Below, in pieces: positions 1-64,000 of a stretch of 64,000 nt of DNA. Within the stretch, counting starts at the first letter, position 1, and every line of letters begins with the position of its first letter. The notes under the pieces were generated by a model. The model did no database searches. It worked only from the letters and a program-made list of their open reading frames with translations, and had not been told where the DNA came from. The stretch comes from an uncultured Omnitrophica bacterium. Lineage in GTDB: Bacteria > Omnitrophota > Gorgyraeia > JACQQV01. Position numbers and translations under genes: made by a program. The stretch is taken from positions 3,827 through 67,826 of the forward strand of contig CAMTXH010000019.1 in the NCBI GenBank assembly GCA_947085655.1, written 5' to 3'.

Positions 1-703
1 AAAACCGCCGCGCAAAAAGGGCCAGCACCCCTTTCAAATCGGAAAACCGGACATCCCGGTCCACCCAAAGCCCCTCCACCTGATGAAACATGAAGGAATG
101 GCTTGCATCCACCGCATCCGGCCGGAAGACCCGCCCCGGTGCCACAATCCGAAGAGGGGGCTTTTCCTTTTCCATCACCCGGATCTGAACCGTGGAGGTC
201 TGACTCCGGAGAAGCCATTTGTCATCCAGATAAAAAGTGTCGAAGGTATCCCGGGAGGGATGGGCAAGAGGAATGTTCAGGGCATCGAAATTATAATATT
301 CTGTTTCAATCTCCGGCCCTTCTGCAATGCGAAAACCAAGCGTCAAAAAAATCTCGGAGATGTCGTCAATCGCCTGGGAAAGAGGATGGCGTTTTGTCAC
401 TTCGACGGGAAGTCCCGGCAGCGTCGCATCGATCCCCAGGGAGGTCTTCCCCTCGGTCTTTCCCAAGCGTCTTAATTTTTCCTCGATCCTGGACCTGATT
501 TTTTCTTTGAGGGCGTTCGTCCTCTGACCGACAACGGGCCGCTCGGCCGGAGGCAGGGCCGAGATTTCCTTCAGGATGAATGCCAGAGGACTTTGCCGGC
601 CCAAGAACTTAATCCGCAACGCCTCAAGCAGTTCCCGGCTGCCGGCTTCTTCAATCTCGGAAAGAGCGGATGCCTCCAAGGCATCCAGTGTTTCCTTGAC
701 CAA
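1..703 (-). CDS. pheS: phenylalanine--tRNA ligase alpha subunit, N-terminal part (gene continues past window start)
   Basis: Minus-strand translation from TTG at 703 (3 nt after rplT stop) reads LVKETLDALEASALSEIEEAGSRELLEALRIKFLGRQ ... FRPDAVDASHSFMFHQVEG, a class II aaRS motif-2-like PheS signature. Absent from the ORF track because there is no in-window stop. Fits the infC-rpmI-rplT-pheS order. Confidence 0.8.
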   Translation of the reverse strand, partial: MVKETLDALEASALSEIEEAGSRELLEALRIKFLGRQSPLAFILKEISALPPAERPVVGQRTNALKEKIRSRIEEKLRRLGKTEGKTSLGIDATLPGLPVEVTKRHPLSQAIDDISEIFLTLGFRIAEGPEIETEYYNFDALNIPLAHPSRDTFDTFYLDDKWLLRSQTSTVQIRVMEKEKPPLRIVAPGRVFRPDAVDASHSFMFHQVEGLWVDRDVRFSDLKGVLALFARRF

Positions 704-705
704 AA

Positions 706-1062
706 TTAACCTCTGGCTCCCTTGGCCAATTGAACCAACTGTTGAAAAGTCCCGGAATCATTCAACGCGATGTCCGCAAGAATCTTCCGGTCGAGGGCGA
801 TCTTTGCTTCTTTCAGCCCCTTGATCAATCGGGAATAGGAAAGCCCCTCGTTCCGGCAGGCAGCATTGATGCGGGCCACCCAAAGCCGGCGGAAATCCCG
901 TTTCCTGGTCTTCCGGTCCCGCGTGGCATACACGAGACTCCGGGTGACCGTATCGTCGGCGACCGTGTACAGGCGATGCCGGCCACCCCAGTATCCCTTC
1001 GCCTGTTTGAAAACGCGCTTTTTCCTTCTGCGCTTCGCAACTCCATGACGGACTCTTGGCAT
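706..1062 (-). CDS. rplT: 50S ribosomal protein L20
   Basis: 118 aa, [27 protein letters not shown]..., a typical L20; immediately downstream of rpmI. Confidence 0.95.
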
Positions 1063-1266
1063 CTATTTCCTCCCGTAGGGTAACAGTTTCTTGATCAGTC
1101 GTTTTTCCACTTTCGAAATCAAAACACTCCTCCGGAGCCGGCGCGTCCTCTTTGAGGATTTGTGGCCCAAAAGATGGCGCCTGCCGACCTGGAAGCGCCT
1201 GAATTTTCCGCGCTTGGTCATTTGGATCCGCTTTAAAACGGCTTTTTTCGTCTTCAATTTTGGCAT
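1063..1266 (-). CDS. rpmI: 50S ribosomal protein L35
   Basis: 67 aa, MPKLKTKKAVLKRIQMTKRGKFRRF..., a typical L35. Confidence 0.95.
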   Translation of the reverse strand: MPKLKTKKAVLKRIQMTKRGKFRRFQVGRRHLLGHKSSKRTRRLRRSVLISKVEKRLIKKLLPYGRK

Positions 1267-1277
1267 CGTTTCATCCC

Positions 1278-1829
1278 TTATGATTTCGCTGAAACCAACA
1301 GAATCAAATTGCGTCCTTCGGAGATCGGCCCCTTATCCACTTCCCCGATTTCCGAAAGATCACTGGCAAAGCGGCTTAAGACGGAACGCCCCAGTTCCTG
1401 ATGGGCCATTTCGCGCCCCCGAAAGACAAGGGACACCTTGATCCGGTCCCCCCGCTTCAGGAACCGCTGTGCATGGTTGAGCTTGACCTGATAATCATGC
1501 TCTCCAATCTTTGGCTTGAGTCGGATTTCCTTGATATGGATGACGCGCTGTTTCCGGCGCGCCGCTTTTTCCTTCTTTTCCTGTTCGTACTTGTATTTGC
1601 TGTAATCCATCACGCGGCAGACCGGCGGCGACGTTTGGGGGGAAACTTCCACCAGGTCAAGACCATACCCGACCGCCTGTTTCAGCGCCTCCCGCGTATC
1701 CAAGACACCCAGTTGTTCGCCCTCGGGCCCGATCAATCGGACCTTATCGGCACGAATCCTGTCATTGACTCGTATGCGCCTAAGAATGGGATGTCCTCCT
1801 TTCTTTGATCTCCTTCTGCAGTTTCTCAA
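1278..1829 (-). CDS. infC: translation initiation factor IF-3 (true start probably internal/non-ATG, near 1790)
   Basis: IF-3 motifs RIRADKVRLIGPEGEQLGVLDTREAL and the C-terminal domain. The ORF overlaps the thrS stop by about 50 nt, suggesting the usual atypical infC start further downstream. Confidence 0.9.
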   Translation of the reverse strand: MRNCRRRSKKGGHPILRRIRVNDRIRADKVRLIGPEGEQLGVLDTREALKQAVGYGLDLVEVSPQTSPPVCRVMDYSKYKYEQEKKEKAARRKQRVIHIKEIRLKPKIGEHDYQVKLNHAQRFLKRGDRIKVSLVFRGREMAHQELGRSVLSRFASDLSEIGEVDKGPISEGRNLILLVSAKS

Positions 1830-3513
1830 TCAACGCCCGGGGAGTCATCTTCCCGAGATCCCCTGCGCGCCGTTCACGCACCGAAAGGACTTTCTCCTTC
1901 TCCTCTTTCTCCCCGACAACCACCATATAAGGAATCTGTTCGTTCTGGGCATCCCGGATTTTATATTGCATCTTTTCCTTGCGCTCATCCGAAAGGACTC
2001 GAAGACCGGCCGCCCGAAGTTCGGCCTCCTTCTGTTTGGCATAACCGAGGTTCGCTTCTGTGATCGGGATAAGGACCGCCTGAACCGGCGCAAGCCAGAG
2101 CGGAAAAGCCCCTGCGTAATGTTCGATAAGGATTCCGAAAAAGCGTTCCAGACTTCCCAGAATCGCCCGGTGAATCATAATCGGGCGATGCTCCTTCCCG
2201 TCCGCGCCCGCGTAAGAAAGGTCGAAGCGGGCCGGCAGGGCAAAGTCACACTGAATCGTGGCGCACTGCCAAAGCCTTCCTAAGACATCTTTCAATTTAA
2301 TATCGATCTTGGGACCGTAGAAGGCCCCTCCCCCCTTGGCAATCTTCACCTCGCCGAATTTCCGCTTCCCCGCCTCCATCAGTGCCGCTTCGGCTTTGTC
2401 CCAATCGCTCTTTTCCCCCACAAATTTTTCGGGACGTGTACTGAGTTCAATATCAAATTCGCTGAACCCAAAATCTTTCATCGTCTGAAAGGTGAAATCG
2501 ATCACCCCAGCGATTTCATCCACCAGTTGCTCCTCGGAACAGAAAAGATGCGCATCATCCTGCGTGAATCCGCGGACCCGAAGGAGCCCGTGCAGCACTC
2601 CCGCCCGCTCATTCCGATAAACGGTCCCGAGCTCGAAAAACCGAAGCGGAAGCTCCCGGTAACTCCGAAGACACGATTTGTAAATCAAAACATGGCCGGG
2701 GCAGTTCATCGGTTTAACGCCGAAGTGTTGCCCCTCCGCCTCGAATAAAAACATGTTTTCCTTGTAATAATCCAGGTGGCCCGATTGCTTCCAGATGTTC
2801 GTCCGCAAAAGATGCGGCGTCCCGACGAACTGATATCCCCGCCCAAGATGGGTTTCCCGAACATAATCCTCAATCAGTTTCCGGACCATGGCTCCTTTGG
2901 GGTGATAAAACACAAGCCCCGCCCCCGCTTCTTCCTCGATCGTGAAAAGGCCGAGGGCCGGCCCGAGTTTCCGGTGGTCCCGCTTTTTCGCCTCTTCCCG
3001 CATCTTGAGGAACTGGTCGAGGTCCTTCTGGGTGGGGAAAGCGGTCCCATGAATCCGCTGGAGCATTTTGTTCGATTCCTTCCCGTACCAATAGGCCCCG
3101 GCAATACTCAACAGTTTAAAAGCGCCTATCTCGCCCGTTCTGGAAACATGCGGCCCCTGGCAAAGATCCACAAAATCCCCGTCGCTGTAAAGGGAAACCT
3201 GTTCCTCCTGAATCCGGTTCAGAATTCGGTCCACCTTGTACGGCTCGTTTTTCTTTTTGAAAAATTCGGCCGCCTCCTTCCGTTTCATGAAGGACTGCTT
3301 GAAGGGATGGTTTTCCTTGACGATTTTTCTCATCTCCGCCTCAATCTTCGGAAAGTGATCTTCGGTGATCGTTTCCGGGCAGTCGATGTCGTAGAAAAAA
3401 CCGTCCACCGTCGGCGGGCCGTCATCAAATTTCGCCTCCGGCCAGAGCCGCTTGATCGCCTGGGCCATCACATGGCTTGTGGAATGTCTCAACCGCTCCA
3501 GATCCTGAGTCAT
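1780..3513 (-). CDS. thrS: threonine--tRNA ligase (lacks N-terminal TGS domain)
   Basis: 577 aa. Begins in the editing domain (RHSTSHVMAQAIKRLWPEAKF) and carries class II catalytic motifs (MNCPGHV, FRNE, GFTQDD) and an anticodon-binding domain. Confidence 0.95.
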   Translation of the reverse strand: MTQDLERLRHSTSHVMAQAIKRLWPEAKFDDGPPTVDGFFYDIDCPETITEDHFPKIEAEMRKIVKENHPFKQSFMKRKEAAEFFKKKNEPYKVDRILNRIQEEQVSLYSDGDFVDLCQGPHVSRTGEIGAFKLLSIAGAYWYGKESNKMLQRIHGTAFPTQKDLDQFLKMREEAKKRDHRKLGPALGLFTIEEEAGAGLVFYHPKGAMVRKLIEDYVRETHLGRGYQFVGTPHLLRTNIWKQSGHLDYYKENMFLFEAEGQHFGVKPMNCPGHVLIYKSCLRSYRELPLRFFELGTVYRNERAGVLHGLLRVRGFTQDDAHLFCSEEQLVDEIAGVIDFTFQTMKDFGFSEFDIELSTRPEKFVGEKSDWDKAEAALMEAGKRKFGEVKIAKGGGAFYGPKIDIKLKDVLGRLWQCATIQCDFALPARFDLSYAGADGKEHRPIMIHRAILGSLERFFGILIEHYAGAFPLWLAPVQAVLIPITEANLGYAKQKEAELRAAGLRVLSDERKEKMQYKIRDAQNEQIPYMVVVGEKEEKEKVLSVRERRAGDLGKMTPRALIEKLQKEIKERRTSHS

Positions 3514-5589
3514 TTACAGGTACCCCAGTGATTTTAACATCCGCATTTTCTCCGCAGAAACGGTTGGGGAAGTATCGGGTTTCTGCAGGAGATGCGTTTT
3601 CAAATAGAGCGCTGCCCGGTTTCGAAGGGGATGGTTTGCCATTTCATCGCTGTAAAGATTTTGTTTCTCTTTTTTGTCCTTTTGCAAGTCGTACATCTCT
3701 GGAGGACGAAGGGAAGACAAAATGATTTTATACTTCCCTTCCTGGAACGAAAAAGCGGTTTCTTTATAAAGAGCCAAATCAATATCAGGGTGTTTTTGGT
3801 GAAACCGCTCCATCGACCAGTAGGTGCCGGATTGCGCCGCGATAACCCAGGAGGAAGATTTCTCTCCGCCATTCCACAAGGGGACAAGGCTTTCTCCGTC
3901 GATCCCTTCCAAAGGGTGAAGCCCCGCAAGGTCCAAAAGTGTCGGCGCAATATCGGAAAGTTGCGCGGGCGAATGAATTTCCCCCGGAGGGATCACGCCG
4001 GGGTAGCGGATCAAAAGAGGAACATGCAAGGCCTCCTCATAGAGCCCGGTGAGGTGGCTTATCAGACCATGCTCCCCGAAATATTCTCCGTGATCGGAAG
4101 TCACGACAAGAATGCTACGGTTCAAAAGACCGTGTTGGCGGAGGACATCGAGAAACTCTCCCAAGAAAAAGTCAAGATAGGCAATCTCCCCATCGTAAAG
4201 GTCGGAAAGCATCCTGAGTTCCGCTTCATGATCGCTTGGCCCCTCTAGAAAGTACGTCACTCCCTTTTGACTCAACGACAAAAGCGTTTTTTTGGGCCAG
4301 CGCTGGCTCAAAAAAGCCTCGCTCACTCCCGGATGAAATCGATACTCCCGGTGGGCCTCCATATAATTGACGAACAGAAAAAAGGGTTTGCGGGAGAGGC
4401 GGTTTTCATAGACAAGCCACTGTTTTAAACTTGCATTCAGCGAAGGGGCGCTCAGAGAAGAAACGCCCCGAAGCCGCGCTGCGACGCGACTGGCCAAAGA
4501 GCGCTTCTCAAACGCTCCGACCACCACCAGCTGGTCGAATCCGCGATGAAGTCCTGTCCATTCCGCAATGACACCGTTCGCGGTAAAGCCCACCGTCCGG
4601 TACCCCTGACTGCGAAGAGTCTCTGCTAAGGTGGTGTGATGTTCGGACAGATAATATGTCTTTGTATCCGCCCCATGTCGCAACGGGAGAAGTCCCGTAA
4701 AAAGAGAGGCGTGCGACGGCAGTGTCCAATGCGAGGTTGCCTTCGCCTCACGGAAGAGAGCCCCCTCTTCAGACAATCGGTCAAACGTGGGAGAGGTTTT
4801 CTTGAAGTAACCGTAACGGGAGAGCCGGTCGGATCGGACGGTATCCAACACGATAACAATGAGATTCGGCTGCTCAGAAGAAGCCGGAGGGGCGAGACGA
4901 AACGCATACCCCGCGCCACTGAGGCAAAGACAAAACAAAAAAAGGAACCATTGTCTGCTTGGTATTTTTAAAAAGGGCGAAATCCATTTTCGGAGGAAAA
5001 AGATTCCAACGAAACTGAGACATGCAAGAATCCCCAACCCACCGTACAGCACAGGGAAGATGAGTTCTTTCTTCAACCGAGGGTCAGGAAAGGGAGTGCG
5101 AAGGTAGATACTGAGAAACTGGCCCACAAGAAGGAACAGAGAAAAGATCAAAAAGGCGGCGAGGCCATTCTTTCGTATCTCCTCCAAGGGCTTTCTTCGA
5201 AGAAAGGACAAGAAGAGAAACCCCGAAACGGCCAGAAAGAACCCCCAAAGGAGGTTGGGCACTTTCGGCGCTCCCCATAATAGCCGAAGCGCCCCATCTC
5301 CAAAACTGGCCCACTCAAAAAGGGCGATCCCCCCGCTCAAAAGGGCGGCGTAAACAAAAGCGGGCGGGCCTCCTGCCGCTGCGAAAAGAGCACCGGCGGT
5401 CACAGAGACCAAAAGGTAAAGCGGGAGCGCGCGGACGCTCTCCCCCAAAAGAAAATGGGGAAACGGCTCCCCTCGCAACAGATCTCCCCCTCCTCCGATC
5501 AGACAGAAGGCGACTTCCGCCATCCAAAAAAGGAGGGCGAGTGCCGTCCCGGCATAAATCCCTTCAAATAAGATTTCTCTTCTCTTCAT
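3514..5589 (-). CDS. membrane-anchored sulfatase / alkaline-phosphatase-superfamily hydrolase-transferase (LtaS/MdoB-like)
   Basis: Multi-TM N-terminus followed by sulfatase-family motifs (LIVIVLDTVRSDRLSRYGY...SHWTLPSHASLFTG and VVTSDHGEYFGEHGL). The track ORF start at 5655 overlaps tRNA-Val; the ATG at 5587-5589 (MKRREILFEG) is the likely true start. Confidence 0.7.
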   Translation of the reverse strand: MKRREILFEGIYAGTALALLFWMAEVAFCLIGGGGDLLRGEPFPHFLLGESVRALPLYLLVSVTAGALFAAAGGPPAFVYAALLSGGIALFEWASFGDGALRLLWGAPKVPNLLWGFFLAVSGFLFLSFLRRKPLEEIRKNGLAAFLIFSLFLLVGQFLSIYLRTPFPDPRLKKELIFPVLYGGLGILACLSFVGIFFLRKWISPFLKIPSRQWFLFLFCLCLSGAGYAFRLAPPASSEQPNLIVIVLDTVRSDRLSRYGYFKKTSPTFDRLSEEGALFREAKATSHWTLPSHASLFTGLLPLRHGADTKTYYLSEHHTTLAETLRSQGYRTVGFTANGVIAEWTGLHRGFDQLVVVGAFEKRSLASRVAARLRGVSSLSAPSLNASLKQWLVYENRLSRKPFFLFVNYMEAHREYRFHPGVSEAFLSQRWPKKTLLSLSQKGVTYFLEGPSDHEAELRMLSDLYDGEIAYLDFFLGEFLDVLRQHGLLNRSILVVTSDHGEYFGEHGLISHLTGLYEEALHVPLLIRYPGVIPPGEIHSPAQLSDIAPTLLDLAGLHPLEGIDGESLVPLWNGGEKSSSWVIAAQSGTYWSMERFHQKHPDIDLALYKETAFSFQEGKYKIILSSLRPPEMYDLQKDKKEKQNLYSDEMANHPLRNRAALYLKTHLLQKPDTSPTVSAEKMRMLKSLGYL

Positions 5590-5606
5590 GACACCCCGCA
5601 CTGAAA

Positions 5607-5683
5607 TGGTGGGCGGTACAGGACTCGAACCTGTGACCTCTTGGATGTCGACCAAGCGCTCTAACCAACTGAGCTAACCGCCC
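5607..5683 (-). tRNA. tRNA-Val (anticodon GAC), CCA encoded
   Basis: Reverse complement is GGGCGGTTAGCTCAGTTGGTTAGAGCGCTTGGTCGACATCCAAGAGGTCACAGGTTCGAGTCCTGTACCGCCCACCA; it folds as a cloverleaf with anticodon loop TCGACAT. Confidence 0.9.
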
Positions 5684-5779
5684 CTAAAAACGGTGTGTGG
5701 TGTTTGGTGTCAGGTGTTAGGTAAAAGAGGGATTTCTACGATCCTTACACCTTTCACCTGACACCTTTCACTGTTTTAA

Positions 5780-5863
5780 TGGTGGGCGAGGAGGGACTCG
5801 AACCCTCAAGCCTTGCGGCAATGGATTTTAAGTCCATAGCGTATACCATTCCGCCACTCGCCC
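5780..5863 (-). tRNA. tRNA-Leu (anticodon TAA), long variable arm, CCA encoded
   Basis: Reverse complement is GGGCGAGTGGCGGAATGGTATACGC..ATGGACTTAAAATCCAT..long variable arm..GGGTTCGAGTCCCTCCTCGCCCACCA. Confidence 0.85.
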
Positions 5864-5878
5864 CTGAAAAACGGTGAT

Positions 5879-5953
5879 TGGAGGCGACGGTCGGAATCGA
5901 ACCGACGTATAGGGGTTTTGCAGACCCCCGCCTTACCATTTGGCTACGTCGCC
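5879..5953 (-). tRNA. tRNA-Cys (anticodon GCA), CCA encoded
   Basis: Reverse complement is GGCGACGTAGCCAAATGGTAAGGCGGGGGTCTGCAAAACCCCTATACGTCGGTTCGATTCCGACCGTCGCCTCCA. Its 5' end overlaps the coaB ORF 3' end by about 10 nt. Confidence 0.85.
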
Positions 5954-6618
5954 CGGAAATGTTTCGATGCCATCAACTCTTCAATCGCATCCAAAAGGAC
6001 GGTGGCAATTTTTTGTTTCCCGATCCGTCTCAGAGTCTTATGCCGGCCGTCCTTCCATAAAACATGAACACTGACCCGGCCGCCGCCGAATGGATCGTTC
6101 CCACGCGTTACCTGATTGGCCACGATTAAATCGAGTTTCTTTGCCCGGAGCTTCTTGAGTGCATTTTGAAGCAAAGAAGAAGTTTCGAGGGCAAACCCCA
6201 CAAAAATCCGGTTCCCCTTCCGGCGGCTCAGCGTCCCGACAATGTCCGGATTCTCTTCCAAGACAAGCGTCGTGGTTTTCCCCTTCCGTTTCAGTTTGTT
6301 CCGAAAGACCCGTCGGGCACGATAATCGGAAACAGCCGCGCTCATCACCAGCACGTCGATTTTCGAAAATGCCGAACGAACCGCCCGGTACATCTGGCGC
6401 CCACTCATGACGTCTATCCAACGGACCCCTGAAAGGGGACGGAGTCGCGTCGGTCCTGCCACGCAGGTGACCCGGTAGCCCCGTTTTTTACCCTCCCGGG
6501 CGATTGTGTATCCCAATGTTCCGGTGGCCCGGTTGGTCAGGAAGCGGACCGGATCGATGAATTCCCATGTGGGGCCGAGTGTGACCAGAATATGGGATTT
6601 CTGGGAGGAAGGCGTCAT
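5944..6618 (-). CDS. coaB: phosphopantothenate--cysteine ligase (CoaB half of Dfp)
   Basis: 224 aa with a DFP-family C-terminal domain (ILVTLGPTWEFIDPVRFLTNRATG). Encoded separately, 1 nt after the coaC stop. Confidence 0.85.
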   Translation of the reverse strand: MTPSSQKSHILVTLGPTWEFIDPVRFLTNRATGTLGYTIAREGKKRGYRVTCVAGPTRLRPLSGVRWIDVMSGRQMYRAVRSAFSKIDVLVMSAAVSDYRARRVFRNKLKRKGKTTTLVLEENPDIVGTLSRRKGNRIFVGFALETSSLLQNALKKLRAKKLDLIVANQVTRGNDPFGGGRVSVHVLWKDGRHKTLRRIGKQKIATVLLDAIEELMASKHFRAT

Positions 6619-6619
6619 G

Positions 6620-7159
6620 TTACCGTAAGAGACGTTTCACGGCGGAAAGGATTTCTTCCGTTGTAGCAATATGGCCGAGCCCCTCGATGTTGCAGGTTAG
6701 ATGACCCTTCACCGGGCCGACAAAGTGAGTGCCCAATTTTTTGAGAGAGGCGATATTGTTTTTCACCACCGGCTGTTCAAACATGACGTCGCTCATGGCA
6801 GGGCAGAGAAGGAGGCGCGCCTTTGTCGCAGCGATAATGCATGTCAACAAATCATCATAAATGCCGTGGGCCAGTTTCCCGATGAGATTCGCCGAACAGG
6901 GAGACACGAGAATAAGATCCGCCCACCGGGCCAGCGTCGTATGCACCGGCCCCTCCACCTGGCCGGCTTCAAACAAATCGGTGTAAACTTTGTGCCGTGA
7001 AAGGACCTCGAGACTGAGCGGCCGGATGAACTCCCCCGCTTCTTTCGTCATCACGCACCGGACCTGATAAGATCTCTCCGTCAGGCGGTTCACCAGGTCA
7101 CAGGTCATATAACAGGCAATGCTTCCGGTAAGCCCCAGAAGGATCTTTTTGCTTGCCAA
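6620..7159 (-). CDS. coaC: phosphopantothenoylcysteine decarboxylase (CoaC flavoprotein half of Dfp)
   Basis: 179 aa flavoprotein-family protein (KILLGLTGSIACYMTCDLVNRL...). Confidence 0.85.
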   Translation of the reverse strand: MASKKILLGLTGSIACYMTCDLVNRLTERSYQVRCVMTKEAGEFIRPLSLEVLSRHKVYTDLFEAGQVEGPVHTTLARWADLILVSPCSANLIGKLAHGIYDDLLTCIIAATKARLLLCPAMSDVMFEQPVVKNNIASLKKLGTHFVGPVKGHLTCNIEGLGHIATTEEILSAVKRLLR

Positions 7160-7357
7160 CTACTTTTCCTTCGGTTTGAAGGAGACTTTCCCCTGACGGA
7201 TTTCTTCCAGTGCGATGGTGGTCGTCTTCAGATTCTTGACGGGGATCAGCGGGAGAAGCCCCCCCGTCAGTTCCGCCGAACGGCGGGCGGCTGCATTCAC
7301 CAGTTGATAGACGCTTCCGGTCTTGGCTATCAGTTCTTCAATAGGAATATTAATCAT
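7160..7357 (-). CDS. rpoZ: DNA-directed RNA polymerase subunit omega
   Basis: 65 aa, [31 protein letters not shown]; gmk-rpoZ synteny. Confidence 0.85.
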   Translation of the reverse strand: MINIPIEELIAKTGSVYQLVNAAARRSAELTGGLLPLIPVKNLKTTTIALEEIRQGKVSFKPKEK

Positions 7358-7923
7358 CCCTCTCTCCTTAAATGTTTCTTTTGAATAATCTGTTTCAATC
7401 TTCGAAGCGCCCGATTTAAATCGTCGTTTACCACCGCATAATCGTACCAGCGGCTCTGACGCATTTCCCTCCCGGCAATTCGCAGGCGCCGACGGATCTC
7501 CGAGGGTTTTTCGCTTTTCCGTCCCGAAAGCCGTCGCTCTAAAGTTTCAAAACTCGGCGGGAGGAGGAAAATCGTTGTCGCCCCTTTGAAACGCTTCTTG
7601 ACCGCCCGCGCCCCCCGGCCATCCAAAAGAAGGAGCACATCCTTCCCATTAGCCAAATTTTCATTCAACGGCCGAAGAGGCGTCCCATAATAGGCGCCTG
7701 AAAAGGAAGTCCATTCCAAAAGCCCCCCCGTTCGCCGGAGCCGGTAAAACTCCTTTTTCGAAATAAAAAGATAATCCTTCCCTTCCGTCTCGCCCCGTCG
7801 TGGACGGCGCGTCGTCACGGAAATCGAACGGACGAGTCTCCGAGTCGTCGAAAGCAGCCGGTTGCAAAGGGTGGTCTTCCCCGTGCCCGAAGGGGCGGAG
7901 AGAACAAAAGGTTTTCCGGTCAA
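7354..7923 (-). CDS. gmk: guanylate kinase
   Basis: 189 aa with P-loop [11 protein letters not shown] and the guanylate kinase fold. Confidence 0.9.
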
Positions 7924-8162
7924 ATTTTCTCTGTAATCCGCTGAGCAATCGTCTCGGGCTGGGCACTGGAGAGGATGACATGATCACTGTCGGTGATCAC
8001 GATGGCGCGTGTCCGTCGTCCGTGCGTTGCGTCGATCAGCTTCCGGTTTCGTCGCGCCTCCTCCCGCATCCGCCTCATCGGTGCCGCCTCCGGTGCAACC
8101 ACTGCCACAATCCGATCCCGCATCACGACATTATTGAATCCCAAATTAACGAGAAGCCCCAT
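7920..8162 (-). CDS. remA: RemA/YlzA-family (DUF370) regulator
   Basis: 80 aa, [73 protein letters not shown], close to B. subtilis RemA. Firmicute-like yicC-remA-gmk-rpoZ-coaBC synteny. Confidence 0.8.
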
Positions 8163-8165
8163 GCA

Positions 8166-9044
8166 TCACGCCACATTCTGAATCTGTTCCCGGATCCGTT
8201 CAATTTCCCCCTTGACCTGAACAACGCTCTGGGAAATTTCAAGATCCCGGGACTTCTGCCCGATGGTGTTGATCTCCCGTTGAAGCTCCTGGGCAATAAA
8301 ATCAAGTTTCCGGCCGACCCCTTCTTTCAGGGAAAGGGCTTTCTGAAAAGCCTCCAAATGTACTTTAAGCCGCGTCAATTCCTCGGTGATATCGGAATTC
8401 TCCGCGAAAAAGACGACTTCCTGCTCAAGCCGTTCCCGGTCCATTTTCTCTGAACCGATGAGTTCCTTGATTCGGCCCAGAAGCCGCGACCGGTACTGCT
8501 TCAACACCGCGGGACTCCGCCGGTTGATCTTGGCCAGTTCCTTCTCAACCAATGACACCCTCCGCAAAAGATCCTGGGTGAGCGCTCTCCCTTCGCTTTC
8601 CCGCATCTCGACGAGTTGATCCGTTGCCTTGTCGAGCGCCTCCCGAATCTGCGACCAGATTTCCTGGATTTCCTCCTTTGTCGCATCCATTCTGACAATA
8701 TCCGGAAGGGCCAAAAGGTCCCGCATCTCGATTGGACCCGACAAATTCAATTCTTTTTTGAGGGATAGGAGAGTTTCGTAATAATGTTTGATATGTTTTT
8801 CGTCGATGCGGGCAAGACTGGTGAATTCGCCGTCCCGTTCAAAGGAAACGGTGAGGGTAATCCGGCCCCGTTTGAGTTTCTTAGAAACGGCGTCCCGAAC
8901 CCGGTCCTCCAGGATGGAAAAATGTGCCGGAAGGCGGCTCATGACTTCCAGGAACCGGTGGTTCAGACTCCGGGCCTCCACCACAACGGTCCCCCACTTT
9001 CCTTTTGATTCCCCGCGACCGAATCCGGTCATACTTGTTGCCAT
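8166..9044 (-). CDS. yicC: YicC-family protein (UPF0701; YicC/YloC endoribonuclease family)
   Basis: 292 aa starting MATSMTGFGRGE, the YicC N-terminal signature, with a C-terminal DUF1732-like region. Confidence 0.85.
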   Translation of the reverse strand: MATSMTGFGRGESKGKWGTVVVEARSLNHRFLEVMSRLPAHFSILEDRVRDAVSKKLKRGRITLTVSFERDGEFTSLARIDEKHIKHYYETLLSLKKELNLSGPIEMRDLLALPDIVRMDATKEEIQEIWSQIREALDKATDQLVEMRESEGRALTQDLLRRVSLVEKELAKINRRSPAVLKQYRSRLLGRIKELIGSEKMDRERLEQEVVFFAENSDITEELTRLKVHLEAFQKALSLKEGVGRKLDFIAQELQREINTIGQKSRDLEISQSVVQVKGEIERIREQIQNVA

Positions 9045-9056
9045 GTCAACGCCCTT

Positions 9057-10838
9057 TTATGACGCCCCGAGCCGTTTGGCCAAGGCGGCTTTTTCGTCCC
9101 AAAGTTCCTTCGGGACGCGATCGCCGATTTCTCTGAAATGCTCCTCAATCCCCTTCAGTTCTTCCCGCCACTCCTCGCGGTTGATCGAAAGAAGGGCCGT
9201 CAGTTCCTCGTCGGAAAGAGAAAGCCCTCTTCGGTCAATGGCCGAAGGAGCCGGCAGATATCCGATCGCTTCCTCCCTCGCTCCCCCCCGGCCTTCGCAT
9301 CGTTCAACGATCCACCGGAGCACCCGCAGGTTTTCCCCAAATCCGGGCCAGGTGAATTTCCCGTCGGGGCCGATCCGGAACCAGTTCACATGGAAAATCT
9401 TCGGAGGATTCGAAATGCGCTTTCCCATCTCAAGCCAGTGGCGCCAATAATCCCCCATATGATAGCCGCAGAAAGGAAGCATCGCCATCGGATCGCGCCG
9501 GACTACGCCCACTTTGCCGGTGGCGGCTGCGGTCGTTTCGGAAGCCATCGTCGCGCCGACAAAGACCCCGTGCCGCCAGTTTCGGGACTGATACACCAAA
9601 GGCGGCACGCTGGCCCGCCGCCCACCAAAAATAATCGCGCTGATCGGGACTCCTTGCGGGTCTTCCCAATGGGGCGAAATCGACGGACACTGGGAAGCGG
9701 GTGCGGTAAAGCGGGCATTCGGGTGCGCCCCTTTTTCTCCGGAAGTTGGGGTCCAGGGATTCCCTTCCCAGTCGATTCCCTGTTTGGGCGGCTCACCATC
9801 CATCCCCTCCCACCAGACGGTTCCATCCGGTTTCTTGAGGACGTTGGTGTAGAAACTGTTCCGGCTGATCGTTGCCATCGCATTGGGATTCGTTTTGGAA
9901 CTGGTCCCGGGAGCAACGCCGAAAAATCCGTATTCCGGGTTGGTGGCCCAGAGCCGTCCGTCCTTTCCGACCCGCAGCCACGCAATGTCATCCCCAACCG
10001 TCCAGACCTTGTACCCTTTCATCGAGGCGGGCGGGACCAGCATCGCGAGATTCGTCTTCCCGCACTGACTCGGAAAAGCGGCGGCAAGATAGATTGTTTT
10101 CCCGGAAGGGTCCTCCACGCCGATGATCAACATATGCTCGGCCATCCACCCTTCCTTTTTCCCGAGAAAACTCGCAATCCGGAGGGCAAGACATTTCTTG
10201 CCGAGAAGCGCATTCCCCCCATATCCGGAACCGACGCTCCAGATGGTGTTGTCTTCGGGAAAGTGGCAAATGTACTTCCGCTCCGGATTCAAATCCGCTT
10301 TGCTGTGAAGACCGCGTGTAAAATCGTTGGAGTTCCCGAGCTGTTTCCAGGCCACATCCCCCATCCGGGTCATGATCCCCATGTTCAAGGCCACATAGAT
10401 ACTGTCGGTCAACTCAATCCCAACCTTGCTGAAGGGGGAACCGGGCTGACCCATGATAAAAGGGACCACAACCATCGTCCGGCCGCGCATCGCACCGTCA
10501 AAAACCGCTCCCACCTTCCGATACGCTTCCTCGGGATCCATCCAGTAATTGGTCGGGCCGGCGTCTTCTTTATTCCGCGTACAGATAAAGGTCAGTTGTT
10601 CCGTCCGAGCCACATCATTCTGGGCGGAGCGATGCAGATAACAACCAGGGAGTTTTTCCTGGTTCAACTCTTCAAAGTCTCCGACCCGGATCGCCTCCGC
10701 CATCAGTTCCTTCTTTTCCTCCTCGGAGCCGTTGCACCAATAAATCCGGTCCGGCTTGCAGAGGCGGGCCATCTCTTCGACCCATGATAAAACGTGTTTG
10801 TTGTTCGTTCCTGCCTTTGTCATTTCATTTACTTTCAT
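9057..10838 (-). CDS. pckG: phosphoenolpyruvate carboxykinase (GTP)
   Basis: 593 aa with GTP-type PEPCK motifs throughout (kinase-1a-like GSGYGGNALLGKK). The 549-aa plus-strand ORF on the opposite strand is antisense noise. Confidence 0.9.
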   Translation of the reverse strand: MKVNEMTKAGTNNKHVLSWVEEMARLCKPDRIYWCNGSEEEKKELMAEAIRVGDFEELNQEKLPGCYLHRSAQNDVARTEQLTFICTRNKEDAGPTNYWMDPEEAYRKVGAVFDGAMRGRTMVVVPFIMGQPGSPFSKVGIELTDSIYVALNMGIMTRMGDVAWKQLGNSNDFTRGLHSKADLNPERKYICHFPEDNTIWSVGSGYGGNALLGKKCLALRIASFLGKKEGWMAEHMLIIGVEDPSGKTIYLAAAFPSQCGKTNLAMLVPPASMKGYKVWTVGDDIAWLRVGKDGRLWATNPEYGFFGVAPGTSSKTNPNAMATISRNSFYTNVLKKPDGTVWWEGMDGEPPKQGIDWEGNPWTPTSGEKGAHPNARFTAPASQCPSISPHWEDPQGVPISAIIFGGRRASVPPLVYQSRNWRHGVFVGATMASETTAAATGKVGVVRRDPMAMLPFCGYHMGDYWRHWLEMGKRISNPPKIFHVNWFRIGPDGKFTWPGFGENLRVLRWIVERCEGRGGAREEAIGYLPAPSAIDRRGLSLSDEELTALLSINREEWREELKGIEEHFREIGDRVPKELWDEKAALAKRLGAS

Positions 10839-11343
10839 GATTAGACCACGCCTTTTTCTTGAGGTTTTGAACCGTCACTTCCTGAACGGGATACGGCTCG
10901 CAAACCAGTTCATCCGGTTCGAACCAGAGCTTGATTTCCCGTTCCGCCTCCTCCTCGTTGGTGGAGGCATGAATCACATTTTCGTAGATCCCCCGCGTGG
11001 TAATCCGCCCATACGCCCCCCGGATGGAAACCGGATCCGCTTCCTCCGGATTGGTTGCGCCGCAGATCTGCCTCACCTTCTCGATGGCATTTTCTCCCTG
11101 ATACACGAGCGCCAACACCCGCGGGGTATGGAATTCCCCCATCAGATACCGGATCAGGGCTTCGAAAAAGGGTTTGTCTTGCATATGCTGATAGTGCTGA
11201 ATGGCCAATTCCCGGCTCGGTTTCACAACTTTCGCCCCCACAATGATGAGTTTTGTCTCGGAAAGCCGGGTCAGAATATTACCGGTCAGTGATTTTTTCA
11301 GTCCATCTGGTTTGATGAGAACGAGCGTTTGTTTCTGAGCCAA
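10825..11343 (-). CDS. ndk: nucleoside diphosphate kinase (with about 25-aa C-terminal extension)
   Basis: 172 aa with an NDK core (LVLIKPDG...NVIHASTNEE; catalytic His in NVIHAS). Confidence 0.9.
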   Translation of the reverse strand: MAQKQTLVLIKPDGLKKSLTGNILTRLSETKLIIVGAKVVKPSRELAIQHYQHMQDKPFFEALIRYLMGEFHTPRVLALVYQGENAIEKVRQICGATNPEEADPVSIRGAYGRITTRGIYENVIHASTNEEEAEREIKLWFEPDELVCEPYPVQEVTVQNLKKKAWSNHESK

Positions 11344-11349
11344 AGAATT

Positions 11350-12186
11350 TTATCCTCTTGTTGTCCGAAAGAGTCGAATCAGACGTTCCCGCTCGGCGGG
11401 TGAGTAGTATTCGACGACGATTTTTCCCTTGCCCTTCCGGTCCGCAATCCGGACCTTGGTCCCCAAAATGCGCTGCAGTTCTTCTTCCACCCGCCGGACC
11501 GCTTCGTCTCTCGGCGGGGTTGTCTTCTTTTTGGATGTCCGGCTGATCCCTTCGGTCTCCCGGACGGTGAGGTTTGAACGGCGAATCTCTTCGAAAAGAG
11601 CGAGCCGCTCGGTGTCGGTCCCTTTAGACAGAATCGCCCGCGCATGGCCCATCGTGAGTTCCCGCCGGATCAGGGCATCTTGAATCGGCTTCGGAAGCCC
11701 CAAAAGACGGATGGTATTCGTCACAGAAGAACGGTCCTTCCCGACCACCTCTGCGACCTCCTCCTGTTTCATCCGGAATTCCTCGACGAGCCGCTGGTAC
11801 GCCCGCGCCTGCTCGATCGGATTTAAATCATCCCGCTGGACATTTTCAACGATGGAACAACGGAGGGCCTCCTCGTCGTTCATCTCCCGGACCACCGCCG
11901 GAATTTCAAGAAGACCGGCCGCCTGGGCCGCCCGGAACCGCCGTTCCCCGCAGACGATTTCATAACCGTCGCTCTTGGGCCGGACCAGAACCGGCTGCAC
12001 AATCCCGCTCCGCCGGATGGAGGCCTTCAACTCTTCAAGGGCCGCCGGGTCAAAATGAACCCGCGGTTGACTCGGATTGGAGCGGATTCTTGCAATCGGC
12101 AAAAAATGGGGTGACCCTCCTTCCGGTTGTTCCGCCTCCGGGATCAGCGCCCGGAGCCCCCTTCCCAAAACTTTCCGTTCCGCCAT
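11350..12186 (-). CDS. parB: chromosome partitioning protein ParB/Spo0J
   Basis: 278 aa with the ParB N-terminal box (GIVQPVLVRP...YEIVCGERRFRAA) and an HTH region. Confidence 0.9.
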   Translation of the reverse strand: MAERKVLGRGLRALIPEAEQPEGGSPHFLPIARIRSNPSQPRVHFDPAALEELKASIRRSGIVQPVLVRPKSDGYEIVCGERRFRAAQAAGLLEIPAVVREMNDEEALRCSIVENVQRDDLNPIEQARAYQRLVEEFRMKQEEVAEVVGKDRSSVTNTIRLLGLPKPIQDALIRRELTMGHARAILSKGTDTERLALFEEIRRSNLTVRETEGISRTSKKKTTPPRDEAVRRVEEELQRILGTKVRIADRKGKGKIVVEYYSPAERERLIRLFRTTRG

Positions 12187-12959
12187 TATGCCGCCTCGAC
12201 TGTTGTGGTCAGGATTTCCTGGCCGAGTTCGCGATACTTTTGCGCCCCAAGGCAGTGATCGTCATACAATGCGATCGGCTTTCCGAAACCGGGCGCCTCA
12301 CTCAGGCGGACGCTCCTCGGAATCACCGTCTGATAGACCTTTTCCTTGAAAAAATTGCGCGCCTCCTGAATGACCTCTTCGGTGAGATTGGTCCGATAAT
12401 CGGCCATCGTCAGAAGGACCCCTCGGAGAACCAGCGTCGGATTAAGCCGCTCCCGTACCAGAGTCATGGTCCGGGTAAGCTGCGAAAGTCCCTCCAGGGC
12501 GTAATACTCACACTGCATCGGGATAATCACCGAATGGGCCGCCACCAGCGCATTCATCGTCAAAAGTCCGAGGGAGGGGGGTGAATCAATAAAAATAAAA
12601 TCGTACTGCCCCACTAAAGGCGAGAGCGCCCGCTTGAGTTTTCCCTCCCGGCCGATTTCTGAAACAAGCGTCACCTCCGCTCCCATTAAATCTTCATTGG
12701 ATGGGATTAAAAAAAGCCCTTGAATTTCTGTTGGACGAACAAGCTGCTCAAAAGGAGACTCATTCATCAAAAGTTGAAAAGTCCCCTCCTTCACGCTTTG
12801 CCTGTCAATTCCAAGACCGCTGGTCGCATTGGCCTGCGGGTCAAGATCCACAAGAAGAATCTTTTTCCCGGAGAGGGCAAGATACGTGGAAAGGTTGATC
12901 GCGGTTGTGGTCTTTCCAACCCCCCCTTTTTGATTGCAAACCGCGATGGTTTCTTTCAT
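12186..12959 (-). CDS. parA: chromosome partitioning ATPase ParA/Soj
   Basis: 257 aa with deviant Walker A NQKGGVGKTTTAINL. Confidence 0.9.
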   Translation of the reverse strand: MKETIAVCNQKGGVGKTTTAINLSTYLALSGKKILLVDLDPQANATSGLGIDRQSVKEGTFQLLMNESPFEQLVRPTEIQGLFLIPSNEDLMGAEVTLVSEIGREGKLKRALSPLVGQYDFIFIDSPPSLGLLTMNALVAAHSVIIPMQCEYYALEGLSQLTRTMTLVRERLNPTLVLRGVLLTMADYRTNLTEEVIQEARNFFKEKVYQTVIPRSVRLSEAPGFGKPIALYDDHCLGAQKYRELGQEILTTTVEAA

Positions 12960-13054
12960 AACACTTTTATTTACAAATAGTTACGGAAATAACAGCGAAT
13001 CGCCGAACCCATTTGCATGGTCTCTTATTAGTTTAACAAATTGAGCGCCGTGAG

Positions 13055-14887
13055 TCAATGATCTCTTTGGGATTCCAGAGCGACCAACAAAACAGACAGA
13101 TCGCTCGGTGCAACGCCCTGAATACGGCCTGCCTGGCCGAGAGATTCCGGTTTTATCTTGATTAATTTCTCAAGCGCTTCTTTTTTGAGCCCTTTCACCT
13201 GCAGAAAATCGAAATCTCTTGGAATGACTTTTCGTTCAAGCCGCGAAAGACGCCTGGCCGATTGAAGTTCTTTCTGAATATATCCTTCGTATTTGACTTC
13301 AAGTTCCACCTGCGTCCGGATCTCCTCGGGGATTTCGTTCAACATTTCCGACGGAAGCGGAAGATTTTCGAACCCAACTTCCGGCCGACGAAGAATTTCA
13401 TCAAACCGTTTGCTTCCGGCGCGGAAAGTTTTGAGCCGTTCGACGACCTGGCGAATTCTCCGTTTCTTCTCGAGGCAGGTATCGTATTGGGCGTCTGAAA
13501 TCAACCCGATCTGGTGGCCATGCTTCATGAGCCGGAGGTCCGCGTTATCCTGGCGAAGAAGGAGTCGATATTCCGCGCGCGAGGTAAAAATCCGATACGG
13601 CTCCTCAACCCCCTTGGTAACAAGATCATCGATCACCACCCCGATATATGCCTCTGAACGTTTTAAGATGAACGATTTTTCCCCCCGGATTTTTTGCGCC
13701 GCATTGATGCCGGCCATGATCCCCTGACAGGCCGCCTCTTCATATCCGGTGGTGCCGTTAATCTGACCGGCCAAAAAGAGATTCTCGACTCTTTTTGTCT
13801 CAAGACTTCTTTCAAGTTGCGTCGGAGGGACATAGTCATATTCGACCGCATACCCGAACCGCATGATTTCCGCTTTTTCAAGCCCCTTGATGGTCCGAAC
13901 ATAGGCGATCTGAACATCGATCGGCAGGCTCGTCGAGACGCCGTTCAGATACCATTCTTCTGTATTCCTCCCTTCCGGCTCAAAAAAGATCTGGTGGCGC
14001 GTCTTTCCCGGGAACCGGACCACCTTGTCCTCAATGGAGGGACAATAGCGGGGCCCGACTCCCTTGATCCTTCCGGCGTAAAGGGGTGAGCGGTGGAGGT
14101 TTTCCCGGATGATGGCGTGGGTCCTCTCGTTGGTGTAGCCGATGTAGCACGGGATCTGCTGCTGCCTGATCTTAATCGTTGAAAATGAAAATGGAACCGG
14201 GTGCGGATCCCCCGGCTGCATCTCAAGCTTGGAAAAATCGATTGAGCGGCGGTTGACTCTTGGAGGGGTCCCTGTTTTAAGACGCCCCACCTCAAATCCG
14301 AGTTTTCGGAGGGCATCCGAGAGAGTTCCGCCCGGCGGCTCTCCCATTCTTCCTCCATCCTTCTGATTCTCTCCCATATGAAGGAGCCCCTTCAAAAAGG
14401 TCCCTGTGGTGATGATGGCTGTCCTGCAACGATATTGGACCCCTTCCTGAGTCCCGATACCGACGACTCTTCCCCCCTCAACCAAAATTTCTGAGGCGGT
14501 TCCCTGCTTGATATCAAGGTGCTCCTGTTTTTCCAGAACATGCTTCATGGTGAACTGGTAGAGCTTCTTATCTGCCTGGGCCCGAGGGGCCCAGACAGCC
14601 GGTCCCTTTTTGGTATTCAGCATCCGGAACTGAATCCCTGTCCGGTCGATGACCTTTCCCATCTCGCCGCCAAGGGCATCGATCTCCCGCACCAGATGCC
14701 CCTTCCCAAGCCCCCCGATCGCAGGATTGCAGGACATCTGGGCAATCGTATCCAGATTCATGGTGAGGAGAAGGGTGTTAAACCCAAGCCGGGCGGTTGC
14801 CAAAGCCGCCTCGCACCCGGCATGACCGGCTCCGACCACAATGATGTCGTACGCCTTATCATAGGCAAAATGTTCCACGTGAAACAT
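13055..14887 (-). CDS. mnmG: tRNA uridine 5-carboxymethylaminomethyl modification enzyme MnmG (GidA)
   Basis: 610 aa with FAD-binding N-terminus DIIVVGAGHAGCEAALATARLG and the GidA family C-terminus. Confidence 0.95.
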   Translation of the reverse strand: MFHVEHFAYDKAYDIIVVGAGHAGCEAALATARLGFNTLLLTMNLDTIAQMSCNPAIGGLGKGHLVREIDALGGEMGKVIDRTGIQFRMLNTKKGPAVWAPRAQADKKLYQFTMKHVLEKQEHLDIKQGTASEILVEGGRVVGIGTQEGVQYRCRTAIITTGTFLKGLLHMGENQKDGGRMGEPPGGTLSDALRKLGFEVGRLKTGTPPRVNRRSIDFSKLEMQPGDPHPVPFSFSTIKIRQQQIPCYIGYTNERTHAIIRENLHRSPLYAGRIKGVGPRYCPSIEDKVVRFPGKTRHQIFFEPEGRNTEEWYLNGVSTSLPIDVQIAYVRTIKGLEKAEIMRFGYAVEYDYVPPTQLERSLETKRVENLFLAGQINGTTGYEEAACQGIMAGINAAQKIRGEKSFILKRSEAYIGVVIDDLVTKGVEEPYRIFTSRAEYRLLLRQDNADLRLMKHGHQIGLISDAQYDTCLEKKRRIRQVVERLKTFRAGSKRFDEILRRPEVGFENLPLPSEMLNEIPEEIRTQVELEVKYEGYIQKELQSARRLSRLERKVIPRDFDFLQVKGLKKEALEKLIKIKPESLGQAGRIQGVAPSDLSVLLVALESQRDH

Positions 14888-14901
14888 TCCTCCCTGAGCC
14901 C

Positions 14902-16518
14902 TTAACTGACCACCCCTCTTGACAGAAAAAATTTCTGGGTAATAATCATAACTATATTATTTGTAAGCCAATAGAGAACGAGCCCGGACGGAAGGCCGTA
15001 GAAGATCACACCAAAGATAAAGGGCATCATTGTTGTCATCATTCGTTGCGTCTCCCCCTCGGGGCCGGTCGGGGCAGGGCCTGGCGACATCAATTTTTGC
15101 TGGAGGTACATCGCCAACATCATCAGAATGGGAAGGATATTGATGGCGCTCCCCAAAGGCCCTAATTGAAATGGGAGTGGGATCGCCCGGTCCGGGAGGG
15201 AAAGGTCCTTGATAAAAAGAAATGGTGCCCCTTTCAGTTCGATGGAATGAATCAAGGCCTGATAAAATGCGATGAAAATCGGCATCTGAATCAACATTGG
15301 GAGGCATCCCCCAAGAGGATTGACTTTATGCTTCTTATAAAGCGCCATGATTTCTTTGTTCATTTTTTGGGGATTGTCTTTATAAAGCTCCCGGAGTTTA
15401 TTCATCTCTGGTTGTATTAACTTCATTCTTTGCATGGACTTATAACTCACCCCGCTCAGCGGAAGAAGAAGGATCGAGACGATCACGGTGAGGAGGATGA
15501 TAGAAAGACCGTAGTTTTTTACCCCCTTTTGAATGTGGGTTAAGGCCCACAACATCATTTTGGTGATCCCACCAAACATTCCGTAATCAACGACCGTCTC
15601 CGCCCATGGGGAAAGTTTTTTGAGTTCCGAAAGCCGGTTCGGGCCAAGGTATATTTGAAAAGATTCTTTCAGCTCCCCTTTAGGAGGAAGGGTCTGGGGG
15701 ACTGAGCCGACCCGAAAGACCAGGCTCTCTCCATCCTCGGTGGTAGAGACGGCATAGCCGGAAAGGGCTGCCGCTGGGCTTAGAATGATACTGAAATACT
15801 TCTCCTTGAGGGCAACCCACTGCGGATCTTCATCCGAGACGATCCCCTTTTTGGGAACCTTCCCGGCATGAAAAGCGCGCCGCTTTCCTCCTGTAAAAAC
15901 AACCGCCTCAAAAAAACGCTTCTCATCCGGATAAAGTCTTGATAATGCAACCAATTGGTAATAAAGAGGTAATGTATTTTCAGAAAGGTTTTTAAAGGAG
16001 TAGGAGAGCTTTAGAATATACGGGGAATCGGTCAATTCCACCCTCTTTTCAACCTGGATCAGGCCCTCTGCAGAAACACCCTGAAAAACAAATCTTTGGG
16101 CATTTTGCTCCACCTCCCTGTATAAAATCCATTCTATATTGGGTGTTTTGAACCACAGATTCCCTATAGAATTGCTTACGCCCCCCACTTTTACTAATTC
16201 CAGCGGTTCCCCGTTCTTGTCCAGATAGTCTTTCATTGAAACAGATTGAATAGACCCCTCGTTTGGGTGGATCGCGACGATCATTTTCTCTGTTTCAAGA
16301 AAAAGAGGAGGGGCAGTCGGCTCCTTCTCGCTTGGCACTACCGGCGTTGACTCGAGAGGGAGCGATTCCAGCGCCTCCGGAAGGGGCCTGGTTGTTTTAG
16401 AGGGAGGAAGGGGCTCCTTTTGGGAAGGGAGAGGACCGTAGACCTTACTAATCAGGTAAGGATACCCAAGTAGAACAAGAAGAGAAAGGATAAAGGCCAG
16501 GAGAAAGCGCCTTTCCAT
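14902..16518 (-). CDS. yidC: membrane protein insertase YidC
   Basis: 538 aa with a periplasmic domain plus the C-terminal 5-TM 60-kDa IMP region (GCLPMLIQMPIFIAFY). Confidence 0.9.
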   Translation of the reverse strand: MERRFLLAFILSLLVLLGYPYLISKVYGPLPSQKEPLPPSKTTRPLPEALESLPLESTPVVPSEKEPTAPPLFLETEKMIVAIHPNEGSIQSVSMKDYLDKNGEPLELVKVGGVSNSIGNLWFKTPNIEWILYREVEQNAQRFVFQGVSAEGLIQVEKRVELTDSPYILKLSYSFKNLSENTLPLYYQLVALSRLYPDEKRFFEAVVFTGGKRRAFHAGKVPKKGIVSDEDPQWVALKEKYFSIILSPAAALSGYAVSTTEDGESLVFRVGSVPQTLPPKGELKESFQIYLGPNRLSELKKLSPWAETVVDYGMFGGITKMMLWALTHIQKGVKNYGLSIILLTVIVSILLLPLSGVSYKSMQRMKLIQPEMNKLRELYKDNPQKMNKEIMALYKKHKVNPLGGCLPMLIQMPIFIAFYQALIHSIELKGAPFLFIKDLSLPDRAIPLPFQLGPLGSAINILPILMMLAMYLQQKLMSPGPAPTGPEGETQRMMTTMMPFIFGVIFYGLPSGLVLYWLTNNIVMIITQKFFLSRGVVS

Positions 16519-16526
16519 CGTTTTCC

Positions 16527-16811
16527 TTAACGCGAAGGAGGCGGGGGTTCATCCACGCCTCCCTCCGAAAACGGACGGCAACGGAAAAGGCGCCTTGTGG
16601 CATAATAGAGCCCCTGAAAAGCCCCGTGGGAATGAATCGCTTCGAGGGCATAGTGGGAACAGGAAGGGTAAAACCGGCACTTTCCGACGAGAAAAGGGGA
16701 GAGTCCTAATTGGTAAAGCCGGATCAAACAAAGAAGAGATCCCTTCAGGAGCGATTCTCCAACTGCCTGAAGTGATTTTCGATTTCTTGTCGGATGGCTT
16801 GAAATGTCCAT
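16527..16811 (-). CDS. yidD: membrane protein insertion efficiency factor YidD (true start probably near 16750)
   Basis: Motif LIRLYQLGLSPFLVGKCRFYPSCSHYALEAI. The ORF's N-terminal 20 codons overlap the rnpA 3' end. Confidence 0.8.
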   Translation of the reverse strand: MDISSHPTRNRKSLQAVGESLLKGSLLCLIRLYQLGLSPFLVGKCRFYPSCSHYALEAIHSHGAFQGLYYATRRLFRCRPFSEGGVDEPPPPSR

Positions 16812-17059
16812 TTTTCCTTTCGTTTCACCCGGATCAGAAACCCTTTGGCTCCGCCGGCCGGTTTGCCTTCTTCCTTTTGAAAAAGCCGGACCGCCTCACG
16901 GATCTGCCGGCGGACCCGGTTTCGGGAAGTGCTGTTCGGATAAAGAGCGCGCGGAATTGAAATTCCGAAATTTCCTTCTTCGCTACCTAATTTATTATAA
17001 ATAAAAAGGTTAGACCATTTTCCTTTTGAGGTAAAAAGGGGGGGAGGTCTTTTCCTCAC
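16745..17059 (-). CDS. rnpA: ribonuclease P protein component
   Basis: C-terminal 104 aa of the 234-aa track ORF match RnpA ([13 protein letters not shown] motif). A GTG start at 17057-17059 overlaps the rpmH TGA stop (GTGA). The upstream part of the track ORF is out-of-frame read-through across rpmH. Confidence 0.75.
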
Positions 17060-17193
17060 GGAGCAAGGCGTTTCCGGCCCTTCCGCCGCCTCCGGGCAAA
17101 GACCTTTCGGCCGCCCTTTGAGTGCATCCGGCGGCGAAAACCGTGGACCCGCTTGCGTCGAAGGTTGGACTTTCGCGTCAGCCGTTTCTTCAT
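17056..17193 (-). CDS. rpmH: 50S ribosomal protein L34
   Basis: 45 aa, [45 protein letters not shown]. Too short for the 60-aa track cutoff; found by manual translation. Confidence 0.9.
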
Positions 17194-17511
17194 GGGTAGA
17201 TGGAAAATTATAAAAATATCCCTTTCTCCCGTCAAGGAAAATCTCTCGAAAAAATTTCTTGAATCCCACTTTTTTGCCTGCTATAATGAGGCCGATTTTT
17301 GGAATTCTCGTCGAAATGACCCCGATAAAAATCGGAAAAGAGGATAGAATACCCCCCTGTGAATAACATGTGTGTAACGGGTAGCTCCGGGCAGGGAAGG
17401 GGGGTTTCAAAAACGGACCCTCCAAGCGTAGATATCGTCTAACTTCCAAAAACGACCCTTGTTAAGGAAAAGGGTTCCCTGTGGATGAACCTTTGAACAT
17501 GTGGATAACCT
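17194..17511. promoter_or_regulatory. candidate oriC / dnaA promoter region (rpmH-dnaA intergenic)
   Basis: Gene-strand polarity switches here. AT-rich stretch at about 17200-17345. DnaA-box-like 9-mers TGTGAATAA (17358), TGTGGATGA (17480), TGTGGATAA (17500), TGTGGATTT (17511) in direct orientation; the consensus is TTATCCACA or its complement. Confidence 0.6.
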
Positions 17512-18882
17512 GTGGATTTTCCAATGGATGACCCTAAAAAAAGAGCTCGTGAAATCTGGCAGGAAACTCTCTCGGTTCTAAAGGAAAGGCTCGGTTCCCG
17601 GAACCACGAAACATGGTTTCACGGGACGCGCGGAATCAATATTCAAAACGGCGCCATCACGGTTTCGGTCCCGAACAAATTCTGCAAGGAGTGGATTGAG
17701 GACAAATACCGTTCTCTCATCAGAGAGGCGGTCGATGCGGCCGGATCCAAGGAGTTGGATGTGGAGTTTGTGGTGCAGGAAGGGGAGTTGATTACGGAAG
17801 AGGCGCCGGAGGCCCCGCCGGTTGAGATCAAGCAGGAAAAGCCGGGTTTCCTTTCTTACGGCGAAAGTCCGTTTAACCCCCGCTACACATTCGATTCCTT
17901 TGTCGTCGGTCCGAGTAACCGTTTTGCCCAGGCCGCCTCCTTGGCGGTTGCAGAAAGTCCTGCCCGGGCCTACAACCCCCTTTTCATCTATGGAGGGGTC
18001 GGTCTCGGGAAGACCCATCTGATGCAGGCGATCGGCCAGGCCCTTCTCCAAAAAAACCCGAACGCCAAGATCCTTTATATTTCGAGTGAGCGGTTCACCA
18101 ACCAGCTCATCACAGCCATTCAGAACCGGACGACGCTTTCTTTCCGTGAGAAATACCGGAATCTGGACGCCCTTTTAATCGACGACATCCATTTCATCGC
18201 CGGCAAGGAGGCGACCCAGGAGGAATTTTTCCATACCTTTAATACCCTGTACGATGCCCATAGGCAGATTATTCTTTCGAGCGATCGGCCCCCAAAGGAG
18301 ATCCAGGCCCTGGAAGAGCGGCTGGTCTCCCGTTTTGAGTGGGGACTGGTGACCGATATTCAAAAACCGGACCTGGAAACCCGGATCGCCATCCTCCGGA
18401 AAAAAATCGAGATGAACCGCGTCTCCGTGCCGGAGGAGGCGCTCCTTTTCATCGCCGAGAAGGTGACTTCAAACATCCGTGAGCTTGAGGGGGCTCTGAT
18501 GCGAGTGGTGGCCTATTCCTCGATTTTTGAAAAGGAAATTACTTCAGGACTGGCTAAGGAAGTCTTGAAGGAAATGCTCCTTGAAGAGGAAAAGCGGGTC
18601 ACGGTGGATCTGATCCAAAAGAAGGTGGCGGAGCATTTTGACATCCGGATCCAGGATATGAAGGTAAAAAGGCGAAGCAAGGCGGTTGCTTATCCGAGGC
18701 AGATTGCCATGTACCTTGTCCGGGAAATGACGGATCACTCCCTCCCGGAAATCGGGGAGTTTTTTGGGGGGAGAGACCATACGACGGTCCTCTACGCGCA
18801 TCAGCGGATTCAAAAAGAACTCAAGGGAAATCAACAGGCCCAACACCTTATCCACAAACTTATCTCGGATATAACATCCTGA
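17512..18882 (+). CDS. dnaA: chromosomal replication initiator DnaA
   Basis: 456 aa with AAA+ Walker A GGVGLGKTHLMQAIG and C-terminal DNA-binding domain. GTG start. Confidence 0.95.
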   Translation: MDFPMDDPKKRAREIWQETLSVLKERLGSRNHETWFHGTRGINIQNGAITVSVPNKFCKEWIEDKYRSLIREAVDAAGSKELDVEFVVQEGELITEEAPEAPPVEIKQEKPGFLSYGESPFNPRYTFDSFVVGPSNRFAQAASLAVAESPARAYNPLFIYGGVGLGKTHLMQAIGQALLQKNPNAKILYISSERFTNQLITAIQNRTTLSFREKYRNLDALLIDDIHFIAGKEATQEEFFHTFNTLYDAHRQIILSSDRPPKEIQALEERLVSRFEWGLVTDIQKPDLETRIAILRKKIEMNRVSVPEEALLFIAEKVTSNIRELEGALMRVVAYSSIFEKEITSGLAKEVLKEMLLEEEKRVTVDLIQKKVAEHFDIRIQDMKVKRRSKAVAYPRQIAMYLVREMTDHSLPEIGEFFGGRDHTTVLYAHQRIQKELKGNQQAQHLIHKLISDITS

Positions 18883-18981
18883 TGCTAGGGGGGTATGAGG
18901 GTTCTAGACACATTCACAGTCTCTAATAAGTACTACTACTTTTTAATTAAGTAACTAAGTAACAAAAAGAAGGAGGAGACC

Positions 18982-20079
18982 ATGAAGGTTCGTTGTGATA
19001 AGGAGACCCTCTCAAAAGGAATTCAAACCGTCCAAAACGTTGTTTCAAGCCGAGTATCGCTTCCCATCCTTTCCAACATTCTTCTTGAGACCCAGAAAAA
19101 ACAACTCTATCTTGCGGCAACAGACCTGGATGTGGGAATCGCAACACTGATCAACGTTGATGTGGATGAAGAGGGAGCGATTACAATCCCCGGGAAAAAA
19201 TTTGGGGACATCATCAAAGAGCTTCCGGAAGGGGAATGTACTCTTTCCACAAAGAAAAACAACATGGTGACAATCGAGTGTGAAAAATGTTTTTTCCGGC
19301 TTCCGGGCCTTCCGAAAGACGACTTTCCGAAATTTCCCTCTTTCGGAAGCGAGACAAAACTTACTCTTTCCCAGTCGTTTTTGAAAACAATGCTCCGGAG
19401 GACCTCTTTTGCGATGTCCTATGATGAAACCCGGTATGTTTTAAACGGCGTCCTTTTCAAAGTGCAGGAAAAGACCCTGACGCTGGTTGCAACGGATGGA
19501 CGCCGGCTTGCGTACATCGAAAAAGGGCTTGAGAAAGAGTGGAAATCTCCCTATGAAATGATTGTCCCGACAAAAACCATTCAAGAACTGAACCGGATCC
19601 TTCAGGATCATGGCGAACTCGGCATAATCAGGAAGGAAAACCAGGTCCTTTTTGATCTGGGGGAAAGCTTCGTCATCTCACGGCTCATCGATGGAGAATT
19701 TCCAAACTATGAACAGGTCATTCCCAAGGAGGCCCCGGACAAAATCAAGATTAACCGTGAACAATTCCTCCAGGCCGCCCGGCGGGCGGGACTTTTGGCC
19801 TCCCAGGATTCCCAATCCATTAAACTTGACCTTTTGAAAAACAAAATGATTGTTTCCAAGACAAGCGCCGAGACCGGCGAGGCACGCGAAGAATTGGAGG
19901 CGGAGTACCGGGGCAAGGAATTAACCGTCGGCTTCAATCCCAACTACATCATCGATGGCTTGAAGAACATCGCGGAAGAAAGCGTGGCTTTTGAATTGGA
20001 GGGCCCCGAAAAACCGGGGGTCATTCGGACAAAGGACCGCTTTATCTATATTGTGTTGCCGATGCAACTGTCTTCGTAA
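18982..20079 (+). CDS. dnaN: DNA polymerase III beta sliding clamp
   Basis: 365 aa, MKVRCDKETLSKGIQTVQNVVSSR..., three-domain beta clamp. SD AAGGAGG upstream. Confidence 0.95.
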   Translation: MKVRCDKETLSKGIQTVQNVVSSRVSLPILSNILLETQKKQLYLAATDLDVGIATLINVDVDEEGAITIPGKKFGDIIKELPEGECTLSTKKNNMVTIECEKCFFRLPGLPKDDFPKFPSFGSETKLTLSQSFLKTMLRRTSFAMSYDETRYVLNGVLFKVQEKTLTLVATDGRRLAYIEKGLEKEWKSPYEMIVPTKTIQELNRILQDHGELGIIRKENQVLFDLGESFVISRLIDGEFPNYEQVIPKEAPDKIKINREQFLQAARRAGLLASQDSQSIKLDLLKNKMIVSKTSAETGEAREELEAEYRGKELTVGFNPNYIIDGLKNIAEESVAFELEGPEKPGVIRTKDRFIYIVLPMQLSS

Positions 20080-20084
20080 CGGTC

Positions 20085-26527
<6,443 letters not shown>

Positions 26528-26529
<2 letters not shown>

Positions 26530-26602
26530 CCCCGTCGTCTAGCCTGGTCTAGGACAAGAGCCTTTCGAGCTCTCGACACGGGTTCAAATCCCGTCGGGGT
26601 CG
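26528..26602 (+). tRNA. tRNA-Glu (anticodon TTC), no encoded CCA
   Basis: GACCCCGTCGTCTAGCCTGGTCTAGGACAAGAGCCTTTCGAGCTCTCGACACGGGTTCAAATCCCGTCGGGGTCG, a typical tRNA-Glu D-arm. Starts inside the gyrA stop codon. Confidence 0.85.
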
Positions 26603-26826
26603 TTTGTTTTTCATGATATGTGGCACGGGATTTGAAGGGAGCCCTGCGCCGCCTGTGGCGGAAAAGCCGCGACCGAGTAGGGAGCGACGTCAGCGGGGCG
26701 GGGGGCCGACCGAGTGTGGGTTTAGGGGCGAATGGTCGCACGAATAAGTGCGACCGAGCCTATGAGCGCCCGCGAGATAGTGAGCGGGCCGGACCCCACA
26801 CGAGGCGCCAAATCCCGTCGGGGTCG
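26585..26826 (+). repeat. 18-nt direct repeat of the tRNA-Glu 3' end (26585-26602 and 26809-26826) flanking a 206-bp repeat-rich insert
   Basis: CAAATCCCGTCGGGGTCG occurs twice. The intervening segment contains an inverted copy of the T-arm (CACGGGATTTGAA) and three GCGACCGAG-like units. Confidence 0.7.
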
Positions 26827-26833
26827 CTTATTT

Positions 26834-27523
26834 ATGTTATATGTTGTCGCAACCCCCATCGGCAATTTGAAAGACATCAGCCTCCGGGCGCTTGAGGTTC
26901 TGAAATCGGCCGATCTCATTGCCTGCGAAGATACCCGCCATGCACGGAAACTCCTTTCCCATTATGACATCCATGTTCCTCTTTTAAGTTATTACGACCA
27001 TAACGAAGAAATCCGGCTTGGGTCGCTTCTTGAGAAACTGCGCGAGGGAAAAGATGTTGCCCTTATTTCAGACGCCGGGATGCCGGTCTTTCAGGACCCT
27101 GGCTATTTTTTGACACGGGCGCTCATCAAGGAAAATATCCCCTTTACCGTGATTCCGGGACCGACAGCCGCGGCAACGGCACTCGTCCTTTCCGGCCTTC
27201 CCCCCGATTCCTTTATTTTCGAGGGGTATCTTCCGCCGAAGTCAGGCCAAAGGCAGCGAAAACTCCGGCGGCTTTCCTCGGAGCGGCGGACAGTTCTCTT
27301 TTATGAATCACCCCACCGGCTCCTCTCAAGTCTTAAGGATATTCGGGAAGTTTTGGGGGATATCGAGATTGTGGTCATCCGGGAGATGACGAAAAAGTTT
27401 GAAGAGGTCGTCCGGAAGAAGGTGAGCGAGCAGATTGCCCATTTTGAGAAAAAGCCGCCCAAGGGAGAATTTGTTATCCTCTTTAGTTTGAAAGCATTAG
27501 ACAAAAAAGAAGAAGAAATTTAG
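26834..27523 (+). CDS. rsmI: 16S rRNA 2'-O-methyltransferase RsmI (tetrapyrrole-methylase fold)
   Basis: MLYVVATPIGNLKDISLRALEVLKSADLIACEDTRH. The track ORF start at 26732 adds a spurious N-terminal extension across the repeat insert. Confidence 0.85.
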   Translation: MLYVVATPIGNLKDISLRALEVLKSADLIACEDTRHARKLLSHYDIHVPLLSYYDHNEEIRLGSLLEKLREGKDVALISDAGMPVFQDPGYFLTRALIKENIPFTVIPGPTAAATALVLSGLPPDSFIFEGYLPPKSGQRQRKLRRLSSERRTVLFYESPHRLLSSLKDIREVLGDIEIVVIREMTKKFEEVVRKKVSEQIAHFEKKPPKGEFVILFSLKALDKKEEEI

Positions 27524-27532
27524 AAAAAGTAC

Positions 27533-27561
27533 TTGACAAAAGGGCGTTTTACAGGCATACT
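27533..27561 (+). promoter_or_regulatory. sigma70-like promoter of pyr operon (TTGACA-17-CATACT)
   Basis: TTGACA at 27533-27538, 17-nt spacer, CATACT at 27556-27561. Confidence 0.55.
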
Positions 27562-27585
27562 TGAAAAAATTATGCACCTTTTAAA

Positions 27586-27603
27586 CTAACCCTGTGAGGT
27601 TAG
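27586..27603 (+). promoter_or_regulatory. PyrR-binding loop-like hairpin in pyr leader
   Basis: CUAACCCUGUGAGGUUAG hairpin; its loop AACCCUGUGAGGUU resembles the PyrR binding loop consensus (ARUCCNGNGAGGYU-like). Confidence 0.6.
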
Positions 27604-27642
27604 AAAAGGAGAGAGAAAATGAGTCTAGGTTCAAGAACCAAT

Positions 27643-27672
27643 GCCTACCCATGGGGGGTGGGCTATTTTTTT
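27643..27672 (+). terminator. intrinsic terminator (pyr attenuator)
   Basis: GCCTACCC-ATGGG-GGGTGGGC 8-bp stem followed by TATTTTTTT. Confidence 0.7.
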
Positions 27673-27678
27673 GCCCAA

Positions 27679-27816
27679 CAGGGGACGTTTCCAGAAAGTG
27701 TTCCTAGCGTGGCAACAATTCATGGGACACTTTTGGAAATGTCCCAAAGAAGAAGAGGAAATAAAGATAGGGGACAGATTGGGGCCAGATTAGAGCCAAG
27801 ACTAGAAACGTCCCTG
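27679..27816. repeat. palindromic intergenic repeat element, copy 1 (138 nt)
   Basis: Termini CAGGGGACGTTTCCAG ... CTAGAAACGTCCCTG form a long inverted repeat. The 3' 48 nt are about 94% identical to copy 2 at 42681-42783. Contains an internal hairpin GGGACACTTTTGGAAATGTCCC. Confidence 0.7.
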
Positions 27817-27821
27817 CAGGA

Positions 27822-28379
27822 TTGAACATGCCATTCCGCGAAAAATCAAAGGTCCTGAATCCGGAAGGAATCGAGAAAACGATCAGACGGATCGCCCATG
27901 AAATCATTGAAAAAAACAAGGATTCTCTCGATTCGCTTGCGATTATCGGCATTATGACGCGGGGAGCGACCCTGGCGGAACGGATTCGGAAAGAGATCGA
28001 GAAAATTGAAGGAAAACGTCTTCTGTTGGGGACCATGGACATCACCCTTTACCGGGATGACCTGACTCAGATTGCCCCGAACCCGGTGGTGCACGAGACC
28101 CGCGTTGATTTCGACATCACCGATAAAAAAGTCATTTTGGTGGACGACGTTCTTTTTACCGGCCGGACCGTCCGGTGTGCGTTGGATGAGCTGATCGATT
28201 TCGGGAGACCCCGCGCGGTGCAACTGGCGGTTCTGGTGGACCGGGGCCATCGGGATTTTCCGATCCGGGCCGATTTCGTCGGGAAAAACCTTCCGACCTC
28301 TCTGCAGGAGATCGTCCAGGTCCGATTTCAGGAAACGGACGGGGCGGAGGAAGTGGTGATCGAGGAGGAAAGTCGGTGA
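27822..28379 (+). CDS. pyrR: pyrimidine operon regulator / uracil phosphoribosyltransferase PyrR
   Basis: 185 aa with PRTase motif [18 protein letters not shown]. The ATG at 27828 may be the real start. Confidence 0.9.
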
Positions 28380-29335
28380 AGAAATGGAACCGGAAGGATC
28401 TTTTGGGACTTGAGGATCTTTCCGGCGAGGAAATCCGCCTGATTCTGGACACCGCCTATTCTTTCAAGGAGGTGTTGAAGCGGCCGATTAAAAAGGTTCC
28501 GTCGCTCCGGGGGAAAACGGTGGCAAACCTTTTCTTCGAACCCTCCACCCGCACGCGGGCCAGTTTTGAACTGGCCGCCAAGCGGTTGAGTGCGGACACC
28601 ATGAATATCACCGCCCAGGAGTCGAGTCTTTCCAAAGGGGAAATCTTGAAGGACATGGCGCGGAATATCGAAGCGATGAAAGTGGATGTTCTGGTCATGC
28701 GTCATCCCGCCTCTGGAAGCTGCTCCCTTTTGGCGAAGGCCCTGCAAAGCGCCGTGGTCAATGCGGGAGACGGCTCCCATGAACATCCGACCCAGGCCCT
28801 TCTGGATCTTTTGACGATTGAAGAGCGAAAAAAGCGGATTGAGGGGCTCCGGGTCAGTATTATTGGCGACATTCTCCATTCCCGCGTGGCCCGTTCCGGG
28901 ATCTGGGGGCTGACAAAACTCGGGGCGGAGGTCACCGTCTGCGGACCCAAGACCCTTTTGCCGATCGAAGTGGAGAAGATGGGGGTCCGCGTCACCTCCC
29001 GGCTGGAAGAGGCAATTGAAGGAGCGGATGTTTTGAATCTGCTTCGCATCCAGCTCGAAAGGCAGAACTCCTCCTTTTTCCCGACGGTTCGGGAGTACGC
29101 GCAGTTTTTCTGCGTCACTCCGGAACGGCTCCAAAAAGCGAAAAAGGAACTTTTAATTCTTCATCCGGGACCGATCAACCGGGGGATCGAGATTGCCCCG
29201 GAGGTGGCGGACGGCCCCTATTCGGTCATATTGGATCAGGTCAGTAACGGGATCGCCGTCCGGATGGCGATTCTCTTTTTGGTTTCACAGATTTCACAGA
29301 CGGGTGTCAAGGATGTCCTCAAAACTTCTCATTAA
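28376..29335 (+). CDS. pyrB: aspartate carbamoyltransferase catalytic subunit
   Basis: 319 aa with motifs STRTR, HPTQ and HPGP. Confidence 0.95.
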
Positions 29336-30611
29336 AGGAGGCCGGATTCTTGATCCGGCCAATAGGCGCGACGATTCGGGGGATCTCCTGATCGAAAAAG
29401 GAAAAATCGCTCAGGTGGGTGGGCGCCTTTCCGCAAATGGCGCAGAGGTGGTTCAGGCAGAGGGCCTTTGGGTTGTGCCGGGTCTCATTGATATGCATGT
29501 CCATTTCCGTCAGCCGGGGAGGGAGGATAAGGAAACGATTCTGACCGGAAGCCGCGCGGCTGTAAAGGGCGGATTCACCTCCGTTCTTCCGATGGCGAAT
29601 ACCCATCCGGTTGCGGATAACCGGGGCGCGATTGAATTTATCCTTGCGGAGGCAAAACGGGCTGGGCTTGTGAACATTTTCCCGGTCGGGGCGGTAACGC
29701 AGGGGCTTCAGGGAGAATGTCTTTCGGAAATCGGAGAACTCGCCTTGGCCGGATGTATCGCTCTTTCCGATGACGGCAAACCGATCCGGAACACCAAACT
29801 CATGCGGCATGCCCTTGAATACGCCTCGATGTTTAGTCTTCCGATTATCGCCCATGAGGAAGATCCCTATCTTTTTGAAGAAGGAGTGATGCATGAAGGC
29901 CACGCCTCGACGGTGCTTGGGCTTAAGGGAATCCCCGCGATCTGCGAAAGCATCATGGTGGCGCGCGATTTGGAACTTTTGAAGTTGACCGGCGGGCGGC
30001 TCCATTTCGCCCATATCAGCACCGCCCGTTCCCTTGAGTTAATCCGGGAGGCAAAAAAGAAAGGACTCGCTGTGAGCTGCGAAACAGCCCCTCACTACCT
30101 TGTGTTGACGGATGAAGCCCTTTCGGCCTTCGACGCCAATTTTAAAATGAATCCTCCCCTCCGGGGTGAAGCGGACCAAAAGGCGTTGACCGAGGCCCTG
30201 AAGGACGGCGTGGTCGATTGTATCGCCTCAGACCATGCCCCCCATACCTCGCAGGAGAAGGAGACCGAACTTGACACGGCCGCCTTCGGGATCATCGGTC
30301 TTGAAAGTTCTCTGGGAATCTGTTTGACCTATCTGGTCCACAAAAACATCTTGAAGCCGTCGGAACTCGTAGCCCGGATGTCGTGGATGCCGGCAAAAGT
30401 TCTGGGACTCCGGAAAGGGACTCTTTCCGTCGGAGCGGATGCGGATGTCACCTTGATCAATCCCGAAAAGAAATGGACTCTCCGGAGCGAGGAACTCGAA
30501 TCCAGAAGCCGGAATTCCCCCTTTATCGGCTGGGAGTTTAAAGGACGGGCCGAGATGACCCTTGTGGGGGGGCATGTGATGATGAAGGACGGCAAGGTCG
30601 GTCGTGACTAA
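29313..30611 (+). CDS. pyrC: dihydroorotase
   Basis: Start [15 protein letters not shown] at ATG 29313; the track ORF begins upstream in pyr[11 protein letters not shown] and the amidohydrolase fold. Confidence 0.9.
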
Positions 30612-31350
30612 ACGAGGGTTGCTTCTCATCGGATTCGGACTTCTTTGCGTCTCCCGCGCCTTTGGGGAGGACTTCGGAGACCGCATCCTTGCGCGCGTTG
30701 AGCAAAGGTCCCTCTTTGTCCGGAGTTACAAAGCAAACTTCGATCTCTGGCTTAAAGCGGGGGAAGATGAATTTTTCATGACCGGACTTGCGCTCTACAA
30801 ATGGCCCGAAATGCTTCGGGTTGAAATGTCCCTTCGGGATCAGAGGGAGTTGAACCAGATTCTTTATCGAAAGGACGGAGCGGTCTGGCAATACATCCCT
30901 TCCGCCAATATCGCTTTCCGGCGGGATGAAAAAAAACTCCGGGAGCAGTTTCCGGATACCTTTGCCTCGCAGGAACTGGTCAACCTCCGGAACCCGTTTG
31001 ATCTTCTCGAGAAGGAAACGCTAAGGTTTCTGGATGAGGAGCATCTCGGCGACAAAGCGATGTATCTGTTTGAAGGCGTTCCCAAAAAGGCGATCCGGCA
31101 TCAAGGGCTTCTCTCCCCGGCGCTCTGCCGACTCCGGATCGCAGAAGAAGACGGCCTTCTGCGGGATCTGGTCATGTACGACGATGCAGGGGTGGAAATC
31201 GTGAAACAGCACTTTTGGGATGTTCAGCCGAATCTGGAAATTCTGGACGAAGAATTTCTTTTCCGGCCGCAGGATGTGAAGTTGGTGGAAGTCACCGAAC
31301 AGACGGTCCACAAGATGGAACTCCTTCTGGAAGAGGAAAAACTCCCATGA
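30604..31350 (+). CDS. secreted LolA-like / outer-membrane lipoprotein-sorting-like hypothetical protein
   Basis: 248 aa with an N-terminal signal peptide (LLLIGFGLLCVSRAFG). Weak resemblance to the LolA/LppX fold family. Embedded inside the pyr operon. Confidence 0.45.
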   Translation: MTKRGLLLIGFGLLCVSRAFGEDFGDRILARVEQRSLFVRSYKANFDLWLKAGEDEFFMTGLALYKWPEMLRVEMSLRDQRELNQILYRKDGAVWQYIPSANIAFRRDEKKLREQFPDTFASQELVNLRNPFDLLEKETLRFLDEEHLGDKAMYLFEGVPKKAIRHQGLLSPALCRLRIAEEDGLLRDLVMYDDAGVEIVKQHFWDVQPNLEILDEEFLFRPQDVKLVEVTEQTVHKMELLLEEEKLP

Positions 31351-32432
31351 CCAAAGCCCTTTTGTGTCTCGAAGACGGGTTTCTCCTCGAAGGGGAATCG
31401 ATCGGTGCCGCCGGTGAGGCAATCGGCGAAGTTGTTTTTAACACCAGCATGATGGGCTATCAGGAAATCCTCACCGATCCTTCCTACAAGGGGCAGATTG
31501 TGACAATGACCTATCCTCACATCGGAAACTACGGCGTGAACGACGAGGATGCGGAATCCCGGAAACCTTTTGTGGAGGGGTTTATTGTCAAAGAATTAAG
31601 CCGGGTCTCAAGCAATTTCCGCTCGCAGGGGGACCTTCAGACGTATTTGGAAAAACACAAGATCGTCGGGATCCAGGGGGTAGACACTCGGGCATTGACC
31701 AAACATCTCCGGCTGGAAGGGGCCAAACAGGGAATTATTTCAACGGAAACGTTTGAACCGAAACGCCTCCTTCAAAAACTTGAAAAATCGCCGGGGCTGA
31801 TTGGCGTCGACCTGGTCAAAGAGGTGACCTGTCAGAAACCTTACGTTTTTGAAGGGAAGGAGAGATGCTCCCATTTCCATGTGGTGGCGATGGACTACGG
31901 CATCAAGCGGAATATCCTGAATCACCTACTTGAGACGGGATGTCGGGTCACGGTTCTTCCGGCTCATGCGAGCCGGAACGAAATTCTTTCTTACAAGCCG
32001 GATGGGCTTTTTCTTTCAAACGGCCCTGGCGACCCGGAGGCGGTGACCTATGCGATTGAGACGGTCCGGAATCTGGTGGGGGAACTGCCGATTTTCGGCA
32101 TCTGCCTCGGGCATCAAATGCTGGGACTCGCGCTCGGCGGGAAAACCTTCAAACTGAAATTCGGGCATCACGGTGGGAACCACCCCGTGATACGGCTTGA
32201 GAACCGGCAGGTGGAGATTACCTGCCAGAATCATGGCTTCTGTGTGGATTTGGATTCCATCCCGGGGAAGCAAGTGGAACTCACGCATCTCAATCTGAAC
32301 GACCGGACGGTAGAAGGATTCAGACATAAGACGGAACCTCTCTTTTCGGTGCAGTACCATCCGGAGGCCTCTCCGGGGCCGCATGATTCGCGGTATCTAT
32401 TTCAACAGTTTATCGAGATGATGTCACGGTGA
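31347..32432 (+). CDS. carA: carbamoyl-phosphate synthase small (glutaminase) subunit
   Basis: Start MTKALLCLEDGF at ATG 31347 (ATGA overlap with the upstream gene). GATase class I triad region GICLGHQ. Confidence 0.95.
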   Translation: MTKALLCLEDGFLLEGESIGAAGEAIGEVVFNTSMMGYQEILTDPSYKGQIVTMTYPHIGNYGVNDEDAESRKPFVEGFIVKELSRVSSNFRSQGDLQTYLEKHKIVGIQGVDTRALTKHLRLEGAKQGIISTETFEPKRLLQKLEKSPGLIGVDLVKEVTCQKPYVFEGKERCSHFHVVAMDYGIKRNILNHLLETGCRVTVLPAHASRNEILSYKPDGLFLSNGPGDPEAVTYAIETVRNLVGELPIFGICLGHQMLGLALGGKTFKLKFGHHGGNHPVIRLENRQVEITCQNHGFCVDLDSIPGKQVELTHLNLNDRTVEGFRHKTEPLFSVQYHPEASPGPHDSRYLFQQFIEMMSR

Positions 32433-32884
32433 AATTTCTCCTGACGCCGGAACTCGGGAGACTCGCGACATGGCTTCGCGCAGTCGGTTACGACGCTTCC
32501 ATTTTTCAGGGGAGCATCCCGGATCTTTTGGCGAAGGCGACTTTTGAAAAACGGATTGTGGTGACGCGTCAGGGGGCTCTCCGGGGCCACCGGGGCACTC
32601 CGGTCGTCCGGATTGCGCATGACCGGGTGGAGAAACAACTCCTGGAGTTGAAAAAGTCCTGCCGGATCCGTCTCTCGCCGTCGACGCTTTTTCACCAGTG
32701 TCTCCGCTGCAACGTGCCGGTTAAGCCGATTGCGAAGAATCAAGTCAAGAAAAAAGTCCCTCCGTATGTCTTTAAGACCCAGAAGTCCTTTTCCCATTGT
32801 CCAATCTGCCGCCGGATTTACTGGACTGCGACACACTGGGATCGTGCGGAGCACTTCCTGAAAAACCTAAGGAGGCCGTCATGA
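32429..32884 (+). CDS. Mut7-C / DUF82 (PIN-like RNase) domain protein with C-terminal zinc ribbon
   Basis: 151 aa; LGRLATWLRAVGYDA ... HQCLRCN ... CPICRR matches the Mut7-C family pattern. Confidence 0.6.
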   Translation: MKFLLTPELGRLATWLRAVGYDASIFQGSIPDLLAKATFEKRIVVTRQGALRGHRGTPVVRIAHDRVEKQLLELKKSCRIRLSPSTLFHQCLRCNVPVKPIAKNQVKKKVPPYVFKTQKSFSHCPICRRIYWTATHWDRAEHFLKNLRRPS

Positions 32885-34116
32885 AATTCATTGCCGACTT
32901 CCACATCCATTCCAAATACAGTCGGGCCACCTCGAGCCATCTGGACTTGGATCAACTGGCGCAGTGGTCCAAGATCAAGGGGGTGGGGCTGATCGGGACG
33001 GGGGATTTCACCCATCCGATATGGTTCGAGGAGTTGAGGACAAAACTCCAGCCGACCGGGAAGGGCCTTTTCGAATATCAGGACGTGCACTTTATCCTGA
33101 CGACGGAGGTCAACACCCTTTTTTACCGTTCGGGGAGGGCAAAGAATGTTCATCATCTGATTTTCGTCCCGAGTCTTGAGACGGTCGAGCGGATCAACCG
33201 GGAACTCGCATTCTTCGGCAGTCTCGAAAGCGACGGGCGGCCGCTTTTGACGATGGAGGCAAGGCAACTCGTGAAGATCGTCCGGGGAATTGACCCGCGG
33301 GTGTATATCGTCCCGGCGCACGCCTGGACGCCTCATTTTGCCATTTTCGGCTCGCAATCCGGTTTTGACCGGGTGGAGGACTGCTACGAAGAGGAGGCCG
33401 GGAACATTTTTGCCCTTGAGACAGGGCTTTCGAGCGATCCGCCGATGAACTGGCGGTTGAGCGCTTTGGACAGGTATGCACTCATTTCAAATTCCGACTG
33501 TCACAGCGCCAAAAGGATCGCACGCGAGGCGAACTGTTTCGACTGCGAACTTGATTTTGATGCGATCCGGCAGGCGATCCGGAGTAAGGATCCGCAGAAG
33601 TTTCTCTTTACCGTGGAGTTTTTCCCGGAGGAGGGGAAGTACCATTTTGACGGACACCGAAAGTGTCGGGTGGTCTGGTCACCGGAGGAGACGAAGCATC
33701 ACAAGGGCCGGTGCACGGTTTGCGGACGGCCGGTCACCGTCGGAGTGATGAACCGGGTCGATTCCCTTGCCGACCGGCCGGAGGGGTACAAACCGGCCGG
33801 AGGCATTCCCTACCGGAACATGATCCCCCTTGACGAGATTATTTCGGAGGGGATCGGGACAGGGGTGGCCTCTCAGGCGGTCGAGCGGGAGTATCTTCGG
33901 ATGATTCAAGAACTTCAAAACGAATTCCATATCCTGTTTGACGCTTCCGAAGAGATGCTCCGGAAGCATGCCAATCCCAAAGTGGCGGAAGGGATTCTTC
34001 GGGTGCGGCAGGGCCAGATCAAGGTCCGGCCCGGTTATGACGGTGAATACGGTAAAGTCCAGATCTTCGGCGGAGAAGAAACCGTCTCTCAAGAAAAGCA
34101 GATGGAATTATTTTAA
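32881..34116 (+). CDS. PHP-domain phosphoesterase-like protein (TIGR00375-like) with Zn-ribbon
   Basis: Start MKFIADFHIHSKYSRATS (PHP His-motif) at ATG 32881 with GGAGG SD. CTVCGRP zinc ribbon near residue 300. Confidence 0.6.
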   Translation: MKFIADFHIHSKYSRATSSHLDLDQLAQWSKIKGVGLIGTGDFTHPIWFEELRTKLQPTGKGLFEYQDVHFILTTEVNTLFYRSGRAKNVHHLIFVPSLETVERINRELAFFGSLESDGRPLLTMEARQLVKIVRGIDPRVYIVPAHAWTPHFAIFGSQSGFDRVEDCYEEEAGNIFALETGLSSDPPMNWRLSALDRYALISNSDCHSAKRIAREANCFDCELDFDAIRQAIRSKDPQKFLFTVEFFPEEGKYHFDGHRKCRVVWSPEETKHHKGRCTVCGRPVTVGVMNRVDSLADRPEGYKPAGGIPYRNMIPLDEIISEGIGTGVASQAVEREYLRMIQELQNEFHILFDASEEMLRKHANPKVAEGILRVRQGQIKVRPGYDGEYGKVQIFGGEETVSQEKQMELF

Positions 34117-34267
34117 CCAGTTCAGTAGACGCTTTATGTAACTATCTGTGATTTAATAAATTATGAATAAATTGTAGGAGTGGGAAACGTTATGGAAAGT
34201 GGGAAACATAAGGATTTATTTTTAACTCATAATTTAACAATGAGTTTCGTAAAGCGTCTACTACTAC
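34117..34267. repeat. AT-rich palindromic element abutting carB start
   Basis: Perfect 12-nt inverted repeat GTAGACGCTTTA (34125-34136) / TAAAGCGTCTAC (34250-34261), 113 nt apart. Internal direct repeat GTGGGAAAC x2. The right arm ends 6 nt before the carB ATG. Confidence 0.6.
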
Positions 34268-37200
34268 ATGCCTAAGAGAAAAGACATTAAAAAGATTCTG
34301 ATTATCGGCTCCGGCCCGATCATCATCGGGCAGGCGTGCGAATTTGACTATTCCGGAACCCAGGCCTGTAAGGCACTCAGGGAGGAGGGGTACGAAGTCG
34401 TTCTCCTCAATTCAAACCCTGCCACCATCATGACAGACCCTGAATTTGCAGACCGGACCTACATCGAGCCGATTACCGCCTCCATGGTGGAGAAAATCAT
34501 TGCGCGGGAGCGGCCGGATGCCTTTTTGCCGACGTTGGGAGGGCAGACCGGATTGAACATCGCGGTCGAGGTGGCCGAAAAGGGGATTTTGAAGAAATAC
34601 GGTGTGGAGGTGATCGGCGCCAAAATCGAAGCGATCCGGATGGCGGAAGAGCGGGAACTTTTTAAAAATGCCATGCGCGAAATCGGGCTGGACCTCCCTA
34701 GAAGCGGCATTGCCCGGAGTGTTAAGGAAGCCGAGCGCCTTGCCTCGGAGATCGGGTTTCCGGTCGTTGTCCGTCCGAGTTTCACCCTCGGCGGAACCGG
34801 AGGGGGGGTGGCGGCTGAGTCGGAACAACTGGAAGAGATTGTCACCCGCGGACTCGATTTGAGTCTCCGGCATGAAGTGTTGGTCGAGGAGTCGGTCATC
34901 GGCTGGAAGGAATACGAGCTTGAGGTGATGCGGGATATCAAAGATAACGTGGTGATCATCTGTTCCATCGAAAACTTTGACCCGATGGGAATCCATACCG
35001 GCGACTCCGTCACCGTAGCCCCCGCCCAGACCCTGACCGACAAAGAGTACCAGCGGATGCGGAATCAAGCCATTGCGGTGATCCGGAAAATCGGTGTGGA
35101 GACCGGCGGAAGCAATATCCAGTTTGCGGTTCATCCGGAAACAGGGCGGATGGTCATCATTGAAATGAATCCGCGTGTTTCAAGAAGCTCCGCCCTCGCC
35201 TCGAAGGCAACCGGTTTTCCGATTGCAAAGATTGCGGCCAAACTCGCCGTCGGTTACACGCTGGATGAGATCCCGAATGACATTACGCAGAAGACCCCTG
35301 CCTGTTTTGAGCCGACGATTGACTACTGCGTGGTAAAAATTCCCCGCTGGGCCTTTGAGAAATTCCCCACGGCGGACCCGGTTCTCACCGTTCAGATGAA
35401 ATCGATCGGGGAGACGATGGCGATCGGCCGGACTTTTAAAGAGGCCCTTCAAAAGGGAATCCGGGGGCTTGAAATCGGCCGGTTCGGCTTAAGTCGAAGC
35501 GAGTGGCCTTCCCCGGAGATGACCGACGATGACATCCGACGCCATCTTGCCATACCAGGGCATGAGCGGCTCTTCTATCTCTCCGCTGCGTTTCATCACC
35601 ACTTTCCCATCGATGAGATTTATCAACTCACCCGGATTGACCGCTGGTTTTTAAACCAGCTCCATGAAATTTTTCTTCTGGAGCAGGAACTTCTTGCCAA
35701 GCCGGATCCGTCTCTTTTAAGAAAAGCCAAAACTTACGGCTTCAGTGATATTCAGCTTGCAAAGATGTGGGGGAAGACGGAGGAAGAAATCCGGCAAAAG
35801 CGGAAGAAAGAAAAAATCGAGTTCACCTTTAAACTGGTCGACACCTGTGCGGCGGAATTTGAGGCGTTCACGCCGTATTATTACTCCACCTATGAGGCGG
35901 AGGACGAAGTTAGGCCTTCTTCCAAAAAGAAAATCATGATTCTAGGGGGAGGCCCAAACCGAATCGGGCAAGGAATCGAGTTTGATTACTGCTGTGTTCA
36001 CGCCTCCTTTGCACTCAAAGAGGCCGGATACGAGACCATCATGGTCAATTCGAACCCCGAAACAGTCTCCACCGATTACGACACCTCCGACCGGCTTTAT
36101 TTTGAGCCGTTGACCCGGGAGGATGTCCTCAATATCGTGGATCGTGAAAAACCGGACGGGGTCATCGTTCAATTCGGCGGACAGACACCGCTGAACCTTG
36201 CCAGGCCCCTTGAGGCGGCCGGCGTTCCGATTATCGGGACAAGCCCGGATGCGATTGACCGCGCAGAAAACAGGGAACGCTTCAAGCAGCTTTTGGAAAA
36301 ACTCGGCCTTCTTCAGCCGGAAAACGGGACTGCCACAACACTCTCGCAGGCCAAGACGGAGGCGCGGAAGATCGGGTTTCCGGTCCTCCTTCGCCCCTCC
36401 TATGTTCTCGGCGGGCGGGCGATGGAGATTGTTTATGATGAGGCGACTCTTGAGCGGTATATGAAGGAGGCGATTTTCGTTTCTGGAGAAAGTCCTGTTC
36501 TGATTGACAAATTTCTTGAAGATGCCATTGAGGTGGATGTGGATGCGATTTCAGACGGGGAGATCGTTGTCATCGGCGGCATTTTGGAACATATCGAAGA
36601 GGCAGGGGTTCATTCGGGGGATGCGGCAATGGCGCTTCCTCCTTTCAGTCTCAAGGAAGCGATTCTCCAAAAGATACGACAGGATACGGTTTCGCTTGCT
36701 AGGGAACTTCGCGTTGTGGGGCTCATGAATGTTCAATTTGCGGTGAAAAGCGACACAGTCTATGTTCTTGAGGTGAATCCCCGCGCCTCCCGGACTGTTC
36801 CGTTTGTCAGTAAAGCGATCGGCGTTCCCCTTGCGAAACTGGCGGCGAGGGTGATGGTGGGGGAAAAACTGAAAACGCTCTGTTTTACCCAGGAAAGGAT
36901 TCCTCCTTATACCTCGGTCAAAGAATCGGTTTTCCCCTTTTCCCGTTTCTACGGTGTGGACATCATCCTCGGACCGGAGATGAAATCGACGGGAGAGGTG
37001 ATGGGGATTGACGACGAATTCGGCCGCTCCTATATCAAATCGCAGATTGCGGCAGGGCAGATTTTGCCGCGCTCCGGAACCGTCTTTGTCACTGTGAAGG
37101 ATAAGGACAAAAAAGCAATCCTCCCGATTGCAAAGCGGCTTGTGGAACTCGGCTATTCCCTCGTGGCGACGGAAGGGACCCATCGCGCGCTTGCCTCGGA

Positions 37201-37498
37201 GGGAATTCCGGCCCGGAAGATCCTGAAGATTAAGGACGGAAGCCCGAATGCGCTTGATCTCATGAAAAAAGGCGAAATTCAGTTGATTATCAACACCCCT
37301 ACCGGTAAGGAACCAAAGTCGGACGAGGTTATTATCCGGAGTCTTTCGGTTCAGCGGGGAGTTCCCTCCATCACAACCATCCCAGGGGCAGCTGCCTCTG
37401 TCCGGGGGATCGAAGCGTATCTCAAAGGAGAGCTGGATGTGATGAGTCTTCAAGAGCGGCATCTTTTACTGAAAGAGACGGCAAAAGAGAGCGTATGA
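34268..37498 (+). CDS. carB: carbamoyl-phosphate synthase large subunit
   Basis: 1076 aa with duplicated ATP-grasp halves plus an MGS-like C-terminal domain. Confidence 0.95.
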
Positions 37499-38316
37499 TT
37501 CATCCGATCCATCAGTTGAAGGCGAAAGTCACCGGTCAGATCAAAGTGGCGGAGGAGAGTTTTCTCCTTAGTCTCGAAGCCCCACCAATCGCTAAAATGA
37601 TCCGGCCGGGGCAGTTCATTCAGATCGGCTGCAGCGAAAAGTACGATCCGCTTCTCCCCAGACCTTTCAGCATTTACCGGGTAAGGCAGAAGCGGTATTT
37701 GGATATTTTGTATGAAGTGGTCGGGTGCGGGACCGAGGAGATGGCCAAGGCAAAAAAAGGGAATCGGCTCAATATCTTCGGCCCCCTCGGGAATACGTTC
37801 TCCTATCCAAAAAAAAGGGCGATGTCGTTTCTAGTGGGAGGCGGAGTGGGGCTTGCCCCTTTTTATGACCTGGCCGAGGCGCTCGTTGACCCGAAACGGG
37901 GAAAACAGCGCAAAGAGGATGTCAAAGTGCTCCTCGGGGCGCGGAACCGGAAACGTATTTTTTGTGAAAACGATTTTAAACGGCTTGGCACTCCCCTTGA
38001 AATCGCCACCGACGACGGCTCCTACGGTTATAAAGGATTTGTTACCCAACTTCTTGAAACGCTTTTACGCGATCACCCCCCACCCCCCACCCCCCACCCC
38101 CCACTGCATTTATATGCCTGCGGCCCCAAACCGATGCTCCGGGCGGTGGCGGAACTTGCAAAGAAACACCGCATTCCATGTGAACTGTCCATTGATGCGC
38201 ATATGCCCTGCGGTTACGGAATCTGTTTTGGGTGTGCGGTCCGGGTAAACGGCGACTATAAACTCGCCTGCACCGACGGACCGGTTTTCAAGGCGGAGGA
38301 GTTGGTATGGGAGTAG
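37495..38316 (+). CDS. pyrK: dihydroorotate dehydrogenase electron-transfer subunit
   Basis: 273 aa with an FAD/NAD-binding barrel and C-terminal 2Fe-2S cysteines ([11 protein letters not shown]). Contains a Pro-rich insertion [11 protein letters not shown] encoded by a 7-mer tandem repeat. Confidence 0.9.
38075..38102 (+). repeat. (ACCCCCC)x4 heptanucleotide tandem repeat inside pyrK
   Basis: Four perfect 7-nt units. Any +/-1 or +/-2 unit change would frameshift pyrK. Confidence 0.8.
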
Positions 38317-39236
38317 ATCTTTCGGTTCGGCTCGGCCCTTTGAAGCTGAAAAATCCGGTGATGCTTGCCTCCGGAACCGCCTCTTACGGAGAGGAGATCT
38401 CCCGTGTCTATCCCCTTTCCCGCTTGGGGGCGATTGTGACAAAGAGTCTGACCCTCAAACCGCGAAAAGGGAACCCTCCCTACCGGGTGATTGAAACCCC
38501 CTCCGGCATGCTGAATTCGATCGGGCTTCAGAATGTGGGGGTGGAGGCCTTCTGCCGGGAGAAACTCCCTTATTTAAGGAAGGAACGCGCAACCGTCATT
38601 GTGAATATTGCAGCAAAACGGATCGAAGATTATGCTGGACTTGCAGCCCGGCTGGACCGGGAAAAAGGGATTGCAGGGATCGAGCTGAATGTGTCGTGCC
38701 CCAACGTCAAAGAAGGGGGGCTTGAGTTTGGGACAAGCACCCGGTGCATTACGGAGGTGGTCCGGGGCGTCCGGAAAGAGACACGGCTTCCTTTGATTAC
38801 GAAACTTTCGCCGAACGTCACCGATATTGTCTCCATGGCCAAGGCGGCGATGGATGGGGGGAGTGATGCGGTCTCGCTGGTGAACACTTTTTTGGCAATG
38901 GTGGTGGACATCCGGAAGAAAAAACCGGTCCTTTCAACCGGGACGGGGGGATTGAGCGGACCGGCGATCCGGCCGGTCGCCCTCCGGATGATTTGGCAGG
39001 TCTACTCGGCGCTCAAGTGTCCGATTATCGGAATCGGCGGGATTATGAATACAGAGGATGCCCTTTCTTTTATGATGGCGGGGGCATCGGCCATTCAGGT
39101 GGGAACCGCCAATTATGTCAATCCGAAAGCGCCCCTTGAAATTCTTCAGGGGCTTGAGTCCTATGCAAAAAAGGAGAAGATCCGGCGGATCGAGACATCC
39201 GTCGGGTCCCTCCGCGCGGAGCCGTCCTATGGGTAA
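38307..39236 (+). CDS. pyrD: dihydroorotate dehydrogenase catalytic subunit (class 1B)
   Basis: 309 aa TIM-barrel (LNVSCPN, GGI). Confidence 0.95.
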   Translation: MGVDLSVRLGPLKLKNPVMLASGTASYGEEISRVYPLSRLGAIVTKSLTLKPRKGNPPYRVIETPSGMLNSIGLQNVGVEAFCREKLPYLRKERATVIVNIAAKRIEDYAGLAARLDREKGIAGIELNVSCPNVKEGGLEFGTSTRCITEVVRGVRKETRLPLITKLSPNVTDIVSMAKAAMDGGSDAVSLVNTFLAMVVDIRKKKPVLSTGTGGLSGPAIRPVALRMIWQVYSALKCPIIGIGGIMNTEDALSFMMAGASAIQVGTANYVNPKAPLEILQGLESYAKKEKIRRIETSVGSLRAEPSYG

Positions 39237-39954
39237 CGTACCGTCTGATGCAAGACTGATTGTGGCGCTGGATGTCCCGAGTCTCGAAGAAGCAGAGGCC
39301 TGGGTGGATCGTCTGAAAGACCGGATCCGGTATTTCAAAGTGGGGAGCGTTCTTTTTACGGCCGCAGGGCCGAAGGTCATTGAGATGATCCGGGGGAAAG
39401 GAGGAGAGATCTTTCTCGATTTAAAGTACCACGATATTCCGAACACGGTGGCCTCCGCCTGCCGGGTGGCGGTAAATCTAGGGGTTTGGATGCTCAATGT
39501 CCATGTGGTGAGCGGAAGAAGCGTCCTCCGAAAGACGGTGGAGGCGGTAGGTGACGAGGCCTCCCGGAAGGGAATCCGGAAACCGATTCTTCTGGGTGTC
39601 ACGTTCCTCACCCATCTGGATAAAGATTCGATCAGCCATTTCGGATGGGACCTCGAAGGAGGGATGAGAGAAGAAATCATTCACCTCGCAACCCTTGCGC
39701 AAGAGGACGGGCTTGACGGCGTTGTCTGCTCGCCCCAGGAGATCCGTGCGGTCCGGGAGGCGTGCGGGAAGGATTTTGTGATTGTCAGCCCCGGTATCCG
39801 CCCTTCCGGCACCGCCCACCACGACCAGAAACGGGTCAGCCGCCCCAAGGAGGCGGTTCAGGCGGGGGCCGATTATCTTGTGATCGGCCGTCCGATTCTT
39901 GAAAGCAAGGAGCCGGTGAAAGCCGCAGAGGCGATTCTGAAGGAGATGGGATGA
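39229..39954 (+). CDS. pyrF: orotidine 5'-phosphate decarboxylase
   Basis: Start at ATG 39229 (MGNVPSDARLIVALDVPS); DLKYHDIPNT motif. The track ORF start is further upstream inside pyrD. Confidence 0.9.
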   Translation: MGNVPSDARLIVALDVPSLEEAEAWVDRLKDRIRYFKVGSVLFTAAGPKVIEMIRGKGGEIFLDLKYHDIPNTVASACRVAVNLGVWMLNVHVVSGRSVLRKTVEAVGDEASRKGIRKPILLGVTFLTHLDKDSISHFGWDLEGGMREEIIHLATLAQEDGLDGVVCSPQEIRAVREACGKDFVIVSPGIRPSGTAHHDQKRVSRPKEAVQAGADYLVIGRPILESKEPVKAAEAILKEMG

Positions 39955-40523
39955 ACGAATCGCTCCTTCCTTTATTTGAAAAGGCGGGCGCCATTCTTTC
40001 GGGCCACTTTGAACTTTCAAGCGGTCGCCACAGCCGTCAATATCTTCAATGCGCCCTTTTGCTGCAGGATCCGAAGCAAGCCGAACGGGTCTGCAAGATG
40101 CTGGCGGACCGGTTCCGCTCGGAAAAAATCGACCTTGTCATCGGTCCCGCCCTCGGAGGGATTCTTGTTTCGTATGAGGTTGCAAGAGCGCTCGGGGTTC
40201 GGTCTGTTTTTGCCGAACGGGAAGAAGGAATGTTGCGTCTGCGCCGGAATTTTGACATTCAAAAAGGGGAACGGGTCTTGGTTGTGGAAGATGTGGTGAC
40301 GACGGGAAGATCCACAAACGAGGTGATTTCGCTTGTCCGCTCGAAAGGAGGTCATGTGATCGGCGTGGGGGCTTTGGTGGACCGGAGCGGAGGGGTCGAT
40401 TTCAAAGCGCCGTTTATGTCGCTTCTTTCTCTTCGGATAGAAAGTTTCCCAAAAGAGGCGTGTCCTCTTTGCAAAAAGGGCGTTCCCGTAGCGAAACCGG
40501 GAAGCCGCCGTCTTAAACGATGA
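39951..40523 (+). CDS. pyrE: orotate phosphoribosyltransferase
   Basis: 190 aa with PRPP-binding VLVVEDVVTTGRST. Confidence 0.9.
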   Translation: MNESLLPLFEKAGAILSGHFELSSGRHSRQYLQCALLLQDPKQAERVCKMLADRFRSEKIDLVIGPALGGILVSYEVARALGVRSVFAEREEGMLRLRRNFDIQKGERVLVVEDVVTTGRSTNEVISLVRSKGGHVIGVGALVDRSGGVDFKAPFMSLLSLRIESFPKEACPLCKKGVPVAKPGSRRLKR

Positions 40524-40795
40524 GAATTCTTCTCGGCGTTTTATTCGGGGCAGGGGTCTCCTGGCTCAATTTTTTCATCCTGAAAAAATGGATGCTTCGC
40601 TTCGGCGGTTTTCAGAAGTCGAGCCCCTTTTTTTATCTTGTCTTTTTCTCCCGGTATCTTATTCTCTTTTTCGGAATCTTTATCATTGTCCAAAACCGCT
40701 GGGTCGACCGCTGGGCAGGACTCACCGGACTTTTCGCGACGTACGTTGGACTTCTGGCCCACGAGTTTGTTAAACTGAAGAGGTCGGGCGATTAG
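40520..40795 (+). CDS. small hydrophobic membrane protein (hypothetical)
   Basis: 91 aa with 2-3 predicted TM segments. ATGA overlap with the pyrE stop. 3' end overlaps tRNA-Val by 10 nt. Confidence 0.35.
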   Translation: MRILLGVLFGAGVSWLNFFILKKWMLRFGGFQKSSPFFYLVFFSRYLILFFGIFIIVQNRWVDRWAGLTGLFATYVGLLAHEFVKLKRSGD

Positions 40796-40859
40796 CTCAG
40801 CTGGTCAGAGCGTCTGATTTACATTCAGAAGGCCCGAGGTTCGAGCCCTCGATCGCCCA
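40786..40859 (+). tRNA. tRNA-Val (anticodon TAC), no encoded CCA
   Basis: GGGCGATTAGCTCAGCTGGTCAGAGCGTCTGATTTACATTCAGAAGGCCCGAGGTTCGAGCCCTCGATCGCCCA. Confidence 0.85.
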
Positions 40860-40902
40860 TGTTCTTTTATCGTTTCATGCTATAATGAAGGCGGTCAATC
40901 CC

Positions 40903-40981
40903 GGTCCCGTGGTGTAGCCCGGTCTAACACGTCAGATTGTCAATCTGAAGATCGCGAGTTCAAATCTCGTCGGGACCGCCA
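40903..40981 (+). tRNA. tRNA-Asp (anticodon GTC), CCA encoded
   Basis: GGTCCCGTGGTGTAGCCCGGTCTAACACGTCAGATTGTCAATCTGAAGATCGCGAGTTCAAATCTCGTCGGGACCGCCA. TATAAT-like box at about 40882 upstream. Confidence 0.85.
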
Positions 40982-41067
40982 CCCTTCGACCCTTCGACAA
41001 GCTCAGGGTGGCGATCCTGAGCAAGGCCGAAGGCCGCGTCGAAGGACGCCATTTTGAAGGAGCAGGA

Positions 41068-42045
41068 ATGTTTTCCTTAAAATTCAGAATGACTATTTTG
41101 CTTGCAGTTCTTTTCGCGATTGTTTATGCGATCGTCACGATTGTGGGAACTGCCCTGGGGGTCGTCAATTTTTACTTTTATCTGGCGATCTCTTTGGGGA
41201 TGCTTTTCCTCCAATACCTGATCGGGCCGAAGATGGTGGAGTGGTCGATGCGGGTCCGTTATGTGACCGAAGGGGAGTCGCCGGGGCTTCACCGGATGGT
41301 GGAGGAGCTTGCACGAAGGGCCGGAATCCCGAAGCCGAAGGTTGGGATTTCGACTCTACCGATTCCGAACGCCTTTGCATTCGGGCGGGGGCGCGCCGAT
41401 GGAAGGATCTGTGTGACGGAAGGGATCCTTCGACTTCTGGATGAAAATGAGATGAAGGCGGTCCTTGGCCATGAAGTGAGCCACCTTAAAAACCGCGATG
41501 TCCTGACCATTACCCTTTTATCGGTGATTCCGATGGTCTTGTACCGGATTTACTGGCACACCCTTTTCTTCGGCGGCCGCGACCGGGGGAAAAACAGCGG
41601 GGCAGTCGCCCTGATTGGGCTTGGGGCCTTTGTCTTCTACTTCATTACAAATCTCCTCGTCCTTTATGCCTCCCGGCTTCGTGAGCTTTTTGCAGACAAA
41701 GGTTCCATCGCATTGGGGAATCGCCCTGAATGGCTTGCCTCGGGGCTTTATAAATTGGTCTATGGGTCCGCAAAGGCCGATAAGGAACGTTTGAGAGAAG
41801 CAGAGGGACTCAAGGCCTTTTTCCTGAACGACCCTTCCCGGGCCCTCCGTGAAATTCAAGAACTGAACCAATTGGACTTGAACCAAAGCGGCACCATTGA
41901 TGCGGATGAACTCCTTGCCATCCGGGCAAAAAGTGTGCGGCTTGGCTTTGCGGACAAACTCCTTGAAGTCTTGAGCACCCATCCCAATATGCTCAAGCGG
42001 GTCAAGGAACTCTCCCAATATTCCCAACATGGCCTCTACGGCTGA
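41068..42045 (+). CDS. htpX: HtpX-like M48 zinc metalloprotease
   Basis: Start MFSLKF at ATG 41068 with GAAGGAG SD. HEVSH zinc motif, multi-TM. Confidence 0.85.
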   Translation: MFSLKFRMTILLAVLFAIVYAIVTIVGTALGVVNFYFYLAISLGMLFLQYLIGPKMVEWSMRVRYVTEGESPGLHRMVEELARRAGIPKPKVGISTLPIPNAFAFGRGRADGRICVTEGILRLLDENEMKAVLGHEVSHLKNRDVLTITLLSVIPMVLYRIYWHTLFFGGRDRGKNSGAVALIGLGAFVFYFITNLLVLYASRLRELFADKGSIALGNRPEWLASGLYKLVYGSAKADKERLREAEGLKAFFLNDPSRALREIQELNQLDLNQSGTIDADELLAIRAKSVRLGFADKLLEVLSTHPNMLKRVKELSQYSQHGLYG

Positions 42046-42676
42046 ATCCTGCTGGTCCTGCCAGAAAAATCCCGGGCAAGGCCACTTCTGCCAACATTGT
42101 CATAAGATTCAACACGTTGAAAAAGAGGACCATTTTGCCTTTATGGGATTTCCCCACCGGATGAATTTGGATGTCGAGGCGCTCAAGAAAACTTTCTACG
42201 ATTTAAGCCGGAAACTCCACCCCGATTTTTTCCATGGGAAGAGTTTCAAAGAAAAGGTGCTGAGCGTTGAGCAAACCACCCTTTTAAACAAGGCCTACAA
42301 CACCCTGAAAGACCCGATTGCCCGGGCAGAGTATCTTTTGGACCTTGAGGTTCCTATTTCAGAGAAAGAGAGAACGAAGGTGGACCCCGTACTTGTCTCT
42401 GAAATTTTTGAAATCCAGGAAATGGTGGAAGAAGAAAAGGGATCCGGGAATCCCGCATTAAAAACCAAACTTCAGCAGTCCAAAAAGGAAGTGGAAGAAA
42501 AAATCAAGGCCCGGCGGAAGGTCCTTGAAGGGCATTTCAAAGAGTGGGATGTGCTTGAAAAAGATCCTGCCCACAAAAAAGACCTTGCCAGAACCATCCG
42601 GAAGGCCATCGACGAAATCGCCTACCTTAAAAACCTGATTCAATCCATCGAAACCGGCGGCCAAATCCGCCACTAA
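42029..42676 (+). CDS. hscB: J-domain co-chaperone, HscB-like, with N-terminal Cys4 zinc finger
   Basis: 215 aa with CWSC...CQHC tetracysteine, HPD motif (KLHPDFF) and a C-terminal helical domain. Confidence 0.7.
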   Translation: MASTAESCWSCQKNPGQGHFCQHCHKIQHVEKEDHFAFMGFPHRMNLDVEALKKTFYDLSRKLHPDFFHGKSFKEKVLSVEQTTLLNKAYNTLKDPIARAEYLLDLEVPISEKERTKVDPVLVSEIFEIQEMVEEEKGSGNPALKTKLQQSKKEVEEKIKARRKVLEGHFKEWDVLEKDPAHKKDLARTIRKAIDEIAYLKNLIQSIETGGQIRH

Positions 42677-42680
42677 CCAT

Positions 42681-42783
42681 CAGGGACGTTTCTACACTTG
42701 GCCCCGACCTGTCCCTTTTGTTTAAAAACGAAGACAGGGGACACATTGGGGCCAGATTAGGGCCAGAACTAGAAACGTCCCTG
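42681..42783. repeat. palindromic intergenic repeat element, copy 2 (103 nt)
   Basis: CAGGGACGTTTCTAC ... CTAGAAACGTCCCTG terminal inverted repeat. Related to copy 1 at 27679-27816. Starts 5 nt after the hscB stop. Confidence 0.7.
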
Positions 42784-42816
42784 GTGTTAGGGGACGCAAT
42801 AGGTAGATTTTAACTC

Positions 42817-42845
42817 TTGACAGGGATAAGGGGGGATGGTATACT
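42817..42845 (+). promoter_or_regulatory. near-consensus sigma70 promoter TTGACA-17-TATACT upstream of the giant-protein cluster
   Basis: TTGACA at 42817-42822, 17-nt spacer, TATACT at 42840-42845. The track ORF start at 42836 lies inside this promoter, so the real start is downstream. Confidence 0.6.
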
Positions 42846-42925
42846 TTGTTCCATCTCGGAACATGAACATCCCTTTTTTTGTGCAACATAACTTAAGACT
42901 TTTAAAAGAGATAAGGAGGATTAAA

Positions 42926-45900
42926 ATGTCCCGCAAGTTTTTCCTGTTCTTGGCTCTTCCGCTAATTGTCTCGTTAAGTTTCCCCGCTGTTGTTTATTCC
43001 AAGCCAACCACTCATTTAAAGACCCCCTCTGCCAGAGATGGCGGGGTGCACCAGGAACTCGCCTGGATTTTGGGGGCGGACGTTTCTCCTGCCCAGGCCT
43101 CTCAGTTGGCGGCCGGAGCGAAGGAACTGGTCAGTACTGCTTTTGACGAAAACCGTGCCTTTGTCACAGTTGGGGCAAGCGATAAGGAAATCGCAAAGCA
43201 GGTGGATGCCTATGCCAGGGCGTATCATGCGCGGACCGGTCGGCGGTTCAGCGTGGCTGGGACAGAGGTCTTTACCAATTTCGGCAATAATGTGAAAGAG
43301 ATAAGCGGAGAAATCGGAAAACTTGCCAGGAGCTGGCGGGAGCGGGCCGGAAAAGGGTTTGGCCGGGACAAACGCAACGAGGATGGGACACCCGATTACC
43401 ATGAAGTCAATATTAAAGATGCCCTTGCAGAAAGACTTGCAAGGGCTTCTTCTTTTATTCAGGAAACATTGGCAAGCGGGGAAGGAACCGTCTATGCCAA
43501 TACAGCAAAGCGTCTTTCAGAAGAGACGCGCATTGTTTTAGTCTTGGATGAAGAGGGAATCCCAACGCTTCTTTCCGTCTATGCCAATACAGCAAAGCGT
43601 CTTTCAGAAGAGACGCGCATTGTTTTAGTCTTGGATGAAGAGGGAATCCCAACGCTTCTTTCCAATGGTGTTGAAGGAACACCCGAACATCAGGCGCTCG
43701 TCTCCTATGCAGGACGTCACCGCTATGCCGGATGGAAGGGCGGAGATACCACGACGCCGAACCGTGCTCGTTCGATTTACTTGAGTCTGGTTCAGGTTGA
43801 GGAACTGATGAAGCGGGCCGATAAGGAAACACTGGGGTCTCTCCTTTACCATCACGACAGGGACCTTCAGAACGGAAAGCATGAAGATCCGTCACCGGCT
43901 GCGGCTGAGCGGGTGAACAGCGTCCTTCAGGAGATTTTCACCGCCTATCGTGAAAAATATCTGGCGAAAGTCGAAGCAGAACACAAGACAAAACTCCAAA
44001 GGGTGACCACAACGGTGGTCAGTCTGGATGTTGCGACCTGGCTTGGGGGCGCCACCCGGATTCCGGATGAGGTGGTTGCGTTTGCGGAGAACGAGCTTAA
44101 GAACGAAATGGCTGCTGGGACCATCACCGCCTTTGTCGTGAAAGCAAGGGGAAAGGACCTGGATATTCAGGCAAACCACCAAAAAGGTTCGGAAAGTCCA
44201 ATCATTCAAAAAATCCTCACTGACCTCATGGTTCGGACCCTTGTTCAAGCGGTTTCTCCATCCTCAGAGACAAGGGAGGAAGTGCACCAAACCGCTAGAT
44301 CGTACGTTAGTTACCGACCTGCCGAGATGACCTATACGGAACGGGGGGCAGAACCGATTTTGATTGCGAAGGCGATTGACGCAGGACCCGGCTTCTTCAA
44401 CAAAGCCCTTTGGAATATTTTCTCGCATCCTGATCTCCAGTCAACGACCACGATTGACGCTTTTGCCGCTCCAGGATTCCGCTATGTCCTTTCAAGCGTT
44501 GAAGACCTGAAGGCAGGAAAGAAAAATCCGAGAACCCTTGTCTTCACCACACCCAAAGACCGGGATCTATTGCAGTCCTTTGCTTCAAACCCAGACGCTT
44601 GGGTCATTACCGAGGTCTATACCACTGTCGATACTTTGACCGGCGGGAAGATTCCGACGGACGAACCGATCGCAACCGTGTCGTATCAGGTGGTTGAAAA
44701 TGCCAAGGGAGAAAAGTCGCTCCTTAATCCCAACGCGATTATCCGGATGCAGTCCGGTTCGCCTGCGGTGGGAGAAGCGACCAACGCCATCTTCAGACCG
44801 CAGATTTCAATCGGCGGGCCGAACGGAGAATATAACGTTGCCGTTTTTCCGGTGAGTGACGAAGAGGCGCGCACTGCAGCGTATCAGCCGGGGATGGCGA
44901 GAGTTGCGGCTTACGGCTATCAATCCTCCGAGGAAAAACCAGGGTCTCCGATCTTCGGCAGAATTCCTGAGGACCCGGTTACGAATAAGCAGATTGTCTA
45001 TGACCAGGTTCCAAGAAGTTCTGCGGCAAGACTGGTGCGTGAAAAATCGGCGCTTCTTGCCAAACTCATGAATGACCACGGGGAGTTCGACCCTTACGTG
45101 GTGGCAAGCGTTGCCGAAGCGCGTGCCGAGAAGGCCAAGGAAGCGAACTTAAGCCGCTTTGAAAAATTGCCTGGATTGGCCAAGGAGGATGATGTCATGG
45201 CCGCCTCCCGGAATCCACTCGAAGGACACTTTACCGTCTCACTCATCAAAATCGATACGGGTGGGGATATTGGTCACCAGGGGGTGCCGACGGAATACCG
45301 TGTCGTGACCGAGGCCTCTCTTGCCGCAGCCCGTGAAGCATCAAAAGGCCAACTCTTTTCCGACGCCCACTTTGGCTGGGCCGGAGACGACAATCAGATT
45401 AACATGGTTCACCGGCATGGCGTTGATAACGACACAATTCACAGCTTTGATATTCAGGTCTTCTGGCGGCAGGTTTGGGCAGCCACAGCGGCCGGCCACA
45501 AATGGTACGGCCGCGGCCAGGATTTGGTGGGCGAAGCCATTAAAAAAGGAGATGTCGAAATCCGCGCAGGACTCAATGATGAATTCATCGAAGCGCTCGG
45601 GAAACAACTCTCCGGGGAAAAATCGAAATATTTCGCAAAGGTCAAAGCCGCCTACGAGACCTGGAAGCAGAAAACAGGAGGACAGGAGGTCGGGAAGCCG
45701 TATTCGGGGAATGTCCAGGCGATGGGTCCCGGTCTTTCTGAACTCGTTGTCAAAGCGGGGCAGCAGGTCGGGAAACTCGCGATGGACAAAACCGGCCCCG
45801 GCGCTTTCAACATTCCTTTTTGGTGGGCAGCGAACCAGGCGCTCGAAAGGGGCGTCTACGACGATCTCATCTTTGAGATTTGGGACACCGAAAAACACGA

Positions 45901-47236
45901 AAGAATTTTTGTCAGTCTCAAAGAAGAAAGACCTTTGGCCAGACAACTCCTCGGTGCTGTAAACCGCTTTAACATTAAGCGGATCTGGACTAGAAAGCCC
46001 GGCCATAAATGGGTCCGTTCCAAGCCGAAAGAGTCGATCAGTGATCTGCCGATCGCTTCTCTTTCCACCGAGCGGCTTTCCATCATCTCCGGCGGGGAAT
46101 ATCTTGGGAAGGACGATCCGGTTGCGCTCGCCCATATTGAGTTCATGGACATTGTCTTTGAATTCATGCGGGATCACTTCTACATGAACCAGGGAGATGA
46201 ACGGGGATCGCACTACATGATGCCGCTTGCCGAAGCGCATGAGGATGCGGTGGCGACGCTCCGGAGCCGTGCGGTCCAAACCGCCGAGCGGTATGTCATT
46301 ACGAGTGACGGGAAATATGCCGGCAGAGAGGATGTTTACAAAGAACCGGCCTATGAGACAGCGCGGAGACGTCAGGTGGAATACAACGAACTCATCTGGG
46401 CGGTTCAGGGTTCTGAATGGCCGCCGGTCGGCGTCGGACCTGCACAGATTGAGGCCTCCTATCCTGCTGCACGGCTCATGGAGGAACTTGAAGCGGAGGA
46501 TTCGGAGTACCGGATCGAGCGGACGCTCACCTTGGCGGAAAGTCATGCCGCTTCCAAGTGGGCCGATCTTTTCCCTGCGATCGGCCGTTCCGTGAGCCCG
46601 AAAGTGGCACGGATGGCGGCAGATGGAGGAAATAAAGTCATTTTGATTAACGCTGAGACCTTCATCGAAGGACCGGATGGGCTTTTGGCGATCCAGAAGT
46701 ATTTCAGGGATCTTGGATTCGAGACTCCGGAAGAGGCCTTGAAGAGCCCGGTGAAGATTTACATCAATGTTCCGAAAGACGTCAAACCGAGCGAAGGAAA
46801 CGAGATCGTTGACCGGCTTCTCCGGACGGCCAAGGAGAAAACAGACGGTGCCGTGACACTCACCCGGGATTGGTTTGCGGGTGTTGTCTCGGGTACATCT
46901 GCAGATGATGTGCAAGGGAAAATTTTGAATGTGGAGGCTGGCATCGATGTTGTAATCGGGCCTACCGAATGGGCACATGGCCTCCAAAGAATTACAGGGC
47001 CGACTCTCGTGACGGTTGCTTTGGACCCTTCGCCTGATCAGGAAGCCCGTTCCGGCGCAGCGGCGTTTCTGATGGCGATTGAGGCGCTTGCCAATAATAA
47101 GGTCATCGATGAAGCTCTTGCACAGAAACTCTCTGTTCAGATTGATCAGGGCGCCTTGAGCATCATCGCAAGCCCGGTAAGCCCAAAGATTGAAACGGAT
47201 CTCACGGCCTACCGCGAAGCGATGCGCAAGGTGTAA
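42926..47236 (+). CDS. giant secreted protein A (1436 aa) with embedded fructose-1,6-bisphosphate aldolase/phosphatase-like domain
   Basis: ATG 42926 preceded by AAGGAGGA SD. Signal-peptide-like MSRKFFLFLALPLIVSLSFPAVVYS. Residues encoded at about 45227-46500 carry FBPA/P-family motifs in order (IDTGGDIGHQG, WAGDDNQINMVHRHG, GRGQDL, SGNVQAMGPG, DKTGPGAFNIP, GEYLGKDDP, ERGSHYMMP). Confidence 0.8.
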   Translation: MSRKFFLFLALPLIVSLSFPAVVYSKPTTHLKTPSARDGGVHQELAWILGADVSPAQASQLAAGAKELVSTAFDENRAFVTVGASDKEIAKQVDAYARAYHARTGRRFSVAGTEVFTNFGNNVKEISGEIGKLARSWRERAGKGFGRDKRNEDGTPDYHEVNIKDALAERLARASSFIQETLASGEGTVYANTAKRLSEETRIVLVLDEEGIPTLLSVYANTAKRLSEETRIVLVLDEEGIPTLLSNGVEGTPEHQALVSYAGRHRYAGWKGGDTTTPNRARSIYLSLVQVEELMKRADKETLGSLLYHHDRDLQNGKHEDPSPAAAERVNSVLQEIFTAYREKYLAKVEAEHKTKLQRVTTTVVSLDVATWLGGATRIPDEVVAFAENELKNEMAAGTITAFVVKARGKDLDIQANHQKGSESPIIQKILTDLMVRTLVQAVSPSSETREEVHQTARSYVSYRPAEMTYTERGAEPILIAKAIDAGPGFFNKALWNIFSHPDLQSTTTIDAFAAPGFRYVLSSVEDLKAGKKNPRTLVFTTPKDRDLLQSFASNPDAWVITEVYTTVDTLTGGKIPTDEPIATVSYQVVENAKGEKSLLNPNAIIRMQSGSPAVGEATNAIFRPQISIGGPNGEYNVAVFPVSDEEARTAAYQPGMARVAAYGYQSSEEKPGSPIFGRIPEDPVTNKQIVYDQVPRSSAARLVREKSALLAKLMNDHGEFDPYVVASVAEARAEKAKEANLSRFEKLPGLAKEDDVMAASRNPLEGHFTVSLIKIDTGGDIGHQGVPTEYRVVTEASLAAAREASKGQLFSDAHFGWAGDDNQINMVHRHGVDNDTIHSFDIQVFWRQVWAATAAGHKWYGRGQDLVGEAIKKGDVEIRAGLNDEFIEALGKQLSGEKSKYFAKVKAAYETWKQKTGGQEVGKPYSGNVQAMGPGLSELVVKAGQQVGKLAMDKTGPGAFNIPFWWAANQALERGVYDDLIFEIWDTEKHERIFVSLKEERPLARQLLGAVNRFNIKRIWTRKPGHKWVRSKPKESISDLPIASLSTERLSIISGGEYLGKDDPVALAHIEFMDIVFEFMRDHFYMNQGDERGSHYMMPLAEAHEDAVATLRSRAVQTAERYVITSDGKYAGREDVYKEPAYETARRRQVEYNELIWAVQGSEWPPVGVGPAQIEASYPAARLMEELEAEDSEYRIERTLTLAESHAASKWADLFPAIGRSVSPKVARMAADGGNKVILINAETFIEGPDGLLAIQKYFRDLGFETPEEALKSPVKIYINVPKDVKPSEGNEIVDRLLRTAKEKTDGAVTLTRDWFAGVVSGTSADDVQGKILNVEAGIDVVIGPTEWAHGLQRITGPTLVTVALDPSPDQEARSGAAAFLMAIEALANNKVIDEALAQKLSVQIDQGALSIIASPVSPKIETDLTAYREAMRKV
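43490..43663 (+). repeat. perfect 87-bp tandem duplication inside giant gene A
   Basis: Two identical 87-nt units (43490-43576 and 43577-43663) encoding VYANTAKRLSEETRIVLVLDEEGIPTLLS twice. Confidence 0.85.
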
Positions 47237-48210
47237 TGATTACGCAATACAGCACGCAGTACACCTCCATGGTGATCAAGATGAGGGGACGGTTTCCCTG
47301 GCCTGCCGACCAGGGCAGGCTAAACCGTCCCCTCGTTTCTTTAGTGGTTTCCCTTCCTTTAATAGGGACTCTTGTCTTCCCCCCTTCTATCTATGCCGAT
47401 ATCCCCGCTCAATTACGGGCGCCGATGACCTCCAGAGATGAAGGCGTAGCCCAAGCCATTGCAAGAGACCTCTCACTCCTTTCAGGAAATCGGGCGGTAC
47501 AGGATGGCGGCAACCGGACGGAGCAGGAGGGTGACTTAGCGTCGGAGGCACTGGATGCCGAAACCCTTGGGAAGATGGTGATACGTGCCATTCCGGAGGT
47601 TGTCCCGCCGTTATCATCCGACATTCTTCAAACAACATTCCAGGGAACGATTGCCGTCTACGAAGAATCGCTCGACAACCTCACCATTGCCACCATGGTG
47701 GAGCGGTTTGCGCGTCAATTAAACAGTGCACGCTCTAAAATCGGATTCGTTCTGGTTTCCACATCAGGGAAATCCGAATCTGAGATTGCCGCGAAAGTCT
47801 ATCGGGATTCGAAGGGTTTGGTCAATCTGAGCGGTACTTTCCGGGCAACACTTGTGGAGGGCGAAGTCAACGCATTGAATCCTTTGTCGGTTGTGGCGGC
47901 ATTGGAAGAAAAAAGACTCCCGCCTCTTGTGGAACTCGTCGCACCTTTGGAAATCGTGGTCGCTTACCGAAGACCTGGCATCGAACTGTATGGATGGCTC
48001 GTATCCCGTAACCCGCAGGAAGGGGAGGCGGGCATTGCGAACGGCGCACCGGCCCTTCGGGAACTGGTCGAGCTTTTGGGGTTGGGGGAGAAGGAACGGG
48101 CGAGTCTCCTTCGGGATGGAGGCCGATCGTTCATGGTTAACATTCAGCGCTATGAAGAAGATTTCGAAGCGTTCGATTTCTCCTATCGTGAAGGCCGCAA
48201 AAGCGATTAG
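47236..48210 (+). CDS. signal-peptide protein B (324 aa) consisting of the module shared with the C-terminus of giant C
   Basis: TAATG overlap with the A stop. Hydrophobic segment LVSLVVSLPLIGTLVF. Residues from about 95 to the end align with the last 230 aa of ORF C (for example FDFSYREGRKSD versus LDRSYRENRGL). Confidence 0.75.
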   Translation: MITQYSTQYTSMVIKMRGRFPWPADQGRLNRPLVSLVVSLPLIGTLVFPPSIYADIPAQLRAPMTSRDEGVAQAIARDLSLLSGNRAVQDGGNRTEQEGDLASEALDAETLGKMVIRAIPEVVPPLSSDILQTTFQGTIAVYEESLDNLTIATMVERFARQLNSARSKIGFVLVSTSGKSESEIAAKVYRDSKGLVNLSGTFRATLVEGEVNALNPLSVVAALEEKRLPPLVELVAPLEIVVAYRRPGIELYGWLVSRNPQEGEAGIANGAPALRELVELLGLGEKERASLLRDGGRSFMVNIQRYEEDFEAFDFSYREGRKSD

Positions 48211-48688
48211 CAGACGAATAAGTTGAAGCAAAAGTTAGATTTTGTCCCTTGACAATCAAGGGATTAAATGATATCCTTAATGTAAAGAAATTGAAATTTT
48301 TGTGTATACATCTTGTTTATTTGTAAAAGGTTGTAACTTAACTGGAAATAGCATCTTTCAAAATTTGGTCTTTCTTTACTCAAGGTTTGTTCACTAGATA
48401 AACGCAAACCATTCGTGAGGATGGGACTGCAAAGCCTTGGACCCTGCACTAATTTTCGGGGAAAATTAGTGCTGGCAGCCGGGTTGCCTAAAGGAACAGC
48501 GGCCCGGTTTTTTTATTCCCTCGGCCTGAATGGCCTCGGGATCAATTTAGTCAGCAGACTTACGTTCGCTTTGCTCCGTAAGTCTGGACTTCATTGTTCG
48601 GCGTGGGGGCTCCGGCTTCCTTCTTCCCAAGGCAAGAGGCGGAGCAATTACAGGAGCCCTCACGAACCGATCCGGAGGTGAAGAAAAG
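48211..48688 (+). promoter_or_regulatory. long structured 5' leader/intergenic region upstream of giant gene C
   Basis: AT-rich at 48280-48400. Hairpin TCCCTTG-ACAAT-CAAGGGA (48245-48263) overlapping a TTGACA-17-TATCCT promoter-like pair. Perfect 10-bp stem CAGACTTACG/CGTAAGTCTG (48554-48585). Stem plus T7 run at about 48475-48512 (terminator-like). Confidence 0.45.
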
Positions 48689-51600
48689 ATGAAGAAATCC
48701 GGTTTTTGGTTCAAACTTACTGCCTGTCTTATTCTTCAGATTTTTCTGTTCTTCACAGTCAGTCCCATCCCTGCCTCTGCCTTACCCACGCCAACCCAAT
48801 CCCATTTAAGGTCCATTTCAACCAGAAGCTCCGATGGAGGGGTTCGACTTCTTCAACAGGAACTTTTGCGGCCGGCGGGTGTTCCAGCGCCAGACGCTCT
48901 GCAGCCCATTGACGTTTACATCGCTGCAACTTTCGATCACGCCACAGGGCCAACCTCTTTCGAGGGGCGTGTCCGTCGTTTGGTTTCGGCGGTGGCTCAA
49001 GGTGAGTACGAAGGAGTTGATCCGCAAACGCTCGTTCCTCTTTTTCTGAAGGAGTTAACACCGGATCAAGCGGATCTTCATGAATCGATCGGGGGAGAAT
49101 GGGAGCGTCTAAACGGCACTTGTCAGACGTGCGGTGTGAATTCCTTTTATGAGTTACCTTCGACGGGCAGGGTGTCTTCCCAAGACCTCCGCAGAGTTCC
49201 GAGGGAAGTTTTGGGAAGTCTTGTTGCGGCTGTTCATATCGCCCAATCCGGGCGTCTTTCCTTCCACCCCCGAACAAACGAAATCCTCTATTCCGCTTTT
49301 GATCTTGGTTTGGTCTACGGGATGTCTGTTCACCAACTTCCAAAAGCAGAAAAAGCGTTACGAAGTTTGGTTCCAAATGCAGAGCGGGGACTGATTGTCC
49401 ATCTTGCCGCTCTTGATCCGGAGGGTCGGGGGGGTCATTTCGCGGCGGTTAAAACAATCGGGGAAAACGAAGTCATTGTCTTGGATAAAGGGAGAGAAAT
49501 CACCCTCCCGCTTCCGGAATTTCTCAGGCAATGGTCCGGGTATTTCCTCACTTATTCTCAAACCTCCTCAGCGAAGGTTGTCCCGCAGGAAGAGGCAAAG
49601 GAAGTCATGGGATGCTGCGGGACCTACGGCGAGATTATCTCTAAGGGGGCATACCATCAGCAGCCGGATGTGGATATTGCGCAGTTAAGCAGCATTGCGG
49701 CGCTTATCGAGCAGCACGGCCTTCAGGCACTTGTGAAAAACAATCAGGAAAGACTCTTTTTTGCGGGAGAGGAGGATGTCCAAATTGACGCTGTGGGGCG
49801 GTCGGGAAGTATTTCCTTCATTGAATATACCGGAAGGGATGAAGAACCTGTCCAACGTCATCCCCACACCCTGAATGCCGACGAAATCAAAAAGGTTAAA
49901 GGTTATGTCCACCTTCGTGAGAAAGCAGCCGCTCAACTCGAGGAAGTGCATCGGCTGAACGAACAAGTCGAGAAAGCGAAGTCAAAATATGGAAAGGGCA
50001 AAGACAGCAATCAGTCCTGGGAGGAGTGGCGGAAAAACCGCCATCACGGTTGGAAGGAGTGGCAGAGAGGGGCCGGGGAAGCAAAAGAGGCCAAAAAGAA
50101 ATACCAGCAATATCGGAATGATTATTTGGAGGAGAGGGAAAAGGTATTGGGTCAATTTATCGCGAACATTTACCCTGGGCAGCGGACCCGGTTTCAAAAT
50201 TATCTTCTGGAGTCGTATTTAGGCGGCCGAGAACAAATACAGAAATTTTTCAGCCAATTTTACCATTTGAAGCGTATTGTAAATCTTGAATTCATCTTCA
50301 ACAATCCGTCCGTTCGCGCGGAAATCCGCTCTTTGGCGGACCGGCTCCGTGTCTTGATCGCGGAAGAAGAGAGGTTATACAAGAAGTTTGTCGAGGACGG
50401 GTTATTACACCAACAGGATCTGGAGGCTTACAAAGGACGGATGGCACTCCTCAAAGATATGGAATGGTTCCTCACTGAAGATGTCCTCCGGCACATCGAT
50501 GAGATCATGAGTTTGGGGGGCATCGAAGAACGTGATTTACCGGTCTCTTCGCACGCGTTTCAGGCCCTTCGTGCAGTGAATACGGCCCTTGTGGCGATTG
50601 ACAAGCGACTTGAAACACGGGGGCGGGATTCGCTGGGCGTTGCCATTTCTCTTAGCGTGCCTGATGTGAAAACTTACCATCGGCTGAGAGACGCCCTTCA
50701 TAATAACGGATTTCGGTCAGAGTATGAGAGACGGCGGGAACGGGGAACAATGAATTTGGACAATCTCGCAATCCGCATGCAACACAGCCATAAGCCCAAT
50801 GGGGACATCGATGCAGACAGACCAGTCACCATCACTTTTGTTTACAAGGTAGCCGAAGCGGTGGGGAAACTGGGGGACAATGCAAGGGCAATCCGGAAGT
50901 CTATTACCGAGGATGAAGTGTTTAAGCGGGTGATCCGGGCAGATCTTGAAAACATTGTGGTCACGGCCCAATCCCGTTGGGCCTCTGCCGGAGGAATCAA
51001 CATTCCGAATGCCCATCCTGTGGACAACCGGGGGATTTATCTCATCGATGGCAGACAAAGAGAACAGATATGGGAACTTTCGGCAGATCAAATCCCAAAG
51101 TATGGTAGAAATGGAACCCTTTTTGTGGTTCTAAACGGCGATATTGATAATTATAACAGCGAGCGGGAAGGAAAACCGAATCTCACAAAGGTCTATGAGG
51201 AAGACCAGCTCAATACCGTACCCCGTCATATTCATCCGGAGGCCAGTTCAGACACCAAAAGGATTCCGCTTCGGATCGAACATTATTTGGCGCGCGGCCA
51301 TGACCTGAAAGAAGCATTCCGCCTTGCGGTGAACGATTTCGGCGGCTCTTTTGCGATCCAGATGCAGAGTGACCTGGAGCCGGGAAAAATTTTTCTTGCG
51401 CAGCACGGAGAAGGGCAAGCGCTTTATGTCGGAATTTCGGAAGATGGGTTTCATTCCTCTTCCGAACAATACGGGTTTGTTGAGTCGACTCAGCGTTACG
51501 TCGAGATGCAGGCAGGGCAAATCATCATTTTGGACCAGGCAAGGAAACCGGGTGTTGAGCAAATCGAGGCGTATGACTTTGATGGAACGCCGATTAAATT

Positions 51601-54076
51601 TACCGATGCCAATCTTCAAACCACCTCTGTGACAAGCCGCGATATCAATATCCGCGGTTACAACCATTTCCTTGAGAAAGAAATCCACGAGGCCCCCCAG
51701 ATGTGGGAGGATACCATCAGCGGGAAGACGGGCATCGATGTGGATCAAAGCGGAGTTAAAACGCCGTGGGTATCCCTCTCCCCCTTTGACGAATTACCGG
51801 TGAGAATTCTTCAAAGACTCGCGGACCAAGAAAATCCTACCCGAAAAATCTATGTCACCGGTATGGGAACGGCGGATGCGGCAGGTTCGGTGGTAGCAGG
51901 GCAGATCCGGGATTATTTGAGACTCGTCGGTCACGATGAAATCGAGGTGGAAGATATTATTGCGACCGAGTTAAGCGGATTCAAGTTACGGGAAAACATG
52001 AGCGACGTATTGATCGTGGCAGTCAGTCAATCCGGAAAGACGACGGATACCAATACGGCGATCAGTCATGCCAAAAAGAGAGGGGCCGGGGTTCTTGCGA
52101 TTGTGAATACACGCGATTCGAAATTGACGACTTTTGCGGATGGGGTCCTTTATACCGGGACAGGCCGTGACATCGAAATCGCAGTGGCTTCCACCAAGGC
52201 CTATTATGCACAGGTCGGCGCAGGGGCCCTTTACGCGATGGCACTTGCCGAGGGTCTTCTCCAAATGGACAGAGAACGGATTCGGGAGATGCCGGGTAGC
52301 CGCGAACGGACGGCCCAGTGGAACGAACTGGCCAAACGAGAGAAGGAGTTACAGAGGGTGATGTTGGAGGACATCAAAGAAATGCATTTGATGCCGGCAA
52401 AGATAACAACTTTTCTAAACGCCGTTCAAACTCTGGAAGAGGCATACCAAAAGGCGAAAAGAAAAGGTGCAACAGGAGTCCGACGCCATCCTCTTGTGGC
52501 AGCTGCCCATAACTGGCCGCTTCGGAAACTGGAGTGGAAAGTTTTGGGAAGCGGGCCGAATTATCATTCTGCAAAAGAGGGACGGATCAAACTCTCCGAG
52601 TTAACGTACAGCAGCCTGCCGTTTGACCACGTCGAGAATTACAAGCATATTGATTTTTCCGCAGAACCATGGGTGATCGCAAACATTGCGAATGTCTCGG
52701 GGTGGGAGAATACCTTCCATTCCGACATCGAATCCGAAGTCACCAAGATGCTTTCGCACAATGCGGCCTTAACGCTTATTGTTGCGGAGGACGATGCCCG
52801 TTTTAACTCTCTTGAGCAGGAATTCCTGACGGTGGAAGGAAAAAGGGAAAAAGGCCCCATTGATATCATCCGTATTCCCAAAACCAGCGAACGCTTTGCA
52901 CCTGTCCTTTCGACATTGGCGATGCATCTTTTGGCTTATCATGTAGCGCTTGCCCTGAACGAAAGAGCGAATGCGGTAATGAAAGTTCATGACGAGATTT
53001 TATATCAGACAGCGAGACTGAGAAACCATTACGGAAAGAAACAGGCCTCGAGTGATAACATCAGCGGTCTTATTTTGAAAAACAAGACTTTCCGGAAAGT
53101 GGCCAGAGAAAGAATCGGCGAACTCTTCCCGCAATTTAGAGAGGGTATCTTCAACAAAGGATTCGGCTCGGATCGGACCTTTTCGACGATGATTTTGTTG
53201 ATGGCCGCCGCTGGACATATTTCACTGGAACAGACAAACCAATTTTTGGGGAAGGATTATACGCCCGACACGTTTCTGGAAGCGCTTCCGGACTTTTTGA
53301 TGCACCAGCGGATGCGTCTTACCCGGACGGTGGATTCGGTTCTTCACCAGGCGAAGTTCGTGACTGTTGGAACCAAGCGCCAGACGGGATCGGAGTCAGC
53401 GGCGGCTGGGAGAGACGGCGGCGTGAGGCAGACCGCAGCAGTACTGGAAAGCGCAATCCAAGGTCTTTCGCCAGAAGTTTCTCTGTCCCAGTCGGTCCTT
53501 CAGTCCACCGTTCAAGGGACCGTTATAGTTTATGACGATGCGCTGGATAATTTGTCTATTGCCAAAAAGGTTGAACAACTTGCAAGCCAATTGAGGAATG
53601 CCGGCTCATCCATAGGATTCAGTCTGATTTCCCGTTCGGGGAAGGGGGCTGCGGGGATTGCCGAAGAGGTCTATCGGCATTCCAACGGCCTGGTTGACCT
53701 CTGGGGTCTGTTTCAAACATCTCTCGCCGAGGGTGAGGTCAATGTGCTTGACCCCAGGGCAGTGGATACGGCGCTGCGGCAGAGAGGGCTGGTGCCTCTT
53801 GAGCTCGTTGCCCCGCGGGAGATCGTTGATCTTTACAAAGAAAACAAAATCCAACTCTATGCCTGGCTGGTCTCCGGGAATCCAAAAGAGGGTGAGCCGG
53901 GCGTAGTTTACGGTGCAGAAGCCCTTCACCAAATGGTTGAGATCTTTGGATGGAACCCTGCCGACACCGAAATCCTTCTGGTTGAAGGCGGTCTGGAATT
54001 TACAGCGACGTTAGAGCGCTTTGAAGGGGACATCGAAGCCCTGGACCGCTCCTATCGTGAAAATCGCGGGTTATAA
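48689..54076 (+). CDS. giant secreted protein C (1795 aa) with embedded GlmS-like amidotransferase+2xSIS unit and C-terminal B-like module
   Basis: GGAGGTG SD. Signal-peptide-like MKKSGFWFKLTACLILQIFLFFTVSPIPASA. The region encoded at about 50560-53000 parallels glucosamine-6-P synthase end to end (RGRDSLGVAI, QSRWASAGG..NAHP, VVLNGDIDNY, YVTGMGTADAAG, VSQSGKTTDT, AVASTKAYYAQ, LLAYHVALAL), but the position of the N-terminal catalytic Cys is internal and occupied by non-Cys residues. Confidence 0.8.
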   Translation: MKKSGFWFKLTACLILQIFLFFTVSPIPASALPTPTQSHLRSISTRSSDGGVRLLQQELLRPAGVPAPDALQPIDVYIAATFDHATGPTSFEGRVRRLVSAVAQGEYEGVDPQTLVPLFLKELTPDQADLHESIGGEWERLNGTCQTCGVNSFYELPSTGRVSSQDLRRVPREVLGSLVAAVHIAQSGRLSFHPRTNEILYSAFDLGLVYGMSVHQLPKAEKALRSLVPNAERGLIVHLAALDPEGRGGHFAAVKTIGENEVIVLDKGREITLPLPEFLRQWSGYFLTYSQTSSAKVVPQEEAKEVMGCCGTYGEIISKGAYHQQPDVDIAQLSSIAALIEQHGLQALVKNNQERLFFAGEEDVQIDAVGRSGSISFIEYTGRDEEPVQRHPHTLNADEIKKVKGYVHLREKAAAQLEEVHRLNEQVEKAKSKYGKGKDSNQSWEEWRKNRHHGWKEWQRGAGEAKEAKKKYQQYRNDYLEEREKVLGQFIANIYPGQRTRFQNYLLESYLGGREQIQKFFSQFYHLKRIVNLEFIFNNPSVRAEIRSLADRLRVLIAEEERLYKKFVEDGLLHQQDLEAYKGRMALLKDMEWFLTEDVLRHIDEIMSLGGIEERDLPVSSHAFQALRAVNTALVAIDKRLETRGRDSLGVAISLSVPDVKTYHRLRDALHNNGFRSEYERRRERGTMNLDNLAIRMQHSHKPNGDIDADRPVTITFVYKVAEAVGKLGDNARAIRKSITEDEVFKRVIRADLENIVVTAQSRWASAGGINIPNAHPVDNRGIYLIDGRQREQIWELSADQIPKYGRNGTLFVVLNGDIDNYNSEREGKPNLTKVYEEDQLNTVPRHIHPEASSDTKRIPLRIEHYLARGHDLKEAFRLAVNDFGGSFAIQMQSDLEPGKIFLAQHGEGQALYVGISEDGFHSSSEQYGFVESTQRYVEMQAGQIIILDQARKPGVEQIEAYDFDGTPIKFTDANLQTTSVTSRDINIRGYNHFLEKEIHEAPQMWEDTISGKTGIDVDQSGVKTPWVSLSPFDELPVRILQRLADQENPTRKIYVTGMGTADAAGSVVAGQIRDYLRLVGHDEIEVEDIIATELSGFKLRENMSDVLIVAVSQSGKTTDTNTAISHAKKRGAGVLAIVNTRDSKLTTFADGVLYTGTGRDIEIAVASTKAYYAQVGAGALYAMALAEGLLQMDRERIREMPGSRERTAQWNELAKREKELQRVMLEDIKEMHLMPAKITTFLNAVQTLEEAYQKAKRKGATGVRRHPLVAAAHNWPLRKLEWKVLGSGPNYHSAKEGRIKLSELTYSSLPFDHVENYKHIDFSAEPWVIANIANVSGWENTFHSDIESEVTKMLSHNAALTLIVAEDDARFNSLEQEFLTVEGKREKGPIDIIRIPKTSERFAPVLSTLAMHLLAYHVALALNERANAVMKVHDEILYQTARLRNHYGKKQASSDNISGLILKNKTFRKVARERIGELFPQFREGIFNKGFGSDRTFSTMILLMAAAGHISLEQTNQFLGKDYTPDTFLEALPDFLMHQRMRLTRTVDSVLHQAKFVTVGTKRQTGSESAAAGRDGGVRQTAAVLESAIQGLSPEVSLSQSVLQSTVQGTVIVYDDALDNLSIAKKVEQLASQLRNAGSSIGFSLISRSGKGAAGIAEEVYRHSNGLVDLWGLFQTSLAEGEVNVLDPRAVDTALRQRGLVPLELVAPREIVDLYKENKIQLYAWLVSGNPKEGEPGVVYGAEALHQMVEIFGWNPADTEILLVEGGLEFTATLERFEGDIEALDRSYRENRGL

Positions 54077-57000
54077 TGTTGATGAAAAAGAAAAGATGGC
54101 TTAGTTTTTCTGCCTGGGTGACTTTCGAGCTCTTCTTTTTTACCCAGATTGTTTCGGCAGGGAACATTGTTGTGCCCTCTCCGCGCCATTCCCACCTCCG
54201 CGCCCCGAGTTTGAAAGGGACTGCCCAGGACGGGAGCCGTCGTGATGTCGGCGTTAGTCAATTTCTTACGGAGCTCCGGGGTGTCAAAGACGGCGGCACA
54301 CAAAATCTTGAGAGTTTTCCGTCTCTTTTACGAGATTATCTGAAGAGCGTAGCGGGCGTGATCGAGGGTCCCGACTGGTTAAGACAGACGCATGCCCTCT
54401 TTACCTCTGTCTATCCCCGGACTTTTCTTGCGGACTTGGAAAAGATGAGACAGGTGCCGGAACCCACCGGCGGCACCGTGTATTCGCGGCTTGATACACC
54501 CCTTTATTACGACGCAGAGCGCGGATTTGTCGTCCTGGTGGCATCCTGGGAGCCGGGTCAATCCACCCATATCCATAATCACCTCACCGAAAATGAAGAG
54601 CCGGAGGAAGGGATCATCGGTGTGCTTGAGGGCGAGGCAGAGGTGGTCCATTTTAGACGGGAGGGGAACCGGATTATTGAAGCGGGCCGGTTCATTTTGA
54701 AGGAAGGGCAGGCCGCGATTGTGCGTCAGGAAGCGGGGCAAATCCATCGGGTCAGGAATGCAGGAAACACCCGCCTTGTCATGCTCGATACCTACCGTCC
54801 CCGGCTTACCCGGACCGATGTCTTCCTGCCGCTTGAGGATCATTCGGAAACCTCCCTTTTGGGAGGGAAAAAGCGTGAAGCGTATGTCGTCGAGCCGGTC
54901 CGAATTCCTGCAGGGAAACAGAATCTTTTACTTCCGAAACTTTTGGTTGAGGCGGGCTTCGCTGTTCCGCAGATTGATGAGTTTCTGCGCAGCCCGATCA
55001 CCGTCAAAGCAACCTTGCAGGCCTTAAATGAAGCGAAGGCGCTGATTGCGGGGAGGGATGGAGGGGATAAACGGCAGCCGGCCAAGGAATCCACCGTCGA
55101 AATCGCAGGGGCGACATTTTTGCATCTTTCGGCCGAAAGACCGGTTGAGACGGTGCTGATTCCGGAGCCGATTGATCCGGCGGTCATCCGCCTGATTCAG
55201 GAAAGGGACGATGTCTCTGCCTTTATCCTGACTCCCGGGTCTGAAGAGGTTCGGACCCCCGAGGGATGGAAGGTTTTCTCGCAAGACCAGCTCTTAGAGA
55301 CCGTGCGCCAAACCAATCCTACCGCAATCATCGGCTATACCAATCTTCTCTATAATGCCCAATTGATGGATCTGGCCCCCCGCTTGGAAGGGATTTATCT
55401 TTTCTCGACGGGCCGTGAAAATGTGAGCCATCTGGAAGCGCGCCGGCGCGGAATCTTCGCCACGTTTGTCCCGGGGCCTTTAACGGAGATGGTGACCGAG
55501 CGGAATCACACATTTGGCCTGAATTTTGTCTTTGATTATTTAGGGAGCGTTCTCTATCAATCCCGTCCCGGTTGGATGACGGCCGAGGAGGTTTTGTCTT
55601 CTACGGTCAAAGAGAATCCGGAATCGGTTGCGCAGTGGATATGGGGGGAGCTTCTGCGAAGAAGTCAGCGGCTTGATCGGCAGGTTGACCATGTGAAACA
55701 AGGAAAATTCAGGCGCACAACCGGGGTCAGTGAAAACGCAACGGTTTATTCCGAACAATTGGCTCACAATCCGGAAATCGGAATAGAGACCACCCTCGGT
55801 CTTATCGGCCTTGGGGAAGTCGGCAAACGTCTTGCCGAGATTGCAAAGGTCTTCGAACTCAAAGAAGTCCGTTACCATGTGCCTCCTAAAGAACGGGATA
55901 AAAAATTAGAAAAAGAGCTTGGGTTGGTTTATGTAACATCTGTCAAGGACATTTTAACATCAAACTATGTGATCCGTGTCCCGGGCGCACCCATCCATTT
56001 AACCTCGGTAACCGATTTTAGGCAGGAGATTGTGGATCCTGAAAGAATATGGACCGATCCGGACAAGGCGCAGAATCTCCTGAAGCAGTCTCTTTTTGGA
56101 AGGAGAGCCCACATTGCAGGTCTGGGGCAGATCGGAAGAGAAACGGCCAGACGAGCCATTGCTCTCGGGATGGATGTGGATGCCATCGAGATTCGACCGG
56201 ATCTTGAGGCGATTGAAGCGCTGAATCAATTCCAGAGTAAGTTTGCCGAGCGCCACGGACGACCTAAAAGGCCAATCCGGTTGGTGAAGGATAAAGAAGC
56301 CTTCTTTAAAGAAGCAAACCCGGGAGACCTCTTCTTTTATCAGTTTAATTATACTCCTGAAGTCCATCATTGGGTCGATGCAGAGGCCCTGGCACTCCTC
56401 GGCGACACGCCGGTCATTCATATGAACACTGCCCGGGGGAAATTGGTGGATACAAAGGTAATGGAGGAATATCTCGATACCCATCCCCATTCAAAGTATG
56501 GAACAGACGTTTTGGAAAATGAGACCGGAGAAACAGAAAAAGGTCTCGCAGAGCGGCCTAATGTCGTGGTCACTCCTCATTCGGCAAGTGCCGATCCCCG
56601 GGTTCGCGCCTATGTTCAGAAAGTGGCGGTCGTTGATAACTTCTTCGCTTTCTTGGATGGGAAGATACCGGCCAACCCGATGCCCGAGGTCCCGGTTCAT
56701 GAAGTGGTGGCCCGGCGGATGTTTCGGGAGGCGGTCAAAAGCGCCGACGCGTATGAGGCGGTCAGGCGGCATGTTGCTTACGATCCTTCTTCCCAGACCC
56801 TCACCGTTCAGGGGCGCCCCTATGATCTCGCCGGTATTCAAAATATCTATGTTGTGGGATACGGCAAGGCCTCGGGGGAGATGGCCGAGGCGCTTACGGA
56901 AATTTTGGGCGAGCGGATTACATCCGGCGTTATCACTGTGGCCGGGCATGAGCAGAAGAAGCGGTTTAACGGGAAGATTAAACCGATTACTGTTTATGCC

Positions 57001-60000
57001 GGCGATCATCCGATCCCCGGGCTCGAAGGACCGAAGGGGACAGAGGAGATGATCGCCCTTGTGCATCAAGCGGAACCACAGGATATGGTCATCTCGCTCA
57101 TTTCCGGCGGCGGGAGCGCCATCGGTGCCCACCCCGTCTTTAAAATGTCCCTTAAGGACTTGCAGACACTCTATCAGCTTCTTGAAAGCACACCCATCCC
57201 GATTCATGAAAAGAACGTTATCCGTAAACATCTTGATGCACGCGCTGACCTCTTGCGGGTCTCAAGAAATGCAAAACATTTTGTCAGTCTCATCATTTCC
57301 GATGTCCCCGGGGATGATCCCCGCGACATCGCTTCCGGTTATACCGTCGGAGACACCAGCACATTTCGCGATGTGAAGGAACTTCTTCAGAAATACCACC
57401 TCTGGGGGAGAATTCCGGCATCCATCCGGAATTTCATCGAGCAAAATGTCATTAGTGATCCTGTGTTTGAACAGGTTCACCCCGAAGATCCCCTTTTCAA
57501 GGGCGGCCGAGTTCATACCGCACTTTTGGTCGGGAACCGTCCGGCCCTTGAACGGGCGGCGGAAGTGGCGCGCGCACTGGGATATGAGACAAAAATTATT
57601 GAAGAGCCACTTTCCCGCACGGTGGAGGCAGAGGGCGTACAGATCGTGGAGGAGATCATCGAGGCCTCCGATTCCCCGAGGGAAAAACCCCTTGCGATCC
57701 TCTGGGGCGGCGAGACGGTGGTTGATCTTCCCGAAAGCCCGGGGCGCGGCGGGAGGAATAGTCACCTGGCCATGACCATCGCAAAAGACCTTTTTGACCT
57801 GAATCTCCCGGAAGTGACCTTCCTTGCGGCAAGCACAGATGGCAAGGACGGCTCTTGGGACGGGACCGGGGCGGTGGTGACAGGCGAGACCGTGGCACGC
57901 GCGCAACAGGCGCGCATGGAGCTCTCCGACTTCTTAAGGCGCTTTGATTCCGGGACCTTTGCCGAAAAGACGGGGATTGATGTGACAACCGGACCCACCG
58001 GAACGAATGTGATGGATGTTGCCATCGCGTTAATTCCTGCCGGGATGCCAGAAGAGGCGCGCGAGGGCGGGAACCGAGAGGCGATTCGCAGCGCAGGAAG
58101 AGCGCTTGCGGGATTATTGCGTTCAAAACTCATCAATCTGCGGGATGCCGAGAAGATGCCGGCTGAACTCCGGCGTGCACTCAGTCAAGATGTCCACGAA
58201 AGACTCCGGCAACAATTGCATCCCACGCTTCTCAGGGAAGTCGGAGATGTCGAAAAGCCCGTCCTGGAAAGGACCCTTCGGGATGCCGCAGTTTTGGCTT
58301 CCTTGTCTCCCGAAGATCCCAAGGGCATCAAGCAGTCGGCTTTTCTGGCAGGGCGTATTTTAGAAGATATTAATCAATATGCCTCTTCCTCTGCGTCGTT
58401 ACGGGCCTCTTGGCATGCGCCGCGGGATCCATCCGGAAAGGTGATGGTGGATCCCCGATATGAGGAATACCGGAAGGCGATCTGGAAAAGCCCTTCCCAC
58501 TGGAATTTTAAGGGGATTCGGGGTCTCCTTGAGGCGCTTGAAGAGGAAACGCTGAGGGAAACGCTGCGACAATTCGCCGCAAGCGGTGAGACATTTGTTG
58601 TGGCAGAGATTGGGACGGGGAACGGCCCTTTGACGCAAGAACTCCTTGAGATGTTCAAGCGGTTCAGCGTCAAAAATTACAAAATTCTTGCGACCGATGT
58701 GAATGCGAGTTGGCTCGCTTCCGCTTATGAACGGTATGGAGACAAAAAAAGTCCCCATTATGATCCTTCCGTGGAATTTTATCTGGTCCGTTCCGAGGAT
58801 GAACAGGGGCGGTCCTTCAGGGATTTTGAGAAACTCTCCACAACGCTCGGCGGGCAGAAAGTCCATTTGGTGATCGGATCGCATGCGATCCATCTCATCG
58901 GGCAGTTTGACCAATTCGCAGCGGGAGTCCGCGAAACACTTCTCCCGGGCGGCTTTGCCGCTTTCCAGAGTTTGAACGTGGAATATCCTGGCCGGGTTTC
59001 GGCGGATGGAACGGGTCCTTTCCTCATCGATGATACCGCAAACCGTGTCCATGACCTTGCCGTTGAACTGATTCGAAACGACGCAAGATACGCCGGTTAC
59101 CGGGAACGGGTTTCAGAGGAAAACATCGCAAAAGCACTCCAGACTCGTCGGGCGGTTTTCCCACCGGTCCGGGACCAAAGCGAATATCTGACGCATCTTA
59201 AAGATCATGGCTTTGGTATTTTGGTCCCTTATGCCTCTCCTTCTTATCCGGCAGAGTATATCCATGTTCTCTATGAGGACTGGGGAGAATTTTTGAAACT
59301 TGAACTTTTGCAGAACGGTATCCTTCCCGAATTGCACAAAACCCCTGTTCAATCCGAGGTCATCGCCGAGGCGGCGGAACGGCTCTTTGAGTGGATGCGC
59401 CGGGAAAACGAAGAAAAGAGAAATCCTTTCACGAGCAAGGAGAAGAAGGGTTCCTTCATCGTCGGCTCCACCATCATCATTGCAAAATTGGGGAGGGAAG
59501 AAAGGTCGCCAGTCGAGCCGGAACGCTTTGCCCGGGATGGGGGGAGGAGAGGGCTCGAAATAGAGCGGCGCGAGGCGCTGGTTGCCTATCTTGATGGGAT
59601 TCTCGATGCAACTCCCACACAGGGCCCCGGCGTGATCTCATTGGATGTGAAGGTCGAACAATTAGCATCGCAGTTTGCGCTTCCCCCCGAAACCGTGAAG
59701 CGATTCCTTGGGGATTCGGATGTCTTCCAGATCTTACCAGATGGACAGATTACTTTTGATCGAAGCATCGGGGAGGATTCCGAAGCCCTTCGCTTTTTCG
59801 CAATGACGGCCAAAAAATGGATCGCCTCCGCCCGAGACGGCGGGTTCAAGGTTGGCGATGTCAAGACAGTAGAAGTGGAAGAAACGATTTCGGCATTACC
59901 GGAGGAGATTGCAAACGAGACGGATCAGCGTTATCAAGATGGGCGGCTGGTCGGAAGAGAAGGATTTGGCAATATTATTGATGCGATTGAGGACCGTGTA

Positions 60001-60255
60001 TGGACCATCGAAGAACTGCTTGAAAGACTCGACCGGAAGGCGGAGGAAAAACTCCGCCCAGAACTTTCTCCGCTTGCCAAAGCGCTATTGAGGCAGCTTT
60101 TGATTCAAGAGGGGACGGCTCGGGATAGCAGCGTCCTTCTTGAGTTGGCTAAAGCCATCCGAACGCTCGATCTTCCCTCTCTCACTGCGGGCCCCCTCCA
60201 CAAGGACCTCGAATCCGCAAAGCAGATTGTGAAAGAGGTCTTGGTCGGACTGTAA
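54076..60255 (+). CDS. giant secreted protein D (2059 aa): cupin + D-2-hydroxyacid dehydrogenase + MOFRL glycerate kinase + class I SAM-methyltransferase-like domains
   Basis: TAATG overlap with the C stop. Signal-like MLMKKKRWLSFSAWVTFELFFFTQIVSA. Cupin motifs (PGQSTHIHNH...GQIHRVRNAGN), Rossmann motifs GLIGLGEVGKRLA and IAGLGQIGRETARR plus VVTPHSAS, MOFRL motifs (VVGYGKASGEMA, ISLISGGGSA, LWGGETVVDLPESPGRGGRNSHLAM, AASTDGKDG), and MTase motif I VVAEIGTGNGPLT. Confidence 0.8.
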   Translation: MLMKKKRWLSFSAWVTFELFFFTQIVSAGNIVVPSPRHSHLRAPSLKGTAQDGSRRDVGVSQFLTELRGVKDGGTQNLESFPSLLRDYLKSVAGVIEGPDWLRQTHALFTSVYPRTFLADLEKMRQVPEPTGGTVYSRLDTPLYYDAERGFVVLVASWEPGQSTHIHNHLTENEEPEEGIIGVLEGEAEVVHFRREGNRIIEAGRFILKEGQAAIVRQEAGQIHRVRNAGNTRLVMLDTYRPRLTRTDVFLPLEDHSETSLLGGKKREAYVVEPVRIPAGKQNLLLPKLLVEAGFAVPQIDEFLRSPITVKATLQALNEAKALIAGRDGGDKRQPAKESTVEIAGATFLHLSAERPVETVLIPEPIDPAVIRLIQERDDVSAFILTPGSEEVRTPEGWKVFSQDQLLETVRQTNPTAIIGYTNLLYNAQLMDLAPRLEGIYLFSTGRENVSHLEARRRGIFATFVPGPLTEMVTERNHTFGLNFVFDYLGSVLYQSRPGWMTAEEVLSSTVKENPESVAQWIWGELLRRSQRLDRQVDHVKQGKFRRTTGVSENATVYSEQLAHNPEIGIETTLGLIGLGEVGKRLAEIAKVFELKEVRYHVPPKERDKKLEKELGLVYVTSVKDILTSNYVIRVPGAPIHLTSVTDFRQEIVDPERIWTDPDKAQNLLKQSLFGRRAHIAGLGQIGRETARRAIALGMDVDAIEIRPDLEAIEALNQFQSKFAERHGRPKRPIRLVKDKEAFFKEANPGDLFFYQFNYTPEVHHWVDAEALALLGDTPVIHMNTARGKLVDTKVMEEYLDTHPHSKYGTDVLENETGETEKGLAERPNVVVTPHSASADPRVRAYVQKVAVVDNFFAFLDGKIPANPMPEVPVHEVVARRMFREAVKSADAYEAVRRHVAYDPSSQTLTVQGRPYDLAGIQNIYVVGYGKASGEMAEALTEILGERITSGVITVAGHEQKKRFNGKIKPITVYAGDHPIPGLEGPKGTEEMIALVHQAEPQDMVISLISGGGSAIGAHPVFKMSLKDLQTLYQLLESTPIPIHEKNVIRKHLDARADLLRVSRNAKHFVSLIISDVPGDDPRDIASGYTVGDTSTFRDVKELLQKYHLWGRIPASIRNFIEQNVISDPVFEQVHPEDPLFKGGRVHTALLVGNRPALERAAEVARALGYETKIIEEPLSRTVEAEGVQIVEEIIEASDSPREKPLAILWGGETVVDLPESPGRGGRNSHLAMTIAKDLFDLNLPEVTFLAASTDGKDGSWDGTGAVVTGETVARAQQARMELSDFLRRFDSGTFAEKTGIDVTTGPTGTNVMDVAIALIPAGMPEEAREGGNREAIRSAGRALAGLLRSKLINLRDAEKMPAELRRALSQDVHERLRQQLHPTLLREVGDVEKPVLERTLRDAAVLASLSPEDPKGIKQSAFLAGRILEDINQYASSSASLRASWHAPRDPSGKVMVDPRYEEYRKAIWKSPSHWNFKGIRGLLEALEEETLRETLRQFAASGETFVVAEIGTGNGPLTQELLEMFKRFSVKNYKILATDVNASWLASAYERYGDKKSPHYDPSVEFYLVRSEDEQGRSFRDFEKLSTTLGGQKVHLVIGSHAIHLIGQFDQFAAGVRETLLPGGFAAFQSLNVEYPGRVSADGTGPFLIDDTANRVHDLAVELIRNDARYAGYRERVSEENIAKALQTRRAVFPPVRDQSEYLTHLKDHGFGILVPYASPSYPAEYIHVLYEDWGEFLKLELLQNGILPELHKTPVQSEVIAEAAERLFEWMRRENEEKRNPFTSKEKKGSFIVGSTIIIAKLGREERSPVEPERFARDGGRRGLEIERREALVAYLDGILDATPTQGPGVISLDVKVEQLASQFALPPETVKRFLGDSDVFQILPDGQITFDRSIGEDSEALRFFAMTAKKWIASARDGGFKVGDVKTVEVEETISALPEEIANETDQRYQDGRLVGREGFGNIIDAIEDRVWTIEELLERLDRKAEEKLRPELSPLAKALLRQLLIQEGTARDSSVLLELAKAIRTLDLPSLTAGPLHKDLESAKQIVKEVLVGL

Positions 60256-60284
60256 TCAGAACCAACATTCTGAATCCAATTTAA

Positions 60285-60312
60285 AAGCGCGCTTGAACGG
60301 TGCGCTTTTTTG
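60285..60312 (+). terminator. intrinsic terminator after the giant-protein cluster
   Basis: AAGCGC-GCTTGAACGGT-GCGCTT stem followed by TTTTTT. Confidence 0.65.
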
Positions 60313-60334
60313 TGTTAAAATAATTAATTAATTT

Positions 60335-61423
60335 ATGGAGGTTATTGTGGCACACAAAGTTACGTTAATCCCCGGGGACGGGATCGGGCCTGAAATCGCG
60401 GAAGTTACCCGTCGCTGCATTGAAGCAACCGGGGCGGCGATCGAATGGGATGTTCAGGAAGCGGGGGAAGAGGTGATGCAGAAAACCGGAACCCCCCTTC
60501 CGGATCAGGTCATTGAGGCGATCAAAAAAAGCAAAGCAGCGATCAAAGCGCCCATTACGACCCCTGTCGGGACCGGGTTCCGGAGTGTCAATGTCGCTCT
60601 CCGGAAAGCGCTTGACCTTTACGCCTGTGTCCGCCCCTGCAAATCCTACGAAGGGATTCGAAGTCCGTACAAAAATATCGATCTGGTGGTGATCCGCGAG
60701 AACACCGAAGACCTTTATGCGGGGATCGAATTCCAAAAAGGAAAAGCAGAGACAAAAGAGCTGATTCAGTGGCTTTCCAAACATAACGGACAAGTCCGGG
60801 AAGATTCCGGGATCAGTATCAAACCGATTTCGGTGAGCGGGACCGAGCGAATCGTCAAATTCGCCTTTGAGTATGCGAAGCAAAACAAAAGGAAGAAAGT
60901 AACCGCCGTCCATAAGGCGAACATCATGAAGTTTTCGGACGGGCTCTTTCTGGAGGTGGCGCGGGAGGTCGCGAAAAAGTACCCGGAGATCGAATTCGAG
61001 GATCGGATCGTGGACAATATGACAATGCAACTCGTCCAGAAGCCCCAGCTCTATGACGTTTTGGTCCTTCCGAATCTTTACGGCGATATTCTCTCGGACC
61101 TTTGTGCGGGGCTTGTCGGAGGATTGGGGGTTGCCCCGGGGGCGAATATCGGGGAAAAGAACGCCCTGTTCGAAGCCACGCACGGAAGCGCCCCAAAGTA
61201 TAAGGGACTCAATAAAGCGAATCCGACCGCGCTCCTCCTTTCAGGCGTTTTGATGCTTCGATACCTCGGAGAAAAGGAGCGTGCCGACCGTCTTGAGCAG
61301 GCGATTGCAGATGTGATCCGGGAAGGAAAAGATGTCACGTATGACCTTAAGAAAGATCGGGATGACCCGACAGCGGTCGGAACGCGGGAGATGGGGGATG
61401 CCATTATCCGGAGACTGAAATGA
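60335..61423 (+). CDS. icd: isocitrate dehydrogenase (NAD(P)-dependent; isocitrate/isopropylmalate DH family)
   Basis: 362 aa; [20 protein letters not shown]. The GTG at 60347 downstream of a GGAGG SD is the likelier start. Confidence 0.9.
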
Positions 61424-62373
61424 ACCGGCCGAAAGTGGGTGTGATTGGAGCAGGGCAAGTCGGAGCCACGGTCGCCCAGAGAATTGTGGAAATGGATCTG
61501 GCGGATGTGGTCTTGACCGACATCGTGGAGGGGTTGCCGCAGGGGAAGGCCCTTGACCTGATGGAGGCGGCTCCCTTGAAAGGACACGATGCCAAGATCA
61601 CCGGCACCAACGACTATGCCGACATCAAAGATTCGGATCTGGTGGTCGTGACCGCCGGCATCGCCCGGAAGCCCGGCATGGACCGGATGGACCTCTTGAA
61701 GACAAACGCCAAAATCATTCAGGAGGTTTCCGGGAAAATTGCCCAATACGCCCCGAAGGCGATCCTGATCATGGTAACGAATCCGTTGGATGTGATGACA
61801 ACCTTGGCGCATCAAGTGACACAATTTCCGAAAGAGCGGATTCTGGGGATGGCGGGTGTCCTTGACAGCGCCCGTTTACGCTATTTTGTCGCCGAAAAAC
61901 TCAACGTCAGCGTGAAAAAAATAGAGGCGATCGTCCTCGGAGGGCACGGAGACGAAATGATTCCCCTTCAGCGGTATGCCAAGGTGAACGGGAAGCTGCT
62001 CACCGAACTTTTAAAGGGGGAGGAGATCGAAGCGCTCGTTAAACGGACCCGCCACGGCGGCGCAGAAATTGTCGATCTCCTCAAAAAGGGAAGCGCCTAT
62101 TACGCCCCCGGAGCTTCCGTCGTCGAGATGGTCCGGATGATCCTCCGCGATGAAAAGGAAATCCTGCCTTGTTCCGCGCTCCTCGAAGGGGAGTACGGCA
62201 TTCAGGGAATTTTTTGCGGCGTCCCCTGCCGGTTGGGACGCAGCGGCATTCTTGAGATTGTTGAACTGAAGCTTACCGACGAGGAAAAGAAGGCCCTTTT
62301 GCGCTCCGCCGAAAACGTCCGGAAAGGCGTTCAGGAACTCTCTTCGGTTCTCTCTCCAACTATTCCTTCATGA
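61420..62373 (+). CDS. mdh: malate dehydrogenase (LDH-like MDH family)
   Basis: 317 aa; [15 protein letters not shown]; LDSARLRYF; [12 protein letters not shown]. Confidence 0.9.
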
Positions 62374-63533
62374 AACTCCACGAATTTCAGGCGAAATCAA
62401 TCCTTGCCTCTTATGGTGTCCCGACGCCGAAAGGGGCGGTTGCGGCGGCCCCGAAAGAGACAGATCAGCTCTTTGAGCGATTCGGAAGGCAGCCCCTTGT
62501 GTTGAAAGCGCAGGTCTTAGCCGGCGGCCGGGGCAAGGGGGGAGGCGTCAAGGTGATTGATTCAAAGGAGTCGTTGACGTCGGCCGCCCAGGAGTTGATC
62601 GGAAAGCGGCTTGTGACGCCTCAAACCGGCCCGGACGGAGTGTTGGTCCGGCGGATTCTCGTCGAGCAGAAAACCGACATCAAACAGGAATTTTATCTCG
62701 GCATTGTCATCGATCGGACAATTTCGCTTCCCGTCATTTTGGTCAGTGCCGCCGGCGGCATGGACATCGAAGAAATCGCCAAAAAAGACCCTTCCGCCAT
62801 CTTCAAGGAAGCGGCCGAACCGGTCAAAGGTCCGGACCCGCTTCAGTCCGAAAGGATGGCGCGGCATCTCGGCCTTGCCCCCTCGTTGGACAACGCTTTT
62901 CACTCGATCCTTTCCACCTTATATAAGATCTTTTTCCAGAAGGACCTTTCCCTCCTTGAAATTAACCCCTTCGTCCTGACAAAAGACAATCAACTCTGCG
63001 CGCTGGACTGCAAGATGTCGGTGGATGACAATGCCCTCTACCGCCATCCGGAACTTGCCTCCTTGAGGGACCGGGACGAGGAAGACCCGAAAGAACTTCT
63101 GGCCCAGGAGGTCGGAATCAGTTACATCTCACTCGACGGAAATATCGGGTGTCTGGTAAACGGCGCGGGACTCGCCATGGCCACGATGGATGTCATCAAA
63201 CTTTACGGGGGGAACCCGGCCAATTTTCTGGATGTTGGAGGGGGGGCGAATGTGGATCAGGTCCGGGAGGCCTTCAAGATTTTACTTTCGGACAAAAAGA
63301 TCCGGGCGGTCCTCGTCAATATCTTCGGCGGCATCATGAAGTGCGATGTGATTGCTCACGGGATCCTTTCGGCGCTCAAGGAAGTCCGGCTGACCGTTCC
63401 TCTGGTGGTCCGGCTGGAAGGGACTAACGTGGAACTCGGCAAAAAGATTATTGCGGAATCGGGGTTGTCCATCATTTCTGCGGATACGATGGACGATGCA
63501 GCACAGAAGGTGGTCGCCGTTGCTCATTCATGA
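62370..63533 (+). CDS. sucC: succinate--CoA ligase (ADP-forming) subunit beta
   Basis: 387 aa; [22 protein letters not shown]; ATP-grasp plus CoA-ligase domain. Confidence 0.95.
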   Translation: MKLHEFQAKSILASYGVPTPKGAVAAAPKETDQLFERFGRQPLVLKAQVLAGGRGKGGGVKVIDSKESLTSAAQELIGKRLVTPQTGPDGVLVRRILVEQKTDIKQEFYLGIVIDRTISLPVILVSAAGGMDIEEIAKKDPSAIFKEAAEPVKGPDPLQSERMARHLGLAPSLDNAFHSILSTLYKIFFQKDLSLLEINPFVLTKDNQLCALDCKMSVDDNALYRHPELASLRDRDEEDPKELLAQEVGISYISLDGNIGCLVNGAGLAMATMDVIKLYGGNPANFLDVGGGANVDQVREAFKILLSDKKIRAVLVNIFGGIMKCDVIAHGILSALKEVRLTVPLVVRLEGTNVELGKKIIAESGLSIISADTMDDAAQKVVAVAHS

Positions 63534-63543
63534 CACCTTGACT

Positions 63544-64000
63544 ATGGAAAAACTTTCAATGCCCCAGCGCGCCGCATCTTCTTTCTTGAGGCGCTTTCCG
63601 GCGTTATGGCGGTATCCCCTCCTTTGGCTGGGGAAAGATTCTGTCACGCACCCCCCCTCTGTCATCCGCATCGAAAATACGAATTATTGTAACGCCTCAT
63701 GCGACTATTGCCCTCGGCGTTCGATGGGGAGGCCATCGGGATTCATGGACTTTGATTTGTTCCGGAAGATTATCAGGGACTGCGTGGTCTCCCGCGTCCC
63801 TCTTGTGGATATTCATGGCTATGGAGAACCTCTCCTCGATGGACGCCTTGCGGAGAGGATCCGTTACATTAAATCCCATTCTCCGTGCTGGGTTACGGTC
63901 ACCACCAACGGATCCCTGTTGACGGGGCCGAAGGGAGCTGAACTGATTTCCGCAGGACTGGATTACCTTGTTGTGAGTTTGGACCCGGGAAATACTGCGC
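63544..64000 (+). CDS. radical SAM protein, N-terminal part (runs off window end)
   Basis: Manual translation: MEKLSMPQRAASSFLRRFPALWRYPLLWLGKDSVTHPPSVIRIENTNYCNASCDYCP.... The CNASCDYC segment is the canonical CxxxCxxC radical-SAM cluster motif. Not in the track because there is no stop before the window end. Confidence 0.7.
   Translation, partial: MEKLSMPQRAASSFLRRFPALWRYPLLWLGKDSVTHPPSVIRIENTNYCNASCDYCPRRSMGRPSGFMDFDLFRKIIRDCVVSRVPLVDIHGYGEPLLDGRLAERIRYIKSHSPCWVTVTTNGSLLTGPKGAELISAGLDYLVVSLDPGNTA

Follow-up and report, generated by a model that had tools for sequence, protein, structure and literature searches.

What is a 138-nt palindromic sequence doing between the attenuator terminator of a pyr operon and pyrR, and does it belong to the regulatory leader or ride in it as a passenger? 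The first-pass annotation of this locus left three options, namely a miniature mobile element, a REP-like structural repeat or a small structured RNA. The window (the whole 64-kb stretch of DNA analyzed here) is the neighborhood of a replication origin in a Candidatus Omnitrophota genome, the taxon being read from the names of HscB homologues, with the gene order pheS, rplT, infC, thrS and, further on, parB, parA, gidA, yidC, rnpA, dnaA, dnaN, dciA, gyrB, gyrA, a tRNA gene and rsmI, followed by the pyr operon (pyrR, pyrB, pyrC and further genes), an M48 peptidase gene, an hscB-like gene and genes for giant fused enzymes. The gyrB gene (20405-24043) codes for 1212 aa including an intein (Intein_splicing domain); relatives have 819-827 aa and no intein.

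The leader that holds the sequence in question, hereafter copy 1, is made up of the following features.

27533..27561, plus strand: pyr promoter (TTGACA, 17 nt, CATACT), kept in relatives
27573..27672, plus strand: PyrR-binding loop and intrinsic terminator (attenuator), RF00515, kept in seven orthologues
27619..27825, plus strand: leader ORF of 68 codons, starting 7 nt past AAGGAG
27679..27816, no strand assigned: element copy 1, 138 nt = 46 codons, consisting of a mini-element, an A-rich spacer and an extra right half
27828..28379, plus strand: pyrR, 183 aa, with the ATG at 27828 placed by homology and by the called protein

The match to RF00515 (27573-27672) scores 45.9 bits, which is under the Rfam cut-off of 54 (local E 4e-5). 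Its terminator was confirmed at 27643-27672, where it had been annotated, and the attenuator lies upstream of copy 1 and is untouched by it. At the other edge, 1 nt separates the end of copy 1 from the AGGA ribosome-binding site of pyrR (27818-27821) and 11 nt separate it from the ATG; the distance of 6 nt to the pyrR start given earlier is true only of an in-frame TTG at 27822.

A second copy of the element lies 15 kb away in the window, and the parts of the two copies, together with a weaker candidate, are located as follows.

27680..27747, no strand assigned: predicted minimal foldback, complete, within copy 1 (covariance model R1)
27768..27816, no strand assigned: extra right half of copy 1, AGGGGACAG...CCAGATTAG...CTAGAAACGTCCCTG, the block in common with copy 2
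42681..42783, no strand assigned: element copy 2, 103 nt, a single three-stem foldback
47284..47333, no strand assigned: possible diverged third member, weak, of which the 11-bp outer stem GGGGACGGTTT/AAACCGTCCCC alone matches

Both copies carry the termini CAGGG(G)ACGTTTC / GAAACGTCCCTG, which form terminal inverted repeats of 12-14 nt, and the earlier description of a 138-nt element with inverted-repeat ends and an internal hairpin stands. The similarity between the copies was also described correctly: their 5' ends agree (CAGGGGACGTTTC vs CAGGGACGTTTC), and their 3' blocks (27759-27816 and 42726-42783) are 88% identical over 58 nt; blastn aligns 53 nt of them with 90.6% identity (E 1e-13). 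The foldback at 27680..27747 runs from an outer box GGGACGTTTCC and an inner box AGAAAGTGTTCC through a loop to GGGACACTTTT and GGAAATGTCCC, and R1 scores it at 45.8 bits, the sequence itself being a training member of that model. Copy 1 is predicted to fold into a 5' hairpin and a 3' hairpin at -48 kcal/mol (z -4.6 vs shuffles) and copy 2 into a single long three-stem hairpin at -52.6 kcal/mol (z -7.5). Strong hairpins form on either strand, the opposite strands being nearly as foldable (-49.5 and -44 kcal/mol), and folding that shows no strand asymmetry provides no argument for a role at the RNA level.

Neither blastn nor the covariance model found a further clear copy in the 64-kb window, and the 4.4 kb to its left hold none, which gives two clear copies in ~68 kb of the source genome. 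The palindrome at 47284-47333 may be a third, diverged member of the family; its match to R1 is weak (18.6 bits, E ~0.014). It sits at the 5' end of an ORF (47236-48210), where it codes for MRGRFPWPADQGRLNRP ahead of a signal-peptide-like stretch.

With just two clear copies 15 kb apart, the likeness could be put down to chance or to a single event of local duplication, there being no wider family. The terminal 15-mer CTAGAAACGTCCCTG argues against chance, occurring three times in the window at up to two mismatches, each time at an element end, where shuffles give 0.05. Local duplication, which the first-pass annotation had raised, is excluded by the unrelated flanks of the copies, by orthologous sites that are empty (that of copy 2 in two relatives) and by the elements present in other Omnitrophota. 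Taken together, this explanation is scarcely credible.

The empty sites were read from related genomes. Copy 1 is unchanged in two other contigs of the same species, L007 (GCA_964374045.1) and L008. Six Omnitrophota relatives whose PyrR is 74-82% identical (L009, L011, L013, L032, L034 and L036) share the promoter, the PyrR loop and the terminator with the window, and in each pyrR follows 3-70 nt past the T run without the element, in agreement with the earlier claim of an insertion into the pyr leader. When 27679-27816 is removed, the window reads TTTTTTTGCCCAA joined to CAGGATTGAACATG, which resembles TTTTTTTGCCCGGGGATTTCTATG in L034 and GCCCAAGAAG... in L036. These comparisons support the view that copy 1 entered the pyr leader after the source species had split from the sampled relatives.

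Copy 2 starts 4 nt past the stop codon that ends the hscB-like gene, and 34 nt separate it from the -35 box of the next promoter downstream. Its right edge is given by one further feature.

42793..42808, plus strand: conserved block GACGCAATAGGTAGAT, right edge of the copy 2 insertion

In L037 and L039/L040 the copy 2 site is empty, the hscB stop being followed by two bases, the block GACGCAATAGGTAGAT and the next promoter; the window has in this place CCAT, the 103-nt element, GTGTTAGGG and then the block. Since GACGCAATAGGTAGAT comes directly past the hscB stop in the empty-site relatives, it marks the right insertion edge, and copy 2 is, by this comparison of sites, an insertion right after hscB. 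A Candidatus Omnitrophica MAG (L038, GCA_016206785.1), whose HscB is 65% identical, carries at its hscB site a different member of ~60 nt (TAGGGACGTTTTCC...CTCTAATC...CGTCCCCAGGGGACG...GAAAGCGTCCCTA), and the left junction CCAT-YAGGGACGTTT is common to it and the window. A site filled in both L038 and the window implies either an old insertion that was lost twice or one target that was reused. The L038 element gives hscB its stop codon (4514-4516, the TAG of TAGGGACG), and the L018 element, at about 860, likewise gives rpsF its stop codon (a TGA within GGGACGTTTCTGA).

The DNA downstream of copy 2 has features of its own. A leader at 42817-42926, past a TTGACA/TATACT promoter, is conserved in L037, L038 and L039 with the pattern TTTGTTCC...GGAAC...TTTTTTT...GTAACTTAAG; it may serve the giant-protein gene as an attenuator or regulatory leader that has so far gone unrecognized. 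A series of giant proteins of 1466, 1795 and 2059 aa, apparently secreted, extends over 42836-60255; they have N- and C-terminal motifs in common and bear single central-metabolism domains (FBPase_3 and SIS in the window, GAPDH and enoyl-CoA hydratase in L037 4714-8558). The 1466-aa ORF contains a perfect 87-nt tandem duplication (43488-43661, two identical 29-codon copies), which may have arisen recently or may be an artefact of assembly. Upstream of the 1795-aa SIS-domain protein lies a c-di-GMP-I riboswitch (48393-48491), and L038 has a riboswitch at the matching place (4750-4825). A second kind of palindromic insert occurs at 34124-34262, between a gene with an MJ0043_C domain and carB; it is A+T-rich, 139 nt long, with 15-nt inverted ends (AGTAGACGCTTTATG / CGTAAAGCGTCTACT) and a predicted fold of -40 kcal/mol (z -5.1), and it ends 5 nt short of the carB ATG in a gap that measures 2-21 nt in relatives.

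The leader ORF of the window crosses the terminator, passes in frame through the whole of copy 1 and ends in a TGA 2 nt short of the pyrR ATG. Copy 1 contributes 46 stop-free codons to the leader frame, which is the one frame of its six that is open. Dinucleotide shuffles of copy 1 are stop-free 10% of the time, and with divisibility of the length by three counted in, the joint chance falls to ~0.03, for a pattern that was spotted after the fact. Without the element, the leader peptide would be MSLGSRTNAYPWGVGYFFAQQD, which is near to ...AYPWRVGYFFAQEDRNRNDV in L036 and ...MGYFFARGFL in L034.

All seven orthologous leaders have an ATG 5-7 nt past AAGGAG, a motif that forms the 3' strand of the PyrR-binding stem. 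In the orthologues the leader ORF runs over the terminator, and in five of the seven its stop overlaps or abuts the pyrR ATG. The overlap takes the form ATGA in L011, L013 and L034, the stop lies 10 nt inside pyrR in L036, and it falls ahead of the pyrR ATG in L009 (-18) and L032 (-30).

The pyr operon of Thermus is reportedly controlled by translation-coupled PyrR attenuation with a leader peptide, in which leader translation is said to counteract the terminator and PyrR to block the leader's ribosome-binding site. The Omnitrophota leader is laid out alike, with a leader Shine-Dalgarno AAGGAG in the PyrR-binding stem and a leader ORF that passes over the terminator to end at the pyrR start in those five orthologues. 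Judged from this sequence layout, the likeness suggests that the Omnitrophota pyr leader works by translation-coupled PyrR attenuation of the Thermus type. It differs in that copy 1 is an addition to the attenuation system and not a part of it. The in-frame, stop-free course of copy 1 also suggests that only an insertion preserving leader translation up to pyrR was tolerated.

Could copy 1 nonetheless act as an RNA? A functional structure in the pyr leader, for example a stabilizer, a site of RNase III processing or a means of tuning how translation of the leader ORF is coupled to that of pyrR, would be in keeping with co-transcription with pyrR on read-through (judged from position), with the very stable predicted hairpins, with the in-frame, stop-free course of copy 1 through the leader ORF and with its identity in L007 and L008. 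Against such a role, the element is missing from six of the six orthologous leaders, copy 2 adjoins an unrelated gene, both strands fold about equally well and Rfam provides no match. At the gathering threshold Rfam assigned the conserved block and the elements to no known RNA family (window, both copies and ten related loci), and at E up to 10 both copies returned just hairpin-like microRNA noise. We therefore consider a functional RNA improbable, and of the three options first put forward it is the mobile or REP-like repeat that fits, and not a dedicated structured RNA.

More specific roles for copy 1 were also rejected. A second PyrR site was dismissed, as RF00515 has no match within 27679-27816 at E up to 10, and so was an extra terminator, since the hairpins have no T run and no intrinsic terminator was found in or at the end of either copy. 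Promoter-like sites were likewise not found within copies 1 and 2. A coding gene was discarded for want of protein homologues in any reading frame: the concatenated open translations had no match at E up to 10 among 5.8 billion proteins, and the 46-aa leader-frame translation had one match among 1.84 billion representatives, an unrelated tandem-repeat protein. A CRISPR-like array was considered and dropped.

A terminal-repeat-pair pattern was derived from 22 terminal bases and checked on the window, and a metagenome scan with it yielded 18 loci; since these bases recruited the members, their shared ends follow from the search itself. The build of the window copies recurs in L018, L020, L021, L025 (two elements in 12 kb), L026 and L030, and two of the proteins encoded on L026 have identical counterparts in Omnitrophica WOR_2 bacterium RIFCSPLOWO2_12_FULL_51_8. 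The outer stem of the metagenome elements is GGGACGTTTCT/AGAAACGTCCC, the middle stem CCAA/TTGG and the inner stem GTGTCCCC/GGGGACAC. For the family as a whole, the unit can be written as an outer stem YAGGGACGTTTCT / AGAAACGTCCCTR (right arm also given as AGAAACGTCCCTG), a middle stem CCAA / TTGG with right arm CCGATTRG (CCAGATTAG in the window) and an inner stem GTGTCCCC-loop-GGGGACAC. Units are combined in several ways: L-R in copy 2, L021, L026 and L030; L-L-R in L025; and L-R-R, with an extra right half, in copy 1, L018 and L025.

Ten elements were compared for conservation of the foldback. In the three-stem foldback 94.4% of cells are paired, as compared to 87.8% in shuffles and 32-56% in slid controls, and 15 pairs are changed on both sides vs 4.9 in shuffles (0/500 shuffles reach 15). 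By this measure the ten elements preserve the three-stem foldback through compensatory changes. The 8 nt flanking the inner stem gave no significant covariation (permutation p 0.11), and an HMM built from just the interiors of the right halves from the metagenome had no significant hit in the window (best E 2.5, in copy 1; E 28 in copy 2). Over ~110 kb of relatives' DNA, the sole member found with R1 was the L038 element.

Several hits were rejected as members. L015 and L019 are eukaryotic (LINE reverse transcriptase, CCCTAA repeats), and L022, L023 and L027 are Firmicutes-like with a different layout. The pattern GCCANNNNTAGAAACGTCCCTG had six hits in GTDB representative genomes, all chance matches in coding DNA of unrelated phyla. 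The strict pattern GGGGCCAN{4,20}TAGAAACGTCCCTG had no match in metagenome or viral contigs, nor did the terminal-repeat-pair pattern in viral contigs, nor either copy by blastn against plasmids and phages. The decamer GAAACGTCCC was seen between short inverted repeats in L022 (2431-2600), L023 (560-622, 983-1068 and 14602-14698), L027, L029 and L016. In these Firmicutes-like and other contigs the repeats around it vary by family (GTGGCA/TGCCAC, AAGACA/TGTCTT, GTGACAG/CTGTCAC), and in L023 the decamer units flank a 5S rRNA gene. Its presence in several families may be a coincidence forced by the pattern or may reflect a shared recognition site.

Related copies are present in other Omnitrophota, in tight intergenic gaps of housekeeping operons. 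The genes that adjoin the elements, window copies included, have no function in common; among them are pyr genes, hscB, rpsF, genes of cobalamin synthesis and one for an ECF sigma factor. L025 (8249-8400) and L030 (1646-1750) carry related elements in the same divergent intergenic region, upstream of an ECF sigma / anti-sigma factor pair, and the neighboring proteins of the two are 48-57% identical.

Such placements raise the question of whether the GGGAC boxes are mobile DNA at all, or instead operator arrays for an Omnitrophota DNA-binding protein, either nucleoid-associated or a regulator. The GGGAC core is invariant in variable surroundings, units are spaced 23-32 nt apart in direct and inverted order, several elements lie just upstream of promoters, and the same intergenic site is occupied in distant genomes (window/L038; L025/L030 upstream of the ECF sigma factor gene). 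The same-site elements could also mean functional conservation and not mobility. Operator arrays are, however, an unlikely explanation, given the diverse functions of the adjoining genes, the absence of the sites from close relatives and the position of copy 1 downstream of the promoter, within the transcribed leader.

A better supported alternative is a classical MITE, that is, an internally deleted insertion sequence whose terminal inverted repeats are bound by a DDE transposase that duplicates a short target. The inverted repeats of 12-14 nt, the size of 60-140 nt without coding capacity and the ~23-nt GGGAC units repeated within an arm, reminiscent of multiple transposase-binding sites, all fit this description, as do the direct repeats CAGG around copy 1 and TTAG around the L038 element. 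Nonetheless, CAGG overlaps the inverted repeat itself, and no direct repeat in the same register exists at copy 2 or at six metagenome members. The target-site duplication proposed as a check was seen as CAGG at copy 1 but not as a consistent duplication across copies. Lengths and module order vary widely, whereas a recent MITE burst would leave uniform copies, and no parent element was found in the GTDB representatives or in the metagenome, viral, plasmid and phage collections (patterns of up to 600 bases). No transposase gene was found in the 64-kb window. We regard a classical MITE as a possible but tentative identification.

Of the described systems, the Correia/NEMIS MITEs of Neisseria resemble the GGGAC-box elements in their length of 100-150 nt, terminal inverted repeats, gene-adjacent location, co-transcription and long mRNA hairpins, as well as in presence and absence between related genomes, which was also observed at the GGGAC-box sites. 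Correia elements have a fixed TA duplication, a uniform length and known effects via promoters, IHF sites and RNase III; the GGGAC-box members are strongly heterogeneous, and neither a regular duplication nor a parent transposase was seen. Rickettsia palindromic elements (RPEs) also insert as palindromic repeats that keep an ORF open, as copy 1 does with its stop-free codons. They differ in residing in genuine protein-coding genes and in forming a defined Rickettsia sequence family, whereas copy 1 lies in an ORF for a regulatory leader peptide, is the sole such case seen and bears no sequence relation to them.

The closest match in behavior is to the extragenic palindromes of the REP/BIME/REPIN type, with the classical MITE as a close alternative. 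REP/BIME of enterobacteria and REPIN doublets are short imperfect palindromes in extragenic operon gaps, co-transcribed with neighboring genes, and their units are assembled into mosaics of alternating and direct order with short linker motifs, an arrangement also found here. Shared, too, are the lack of a consistent target-site duplication, a conserved core in variable surroundings and a long foldback of two inverted halves as the likely functional unit. REPIN doublets are mobilized by REP-associated Y1 transposases (RAYTs). The resemblance has limits: neither the window nor the fetched loci yielded a RAYT gene, copy number is apparently low in 68 kb, and host phylum and sequence are unrelated to described REPs. 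The GTAG hallmark of REPs is confined to copy 2, at its left arm (minus strand GTAGAAACG); in its place the remaining arms have CTAG, CCAG, TCAG or TTAA.

On balance, we favor, with modest confidence, the reading that copy 1 belongs to a family of palindromic repeats in Candidatus Omnitrophota that is dispersed, non-coding and modular; we call its members GGGAC-box elements. The family would represent an undescribed REP/BIME- or MITE-like non-autonomous repeat, and the REP/BIME-like form is preferred over a classical MITE on account of the heterogeneous mosaics without regular duplications. A repeat of this kind would be expected in many copies per genome; the ~68 kb of the source genome covered here hold two clear ones and a weak candidate. 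A search of the literature on Omnitrophota and palindromic repeats returned nothing relevant.

We propose that GGGAC-box elements would spread by an enzyme acting in trans on the GGGAC-containing hairpin ends, for which a Y1/HUH REP-associated transposase and a DDE transposase are candidates, neither being encoded in the window. Copy 1 would then be a passenger with no regulatory role of its own. It would be transcribed solely on attenuator read-through; translation would then add its 46 codons to the leader ORF, on which the ribosome would normally end at the pyrR start codon. A length divisible by three, the lack of stops in the leader frame and an attenuator and ribosome-binding site left intact would explain why the insertion survived. 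That copy 1 keeps the leader reading frame makes it look like tolerated selfish or repeat DNA rather than a new regulator.

A more far-reaching interpretation is that the GGGAC-box foldbacks constitute a phylum-wide, vertically maintained Omnitrophota system in which a dedicated protein recognizes the invariant GGGAC core, either as a partnership of the REPIN-RAYT type or as a new nucleoid or regulatory system. We consider this doubtful. If true, the decamer GGGACGTTTC, which appears in literature text in primers only, would recur in unrelated-looking repeat families as a shared recognition site, and the in-frame, stop-free insertion would be direct natural evidence that leader translation to the pyrR start is needed for expression.

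The element is otherwise ordinary, probably a passenger rather than a new regulatory mechanism, and the one feature that merits an experiment is its insertion, with the frame preserved, into a PyrR attenuator that is probably coupled to a leader peptide. The family adds a described repeat to the Omnitrophota, a phylum without cultured members for which we found no report on repeat DNA. Such repeats break assemblies and mislead gene callers, and they may act as strain markers. Copy 1 itself amounts to a natural insertion experiment in a pyr leader that is probably a leader-peptide-coupled PyrR attenuator, and as the only tolerated form seen keeps both the frame and the stop position, the coupling hypothesis is testable.

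What the first reader, a model, noticed from the sequence alone, without database searches (positions are those of the whole stretch)
42681..60312. Candidate undescribed system: a 17-kb operon-like cluster of four signal-peptide proteins, three of them giants built from cytoplasmic sugar-phosphate enzyme domains
Four co-directional genes (A 42926-47236, B 47236-48210, C 48689-54076, D 54076-60255) have stop/start overlaps (TAATG) or short spacers. A near-consensus sigma70 promoter sits at 42817-42845 and an intrinsic terminator at 60285-60312. Every product starts with a hydrophobic signal-like segment, which is unexpected for proteins whose recognisable parts look like cytoplasmic central-metabolism enzymes. 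Those parts are an FBP aldolase/phosphatase-like domain (A), a full-length GlmS-like unit (C), and cupin + 2-hydroxyacid dehydrogenase + MOFRL glycerate kinase + methyltransferase (D). All of these chemistries sit around F6P, FBP, triose-P and glycerate, and the cluster lies directly upstream of icd-mdh-sucC. Large regions between the recognisable domains (about 800 aa of A, 580 aa of C, 450 aa of D) match nothing I recognise. I do not know a described system with this architecture. Speculative options are an exported or surface-anchored multi-enzyme assembly, enzyme folds repurposed as carbohydrate-binding modules on a cell-surface protein, or cargo of a compartment.
Basis: partly seen in the sequence, partly recalled or inferred. 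Interest (0 to 1): 0.92.

Follow-up and report, generated by a model that had tools for sequence, protein, structure and literature searches.

The report
Exported multi-enzyme polyproteins with built-in protease
Four neighbouring genes encode signal-peptide proteins built from intact central-metabolism enzymes joined by short Asp-Gly-Gly linkers, one protein also carrying a protease of the type that cuts after Gly-Gly, which suggests a bacterial polyprotein system resembling the unexplained giant proteins of Omnitrophota.

Summary
The four ORFs, TAATG overlaps, enzyme domains, N-terminal hydrophobic segments, promoter, terminator and icd-mdh-sucC neighbours are all present. Four other assemblies match at 99.97-99.99 %, so it is not a chimera.

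- C starts with a C39-like cysteine peptidase (conserved Cys/His/Asp; best fold matches PCAT1 and ComA).
- An [A/S]-x-D-G-G motif follows each signal peptide and sits between modules: RDGG 6 times versus 0.12 expected. It is conserved in relatives at protein level only. A sister clade uses A-GLEE at the same positions.
- An invariant G|CCG junction precedes the N-terminal nucleophile Cys of C's amidotransferase, so C must be cut to be active.
- A c-di-GMP-I riboswitch, a terminator and a second promoter lie between B and C, giving two transcription units.
- A has two FBP aldolase/phosphatase domains, one degenerate. B equals the C-terminal module of C.

Syntenic relatives exist; the only named one is a Candidatus Omnitrophota MAG. 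A 2023 preprint reported signal peptide, C39 and glycolytic domains in giant Omnitrophota proteins, with cleavage points unknown.

Best reading (about 0.5): exported modular pro-proteins cut at DGG linkers by C's peptidase. Cleavage, localisation and purpose are untested. This is a new variant of a known, unexplained kind.

The parts
42801..42845 (+). Promoter of the A-B unit (TTGACA-17-TATACT, TG extended -10) with the upstream element AATAGGTAGATTTTA.
   Evidence: 11/12 match. The same upstream element plus -35 is seen before C-like genes in L005, L006 and L010.
42926..47236 (+). Gene A (1436 aa): signal peptide, HLKTP..SARDGG leader, about 320 aa unassigned, two FBP aldolase/phosphatase-like domains, AADGG linker, A-type C-terminal module.
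42926..43000 (+). A signal-peptide-like segment (MSRK + 19 hydrophobic residues + VYS|K).
43034..43045 (+). A leader RDGG motif (candidate cleavage site).
43488..43663 (+). Perfect 87-nt tandem duplication (29 aa x 2) inside A. It is absent from the second MAG of the same species.
44000..44902 (+). Degenerate FBP aldolase/phosphatase-like domain. The Schiff-base Lys and the DD motif are lost.
   Evidence: E 7.5e-13 to PDB 3t2b residues 2-295.
45230..46372 (+). FBP aldolase/phosphatase domain with catalytic motifs kept (IKIDTGG..GH, GDD, GQD, DKT, Y.GKDDP).
46622..46630 (+). DGG linker between the enzyme part of A and its C-terminal module.
46631..47233 (+). A-type C-terminal module (about 200 aa, ends ..TAYREAMRKV). 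It is 40 % identical to the C-terminus of an enoyl-CoA-hydratase fusion in Omnitrophota locus L005.
47236..48210 (+). Gene B (324 aa): signal-like segment, QLRAP leader, QDGG, B-type C-terminal module, and no enzyme cargo.
47503..47511 (+). B leader DGG motif.
47593..48207 (+). B-type C-terminal module. It is 52 % identical to the last 200 aa of C and 43-56 % identical to copies in L005-L010. No Pfam or PDB relative was found.
48249..48277 (+). Promoter of the C-D unit (TTGACA-17-TATCCT, TG).
48393..48491 (+). c-di-GMP-I riboswitch aptamer.
   Evidence: RF01051, 49.5 bits, gathering score 35. Homologous aptamer in L005.
48477..48514 (+). Terminator hairpin plus U-run. Its 5' arm is the 3' strand of the aptamer, so an ON switch is inferred.
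   Evidence: Conserved in L005, L006, L008, L009 and L010.
48597..48669 (+). Conserved 5'-UTR hairpin (GGGGGCU..GGCUUCCUUCUUCCCAAGGCAAGAGGCGGAGC..AGCCC) of unknown role.
   Evidence: five loci, three pairs with compensatory changes. No Rfam family matched.
48689..54076 (+). Gene C (1795 aa): signal, SHLRS..SSDGG leader, C39-like peptidase, G|CCG junction, long GlmS-like amidotransferase/isomerase, GRDGG linker, B-type module.
48833..48841 (+). C leader DGG, invariant in 5 of 5 homologues. It lies in a low-confidence (disordered) stretch of the model.
48956..49588 (+). C39-like papain-fold cysteine peptidase domain. Cys148 is at 49130-49132, His250 at 49436-49438 and Asp266 at 49484-49486.
49610..49618 (+). 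G308-C309-C310 junction. This is the conserved GCCG in homologues, and the Cys is the N-terminal nucleophile of the class-II amidotransferase, so cleavage is required here.
49616..53374 (+). Long GlmS-like unit: Ntn amidotransferase with a 330-aa helical insert, two SIS domains and the AKFVTVG tail.
53411..53422 (+). RDGG linker 14 aa after the GlmS-type C-terminal tail.
53471..54073 (+). B-type C-terminal module of C.
54076..60255 (+). Gene D (2059 aa): signal, SHLRAP leader, cupin, 2-hydroxyacid dehydrogenase, MOFRL glycerate 2-kinase, methyltransferase, two small C-terminal modules.
54289..54297 (+). D leader DGG. An upstream RRDVG is a decayed copy, and the orthologue has the reverse pattern.
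54547..54795 (+). Cupin domain.
   Evidence: The orthologue hits CDO_I.
55054..55065 (+). RDGG linker between the cupin and the dehydrogenase. It is conserved in the 41 %-identical orthologue despite a 36-aa indel in the linker.
55159..56676 (+). D-2-hydroxyacid (glyoxylate/hydroxypyruvate reductase-like) dehydrogenase.
56710..58017 (+). DUF4147 + MOFRL glycerate 2-kinase.
   Evidence: E 9e-63 to PDB 1x3l.
58063..58071 (+). EGG variant linker after the kinase.
58606..58956 (+). Methyltransferase domain (weak hit).
   Evidence: E 5e-5, below the gathering score.
59533..59544 (+). RDGG linker.
59833..59844 (+). RDGG linker.
60283..60314 (+). Intrinsic terminator after D.

Best explanation
The cluster belongs to a conserved, syntenic family whose only named relative is a Candidatus Omnitrophota MAG. 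Each product has three parts:
- a Sec-type signal peptide followed by a short conserved pro-region ([H/Q]L[R/K]xP ... [A/S]x-D-G-G);
- one or more catalytically intact metabolic enzyme modules separated by the same D-G-G linker;
- one of a few conserved C-terminal modules.

Protein C also carries, directly behind its leader, a C39-like papain-fold cysteine peptidase. That protease class cuts after Gly-Gly.

Proposed working, with the status of each step:
1. Two promoters drive A-B and C-D (shown as sequence signals).
2. C-D transcription is gated by a c-di-GMP-I riboswitch whose aptamer competes with a terminator, so c-di-GMP probably switches it on (aptamer shown; direction inferred).
3. The proteins are exported by Sec (inferred from sequence features).
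4. The C39-like domain cuts the DGG sites in the leaders and linkers of A-D and releases individual enzymes and modules (inferred).
5. The G|CCG junction behind the peptidase is cut, either autocatalytically as in PurF-type Ntn enzymes or by the peptidase. This exposes the N-terminal Cys that a class-II amidotransferase needs (the requirement follows from established enzymology; the cut itself is inferred).

The final location and purpose of the released enzymes are unknown: periplasm, cell surface or another cell.
For: Motif:
- RDGG occurs 6 times and DGG 10 times in 5618 aa of the cluster. In 13052 aa of other genes in the window the counts are 0 and 2. Shuffles give a mean of 0.12 and a maximum of 3.
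- Sites fall after each signal peptide and between Pfam/PDB-defined domains.
- The same holds in relatives: about 45 sites, consensus [AS][ARSTQ]DGG-x-[KR]. They flank TIM, enoyl-CoA hydratase, AMP-binding, cupin and dehydrogenase modules.
- The leader DGG is invariant in 5 of 5 C-homologues.
- The cupin/dehydrogenase DGG survives a 36-aa linker indel in a 41 %-identical orthologue.
- Codons and flanks differ at every site, so selection acts on the peptide and not on a DNA repeat.
- A sister clade of giant proteins uses A-GLEE instead: 16 observed versus 0.9 expected. It occupies the same positions, including directly after the GlmS tail (LAKSVTVE-A-GLEE versus LAKVVTN-RDGG). This is the pattern seen when proteases and their sites co-evolve.

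Peptidase:
- Pfam C39 scores E 0.003 in C, and 22.8 bits (above the gathering score) in homologue P0012.
- Cys, His and Asp are conserved.
- A family profile hits PCAT1 C39 domains as the top six PDB sequences, with His and Asp aligned.
- The AlphaFold model (core pLDDT 75-90) has PCAT1, ComA and a papain-like toxin as its best Foldseek hits.

Obligatory cleavage:
- GCCG is conserved in C, P0011, P0012 and P0015; more distant homologues P0061, P0112 and P0130 have GDCG there.
- 83 members of the long GlmS-like family place this Cys at residue 2 or behind a 45-70 aa propeptide.
- The other amidotransferase motifs are kept (RGRDS, RWAS, NAHP, LNGDI, SSDT).

Modularity: B equals the C-terminal module of C (52 %). 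Cargo differs between relatives at the same syntenic position.

Reality: independent assemblies agree and synteny is conserved.

Regulation: the riboswitch is above the gathering score. The aptamer and terminator are conserved in the Omnitrophota locus and the terminator in all loci.

Literature: signal peptide plus N-terminal C39 plus glycolytic domains were reported in Omnitrophota giants, with cleavage proposed but the sites unknown.
Against: - There is no experimental or proteomic evidence of cleavage.
- The C39 assignment rests on several weak signals: C is below the Pfam gathering score, Foldseek E-values are 2e-3 to 1e-1, and the model's mean pLDDT is 69.
- Classical double-glycine leaders have hydrophobic residues at -4, -7 and -12, which these sites lack.
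- Classical C39 domains act on the cytoplasmic face of ABC exporters, not after Sec export.
- Some orthologues have lost the DGG at an equivalent junction (P0015 has NRGYN).
- One DGG (in TIM) and one RDGG (inside B's module, not conserved) are incidental.
- The enzymes need ATP, NAD(P)H, CoA and sugar phosphates. They would have no obvious substrates outside a cytoplasm, so export itself is puzzling.
- Signal peptides were judged by eye and by hydropathy only.
- The taxon of the window is inferred from one relative at 29-47 % protein identity.
Confidence: 0.5

Rival explanations
1. The proteins are uncleaved multidomain exoproteins or surface proteins. They function as intact chains, for example as surface-displayed enzymes or adhesins switched on by c-di-GMP. 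DGG is only a family-typical flexible linker. The C39-like domain trims only its own leader, acts on other substrates, or is a non-proteolytic C39-like domain.
For: No cleavage data exist. C39-like domains without protease function are known (HlyB; cited). c-di-GMP riboswitches commonly control surface and adhesion genes (general knowledge). Some junctions lack DGG. Internal sites lack the hydrophobic pattern of classical leaders.
Against: The catalytic Cys, His and Asp are conserved across homologues of 24-32 % identity. The Ntn amidotransferase cannot work without a cut at G|CCG, and its other catalytic motifs are kept. A four-to-five-residue motif kept at protein level, while linkers vary in length and codons, is more specific than a generic linker. 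A sister clade has a different motif at the same places.
Confidence: 0.25
2. The proteins are a cytoplasmic, membrane-tethered metabolon. The N-terminal hydrophobic segment is an uncleaved anchor or targeting helix, and the enzymes stay on the cytoplasmic side where their substrates are. DGG cleavage would release them there, as C39 domains do on the cytoplasmic face of PCAT exporters.
For: All cargo enzymes use cytoplasmic substrates and cofactors and keep their active sites. Classical C39 domains work in the cytoplasm (general knowledge). The 2026 Omnitrophota preprint classes 46 % of the long proteins as membrane-anchored with cytoplasmic bulk.
Against: The n-regions are positively charged (MSRK, MKK, MKKKR) and the c-regions have AXA-like sites (ASA|L, VSA|G, IYA|D). 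This predicts N-in orientation and translocation of what follows. Each protein has only one hydrophobic segment, so nothing would bring the chain back into the cytoplasm.
Confidence: 0.12
3. The proteins are effector polyproteins for another cell. They are secreted and delivered into or onto a host or prey cell, as expected for host-dependent Omnitrophota. There the peptidase releases enzymes that re-route host sugar-phosphate and glycerate metabolism, analogous to MARTX toxins. This variant of the best explanation specifies the destination.
For: It resolves the substrate paradox. Omnitrophota are inferred to be predatory or parasitic and to use giant secreted proteins on target cells. The conserved leader and C-terminal modules with exchangeable cargo resemble effector and polymorphic-toxin logic. 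c-di-GMP control fits a switch between attached and free states.
Against: No secretion or injection apparatus lies in the window. No toxin-like domains are present. The taxon and lifestyle of this organism are not established. Nothing was tested directly.
Confidence: 0.1
4. The giant ORFs are an assembly chimera or pseudogene artefact.
For: The window comes from a metagenome assembly. One 87-nt perfect duplication differs between assemblies.
Against: Four other assemblies are 99.97-99.99 % identical across the cluster. Orthologues of similar length and order occur in unrelated metagenomes. The reading frames are intact and the active sites conserved.
Confidence: 0.01

Closest known systems
Giant Omnitrophota proteins ('Archaeovorins' and related), West-Roberts et al. 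2023, bioRxiv 10.1101/2023.11.21.568195; PF03412 architecture group in bioRxiv 10.64898/2026.06.07.730766
   Same: A signal peptide with a C39 peptidase domain near the N-terminus. Embedded triose-P isomerase, FBPase and aldolase-type domains predicted outside the cytoplasm. Post-translational cleavage was suspected. The only named relative of this cluster is an Omnitrophota MAG.
   Different: Here there are four proteins of 0.3-2 kaa instead of one of 30-150 kaa. Each has a single N-terminal hydrophobic segment rather than dozens of TM helices, and there are no SecA, dockerin or glycosyl-hydrolase parts. There is a defined recurring DGG motif (the preprint states that cleavage points are unknown), defined C-terminal modules, and a c-di-GMP riboswitch.
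Peptidase C39 / double-glycine leader processing by PCAT exporters (ComA, PCAT1, LanT)
   Same: Papain-like fold with a Cys-His-Asp triad. The candidate substrates end in Gly-Gly.
   Different: The domain is not fused to an ABC transporter. It sits behind a Sec signal. The substrates would be large enzymes cut at several internal sites, not small peptides cut once. The leader pattern differs ([AS]xDGG instead of LSxxELxxIxGG).
MARTX toxins with an internal cysteine protease domain, and viral polyproteins with papain-like proteases (LXGG sites)
   Same: One chain carries several functional modules plus its own cysteine protease. Short consensus sites lie between modules. A Gly-Gly P2-P1 preference is shared with coronavirus PLpro and deubiquitinases (general knowledge).
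   Different: No sequence relationship was shown. The cargo is central-metabolism enzymes, not toxins or replicases. The similarity is one of working principle only.
Propeptide-bearing Ntn amidotransferases (B. subtilis PurF, GltB) and GlmS
   Same: A class-II amidotransferase whose catalytic Cys must become residue 1. Two SIS domains and a GlmS-type C-terminal tail are present.
   Different: It scores far below the glmS equivalog cut-off (176 versus 418 bits). It belongs to an unnamed family of about 1200 aa with a 170-330 aa helical insert. Here the 'propeptide' is a signal peptide plus a whole peptidase domain.
Signal peptide + cargo + conserved C-terminal domain systems (cellulosome dockerins, T9SS C-terminal domains)
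   Same: Exchangeable catalytic cargo lies between an N-terminal Sec signal and a conserved C-terminal module shared by several proteins of one locus.
   Different: The C-terminal modules (about 200 aa, alpha/beta by a low-confidence model) have no detectable similarity to dockerins, T9SS domains or any Pfam or PDB entry. One protein (B) is the module alone.

Membership tests
Peptidase C39 (PF03412) | Profile match at or above the Pfam gathering score (22 bits). | tested here: inconclusive
   C scores 17.8 bits, E 0.003. Homologue P0012 scores 22.8 bits. A family profile places PCAT1 as the top six PDB hits, but at E 0.04-0.2.
Peptidase C39 (PF03412) | Papain-like fold. | tested here: met
   AlphaFold model, core pLDDT 75-90. 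The best Foldseek PDB hits are PCAT1, the ComA peptidase domain and a papain-like toxin, with probability 1.0 and E 2e-3 to 1e-1.
Peptidase C39 (PF03412) | Catalytic Cys, His and Asp. | tested here: met
   Cys148 in C.[ST]CG and His250 in G[DG]HF are invariant. Asp266 in LD[RK]G is conserved in all four sequences that reach that column. His and Asp align to PCAT1 HFVV/ADPG.
Peptidase C39 (PF03412) | Cleavage after a Gly-Gly motif. | not testable with these tools
   Only candidate sites were found. A peptide-cleavage assay is needed.
Peptidase C39 (PF03412) | N-terminal domain of an ABC exporter (PCAT context). | tested here: not met
   The domain follows a Sec-type signal and precedes an amidotransferase. 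There is no ABC transporter in the cluster.
Omnitrophota giant proteins (Archaeovorin type) | Signal peptide plus a C39 domain near the N-terminus. | tested here: met
   Met in C and its homologues. The feature is described.
Omnitrophota giant proteins (Archaeovorin type) | Embedded glycolytic/gluconeogenic enzyme domains. | tested here: met
   FBP aldolase/phosphatase in A. TIM and class-II aldolase (weak) in relatives.
Omnitrophota giant proteins (Archaeovorin type) | Length of at least 30,000 aa with many TM helices and SecA, glycosyl-transferase or dockerin parts. | tested here: not met
   The proteins are 324-2059 aa with one hydrophobic segment each and none of those domains.
Omnitrophota giant proteins (Archaeovorin type) | Organism belongs to the phylum Omnitrophota. 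| tested here: inconclusive
   The only named relative is a Candidatus Omnitrophota MAG (L005). It shares 29-47 % protein identity and a homologous 5' UTR. The window's own genome is not in the named collection.
GlmS (TIGR01135) | Score above the equivalog cut-off. | tested here: not met
   176 bits versus 418. Standalone relatives also fall below the cut-off.
GlmS (TIGR01135) | N-terminal catalytic Cys, two SIS domains and a C-terminal lid tail. | tested here: inconclusive
   The SIS domains, SQSGKTTDT, VASTKA and the AKFVTVG tail are present. The Cys is internal (residue 309/310) and would be N-terminal only after cleavage.
FBP aldolase/phosphatase (NF041126 / PF01950) | Profile match and catalytic residues (Asp/His metal ligands, Tyr-x-x-Lys-Asp-Asp). 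| tested here: inconclusive
   Pfam scores 249.7 bits (above its cut-off) but NCBIfam scores 238 versus 520. Catalytic motifs are intact in the second domain and lost in the first.
c-di-GMP-I riboswitch (RF01051) | Covariance-model score above the gathering score, in a 5' UTR. | tested here: met
   49.5 bits versus 35, located 197 nt upstream of C and on the same strand. Ligand binding was not tested.
MOFRL glycerate 2-kinase / D-2-hydroxyacid dehydrogenase | Domain profiles above their cut-offs. | tested here: met
   DUF4147 192.7 bits, MOFRL 98.9, 2-Hacid_dh_C 104. PDB 1x3l matches at E 9e-63. The equivalog-level cut-offs are not met.

The most novel reading that the evidence does not exclude
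This is a genuine bacterial polyprotein system. Central-metabolism enzymes are made as Sec-exported precursors and cut at lineage-specific linker motifs (DGG in this clade, A-GLEE in a sister clade) by a C39-like protease carried in the precursors. The protease-bearing transcript is gated by c-di-GMP. The released, catalytically active enzymes work outside the producer's cytoplasm, possibly in or on a host or prey cell. The same logic would explain how the 30-150 kaa giant proteins of Omnitrophota are used.
Probability: 0.3. Interest if true: 0.88.

Novelty: new variant of a known kind. Interest (0 to 1): 0.72.

Why it matters
Polyproteins processed by their own protease are a hallmark of viruses and of a few toxins. 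They are not known as a way for bacteria to deploy ordinary metabolic enzymes.

Whether, and where, the giant proteins of Omnitrophota are cut is an open question; the 2023 preprint says the cleavage points are unknown. This compact four-gene cluster offers three things that make the question testable:
- a concrete candidate site ([A/S]x-DGG);
- a candidate protease (C aa 90-300);
- an internal control, because the amidotransferase cannot work unless it is cut at G|CCG.

Synthetic peptides and one recombinant domain would be enough for a first test.

The cluster also sharpens a paradox: enzymes that depend on ATP, NAD and CoA, with intact active sites, sit behind Sec signals. If they really are exported, this bears on how ultra-small, host-dependent bacteria interact with other cells. 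If they are not exported, the signal-peptide-based topology calls made for Omnitrophota giant proteins need revisiting.

Tried and rejected
- Word-index protein searches with B, C aa 1-740 and a B-module profile returned only the query itself or nothing. They say little about absence, because the exhaustive HMMER search then found 132 relatives.
- The first genome scan, with two narrow B-module patterns, found nothing.
The model had pLDDT 52 and its Foldseek hits are noise. PDB profile and Pfam scans were empty.
- hhalign found no relationship between the A-type, B-type and 'VLKGL'-type C-terminal modules. There is only a marginal 43-aa match between the end of D and the latter. I therefore do not claim one common C-terminal domain.
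- The first roughly 320 aa of mature A have no PDB or Pfam match.
- DGG as a DNA-level recombination joint is rejected, because codons and flanks differ.
- The RDGG inside B's module (aa 293) is rejected as a site, because it is not conserved in homologues. The DGG inside TIM is the enzyme's own motif.
- The M48 peptidase and HscB-like genes upstream are syntenic in relatives, but so are the flanking tRNAs. I treat this as conserved gene order and not as functional linkage.
- A riboswitch upstream of A was looked for and not found.
- A literature search found no description of a DGG or GLEE processing motif.

Full report

A starts at 42926, not at the upstream ATG at 42836. The evidence is an AAGGAGG Shine-Dalgarno sequence and the 1436-aa protein held in the public collection. 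Both gene junctions are TAATG overlaps.

- FBPase_3 / FBP aldolase-phosphatase in A;
- SIS / GlmS-like in C;
- cupin, D-2-hydroxyacid dehydrogenase, DUF4147+MOFRL glycerate kinase and a weak methyltransferase in D.

Each protein has exactly one hydrophobic segment, and it is N-terminal. It has a basic n-region and an AXA-like c-region. The promoter at 42817-42845 and the terminator at 60283-60309 are found by the scans, and icd-mdh-sucC follow.

The cluster is not an assembly chimera. A second MAG (GCA_964374045.1) and three independent Logan assemblies are 99.97-99.99 % identical over 13.5-17 kb. The only difference is an 87-nt perfect tandem duplication in A (43488-43663), which the other MAG lacks.

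**2.

*(a) A recurring motif.* RDGG occurs six times, and DGG ten times, in the 5618 aa of A-D. In 13052 aa of the other genes in the window the counts are zero and two. Twenty thousand shuffles give a mean of 0.12 and a maximum of 3. The motifs lie 13-45 residues behind each predicted signal-peptide cleavage site, after a small conserved [H/Q]L[R/K]xP motif. They also lie between the recognisable modules:
- A: after the second FBP aldolase/phosphatase domain.
- C: 14 residues after the GlmS-type tail AKFVTVG.
- D: cupin | dehydrogenase-kinase | (EGG) methyltransferase | 100-aa module | 136-aa module.

*(b) A protease.* C aa 212-293 gives a weak Pfam C39 hit (E 0.003). An exhaustive HMMER search with C aa 1-700 found giant homologues (P0011, P0012, P0015; 2241-2550 aa) with the same N-terminus. 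In the alignment the Cys of C.[ST]CG and the His of G[DG]HF are invariant, and the Asp of LD[RK]G and the WTG/WSG motif are conserved in the sequences that cover them.
- P0012 passes the Pfam C39 gathering score.
- A profile of the family hits the PCAT1 C39 domain as the six best PDB sequences, with the catalytic His and Asp aligned.
- An AlphaFold model (core pLDDT 75-90) has PCAT1, the ComA peptidase domain and a papain-like toxin as its best Foldseek matches.

Each line is weak on its own, but they agree. C39 peptidases cut after Gly-Gly (established knowledge).

*(c) An obligatory cut.* Directly behind the peptidase domain, C, P0011, P0012 and P0015 have G-C-C-G followed by an amidotransferase strand; more distant homologues P0061, P0112 and P0130 have GDCG at the same place. 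C aa 310-1576 belongs to a large unnamed family of about 1200-aa GlmS-like proteins. Of the 132 hits, 83 show CG[LIF]AG, then a helical insert of about 170 aa, then RLEVRGRDSAG. In these proteins the Cys is either residue 2 or sits behind a 45-70 aa propeptide. Class-II (Ntn) amidotransferases use the alpha-amino group of Cys1 (established knowledge: GlmS, PurF). C keeps the other amidotransferase motifs, so it can only be active if it is cut at G308|C309/C310.

*(d) Regulation.* The 478-nt B-C spacer holds three elements:
- a second near-consensus promoter (48249-48277);
- a c-di-GMP-I riboswitch (48393-48491; 49.5 bits versus a gathering score of 35);
- a terminator hairpin plus U-run (48477-48514).

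The 5' arm of the terminator is the 3' strand of the aptamer. A-B and C-D are therefore separate units. C-D is probably switched on by c-di-GMP; the direction is inferred.

*(e) More anatomy.* A carries two FBP aldolase/phosphatase-like domains. The first (window 44000-44902) matches PDB 3t2b at E 7.5e-13 but has lost the Schiff-base Lys and the Asp-Asp motif. The second keeps all catalytic motifs. B is nothing but a leader plus a 200-aa module that is 52 % identical to the C-terminus of C.

**3. Relatives**

A pattern scan of species-representative genomes with the leader/peptidase alignment found one locus, L005, from a 'Candidatus Omnitrophota bacterium' MAG. Its ORFs show the same grammar:
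- signal, HLRAP..ARDGG, triose-phosphate isomerase, AVADGG, enoyl-CoA hydratase, SAQDGGG, B-type module;
- signal, ARDGG, enoyl-CoA hydratase, A-type module (40 % identical to the C-terminus of A);
- then a C-like giant ORF.

A metagenome scan with the B-module alignment found five more loci. The order tRNA-tRNA-M48 peptidase-HscB-[A-position protein]-[B-like]-[C-like]-[D-like] is conserved. The cargo at the A position and in the D-like protein varies: AMP-binding enzyme, HEAT repeats, a weak class-II aldolase.

About 45 DGG sites were collected, with consensus [AS][ARSTQ]DGG-x-[KR]. The orthologue of D is 41 % identical. It keeps the DGG between cupin and dehydrogenase even though that linker differs by a 36-aa indel, and each orthologue keeps one intact DGG in the leader. 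At DNA level the sites share neither codons nor flanks, so the constraint is on the peptide.

A more distant clade of giant proteins (P0014, P0018, P0059, P0061, P0074, P0112, P0125, P0130) has the same layout with a different recurring motif, A-GLEE. It is observed 16 times against 0.9 expected, and it occupies the same places:
- behind the signal peptide;
- directly after the GlmS tail (LAKSVTVE-A-GLEE, compared with LAKVVTN-RDGG in P0012).

A clade-specific short motif at equivalent junctions is what one expects of protease sites that co-evolve with their protease.

**4. The 5' UTR is part of the system**

Three RNA and promoter features are shared across loci:
- The 3' strand of the aptamer plus the terminator (GCCGGGTTGCCTAAAGGA...CCGGYTTTTT) is present upstream of the C-like gene, or at the contig end where that gene should follow, in all related loci.
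- The full aptamer is recognisable only in the window's species and, with large loop insertions, in the Omnitrophota locus L005 (27.5 bits; sequence).
- A further conserved hairpin (window 48597-48669) follows. It has three pairs with compensatory changes and no Rfam family.
- The promoters share an upstream element, AATAGGTAGATNTTA.

**5. How it most likely works**

Shown:
- the modular grammar;
- the conserved motif;
- the C39-like fold and triad;
- the internal position of the Ntn Cys;
- the riboswitch and the two promoters;
- the conservation and synteny.

Inferred:
- Sec export;
- cleavage at DGG by the peptidase of C, in cis and in trans on A, B and D;
- cleavage at G|CCG, either autocatalytic as in PurF-type enzymes or by the peptidase;
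- c-di-GMP as an ON signal.

A consequence worth testing follows from this. Only the C-D unit is riboswitch-gated, so maturation of A and B would also depend on c-di-GMP. The fate of the released enzymes is open. They need ATP, NAD(P)H and sugar phosphates (the dehydrogenase keeps GxGxxG and the Arg/Glu/His triad), which argues for a cytoplasm-like destination. Options are:
- the producer's periplasm with an unknown supply;
- another cell, on an effector model that would fit the host-dependent lifestyle inferred for Omnitrophota;
- against the topology signals, the producer's own cytoplasm.

**6. Comparison with what is known**

West-Roberts et al. [quoted passage not shown] They also noted that some contain triose-phosphate isomerase, glucose-phosphate isomerase, FBPase, phosphoglucomutase and aldolase domains predicted to be extracellular. 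They proposed cleavage by the C39/S8 domains but stated that the cleavage points are unknown. A 2026 preprint lists a 24-protein PF03412 architecture group among long Omnitrophota proteins without interpreting it.

The present cluster is a compact, multi-gene variant of that phenomenon, not a member of the 'Archaeovorin' class by size or domain set. It works like the following systems, without being a member of any of them:
- a viral or MARTX-type polyprotein;
- double-glycine leader processing;
- propeptide activation of Ntn amidotransferases.

I found no paper that describes the DGG or GLEE motif.

**7. Verdict**

- Novelty: a new variant of a known but unexplained kind.
- Interest: 0.72. 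The cluster supplies concrete, testable cleavage sites and a protease for an open question, and it sharpens the paradox of exported cytoplasmic enzymes.

Main uncertainties:
- there is no direct evidence of cleavage or export;
- the individual signals for the C39 assignment are weak;
- the functions of the C-terminal modules and of the first 320 aa of A are unknown;
- the taxon is inferred from one named relative.

Noticed in passing
window 48597-48669; L005 about 6925-7000; L006 about 1665-1740; L008 about 2015-2090; L010 about 8760-8830: A conserved hairpin lies in the 5' UTR of C-like genes, downstream of the riboswitch/terminator. Its core is GGCUUCCUUCUUCCCAAGGCRAGAGGCGGAGC inside a GGGGGCU/AGCCCC stem. 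Three pairs show compensatory changes. It matches no Rfam family.
   Followed up: partly
L006 1265-1759, L008 1871-2109, L009 6635-6782, L010 8481-8800: In these relatives only the 3' half of the c-di-GMP-I aptamer (GCCUUGG...GCCGGGUUGCC) and the terminator are recognisable. The first hairpin (GCAAACC...GGGAC) is missing or replaced. The leader may sense something else there or act as a plain attenuator. L005 keeps the whole aptamer but with large insertions in its loops.
   Followed up: partly
window 42801-42816; L005 about 6545-6560; L006 about 1295-1310; L010 about 8555-8570: A conserved element AATAGGTAGAT(T/A)TTA lies immediately upstream of the -35 box of the cluster promoters in four loci. 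It could be an UP element or a regulator site.
   Followed up: no
window 43488-43663: A perfect 87-nt in-frame tandem duplication (29 aa x 2) lies in gene A. It is absent from a 99.99 %-identical MAG of the same species. It is either a very recent polymorphism or an assembly effect.
   Followed up: partly
proteins P0013, P0016, P0020, P0022, P0032 and the GLEE clade: An [A/H/K]L[R/K]xP motif directly after the signal-peptide c-region (PAWA-LRP, SDALKP, SHLRAP) is shared by three otherwise divergent clades of giant proteins. This suggests a common N-terminal sorting or processing signal wider than the DGG family.
   Followed up: no
C-termini of C, D and homologues (window 54065-54073, 60244-60252): B-type modules end in ..YR[EA]N[RH]G[VLA] and the C-like giants and D end in ..[VL][KV]GL. 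A conserved Gly-hydrophobic C-terminus occurs on unrelated modules. It could be a recognition tag, but this is only a hint.
   Followed up: no
window 20405-24043: gyrB carries an intein (Intein_splicing, E 5e-20) inserted between the GyrB and Toprim domains.
   Followed up: no
window about 16000-17500: GC skew changes sign, and the cumulative skew minimum and the switch in gene orientation lie just upstream of dnaA-dnaN-gyrB-gyrA. This is probably the chromosomal replication origin, so the cluster lies about 25 kb from oriC on the leading strand.
   Followed up: no
window 41008-42676: An M48 (HtpX-like) peptidase with an EF-hand hit and an HscB-like J-protein lie directly upstream of A. They are syntenic in L009, L010 and L001, together with two tRNA genes. 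A functional link to the cluster was not shown.
   Followed up: partly
window 32797-34116: A 439-aa ORF between carA and carB in the pyrimidine gene row has no Pfam match.
   Followed up: no
proteins P0025, P0035, P0101, P0109, P0129, P0138 and about 75 fragments: A widespread, unnamed family of about 1200-aa GlmS-like proteins has a 45-70 aa propeptide (..FFP..L|CG[LIF]AG) and a helical insert of about 170 aa before RLEVRGRDSAG. It scores well below the glmS equivalog cut-off, and its function is unknown.
   Followed up: partly

Follow-up and report, generated by a model that had tools for sequence, protein, structure and literature searches.

A D-G-G leader tag behind the signal peptides of four clustered proteins as a candidate C39 cleavage site

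In the PCAT/AMS ABC exporters (ComA, LahT, PCAT1) a C39 domain processes double-glycine leader peptides. Canonical C39 domains are cytoplasmic and are fused to the ABC exporter. Leaders of the bacteriocin, Nif11 and NHLP types occupy the very start of a small cytoplasmic precursor without a Sec signal. C39 domains also adjoin signal peptides in the giant proteins of the Omnitrophota, and cleavage of these into smaller polypeptides has been suggested without cleavage points being given (West-Roberts et al., bioRxiv 10.1101/2023.11.21.568195). The cleavage points of the giant Omnitrophota C39 proteins are stated to be unknown both in that study and by Nielsen and Lui (bioRxiv 10.64898/2026.06.07.730766).

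Here we describe four clustered genes, A to D, in a 64,000-nt window (the whole stretch of DNA that was analysed), whose products share a short tag behind a putative Sec signal peptide. Compared with the PCAT/AMS systems, the candidate protease lies in protein C, behind a Sec signal peptide in a 1795-aa protein and unfused to an ABC transporter, and it would act outside the cytoplasm, which counts against its assignment as a C39 enzyme for this tag. The substrates would be proteins of 300-2000 aa and not peptides; the leader comes after a hydrophobic signal peptide, which also sets it apart from the bacteriocin, Nif11 and NHLP types, it is polar at position -4, and sites are also found internally. 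Like protein C, the giant Omnitrophota proteins are very long and start with a signal peptide followed by a C39 domain, and one tagged family member (L006) comes from a Candidatus Omnitrophota MAG. However, the proteins described here have 0.3-3 kaa whereas the giants exceed 10 kaa, their domains resemble enzymes of central metabolism in place of adhesion or cell-wall-degrading domains, and a specific candidate cleavage motif can be named. An embedded cysteine protease with linker sites that would free modules also recalls MARTX, the large clostridial toxins and Gly-Gly-cut viral polyproteins, but this likeness is a functional analogy only: the domain is of C39 type and not C80 or viral PLpro, and, unlike the toxins, the cargo consists of metabolic-enzyme homologues with no toxin domains. 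The genes and their N-terminal features, as read from the translations, are as follows (a slash marks a putative cleavage point).

42926-47236, + strand: protein A ORF, a giant multi-enzyme protein
42926-43000, + strand: protein A signal peptide MSRKFFLFLALPLIVSLSFPAVVYS, ending VYS
43001-43054, + strand: protein A leader tag KPTTHLKTPSARDGG/VHQ, by motif match, peptide KPTTHLKTPSARDGGVHQ
47281-48210, + strand: protein B ORF, start taken at MRGRF (47236 is a possible alternative ORF start)
47281-47397, + strand: protein B signal peptide, ending IYA
47398-47517, + strand: protein B leader tag, degenerate first site DIPAQLRAPMTSRDEG/VAQ and second intact site AVQDGG/NR; tag peptide DIPAQLRAPMTSRDEGVAQ at 47398-47454
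48689-54076, + strand: protein C ORF, multi-enzyme, 1795 aa
48689-48781, + strand: protein C signal peptide, ending ASA
48782-48859, + strand: protein C leader tag LPTPTQSHLRSISTRSSDGG/VRLLQQ, peptide LPTPTQSHLRSISTRSSDGGVRLLQQ
54082-60255, + strand: protein D ORF, multi-enzyme
54082-54159, + strand: protein D signal peptide, ending VSA
54160-54303, + strand: protein D leader, ..SHLRAPSLKGTAQDGS RRDVG/VSQ (degenerate sites) and second intact site GVKDGG/TQ; tag peptide GNIVVPSPRHSHLRAPSLKGTAQDGSRRDVGVSQ at 54160-54261

Signal peptides were assigned by inspection only, the Sec criteria being a basic n-region, an h-region of about 12-20 hydrophobic residues and small residues at -3/-1. In protein A the n-region is basic, the core is hydrophobic and the residues at -3/-1 are small, and small residues occupy -3/-1 before the tag of each of the four proteins (VYS, IYA, ASA, VSA). 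The same signal peptidase I-type pattern, with a K/R-rich start, was seen in all 15 N-termini that carry the tag, whose signal peptides end in VYS, IYA, ASA, VSA, TFA, AYA, FAS, MAS and similar triplets. The N-termini of A-D contain neither a lipobox Cys at +1, nor RR-x-F-L-K, nor a prepilin site (G followed by F and hydrophobic residues), and a scan with NCBIfam found no sorting-domain model. Export of A-D is probably by Sec.

The first-pass annotation had described a motif shared by A-D behind a signal-peptide-like segment, and the peptides that it quoted were all recovered where it had placed them. Directly after the signal peptide the tag reads [H/Q]-L-[R/K]-x(5-14)-D-[G/E/V]-G, and the leader consensus is H-L-R-x-P-x(2-4)-[A/S]-[R/S/T/Q/K]-D-G-[G/A/S]. 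In the AlphaFold2 model of protein C the leader region (residues 25-85) is disordered (pLDDT <50). Within the window the regular expression [HQ]L[RK].{5,14}D[GEV]G matched in frame only at the N-termini of A-D and had no match in the 13,022 aa of the 30 other genes; six-frame translation gave one further match, antisense and outside genes. When residues 21-80 of A-D were shuffled 20,000 times, 28 shuffles produced a match in one protein and none (0/20,000) in two or more, so that random similarity, which the annotation had named as a possible undoing of the motif, does not account for it. The other possibility that it had named, lack of conservation, was countered by an alignment of homologues, in which the motif is retained in orthologues of only 24-52% overall identity. 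The tag is kept in 15 proteins (those of the window, L005, L006, L007, L008 and P0008). They come from at least five genomes, of which one carries the label Candidatus Omnitrophota (L006), and in each the tag is preceded by a hydrophobic Sec-type signal peptide; the proteins that it precedes have 309-2057 aa. L and D are the same in all of the 15, and R and G in nearly all; in the protein A orthologue P0003 the tag is GPTHLRPASSARDGGIRQ. Tandem first and second sites occur in B and D and in proteins of L005, L006, L007 and L008. The cargo domains behind the tag are unrelated and include FBPase V, TIM, enoyl-CoA hydratase (ECH), GlmS-like, cupin, 2-hydroxyacid dehydrogenase, glycerate kinase, PALP, AMP-ligase and aromatic lyase domains. 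An extended tag profile run against 5.8e9 sequences, for which it is too short, gave 106 word-sharing candidates with none at E <= 10; a sequence search with protein B returned B itself as the sole match, and the N-terminal alignment of A had no match when scanned against genome and metagenome contigs.

The core of the tag is found again within the proteins, at the following domain junctions.

46613-46636, + strand: protein A, MAADGGNK, between FBPase_3 and the type-2 C-terminal module
53402-53431, + strand: protein C, AAGRDGG/VRQ, before the B-like (type-1) C-terminal module
55048-55071, + strand: protein D, AGRDGG/DK, between the cupin and 2-hydroxyacid dehydrogenase domains
58054-58077, + strand: protein D, variant EAREGG/NR, after the glycerate-kinase (MOFRL) domain
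59527-59550, + strand: protein D, C-terminal junction FARDGG/RR, after the methyltransferase domain
59827-59850, + strand: protein D, C-terminal junction SARDGG/FK, after the methyltransferase domain

The second of these is the GRDGGVRQ that had been noticed inside protein C at the start of its B-like module, and the C-terminus of protein C is 52% identical to protein B over 202 aa. Counterparts of this protein C junction are SASDGGTK (L005), SASDGGAK..AQDGGVK (P0005), AEDGGVK (P0006) and AASDGGRK (L006), those of the cupin/dehydrogenase junction are VPDGGNKR (L005) and TQDGGNKQ (L007), and at the protein A junction HASDGGKK is kept in the orthologue while its flanks have diverged. DGG is enriched in A-D (10 observed against 1.68 expected, P 1e-5) and in L005 (9 against 1.37) but not in the 30 control genes (2 against 3.7), and GG alone shows no enrichment. 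By Pfam the majority of DGG sites are inter-domain, as with DGG358 between TIM (81-344) and ECH (from 378) in L006; the exceptions are one DGG intrinsic to the TIM of L006 and one within the C-terminal module of protein B. Module boundaries are marked by DGG in own-gene and fused versions alike (ECH, B-like module). Junctions that have no DGG (L006_up, L008_up and L006_ECH, which has SAGPK) count against cleavage. Homology among the three types of C-terminal module was rejected (hhalign probabilities <= 1.4%), and a PDB sequence search with the profile of the B-like module returned nothing meaningful.

In a sister clade (P0009-P0011) AG[L/A]EE takes the place of the tag, behind the signal peptide as well as at junctions, and the tag therefore co-varies by locus. 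GLEE occurs five times in P0011 against 0.10 expected (P 7e-8). A 2562-aa neighbour downstream in L010 has AG[L/A]EE after its signal peptide and at one internal junction, and the ORF after it has one internal AGAEE only. The likeness of the tags might be a functionless evolutionary scar, with N-termini that go back to the duplication of a single ancestor and internal copies left over from gene fusions. Own-gene and fused forms of the same module exist, so fusions did happen, and the N-termini of A and B, and of C and D, are weakly alike over their whole length. Against this, DGG is retained while the flanking linker diverges in orthologues 24-52% identical, and a whole clade has swapped it for another motif at N-termini and junctions alike; this pattern requires selection, not drift, and makes a scar highly improbable. 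The tag could also be an uncleaved sorting or secretion signal that acts after Sec, for instance in outer-membrane passage or in delivery to a host or prey. In every protein it comes straight after the signal peptide, the unusually conserved h/c regions of the signal peptides (F-[FLV]-[TS]-[QS]-..-P-.-[FWY]-A, also between clades) hint at a dedicated receptor, and there are reports of secretion-system and pilin loci in the neighbourhood of giant Omnitrophota genes. A purely N-terminal signal would not, however, be expected to recur or co-vary at internal junctions, and no secretion-system gene was found in the window cluster, so that sorting appears distinctly unlikely. The broader suggestion of the annotation, that a common sorting, processing or anchoring signal links A-D, is supported by the conservation of the tag across genomes and unrelated cargo, by its recurrence at domain junctions and by its concerted change in the sister-clade locus. 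Its idea of a dedicated protease gained a candidate within the cluster itself, in the form of a C39 double-glycine-peptidase fold in protein C.

48956-49627, + strand: peptidase-C39-like domain of protein C, aa about 90-313
49121-49135, + strand: CxxC with C148
49430-49450, + strand: His250 in GGHFAAV
49478-49492, + strand: Asp266 in VLDKG
49607-49624, + strand: G-C/CG, Cys1 of the Ntn-amidotransferase domain, after residue 308

This domain has a papain-like alpha/beta fold that can be superimposed on solved C39 domains, as seen in an AlphaFold2 model built from an alignment of eight sequences (a single-sequence model reached only pLDDT 42). H250 is invariant in the eight family members and D266 lies at His+16, the spacing of His101/Asp117 in LahT (PMC6363468). 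In hhalign GHFAAV...VLDKG of protein C pairs with GHFVVV...YLDNG of P0013, a bona fide C39 domain (Pfam E 1.5e-26). Both C145 and C148 are invariant, in the form CxxC[G/A], and C148 precedes a helix at 149-154 in the model, whose confidence is lower in this part (pLDDT 55-64). The Pfam and hhalign alignments span the His/Asp half only and the spacing of the candidate oxyanion Gln is unlike that of ComA. Protein C scores 20.6 bits against Pfam C39 (PF03412), just under the gathering threshold of 22, while P0006 scores 22.8 bits, and 4/8 family members are matched (best E 1.5e-5). Searches of PDB sequences with the N-terminus of protein C and with the family profile gave nothing meaningful, and no ABC transporter domain was found in protein C or in the cluster. 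The C39-like domain is present at all loci; in protein C, GlmS-like amidotransferase and SIS domains come after it. A free Cys1 is required in class II amidotransferases, and the Ntn-amidotransferase domain of protein C starts at the internal G-C/CG, so some processing is needed in any case.

It is conceivable that DGG and AGLEE are uncleaved short linear motifs in flexible linkers that serve as a docking site or hinge for module assembly, perhaps with the three interchangeable C-terminal modules, and that the C39-like domain is a non-proteolytic binder like that of HlyB. This appears rather unlikely, since Cys148 and His250 are invariant and Asp266 keeps its place at His+16 whereas HlyB-type domains have lost the catalytic Cys, and since the Ntn-amidotransferase needs proteolytic release. 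That some other protease cuts the tag, such as an HtpX-like M48 metalloprotease or a housekeeping periplasmic protease, has very little to recommend it. A gene for an M48/HtpX protein with an EF-hand (41008-42045) does precede A, two genes upstream, but it is missing from the syntenic L005 locus, where the tag is kept, and it was rejected as a participant; it is the C39-like domain, unlike M48, that occurs at all loci. The HtpX family is not known to be specific for Gly-Gly. The neighbouring HscB, which is cytosolic and has no tag, was also rejected. The conserved region between B and C was considered as a glmS ribozyme, which was ruled out as Rfam finds an aptamer of c-di-GMP-I-GGC type.

The endings seen at first sites are GG, GA and GS, which are those that C39 enzymes accept. 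Nine leaders have the spacing HLR-x7-DGG, and in these Leu stands at -12 in all and Leu (six) or Val (one) at -7; at the level of sequence this agrees with the C39 recognition rule Leu(-12)...Leu(-7) (PMC6363468). The leaders of A, L005_A and B have a shorter spacing. Several features count against C39: position -4 in the nine leaders is always polar (Ser, Thr or Gln) and not hydrophobic, internal DGG sites have no upstream Leu(-12)/Leu(-7) helix of the kind that canonical C39 enzymes need, the CxxC might oxidise outside the cytoplasm, and the sister clade retains the C39 catalytic residues yet AGLEE is no classical double glycine. Among processing, sorting and docking we favour processing, and the tag is probably a cutting signal because protein C bears a protease domain of the Gly-Gly-cutting type. 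Cleavage would then be at GG with this domain as the responsible enzyme, and we consider the chances about even that the tag is a double-glycine-type site at which the embedded C39 domain removes the leader and cuts exported polyproteins into modules.

By this mechanism A-D would be Sec-exported precursors built from several enzyme modules, each starting with a signal peptide, behind which a short disordered leader carries the tag, and the D-G-G core in linkers between modules would provide further putative cut sites. The C39 cysteine-peptidase domain of protein C (C148 / H250 / D266) would recognise D-G-G and, after export, cut behind GG both in cis and in trans, so that the leaders of A-D would be removed and the modules separated. 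More tentatively, and with low confidence, the locus may represent an undescribed Omnitrophota-related maturation pathway. In it, homologues of central-carbon enzymes (FBP aldolase/phosphatase, TIM, GlmS, glycerate kinase, hydroxyacid dehydrogenase, crotonase and others) would leave the cell by Sec as polyproteins and be cut by C39 at DGG/AGLEE, and their modules would be assembled or targeted via the three interchangeable C-terminal modules. The product would be a metabolic machine that is extracytoplasmic or directed at a host, and a c-di-GMP-I-type riboswitch would control the C-type gene.

The DGG and AGLEE clades offer a natural experiment on co-evolving protease specificity. The tag supplies explicit candidate cleavage sites at the sequence level for large Omnitrophota proteins, which are missing in published work, and the question of their cleavage thereby becomes testable. 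If the proteins are exported, homologues of core-metabolism enzymes that are otherwise cytoplasmic would be present outside the cytoplasm. The lineage is suspected of depending on hosts and, if true, such a location would be relevant to the nutrition of these ultra-small bacteria.

In the cluster formed by four ORFs (A-D), which share one orientation, each protein carries a short tag, [H/Q]-L-[R/K]-x(5-14)-D-[G/E/V]-G, close to its N-terminus. The ORFs and two RNA elements upstream of C are as follows:

42926-47236, + strand: ORF A, 1436 aa, with two FBPase_3-like domains
47281-48210, + strand: ORF B, 309 aa counted from MRGRF, without known domain
48394-48492, + strand: match to the c-di-GMP-I-GGC-type riboswitch aptamer (RF03167), in the 478-nt gap upstream of C
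about 48609-48680, + strand: long hairpin directly upstream of the start codon of C
48689-54076, + strand: ORF C, 1795 aa, with a weak Peptidase_C39 match followed by a GlmS-like amidotransferase with SIS domains
54082-60255, + strand: ORF D, 2057 aa, with cupin, 2-hydroxyacid dehydrogenase, DUF4147/MOFRL glycerate kinase and methyltransferase

The four tag peptides described in the first-pass annotation were all found in place in the translations of A-D, and each lies, as had been claimed, right behind a signal-peptide-like segment with a basic n-region, a hydrophobic core and small residues at -3 and -1 (ending VYS, IYA, ASA and VSA in A-D respectively). Judged by inspection, these segments are probably Sec/SPase I-type signal peptides. 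The leader of C reads TQSHLRSISTRSSDGGVRLLQQEL and that of A THLKTPSARDGGVHQELAW. Among the window genes, matches to the regular expression [HQ]L[RK].{5,14}D[GEV]G were confined to these four N-termini, with none in the 13,022 aa of 30 other window genes. Random similarity does not account for the tag, since on shuffling residues 21-80 a match in one protein was obtained in 28 of 20,000 trials and in two proteins never. A sorting signal would be one reading of a tag so placed, and is in our estimation distinctly unlikely; copies of its core also occur inside the proteins. The h- and c-regions of the signal peptides (48689-48781, 54082-54159 and orthologous N-termini) are unusually conserved, roughly as F-[FLV]-[TS]-[QS]-x-x-P-x-[FWY]-A, across paralogues, orthologues and even a more distant clade with a different tag, which is atypical of generic Sec signals.

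Database searches showed the tagged family to be very rare. A search with protein B recovered B alone among 5.8e9 proteins, the N-terminal half of A had a single homologue (P0003, 49% identity), and the first 335 residues of C recovered 11 proteins among 1.84e9 representatives. The tag is nevertheless retained in orthologues: in the syntenic locus of another genome (L005), all three large proteins carry it (GPTHLRPASSARDGGIRQ; SNAHLRTLPLRSSDGGTK; YALRTPPLSAQDGGVS) though they share no more than 24-52% identity with A, C and D. Further tagged proteins were identified at L006 (in a MAG labelled Candidatus Omnitrophota), L007 and L008 and in P0008, with differing cargoes, namely TIM plus crotonase, crotonase, a glycerate kinase/dehydrogenase fusion and an AMP-ligase plus aromatic lyase fusion. 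In an alignment of 15 N-termini HLR always has its L and DGG its D, and the R and first G are nearly invariant. The commonest spacing is HLR-x7-DGG (9/16 N-termini); the first site reads DGG, DGA or DGS, and in many cases there is another DGG 11-25 residues further on.

The core of the tag, DGG, recurs within the proteins (for example SESAAAGRDGGVRQTAAVL). Its count is 10 in A-D, where 1.68 are expected (P 1e-5), and 9 in the L005 proteins, where 1.37 are expected, whereas 30 control genes gave 2 against 3.7; GG by itself, in the same count, was not enriched. The internal sites fall between Pfam domains. In D they follow the cupin, the MOFRL domain (as EGG) and, twice, the methyltransferase; A and C have a single internal site each, ahead of the C-terminal module; and at L006 DGG lies exactly between TIM (81-344) and ECH (378-). 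DGG is preserved at orthologous junctions despite diverging flanks, and where a module has a gene to itself in one case and is fused in another (the ECH module at L006; the B module and the C-terminus of C) homology begins at the DGG linker in both. Exceptions are three junctions lacking DGG, one DGG that is intrinsic to the TIM fold and one inside the C-terminal module of B. Sites between domains might also serve as uncleaved docking or hinge motifs, a reading that we regard as conceivable but unlikely.

Three non-homologous types of C-terminal module, about 200-270 aa long, are shuffled among different enzyme cargoes, mostly behind a DGG junction. They were compared at the ends of A (about 46630-47233), B (about 47520-48207), C (about 53430-54073), D (about 59850-60252) and the proteins at L005-L008: the first in B, C and four others, with no Pfam or PDB sequence match; the second in A, L005_A and L006_ECH; and the third in L005_C, P0005 and P0006, with D similar over its last 25 residues only.

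In the more distant proteins P0009-P0011 the signal peptide ends PAWA|LRP..., followed by KAGLEE, and the internal junctions repeat AG[L/V/A/T]E[E/D]; P0011 has 5 copies of GLEE, where 0.10 are expected (P 7e-8). At one locus of this clade (L010) a downstream neighbour of 2562 aa has ...LRAGAEEP behind its signal peptide and QQKAGAEEH internally, and the next ORF, with no evident signal peptide, has a single internal VSAGAEEL. Since the AGLEE clade carries its own motif at both positions, N-terminal and junction tags shift jointly, locus by locus. This favours a single co-evolving recognition partner and argues against the tag being a functionless scar, which we consider barely credible. A conserved block lies upstream of the tagged giant genes of this clade (L010 1-9618, L012 1-9317), comprising a sugar ABC permease, an amidohydrolase, a ROK kinase, a GH94 phosphorylase and a secreted 590-aa protein; its content points to a connection with the use of glycans or cellodextrins.

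A candidate partner is encoded within the cluster. Each locus has one C-type protein, with similarity to peptidase C39 over residues about 90-313. Four of eight family members match Pfam PF03412 (best E 1.5e-5), and C itself, at 20.6 bits, stays under the gathering threshold of 22; phmmer from C reaches P0013 and P0014, which have bona fide C39 repeats, and hhalign aligned the His/Asp block with 88% probability. In an AlphaFold2 model (8-sequence alignment) residues 90-313 are confident overall, less so around C148 (pLDDT 55-64), and tag residues 25-85 are disordered. C145, C148, H193 and H250 are invariant in the family, and D266 lies 16 residues past H250, a spacing equal to that of His101/Asp117 in LahT (PMC6363468). 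The substrates of C39 enzymes have Gly-Gly, Gly-Ala or Gly-Ser at their end, and recognition is via Leu-12, Leu-7 and Val-4 (PMC6363468); first-site variants in the window family are likewise GG, GA and GS, and the nine x7-spaced leaders have Leu at -12 in every case and Leu or Val at -7 in seven. The match to this rule is partial, since position -4 is polar and the internal sites lack the -12/-7 Leu residues. An HtpX-like M48 protease is encoded upstream of the cluster, together with an HscB-like J protein, and the tag could be cleaved by another protease such as this; the M48 gene is, however, missing from L005, and we think this very improbable. Behind the C39-like domain of C, an Ntn-type glutamine amidotransferase domain begins at G-C|CG (residues 308-311). 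The catalytic Cys of class II amidotransferases must be a free N-terminal residue, so the roughly 310-residue N-terminal part of C would have to be removed for the enzyme to work.

RF03167 scores 47.5 bits (E 1.5e-8) upstream of C, under the gathering score of 59, and 61.2 bits, above it, upstream of the orthologous L005 gene (10206-10280); cyclic dinucleotides may regulate the C-type gene. The hairpin has aligned counterparts at L005 about 10370-10440 and at L007 about 1680-1750. About 40 nt (GCTTCCTTCTTCCCAAGGCAAGAGGCGGAGC) are almost invariant in three genomes although identity between their proteins is only about 25-30%, and two compensatory pairs are present in the outer stem. The hairpin may act as the expression platform of the riboswitch, or it may be an element of its own.

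An NCBIfam scan placed the enzyme domains of A-D far under equivalog cutoffs, and they are therefore taken as divergent paralogues. Protein A has tandem FBPase_3 (fructose-1,6-bisphosphate aldolase/phosphatase-like) domains at residues about 360-745 and about 770-1200, the first highly divergent, and as a whole scores 238 bits against a cutoff of 520. An exact 87-bp tandem duplication in gene A (43488-43663; 2.0 copies, 100% identical), repeating 29 aa (VYANTAKRLSEETRIVLVLDEEGIPTLLS), is absent from another assembly of the organism, where A has 1407 aa (L001/P0002). Either the duplication arose very recently and is polymorphic, or it was introduced by the assembly. About 25 kb separate the cluster from dnaA, dnaN and gyrBA. 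This replication origin region (dnaA 17512-18882, dnaN, gyrB, gyrA) is where the GC skew changes sign; gyrB (20405-24043) has an intein (Intein_splicing domain) between its GyrB and Toprim domains. The periplasmic domain of YidC indicates a diderm bacterium.

In fold, and partly in type of site, C and its tag match the C39/double-glycine system; two defining features of that system, an ABC exporter fused to the peptidase and a small cytoplasmic precursor, are absent here. Giant Omnitrophota proteins have been described with C39 domains near signal peptides, and their cutting into smaller polypeptides was proposed, the cleavage points being unknown in that work (West-Roberts et al., bioRxiv 10.1101/2023.11.21.568195); a C39 architecture cluster is listed by Nielsen and Lui (bioRxiv 10.64898/2026.06.07.730766). 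Neither the HLR...DGG tag nor its junction copies nor tagged metabolic-enzyme polyproteins turned up in the literature searched. In the best-supported model, to which we give about even chances, A-D would be exported polyproteins with sites of the double-glycine type in their leaders and linkers, at which the C39 domain of C would cut them.

What the first reader, a model, noticed from the sequence alone, without database searches (positions are those of the whole stretch)
45227..46500. Fructose-1,6-bisphosphate aldolase/phosphatase-like domain embedded in the C-terminal half of secreted giant protein A
The segment HFTVSLIKIDTGGDIGHQGVPTE...WAGDDNQINMVHRHG...YGRGQDLVGEAI...YSGNVQAMGPGLSELV...MDKTGPGAFNIPFWW...GGEYLGKDDPVALAHIEF...ERGSHYMMPLAE follows, in order, the signature blocks I recall for the archaeal-type bifunctional FBP aldolase/phosphatase family (IKADIGS..GHH; HVGDDLQLIM.HTRG; AAGQDL; SGNVRGLGPG; DKTEPGAFNLP; GKYVGKDDP; MRGSHYGPLMP). 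The metal-binding Asp/His positions and the GKDDP Lys region appear conserved, so the domain might be catalytically competent. This enzyme is normally a free-standing cytoplasmic protein of about 380 aa. Here it is one domain of a 1436-aa signal-peptide protein.
Basis: partly seen in the sequence, partly recalled or inferred. Interest (0 to 1): 0.75.

Follow-up and report, generated by a model that had tools for sequence, protein, structure and literature searches.

The report
Exported giant protein with tandem FBPase domains

Summary
Gene A (42926-47236, +) matches Pfam FBPase_3 (PF01950) at E=6e-74. An AlphaFold model of the region matches only solved FBP aldolase/phosphatase (FBPA/P) structures (TM 0.68-0.79).

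D1 (44000-45106) is a full-length FBPA/P fold that has lost almost every catalytic residue. D2 also has a ~50-residue insertion and a 5-residue deletion at active-site loops.

This D1+D2 module is not unique. It occurs as a free, signal-less 841-905-aa protein in about 40 bacterial MAG species (Acidobacteriota, Poribacteria, Binatia and others).

In this organism (Omnitrophota by GyrA) and a few relatives, the module sits inside a longer protein. That protein has a canonical Sec signal peptide, a conserved leader, and clade-specific N- and C-terminal domains.

These long versions have 0-2 cysteines in 1,359-6,041 residues. Neighbouring genes carry about 1% Cys, which independently supports export.

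Genes B, C and D share the leader and embed GlmS-like, glycerate-kinase and dehydrogenase domains. A GEMM-I (c-di-GMP-type) riboswitch precedes C. I could not test where the enzyme acts or what it acts on.

The parts
42817..42845 (+). Promoter-like site (TTGACA, 17 nt, TATACT, with TG) upstream of gene A
   Evidence: Consensus scan, 11 of 12 matches. This is a consensus match only. It overlaps the upstream ATG at 42836, which argues that translation starts at 42926.
42926..47236 (+). Gene A: 1436-aa protein with the order signal peptide, leader, N-domain, D1, D2, C-domain
   Evidence: ORF. A 1436-aa gene call sits in the same 90% cluster on a 73.5-kb NCBI contig (P0040). P0001 is 98% identical and P0002 is 52% identical, both in syntenic loci.
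42926..43000 (+). Predicted Sec signal peptide MSRKFFLFLALPLIVSLSFPAVVYS
   Evidence: This is the only hydrophobic segment of the protein (Kyte-Doolittle 2.43-2.5). It has a basic n-region and V-Y-S at positions -3 to -1, read by eye. No SignalP-type tool was available.
43001..43048 (+). Conserved post-signal leader KPTTHLKTPSARDGGV
   Evidence: The same pattern of signal peptide, (H/Q)L(R/K)xP/S, then [DE][GSEV]G[VITA] occurs in A, B, C and D. It occurs in no other open frame of at least 150 aa in the window. Variants (LRP...D/E-S/G-G) occur in distant orthologues.
43031..44011 (+). N-domain (~327 aa), clade-specific, function unknown
43488..43663 (+). Exact 87-bp tandem duplication (29 aa x2) inside the N-domain
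   Evidence: TRF reports period 87, 2.0 copies, 100% identity. One copy is absent from the 98%-identical P0001.
44000..45106 (+). D1: full-length FBPA/P-fold pseudoenzyme domain
   Evidence: PF01950 scores E=5.6e-29 on this part alone. A canonical-family HMM covers positions 2-341. H18, D52, Q95, D132, K133, Y229, K232, D233, D234, R266 and S268 are all replaced (H269 position = Tyr), here and in every family member.
45107..45220 (+). D1-D2 linker
   Evidence: Conserved with the free-standing tandem proteins.
45221..46510 (+).
   Evidence: PF01950 scores E=9.3e-47, with matching PDB hits and fold matches. Catalytic residues in 1436-aa numbering, with Thermoproteus neutrophilus numbers in brackets: D777(D11), H784(H18), D821/D822(D52/53), Q865/D866(Q95/D96), D954/K955(D132/K133), Y1059(Y229), K1062(K232), D1063/D1064(D233/234), R1093/S1095/H1096(R266/S268/H269).
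45542..45694 (+). ~50-residue helical insertion in D2, between the GQDL and SGNV motifs
   Evidence: It splits the PDB and HMM matches. It is present in all tandem-family members. The model predicts it as helical.
46622..46630 (+). DGG motif in the linker before the C-domain
   Evidence: Conserved in P0002. DGG occurs 10 times in A-D against 1.7 expected, with 0 of 2000 shuffles reaching that count. It is not conserved in distant orthologues.
46631..47233 (+). C-domain (~200 aa), clade-specific, function unknown
   Evidence: Conserved in P0002, P0171, P0169, P0168 and L050. It has no Pfam match and no PDB-sequence match. It is not related to the B/C module (hhalign probability 0.4%).
47236..48210 (+). 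Gene B: 324 aa, the same signal peptide and leader plus a module 52% identical to the C-terminus of C. Its start overlaps the stop of A (ATGA).
48393..48491 (+). GEMM-I clan (c-di-GMP-I type) riboswitch aptamer in the 5' leader of gene C
   Evidence: Rfam RF01051 scores 49.5 bits against a gathering score of 35, E=1e-6. A homologous element in the syntenic locus L002 at 10206-10280 scores 61.2 bits against 59 for RF03167. A promoter-like site lies at 48249-48277.
48689..54076 (+). Gene C: 1795 aa with signal peptide, leader, a weak C39-like region, a GlmS-like domain (glutaminase Cys1 replaced by Val, SIS motifs kept) and a B-like C-terminal module
54076..60255 (+). Gene D: 2059 aa with signal peptide, leader, a weak below-threshold cupin match, D-2-hydroxyacid dehydrogenase, glycerate kinase (DUF4147+MOFRL) and a weak below-threshold methyltransferase match. 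A terminator-like hairpin follows at 60283-60309.

Best explanation
Gene A encodes a Sec-exported, multi-domain protein of an Omnitrophota bacterium. Its core is a tandem FBP aldolase/phosphatase module.

Shown:
- D2 is a genuine member of the FBPA/P fold and sequence family.
- D2 keeps every Mg-ligand, the Schiff-base lysine and its partner tyrosine.
- D1 is a paralogous copy that has lost almost all of these residues. The AlphaFold model predicts with good overall confidence (pTM 0.76) that it packs against D2.
- The D1+D2 module is inherited from a widespread bacterial family of free, signal-less 841-905-aa enzymes.
- This lineage added a cleavable-looking signal peptide, a conserved leader, an N-domain and a C-domain.
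- The resulting proteins are almost free of cysteine.

Inferred:
- D2 still carries out FBPA/P chemistry. That means Mg-dependent hydrolysis of fructose-1,6-bisphosphate to F6P, and probably Schiff-base aldol condensation of DHAP and GAP.
- D1 acts as the non-catalytic partner that replaces a second subunit of the homo-oligomer.
- The protein works outside the cytoplasm, in the periplasm, at the cell surface or at a host or prey interface. It acts on sugar phosphates available there.
- It is part of a set of co-located exported enzyme-bearing proteins (B, C, D), at least some of which are under cyclic-dinucleotide control.
For: Family and fold:
- Pfam scores E=6e-74 for the whole protein, and D1 and D2 are each significant on their own.
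- PDB sequence hits are FBPA/P chains only.
- The AF2 model's top seven Foldseek matches are all FBPA/P structures.

Catalytic residues:
- D11, H18, D52, D53, Q95, D96, D132, K133, Y229, K232, D233, D234, S268 and H269 are invariant in D2. This holds for all ~40 free tandem proteins and all exported long orthologues, down to about 25-30% identity. R266 is kept in all but four exported orthologues.
- The same residues are lost in every D1.
- D2 is the most conserved part of the protein against P0002: 66-68%, compared with 41-48% for the N- and C-domains.

Export:
- A single N-terminal hydrophobic segment ends in an AXA-like site in A, B, C, D and P0002.
- Free tandem homologues have no such segment.
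- Cysteine exclusion is strong. A, B and D have 0 Cys in 3819 aa, against 1.02% in 22 other genes of the window (P about 1e-17).
- Exported FBPA/P giants elsewhere have 0-2 Cys in 1359-6041 aa, whereas every free homologue has at least one.
- The same depletion is seen in neighbouring signal-bearing PEPCK and GlmS-like giants.

Conservation of the whole architecture:
- The N-domain occurs only in 9 proteins among 1.84 billion representatives, and every full-length hit scanned with Pfam carries FBPase_3.
- The C-domain is conserved in the same orthologues.

Context:
- GyrA places the organism in Omnitrophota.
- A 2026 preprint reports that 94% of long Omnitrophota proteins carry a signal peptide or TM helices, and describes 'multi-enzyme metabolic' long proteins (bioRxiv 10.64898/2026.06.07.730766).
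- A GEMM-I riboswitch precedes gene C, here and in L002.
Against: - The substrates of FBPA/P (FBP, DHAP, GAP) are cytoplasmic metabolites, and no extracytoplasmic source is demonstrated.
- The signal peptide was judged by eye and by hydropathy only, because no SignalP or DeepTMHMM was available.
- The same window encodes an ordinary cytoplasmic GTP-PEPCK (9057-10838, 10 Cys). The cell is therefore probably gluconeogenic and needs an FBPase. I could not check whether gene A is the only one in the genome.
- The two active-site loops flanking the catalytic residues are remodelled: a 50-aa insertion after GQDL and a 5-aa deletion after GKDDPV. Substrate or reaction specificity may therefore differ from the archaeal enzyme.
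- The score against NCBI's equivalog model is below its cut-off (238 against 520).
- The C-terminal-loop tyrosine (Y348 in Sulfolobus numbering, from memory) aligns only with a 1-2 residue shift.
- No enzyme of the tandem family has been characterised, as far as I could find.
Confidence: 0.55

Rival explanations
1. Gene A is a housekeeping gluconeogenic enzyme tethered to the inner membrane. The N-terminal hydrophobic segment would be an uncleaved anchor, or a targeting signal for an internal PVC-type compartment. The D1-D2 module would face a cytoplasm-like space and serve as the cell's normal FBPase/aldolase.
For: - The substrates are cytoplasmic.
- A cytoplasmic PEPCK, Icd, Mdh and SucC lie in the same window, which implies gluconeogenic flux needing an FBPase.
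- The catalytic residues are under strong purifying selection.
- Basic residues (K, K, R) also follow the hydrophobic segment, so the charge bias is modest.
- The 2026 preprint discusses membrane-anchored cytoplasmic domains for about half of the long Omnitrophota proteins.
Against: - AXA-type cleavage motifs (VYS, IYA, ASA, VSA, VSA) follow 15-residue h-regions in five proteins.
- Near-total cysteine exclusion is specific to the signal-bearing versions. The free cytoplasmic homologues and neighbouring cytoplasmic genes have normal Cys content.
- No second TM segment is present.
Confidence: 0.22
2. A-D are polyproteins. They would be exported or membrane-targeted and then cut at the recurrent (R)DGG sites by the papain-like (C39-like) region of protein C. 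This would release separate modules, such as the D1-D2 enzyme and the C-domain.
For: - DGG occurs 10 times in A-D against 1.7 expected, with 0 of 2000 shuffles reaching that count.
- The sites lie in linkers at domain borders and just after the leader.
- Both DGG sites of A are conserved in P0002, and the motif recurs in the L002 homologues.
- Peptidase_C39 enzymes cleave after Gly-Gly (established knowledge), and C residues 211-293 give a C39 hit at E=5e-4.
Against: - The C39 hit is below Pfam's gathering score (20.4 against 22 bits). It was not seen in the L002 homologue at E of 1e-3 or better.
- There is no DGG between the N-domain, D1 and D2.
- The site before the C-domain is only 'A-A/S-D' in more distant orthologues.
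- There is no direct evidence of cleavage.
Confidence: 0.1
3. The FBPA/P-like module is a non-catalytic structural or ligand-binding module, for example a sugar-phosphate or glycan binder on a surface protein. It would keep the fold but not the reaction.
For: - D1 shows the fold can persist as a pseudoenzyme.
- The GlmS-like domain of neighbour C has lost its catalytic Cys.
- The active-site loops of D2 are remodelled.
Against: About 15 catalytic positions of D2 are invariant across exported orthologues that are only 25-30% identical overall, while the same positions drifted freely in D1.
Confidence: 0.08
4. The long ORF is an assembly or gene-calling artefact that joins unrelated genes.
For: The exact 87-bp duplication at 43488-43663 is absent from a 98%-identical assembly, so some local assembly uncertainty exists.
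Against: The uninterrupted ORF with the same domain order recurs in independent assemblies from NCBI, JGI and other sources: P0001, P0040, P0002, P0168, P0169, P0171, P0173, P0175 and L050.
Confidence: 0.01

Closest known systems
[quoted passage not shown]
   Same: D2 has the same fold (TM 0.68-0.79). It shares the sequence motifs IKxDxGG..GH, GDD, GQD, SGN, DK..PG.FN, Y.GKDDP and RGSH, with all metal ligands and the Schiff-base Lys.
   Different: - Identity is only 28-33%.
- D2 has a ~50-aa helical insertion after GQDL, a 5-aa deletion after GKDDPV and one extra residue before the Tyr.
- D2 is fused behind a dead paralogue (D1) and embedded in a 1436-aa signal-peptide protein. The archaeal enzyme is a free ~360-400-aa cytoplasmic homo-oligomer.
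- D2 scores below NCBIfam's equivalog cut-off.
Uncharacterised bacterial tandem FBPA/P proteins of 841-905 aa, such as the 845-aa ORF at L004:9062-11599 in a Poribacteria chromosome (OZ242351.1). Also found in MAGs of Acidobacteriota, Binatia, Thermodesulfobacteriota/Syntrophaceae, Latescibacterota, Gemmataceae, Aminicenantes and Nitrospinota.
   Same: They have the same D1(pseudo)-linker-D2(catalytic) order, the same insertion and deletion in D2, and the same pattern of lost and kept residues. Identity to the window over D2 plus linker is 37-43%.
   Different: They have no signal peptide, no N-domain or C-domain, and normal cysteine content (0.1-1.1%). They are presumably cytoplasmic. I found no paper that describes this tandem form; a 2025 review treats bacterial FBPA/P as a few restricted transfers from archaea (PMC12525153).
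Long 'multi-enzyme metabolic' proteins of Omnitrophota (bioRxiv 10.64898/2026.06.07.730766; related: West-Roberts et al. 2023, bioRxiv 10.1101/2023.11.21.568195)
   Same: The phylum is the same. Ordinary metabolic Pfam domains are strung in long polypeptides that mostly carry a signal peptide or TM helices, and their location and purpose are unresolved.
   Different: That catalogue concerns much longer proteins. Its listed domains are sugar-nucleotide and glycogen enzymes, kinases and methyltransferases. The text contains no mention of aldolase, fructose or glycerate. The proteins here are 1.4-2.1 kaa, signal-peptide-only, share a specific leader motif, and carry gluconeogenesis-related domains.
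Enzyme/pseudoenzyme tandem duplications in general (for example the active and inactive halves of pitrilysin/insulin-degrading enzyme)
   Same: One copy keeps the active site while the duplicated copy keeps only the fold and serves as a partner.
   Different: The fold and chemistry are unrelated. The IDE hits have TM of only ~0.1 and are not meaningful.

Membership tests
FBP aldolase/phosphatase (PF01950 / class V FBPase) | Significant match to the family HMM above the curated threshold | tested here: met
   PF01950 scores 249.7 bits against a cut-off of 25. D2 alone scores 160.4 bits and D1 alone 101.9 bits.
FBP aldolase/phosphatase (PF01950 / class V FBPase) | NCBIfam equivalog NF041126 (same function assumed) score of at least 520 bits | tested here: not met
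   The score is 238 bits. By NCBI's criterion this is a family member but not an equivalog.
FBP aldolase/phosphatase (PF01950 / class V FBPase) | Four-layer FBPA/P fold as in 3r1m and 3t2b | tested here: met
   The top seven Foldseek hits are all FBPA/P, with probability 1.00 and target TM 0.68-0.79. Model pLDDT in D2 is mostly 82-97, with dips in the insertion and flexible loops.
FBP aldolase/phosphatase (PF01950 / class V FBPase) | Mg2+ ligands D11, H18, D52, D53, Q95, D132, D233, D234 (T. neutrophilus numbering; residue roles from memory of Du et al. 2011 and Fushinobu et al. 2011) | tested here: met
   All are present in D2, as D777, H784, D821, D822, Q865, D954, D1063 and D1064 of the 1436-aa protein. 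In D1 only the D11 and D53 positions survive.
FBP aldolase/phosphatase (PF01950 / class V FBPase) | Schiff-base Lys232 and Tyr229 in the Y-x-G-K-D-D-P loop | tested here: met
   D2 has GGEYLGKDDP (Y1059, K1062). The PDB Y229F variant 3t2g aligns at this Tyr. Both residues are absent from D1.
FBP aldolase/phosphatase (PF01950 / class V FBPase) | C-terminal-loop Tyr (Y348 in S. tokodaii, from memory) needed for the aldolase half-reaction | tested here: inconclusive
   A conserved E-x-S/A-Y-P tyrosine exists in all tandem-type D2 domains, but it aligns 1-2 residues off the canonical E-Y-T-T.
FBP aldolase/phosphatase (PF01950 / class V FBPase) | Free-standing ~360-400-aa cytoplasmic homo-oligomer | tested here: not met
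   The domains are tandem and lie inside a 1436-aa protein with a signal peptide.
FBP aldolase/phosphatase (PF01950 / class V FBPase) | FBP phosphatase and DHAP+GAP aldolase activity | not testable with these tools
   This requires an enzyme assay.
Bacterial tandem (D1 pseudo + D2 active) FBPA/P subfamily, defined here | D1-linker-D2 order, a ~50-aa insertion after GQDL, a 5-aa deletion after GKDDPV, and catalytic residues lost in D1 but kept in D2 | tested here: met
   The window protein shows every feature.
Sec-exported protein | N-terminal tripartite signal peptide with a signal-peptidase I site | tested here: inconclusive
   A basic n-region, a 15-residue h-region and V-Y-S at -3 to -1 were read by eye and by hydropathy. 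No dedicated predictor was available. Cysteine exclusion gives independent support.
Omnitrophota multi-enzyme long proteins (2026 preprint) | Omnitrophota origin, several unrelated metabolic Pfam domains in one long signal-peptide or TM-bearing polypeptide | tested here: met
   GyrA's best named hits are Omnitrophota, up to 80% identity. Genes C and D carry several enzyme domains. Gene A carries only FBPase_3 twice, plus two unknown domains. All are shorter than the proteins that paper catalogues.
Double-glycine (Peptidase C39) processing system | A C39 peptidase domain above threshold and GG-type cleavage sites | tested here: inconclusive
   DGG is enriched. The C39 match scores 20.4 bits against a gathering score of 22.

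The most novel reading that the evidence does not exclude
Some Omnitrophota and related uncultured bacteria export a toolkit of catalytically competent central-carbon enzymes. The toolkit would include tandem FBPA/P here, and PEPCK, triose-phosphate isomerase, HAD phosphatase, glycerate kinase and GlmS-like isomerase in neighbours and relatives. The enzymes are made as cysteine-free Sec substrates marked by a shared leader (signal peptide, LRxP, D-G/S-G). Part of the set is under cyclic-dinucleotide riboswitch control. They would run gluconeogenic or sugar-phosphate chemistry outside the bacterium's own cytoplasm. The site could be a host or prey cell these ultra-small, host-dependent bacteria attach to, or an enlarged periplasm-like compartment. 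This would amount to an 'outsourced' or effector metabolism.
Probability: 0.2. Interest if true: 0.9.

Novelty: new variant of a known kind. Interest (0 to 1): 0.62.

Why it matters
FBPA/P is regarded as an ancestral, mainly archaeal, cytoplasmic gluconeogenic enzyme (Say and Fuchs 2010, from memory; PMC12525153). Three points here extend that picture.

1. A widespread bacterial form exists that is a fixed enzyme-pseudoenzyme tandem with remodelled active-site loops. I found no description of it in the literature I could search. It is a natural test case for how the aldolase/phosphatase switch depends on oligomer partners.

2. In Omnitrophota and a few other uncultured lineages, this enzyme has an intact active site but sits in signal-peptide-bearing, cysteine-free long proteins. 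Other central-metabolic enzymes with the same leader sit next to it. If they really act outside the cytoplasm, that bears directly on how these host-dependent nanobacteria feed or manipulate partners.

3. The case offers small (1.4-2 kaa), expressible examples for the open question raised by the 2026 Omnitrophota preprint. That question is what 'metabolic' domains are doing in exported giant proteins.

Tried and rejected
- The word-indexed homologue search with the full 1466-aa protein returned only two proteins, and canonical FBPA/Ps were missed. Searching D2 alone was needed.
- I first thought A, B and C shared one C-terminal module ending in 'YRE'. A profile-profile comparison rejected this for A (probability 0.4%). 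Only B and C share one (52% identity).
- The C-domain PDB profile search found nothing. I used the last job on the N-domain instead.
- The afdb50 fold library was unavailable.
- Model coordinates are not exposed, so I could not check whether the D1-D2 interface matches a canonical subunit interface.
- Literature searches for the tandem form or for PF01950 returned nothing relevant.
- No riboswitch was found upstream of gene A, even at E of 1 or better.
- Cluster look-ups gave no organism names. Taxonomy came from GyrA homologues instead.
- The window's own species is not among the GTDB representative genomes returned. I therefore could not test whether the genome has another FBPase.

Full report
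**1. The observation**

- Pfam FBPase_3 (PF01950) matches at E=6.3e-74 and 249.7 bits, against a cut-off of 25.
- NCBIfam's FBP_aldo_phos model matches at 238 bits, below its equivalog cut-off of 520.
- phmmer against PDB sequences returns only the four known FBP aldolase/phosphatase (FBPA/P) sequences. The match is split in two pieces, residues 799-901 and 955-1134 of the 1466-aa frame. This reveals a ~50-residue insertion.
- A promoter-like TTGACA-17-TATACT site at 42817-42845 overlaps the first ATG. An NCBI gene call of 1436 aa (P0040) sits in the same 90% cluster, on a 73.5-kb contig.

**2. Two domains, not one**

I scanned four pieces of the protein separately.

- 43991-45220 hits FBPase_3 at E=5.6e-29, covering profile positions 1-305.
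- 45221-46420 hits at E=9.3e-47.
- The first 355 and last 271 residues hit nothing relevant.

An HMM I built from 360-400-aa canonical sequences gives the same picture. D1 covers residues 389-757 (HMM 2-341). D2 covers 799-902 plus 942-1187.

I aligned both domains to canonical enzymes and tabulated key positions. Residue roles are from my memory of Du et al. 2011 and Fushinobu et al. 2011. Numbering is anchored on the PDB alignment, including the Y229F entry 3t2g.

- D2 keeps K9, D11, H18, D52, D53, Y91, Q95, D96, D132, K133, Y229, K232, D233, D234, R266, S268 and H269.
- D1 keeps only the D11 and D53 positions.

D2 differs from canonical enzymes in three ways:
- a ~50-aa insertion between GQDL and SGNV;
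- one extra residue before the Tyr (GGEY);
- a 5-residue deletion after GKDDPV.

A conserved E-x-S-Y-P tyrosine near the C-terminus may or may not correspond to the canonical E-Y-T-T tyrosine.

**3. Fold**

An AlphaFold2 model of residues 386-1262 used a 32-sequence alignment. It has mean pLDDT 75.6 and pTM 0.76. D2 blocks are mostly 82-97, apart from the insertion and a few flexible loops, and D1 blocks are 60-87.

Foldseek against the PDB puts seven FBPA/P entries first (3r1m, 3t2c, 1umg, 3t2b, 3t2d, 3t2g, 3t2e). They score probability 1.00, E 3e-20 to 5e-18, and target TM 0.68-0.79. Everything after them has TM of about 0.1.

**4. Where the module comes from**

Searching D2 alone found a subfamily at 40-45% identity (P0003-P0008), well above canonical enzymes at 23-30%. 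These hits are fragments or split calls of longer genes.

A scan of one genome per GTDB species returned 80 loci.
- In L004-L045 the match lies in a single ORF of 841-905 aa. A few loci are contig-truncated, L032 is 1041 aa, and L040 is 1725 aa.
- Every one of these has D1 plus D2 with the insertion.
- Every one shows the same kept and lost residue pattern.
- The organisms are MAGs of Acidobacteriota, Poribacteria, Binatia, Thermodesulfobacteriota/Syntrophaceae, Latescibacterota, Gemmataceae, Aminicenantes and Nitrospinota.
- The free forms have no hydrophobic N-terminus.

The duplication and the inactivation of D1 are therefore old. The tandem enzyme is a widespread but, as far as I could find, undescribed bacterial form. 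A 2025 review treats bacterial FBPA/P as a few restricted transfers from archaea (PMC12525153).

**5. What is special here**

GyrA from the window has its best named hits, up to 80% identity, exclusively in Candidatus Omnitrophota.

The window protein adds four elements to D1-D2.

(a) A signal-peptide-like N-terminus. This is the only hydrophobic segment in the protein.

(b) A leader, KPTTHLKTPSARDGGV.

(c) A ~327-aa N-domain.
- An exhaustive phmmer search over 1.84 billion representatives finds it in only 9 proteins, of which the full-length ones are 1359-6041 aa.
- All five full-length hits I scanned contain FBPase_3.
- All have a signal peptide followed by an LRP...D/E-S/G-G leader.

(d) A ~200-aa C-domain conserved in the same orthologues.

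Long versions with different accessory domains exist elsewhere:
- a MAG labelled Planctomycetales (L050, 1650 aa);
- another such MAG carrying triose-phosphate isomerase in the same protein (L047, 1750 aa);
- a chromosome labelled Elusimicrobia (L040, 1725 aa);
- P0175, which adds HAD hydrolase domains and a weak, below-threshold response-regulator match.

In all of these the catalytic positions of D2 are still intact. R266 varies in four. Against P0002, D2 is the best-conserved part of the protein at 66-68%, compared with 41-48% for the N- and C-domains.

**6. Is it really exported?**

No signal-peptide predictor was available. By eye, A, B, C, D and P0002 each have a basic n-region, an h-region of about 15 residues, and VYS, IYA, ASA, VSA and VSA respectively at positions -3 to -1.

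Cysteine content gives independent evidence.
- A, B and D contain no cysteine in 3819 residues, and C has 5 in 1795.
- 22 other genes of the window average 1.02% Cys. The probability of zero at that frequency is about 1e-17.
- Signal-bearing FBPA/P giants elsewhere have 0-2 Cys in 1359-6041 residues. One has 0 in 6041. Every free tandem homologue has at least one.
- Neighbouring signal-bearing PEPCK and GlmS-like giants are similarly depleted (0.17-0.18%). Their ordinary neighbours have 0.8-4%.

Exclusion of cysteine from exported proteins is a known pattern in bacteria that lack periplasmic disulfide machinery (general knowledge). I take this as substantial, not conclusive, support for an extracytoplasmic location.

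**7. Neighbourhood**

- Gene B (47236-48210) overlaps the stop of A. It has the same signal and leader, and a module 52% identical to the C-terminus of C.
- Gene C (48689-54076) has a GlmS-like region (NCBIfam 200 bits; SIS domain E=1e-14). The position of the catalytic Cys1 is Val, so the glutaminase half is probably dead. It also has a sub-threshold Peptidase_C39 match (20.4 against 22 bits).
- Gene D (54076-60255) carries D-2-hydroxyacid dehydrogenase and glycerate kinase (DUF4147+MOFRL), plus weak below-threshold cupin and methyltransferase matches.
- The leader pattern occurs in these four genes and in no other frame of at least 150 aa in the window.
- The order A, C-like, third giant is conserved in L001 and L002. 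In L002 the third giant carries a PLP-enzyme domain.
- A GEMM-I clan riboswitch aptamer lies at 48393-48491, between a promoter-like site and gene C (49.5 bits against 35). It has a counterpart upstream of the C homologue in L002 (61.2 bits against 59 for the c-di-GMP-I-GGC model). None precedes A.
- The motif DGG occurs 10 times in A-D against 1.7 expected, with 0 of 2000 shuffles reaching that count. It lies mostly in linkers.

**8. Interpretation**

Firm conclusions:
- D2 is a true FBPA/P-family catalytic domain.
- It belongs to an enzyme-pseudoenzyme tandem.
- The tandem was recruited into a conserved, signal-bearing, Cys-free architecture in Omnitrophota and a few other lineages.

Inferred:
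- It is catalytically active. The residue invariance argues strongly for this. The remodelled loops leave specificity open.
- It acts outside the cytoplasm.

The main rival is a membrane-tethered housekeeping FBPase. The window also encodes an ordinary cytoplasmic GTP-PEPCK with 10 Cys, so the cell probably needs an FBPase. I could not inspect the rest of the genome.

A polyprotein-processing idea (DGG sites plus a C39-like region) is compatible with either location. It rests on weak evidence.

**9. Relation to what is known**

A 2026 preprint on Omnitrophota (10.64898/2026.06.07.730766) reports 'multi-enzyme metabolic' very long proteins. It states that 94% of long proteins have a signal peptide or TM helices, and it leaves their location and function open. 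It does not mention aldolase, fructose or glycerate enzymes.

The present case is a smaller, well-defined member of that phenomenon, and a new architectural variant of the FBPA/P family. I rate it as a new variant of a known kind, with moderately high interest.

Noticed in passing
window 48393-48491 (+); L002 10206-10280: A GEMM-I clan (c-di-GMP-I type) riboswitch aptamer lies in the 5' leader of giant gene C, downstream of a promoter-like site at 48249-48277. It is conserved in the syntenic locus of a 52%-identical relative. None lies upstream of gene A.
   Followed up: partly
It is conserved in all ~45 relatives examined.
   Followed up: yes
window 42926-60255 (genes A-D); L002, L040, L047, L050; P0168-P0175: There is near-total cysteine exclusion. 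A, B and D have 0 Cys in 3819 aa, against 1.02% in other genes of the window. The same holds for all signal-bearing enzyme-containing long proteins in related loci, but not for their free cytoplasmic homologues.
   Followed up: yes
window 43001-43048, 47341-47388 region, 48782-48841 region, 54160-54290 region (N-termini of A-D): A shared post-signal leader is found only in these four genes of the window. It consists of (H/Q)L(R/K)xP/S followed a few residues later by (R)D-G/E/V-G-V and often Q-E-L. Distant orthologues have LRP...D/E-S/G-G. No known sorting signal comes to mind.
   Followed up: partly
window genes A-D, e.g. 46622-46630; C residues 49 and 1576; D residues 72, 328, 1330, 1821, 1921: The motif (R)DGG is about six-fold over-represented (10 against 1.7 expected) and sits in inter-domain linkers. 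It is conserved in the L002 homologues but not in more distant ones. It may be a processing site.
   Followed up: partly
window 43488-43663: An exact 87-bp tandem duplication (29 aa x2) lies in the N-domain of A. One copy is missing from a 98%-identical assembly (P0001). It is either a strain polymorphism or an assembly artefact.
   Followed up: partly
window 48689-54076 (gene C): The GlmS-like domain is embedded internally and has Val at the position of the catalytic N-terminal Cys, so the glutaminase is probably dead. The SIS motifs (SQSGKT, VASTKA) are kept. A sub-threshold Peptidase_C39-like region lies at residues 211-293.
   Followed up: partly
window 54076-60255 (gene D): A 2059-aa signal-bearing protein combines D-2-hydroxyacid dehydrogenase and glycerate kinase (DUF4147+MOFRL) with weak, below-threshold cupin and methyltransferase matches. 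It contains no cysteine.
   Followed up: no
window 47236-48210 (gene B) and 53402-54073 (C-terminus of C): B consists of signal, leader and a ~200-aa module that is 52% identical to the C-terminal module of C. The module's function is unknown and it has no Pfam match.
   Followed up: partly
L004-L045 (e.g. L004:9062-11599): A widespread bacterial family of free 841-905-aa tandem (pseudo + active) FBPA/P proteins occurs in Acidobacteriota, Poribacteria, Binatia, Thermodesulfobacteriota, Latescibacterota, Gemmataceae and others. I found no description of it in the literature I could search.
   Followed up: yes
L050:12877-16500; L047:1327-6579; L002:17244-19969; P0175: Related lineages embed other enzymes in signal-bearing long proteins. 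These include GTP-PEPCK (1207 aa), triose-phosphate isomerase together with FBPA/P (1750 aa), a PLP-dependent enzyme, and a HAD hydrolase next to FBPA/P.
   Followed up: partly
window 20405-24043: gyrB is interrupted by an intein (Intein_splicing/Hint between the GyrB and Toprim domains).
   Followed up: no
window ~12000-20100: This is the chromosomal origin region. rnpA, yidC, mnmG, parA and parB lie on the - strand, facing dnaA, dnaN, gyrB and gyrA on the + strand. GC skew changes sign at about 16 kb.
   Followed up: no
window 9057-10838 (-): An ordinary free-standing GTP-dependent PEPCK (592 aa, 10 Cys, no signal) is encoded here. The organism therefore probably runs gluconeogenesis in its cytoplasm.
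   Followed up: no
window 3514-5655 (-): A sulfatase-family protein has a ~260-residue N-terminal extension with no Pfam match.
   Followed up: no
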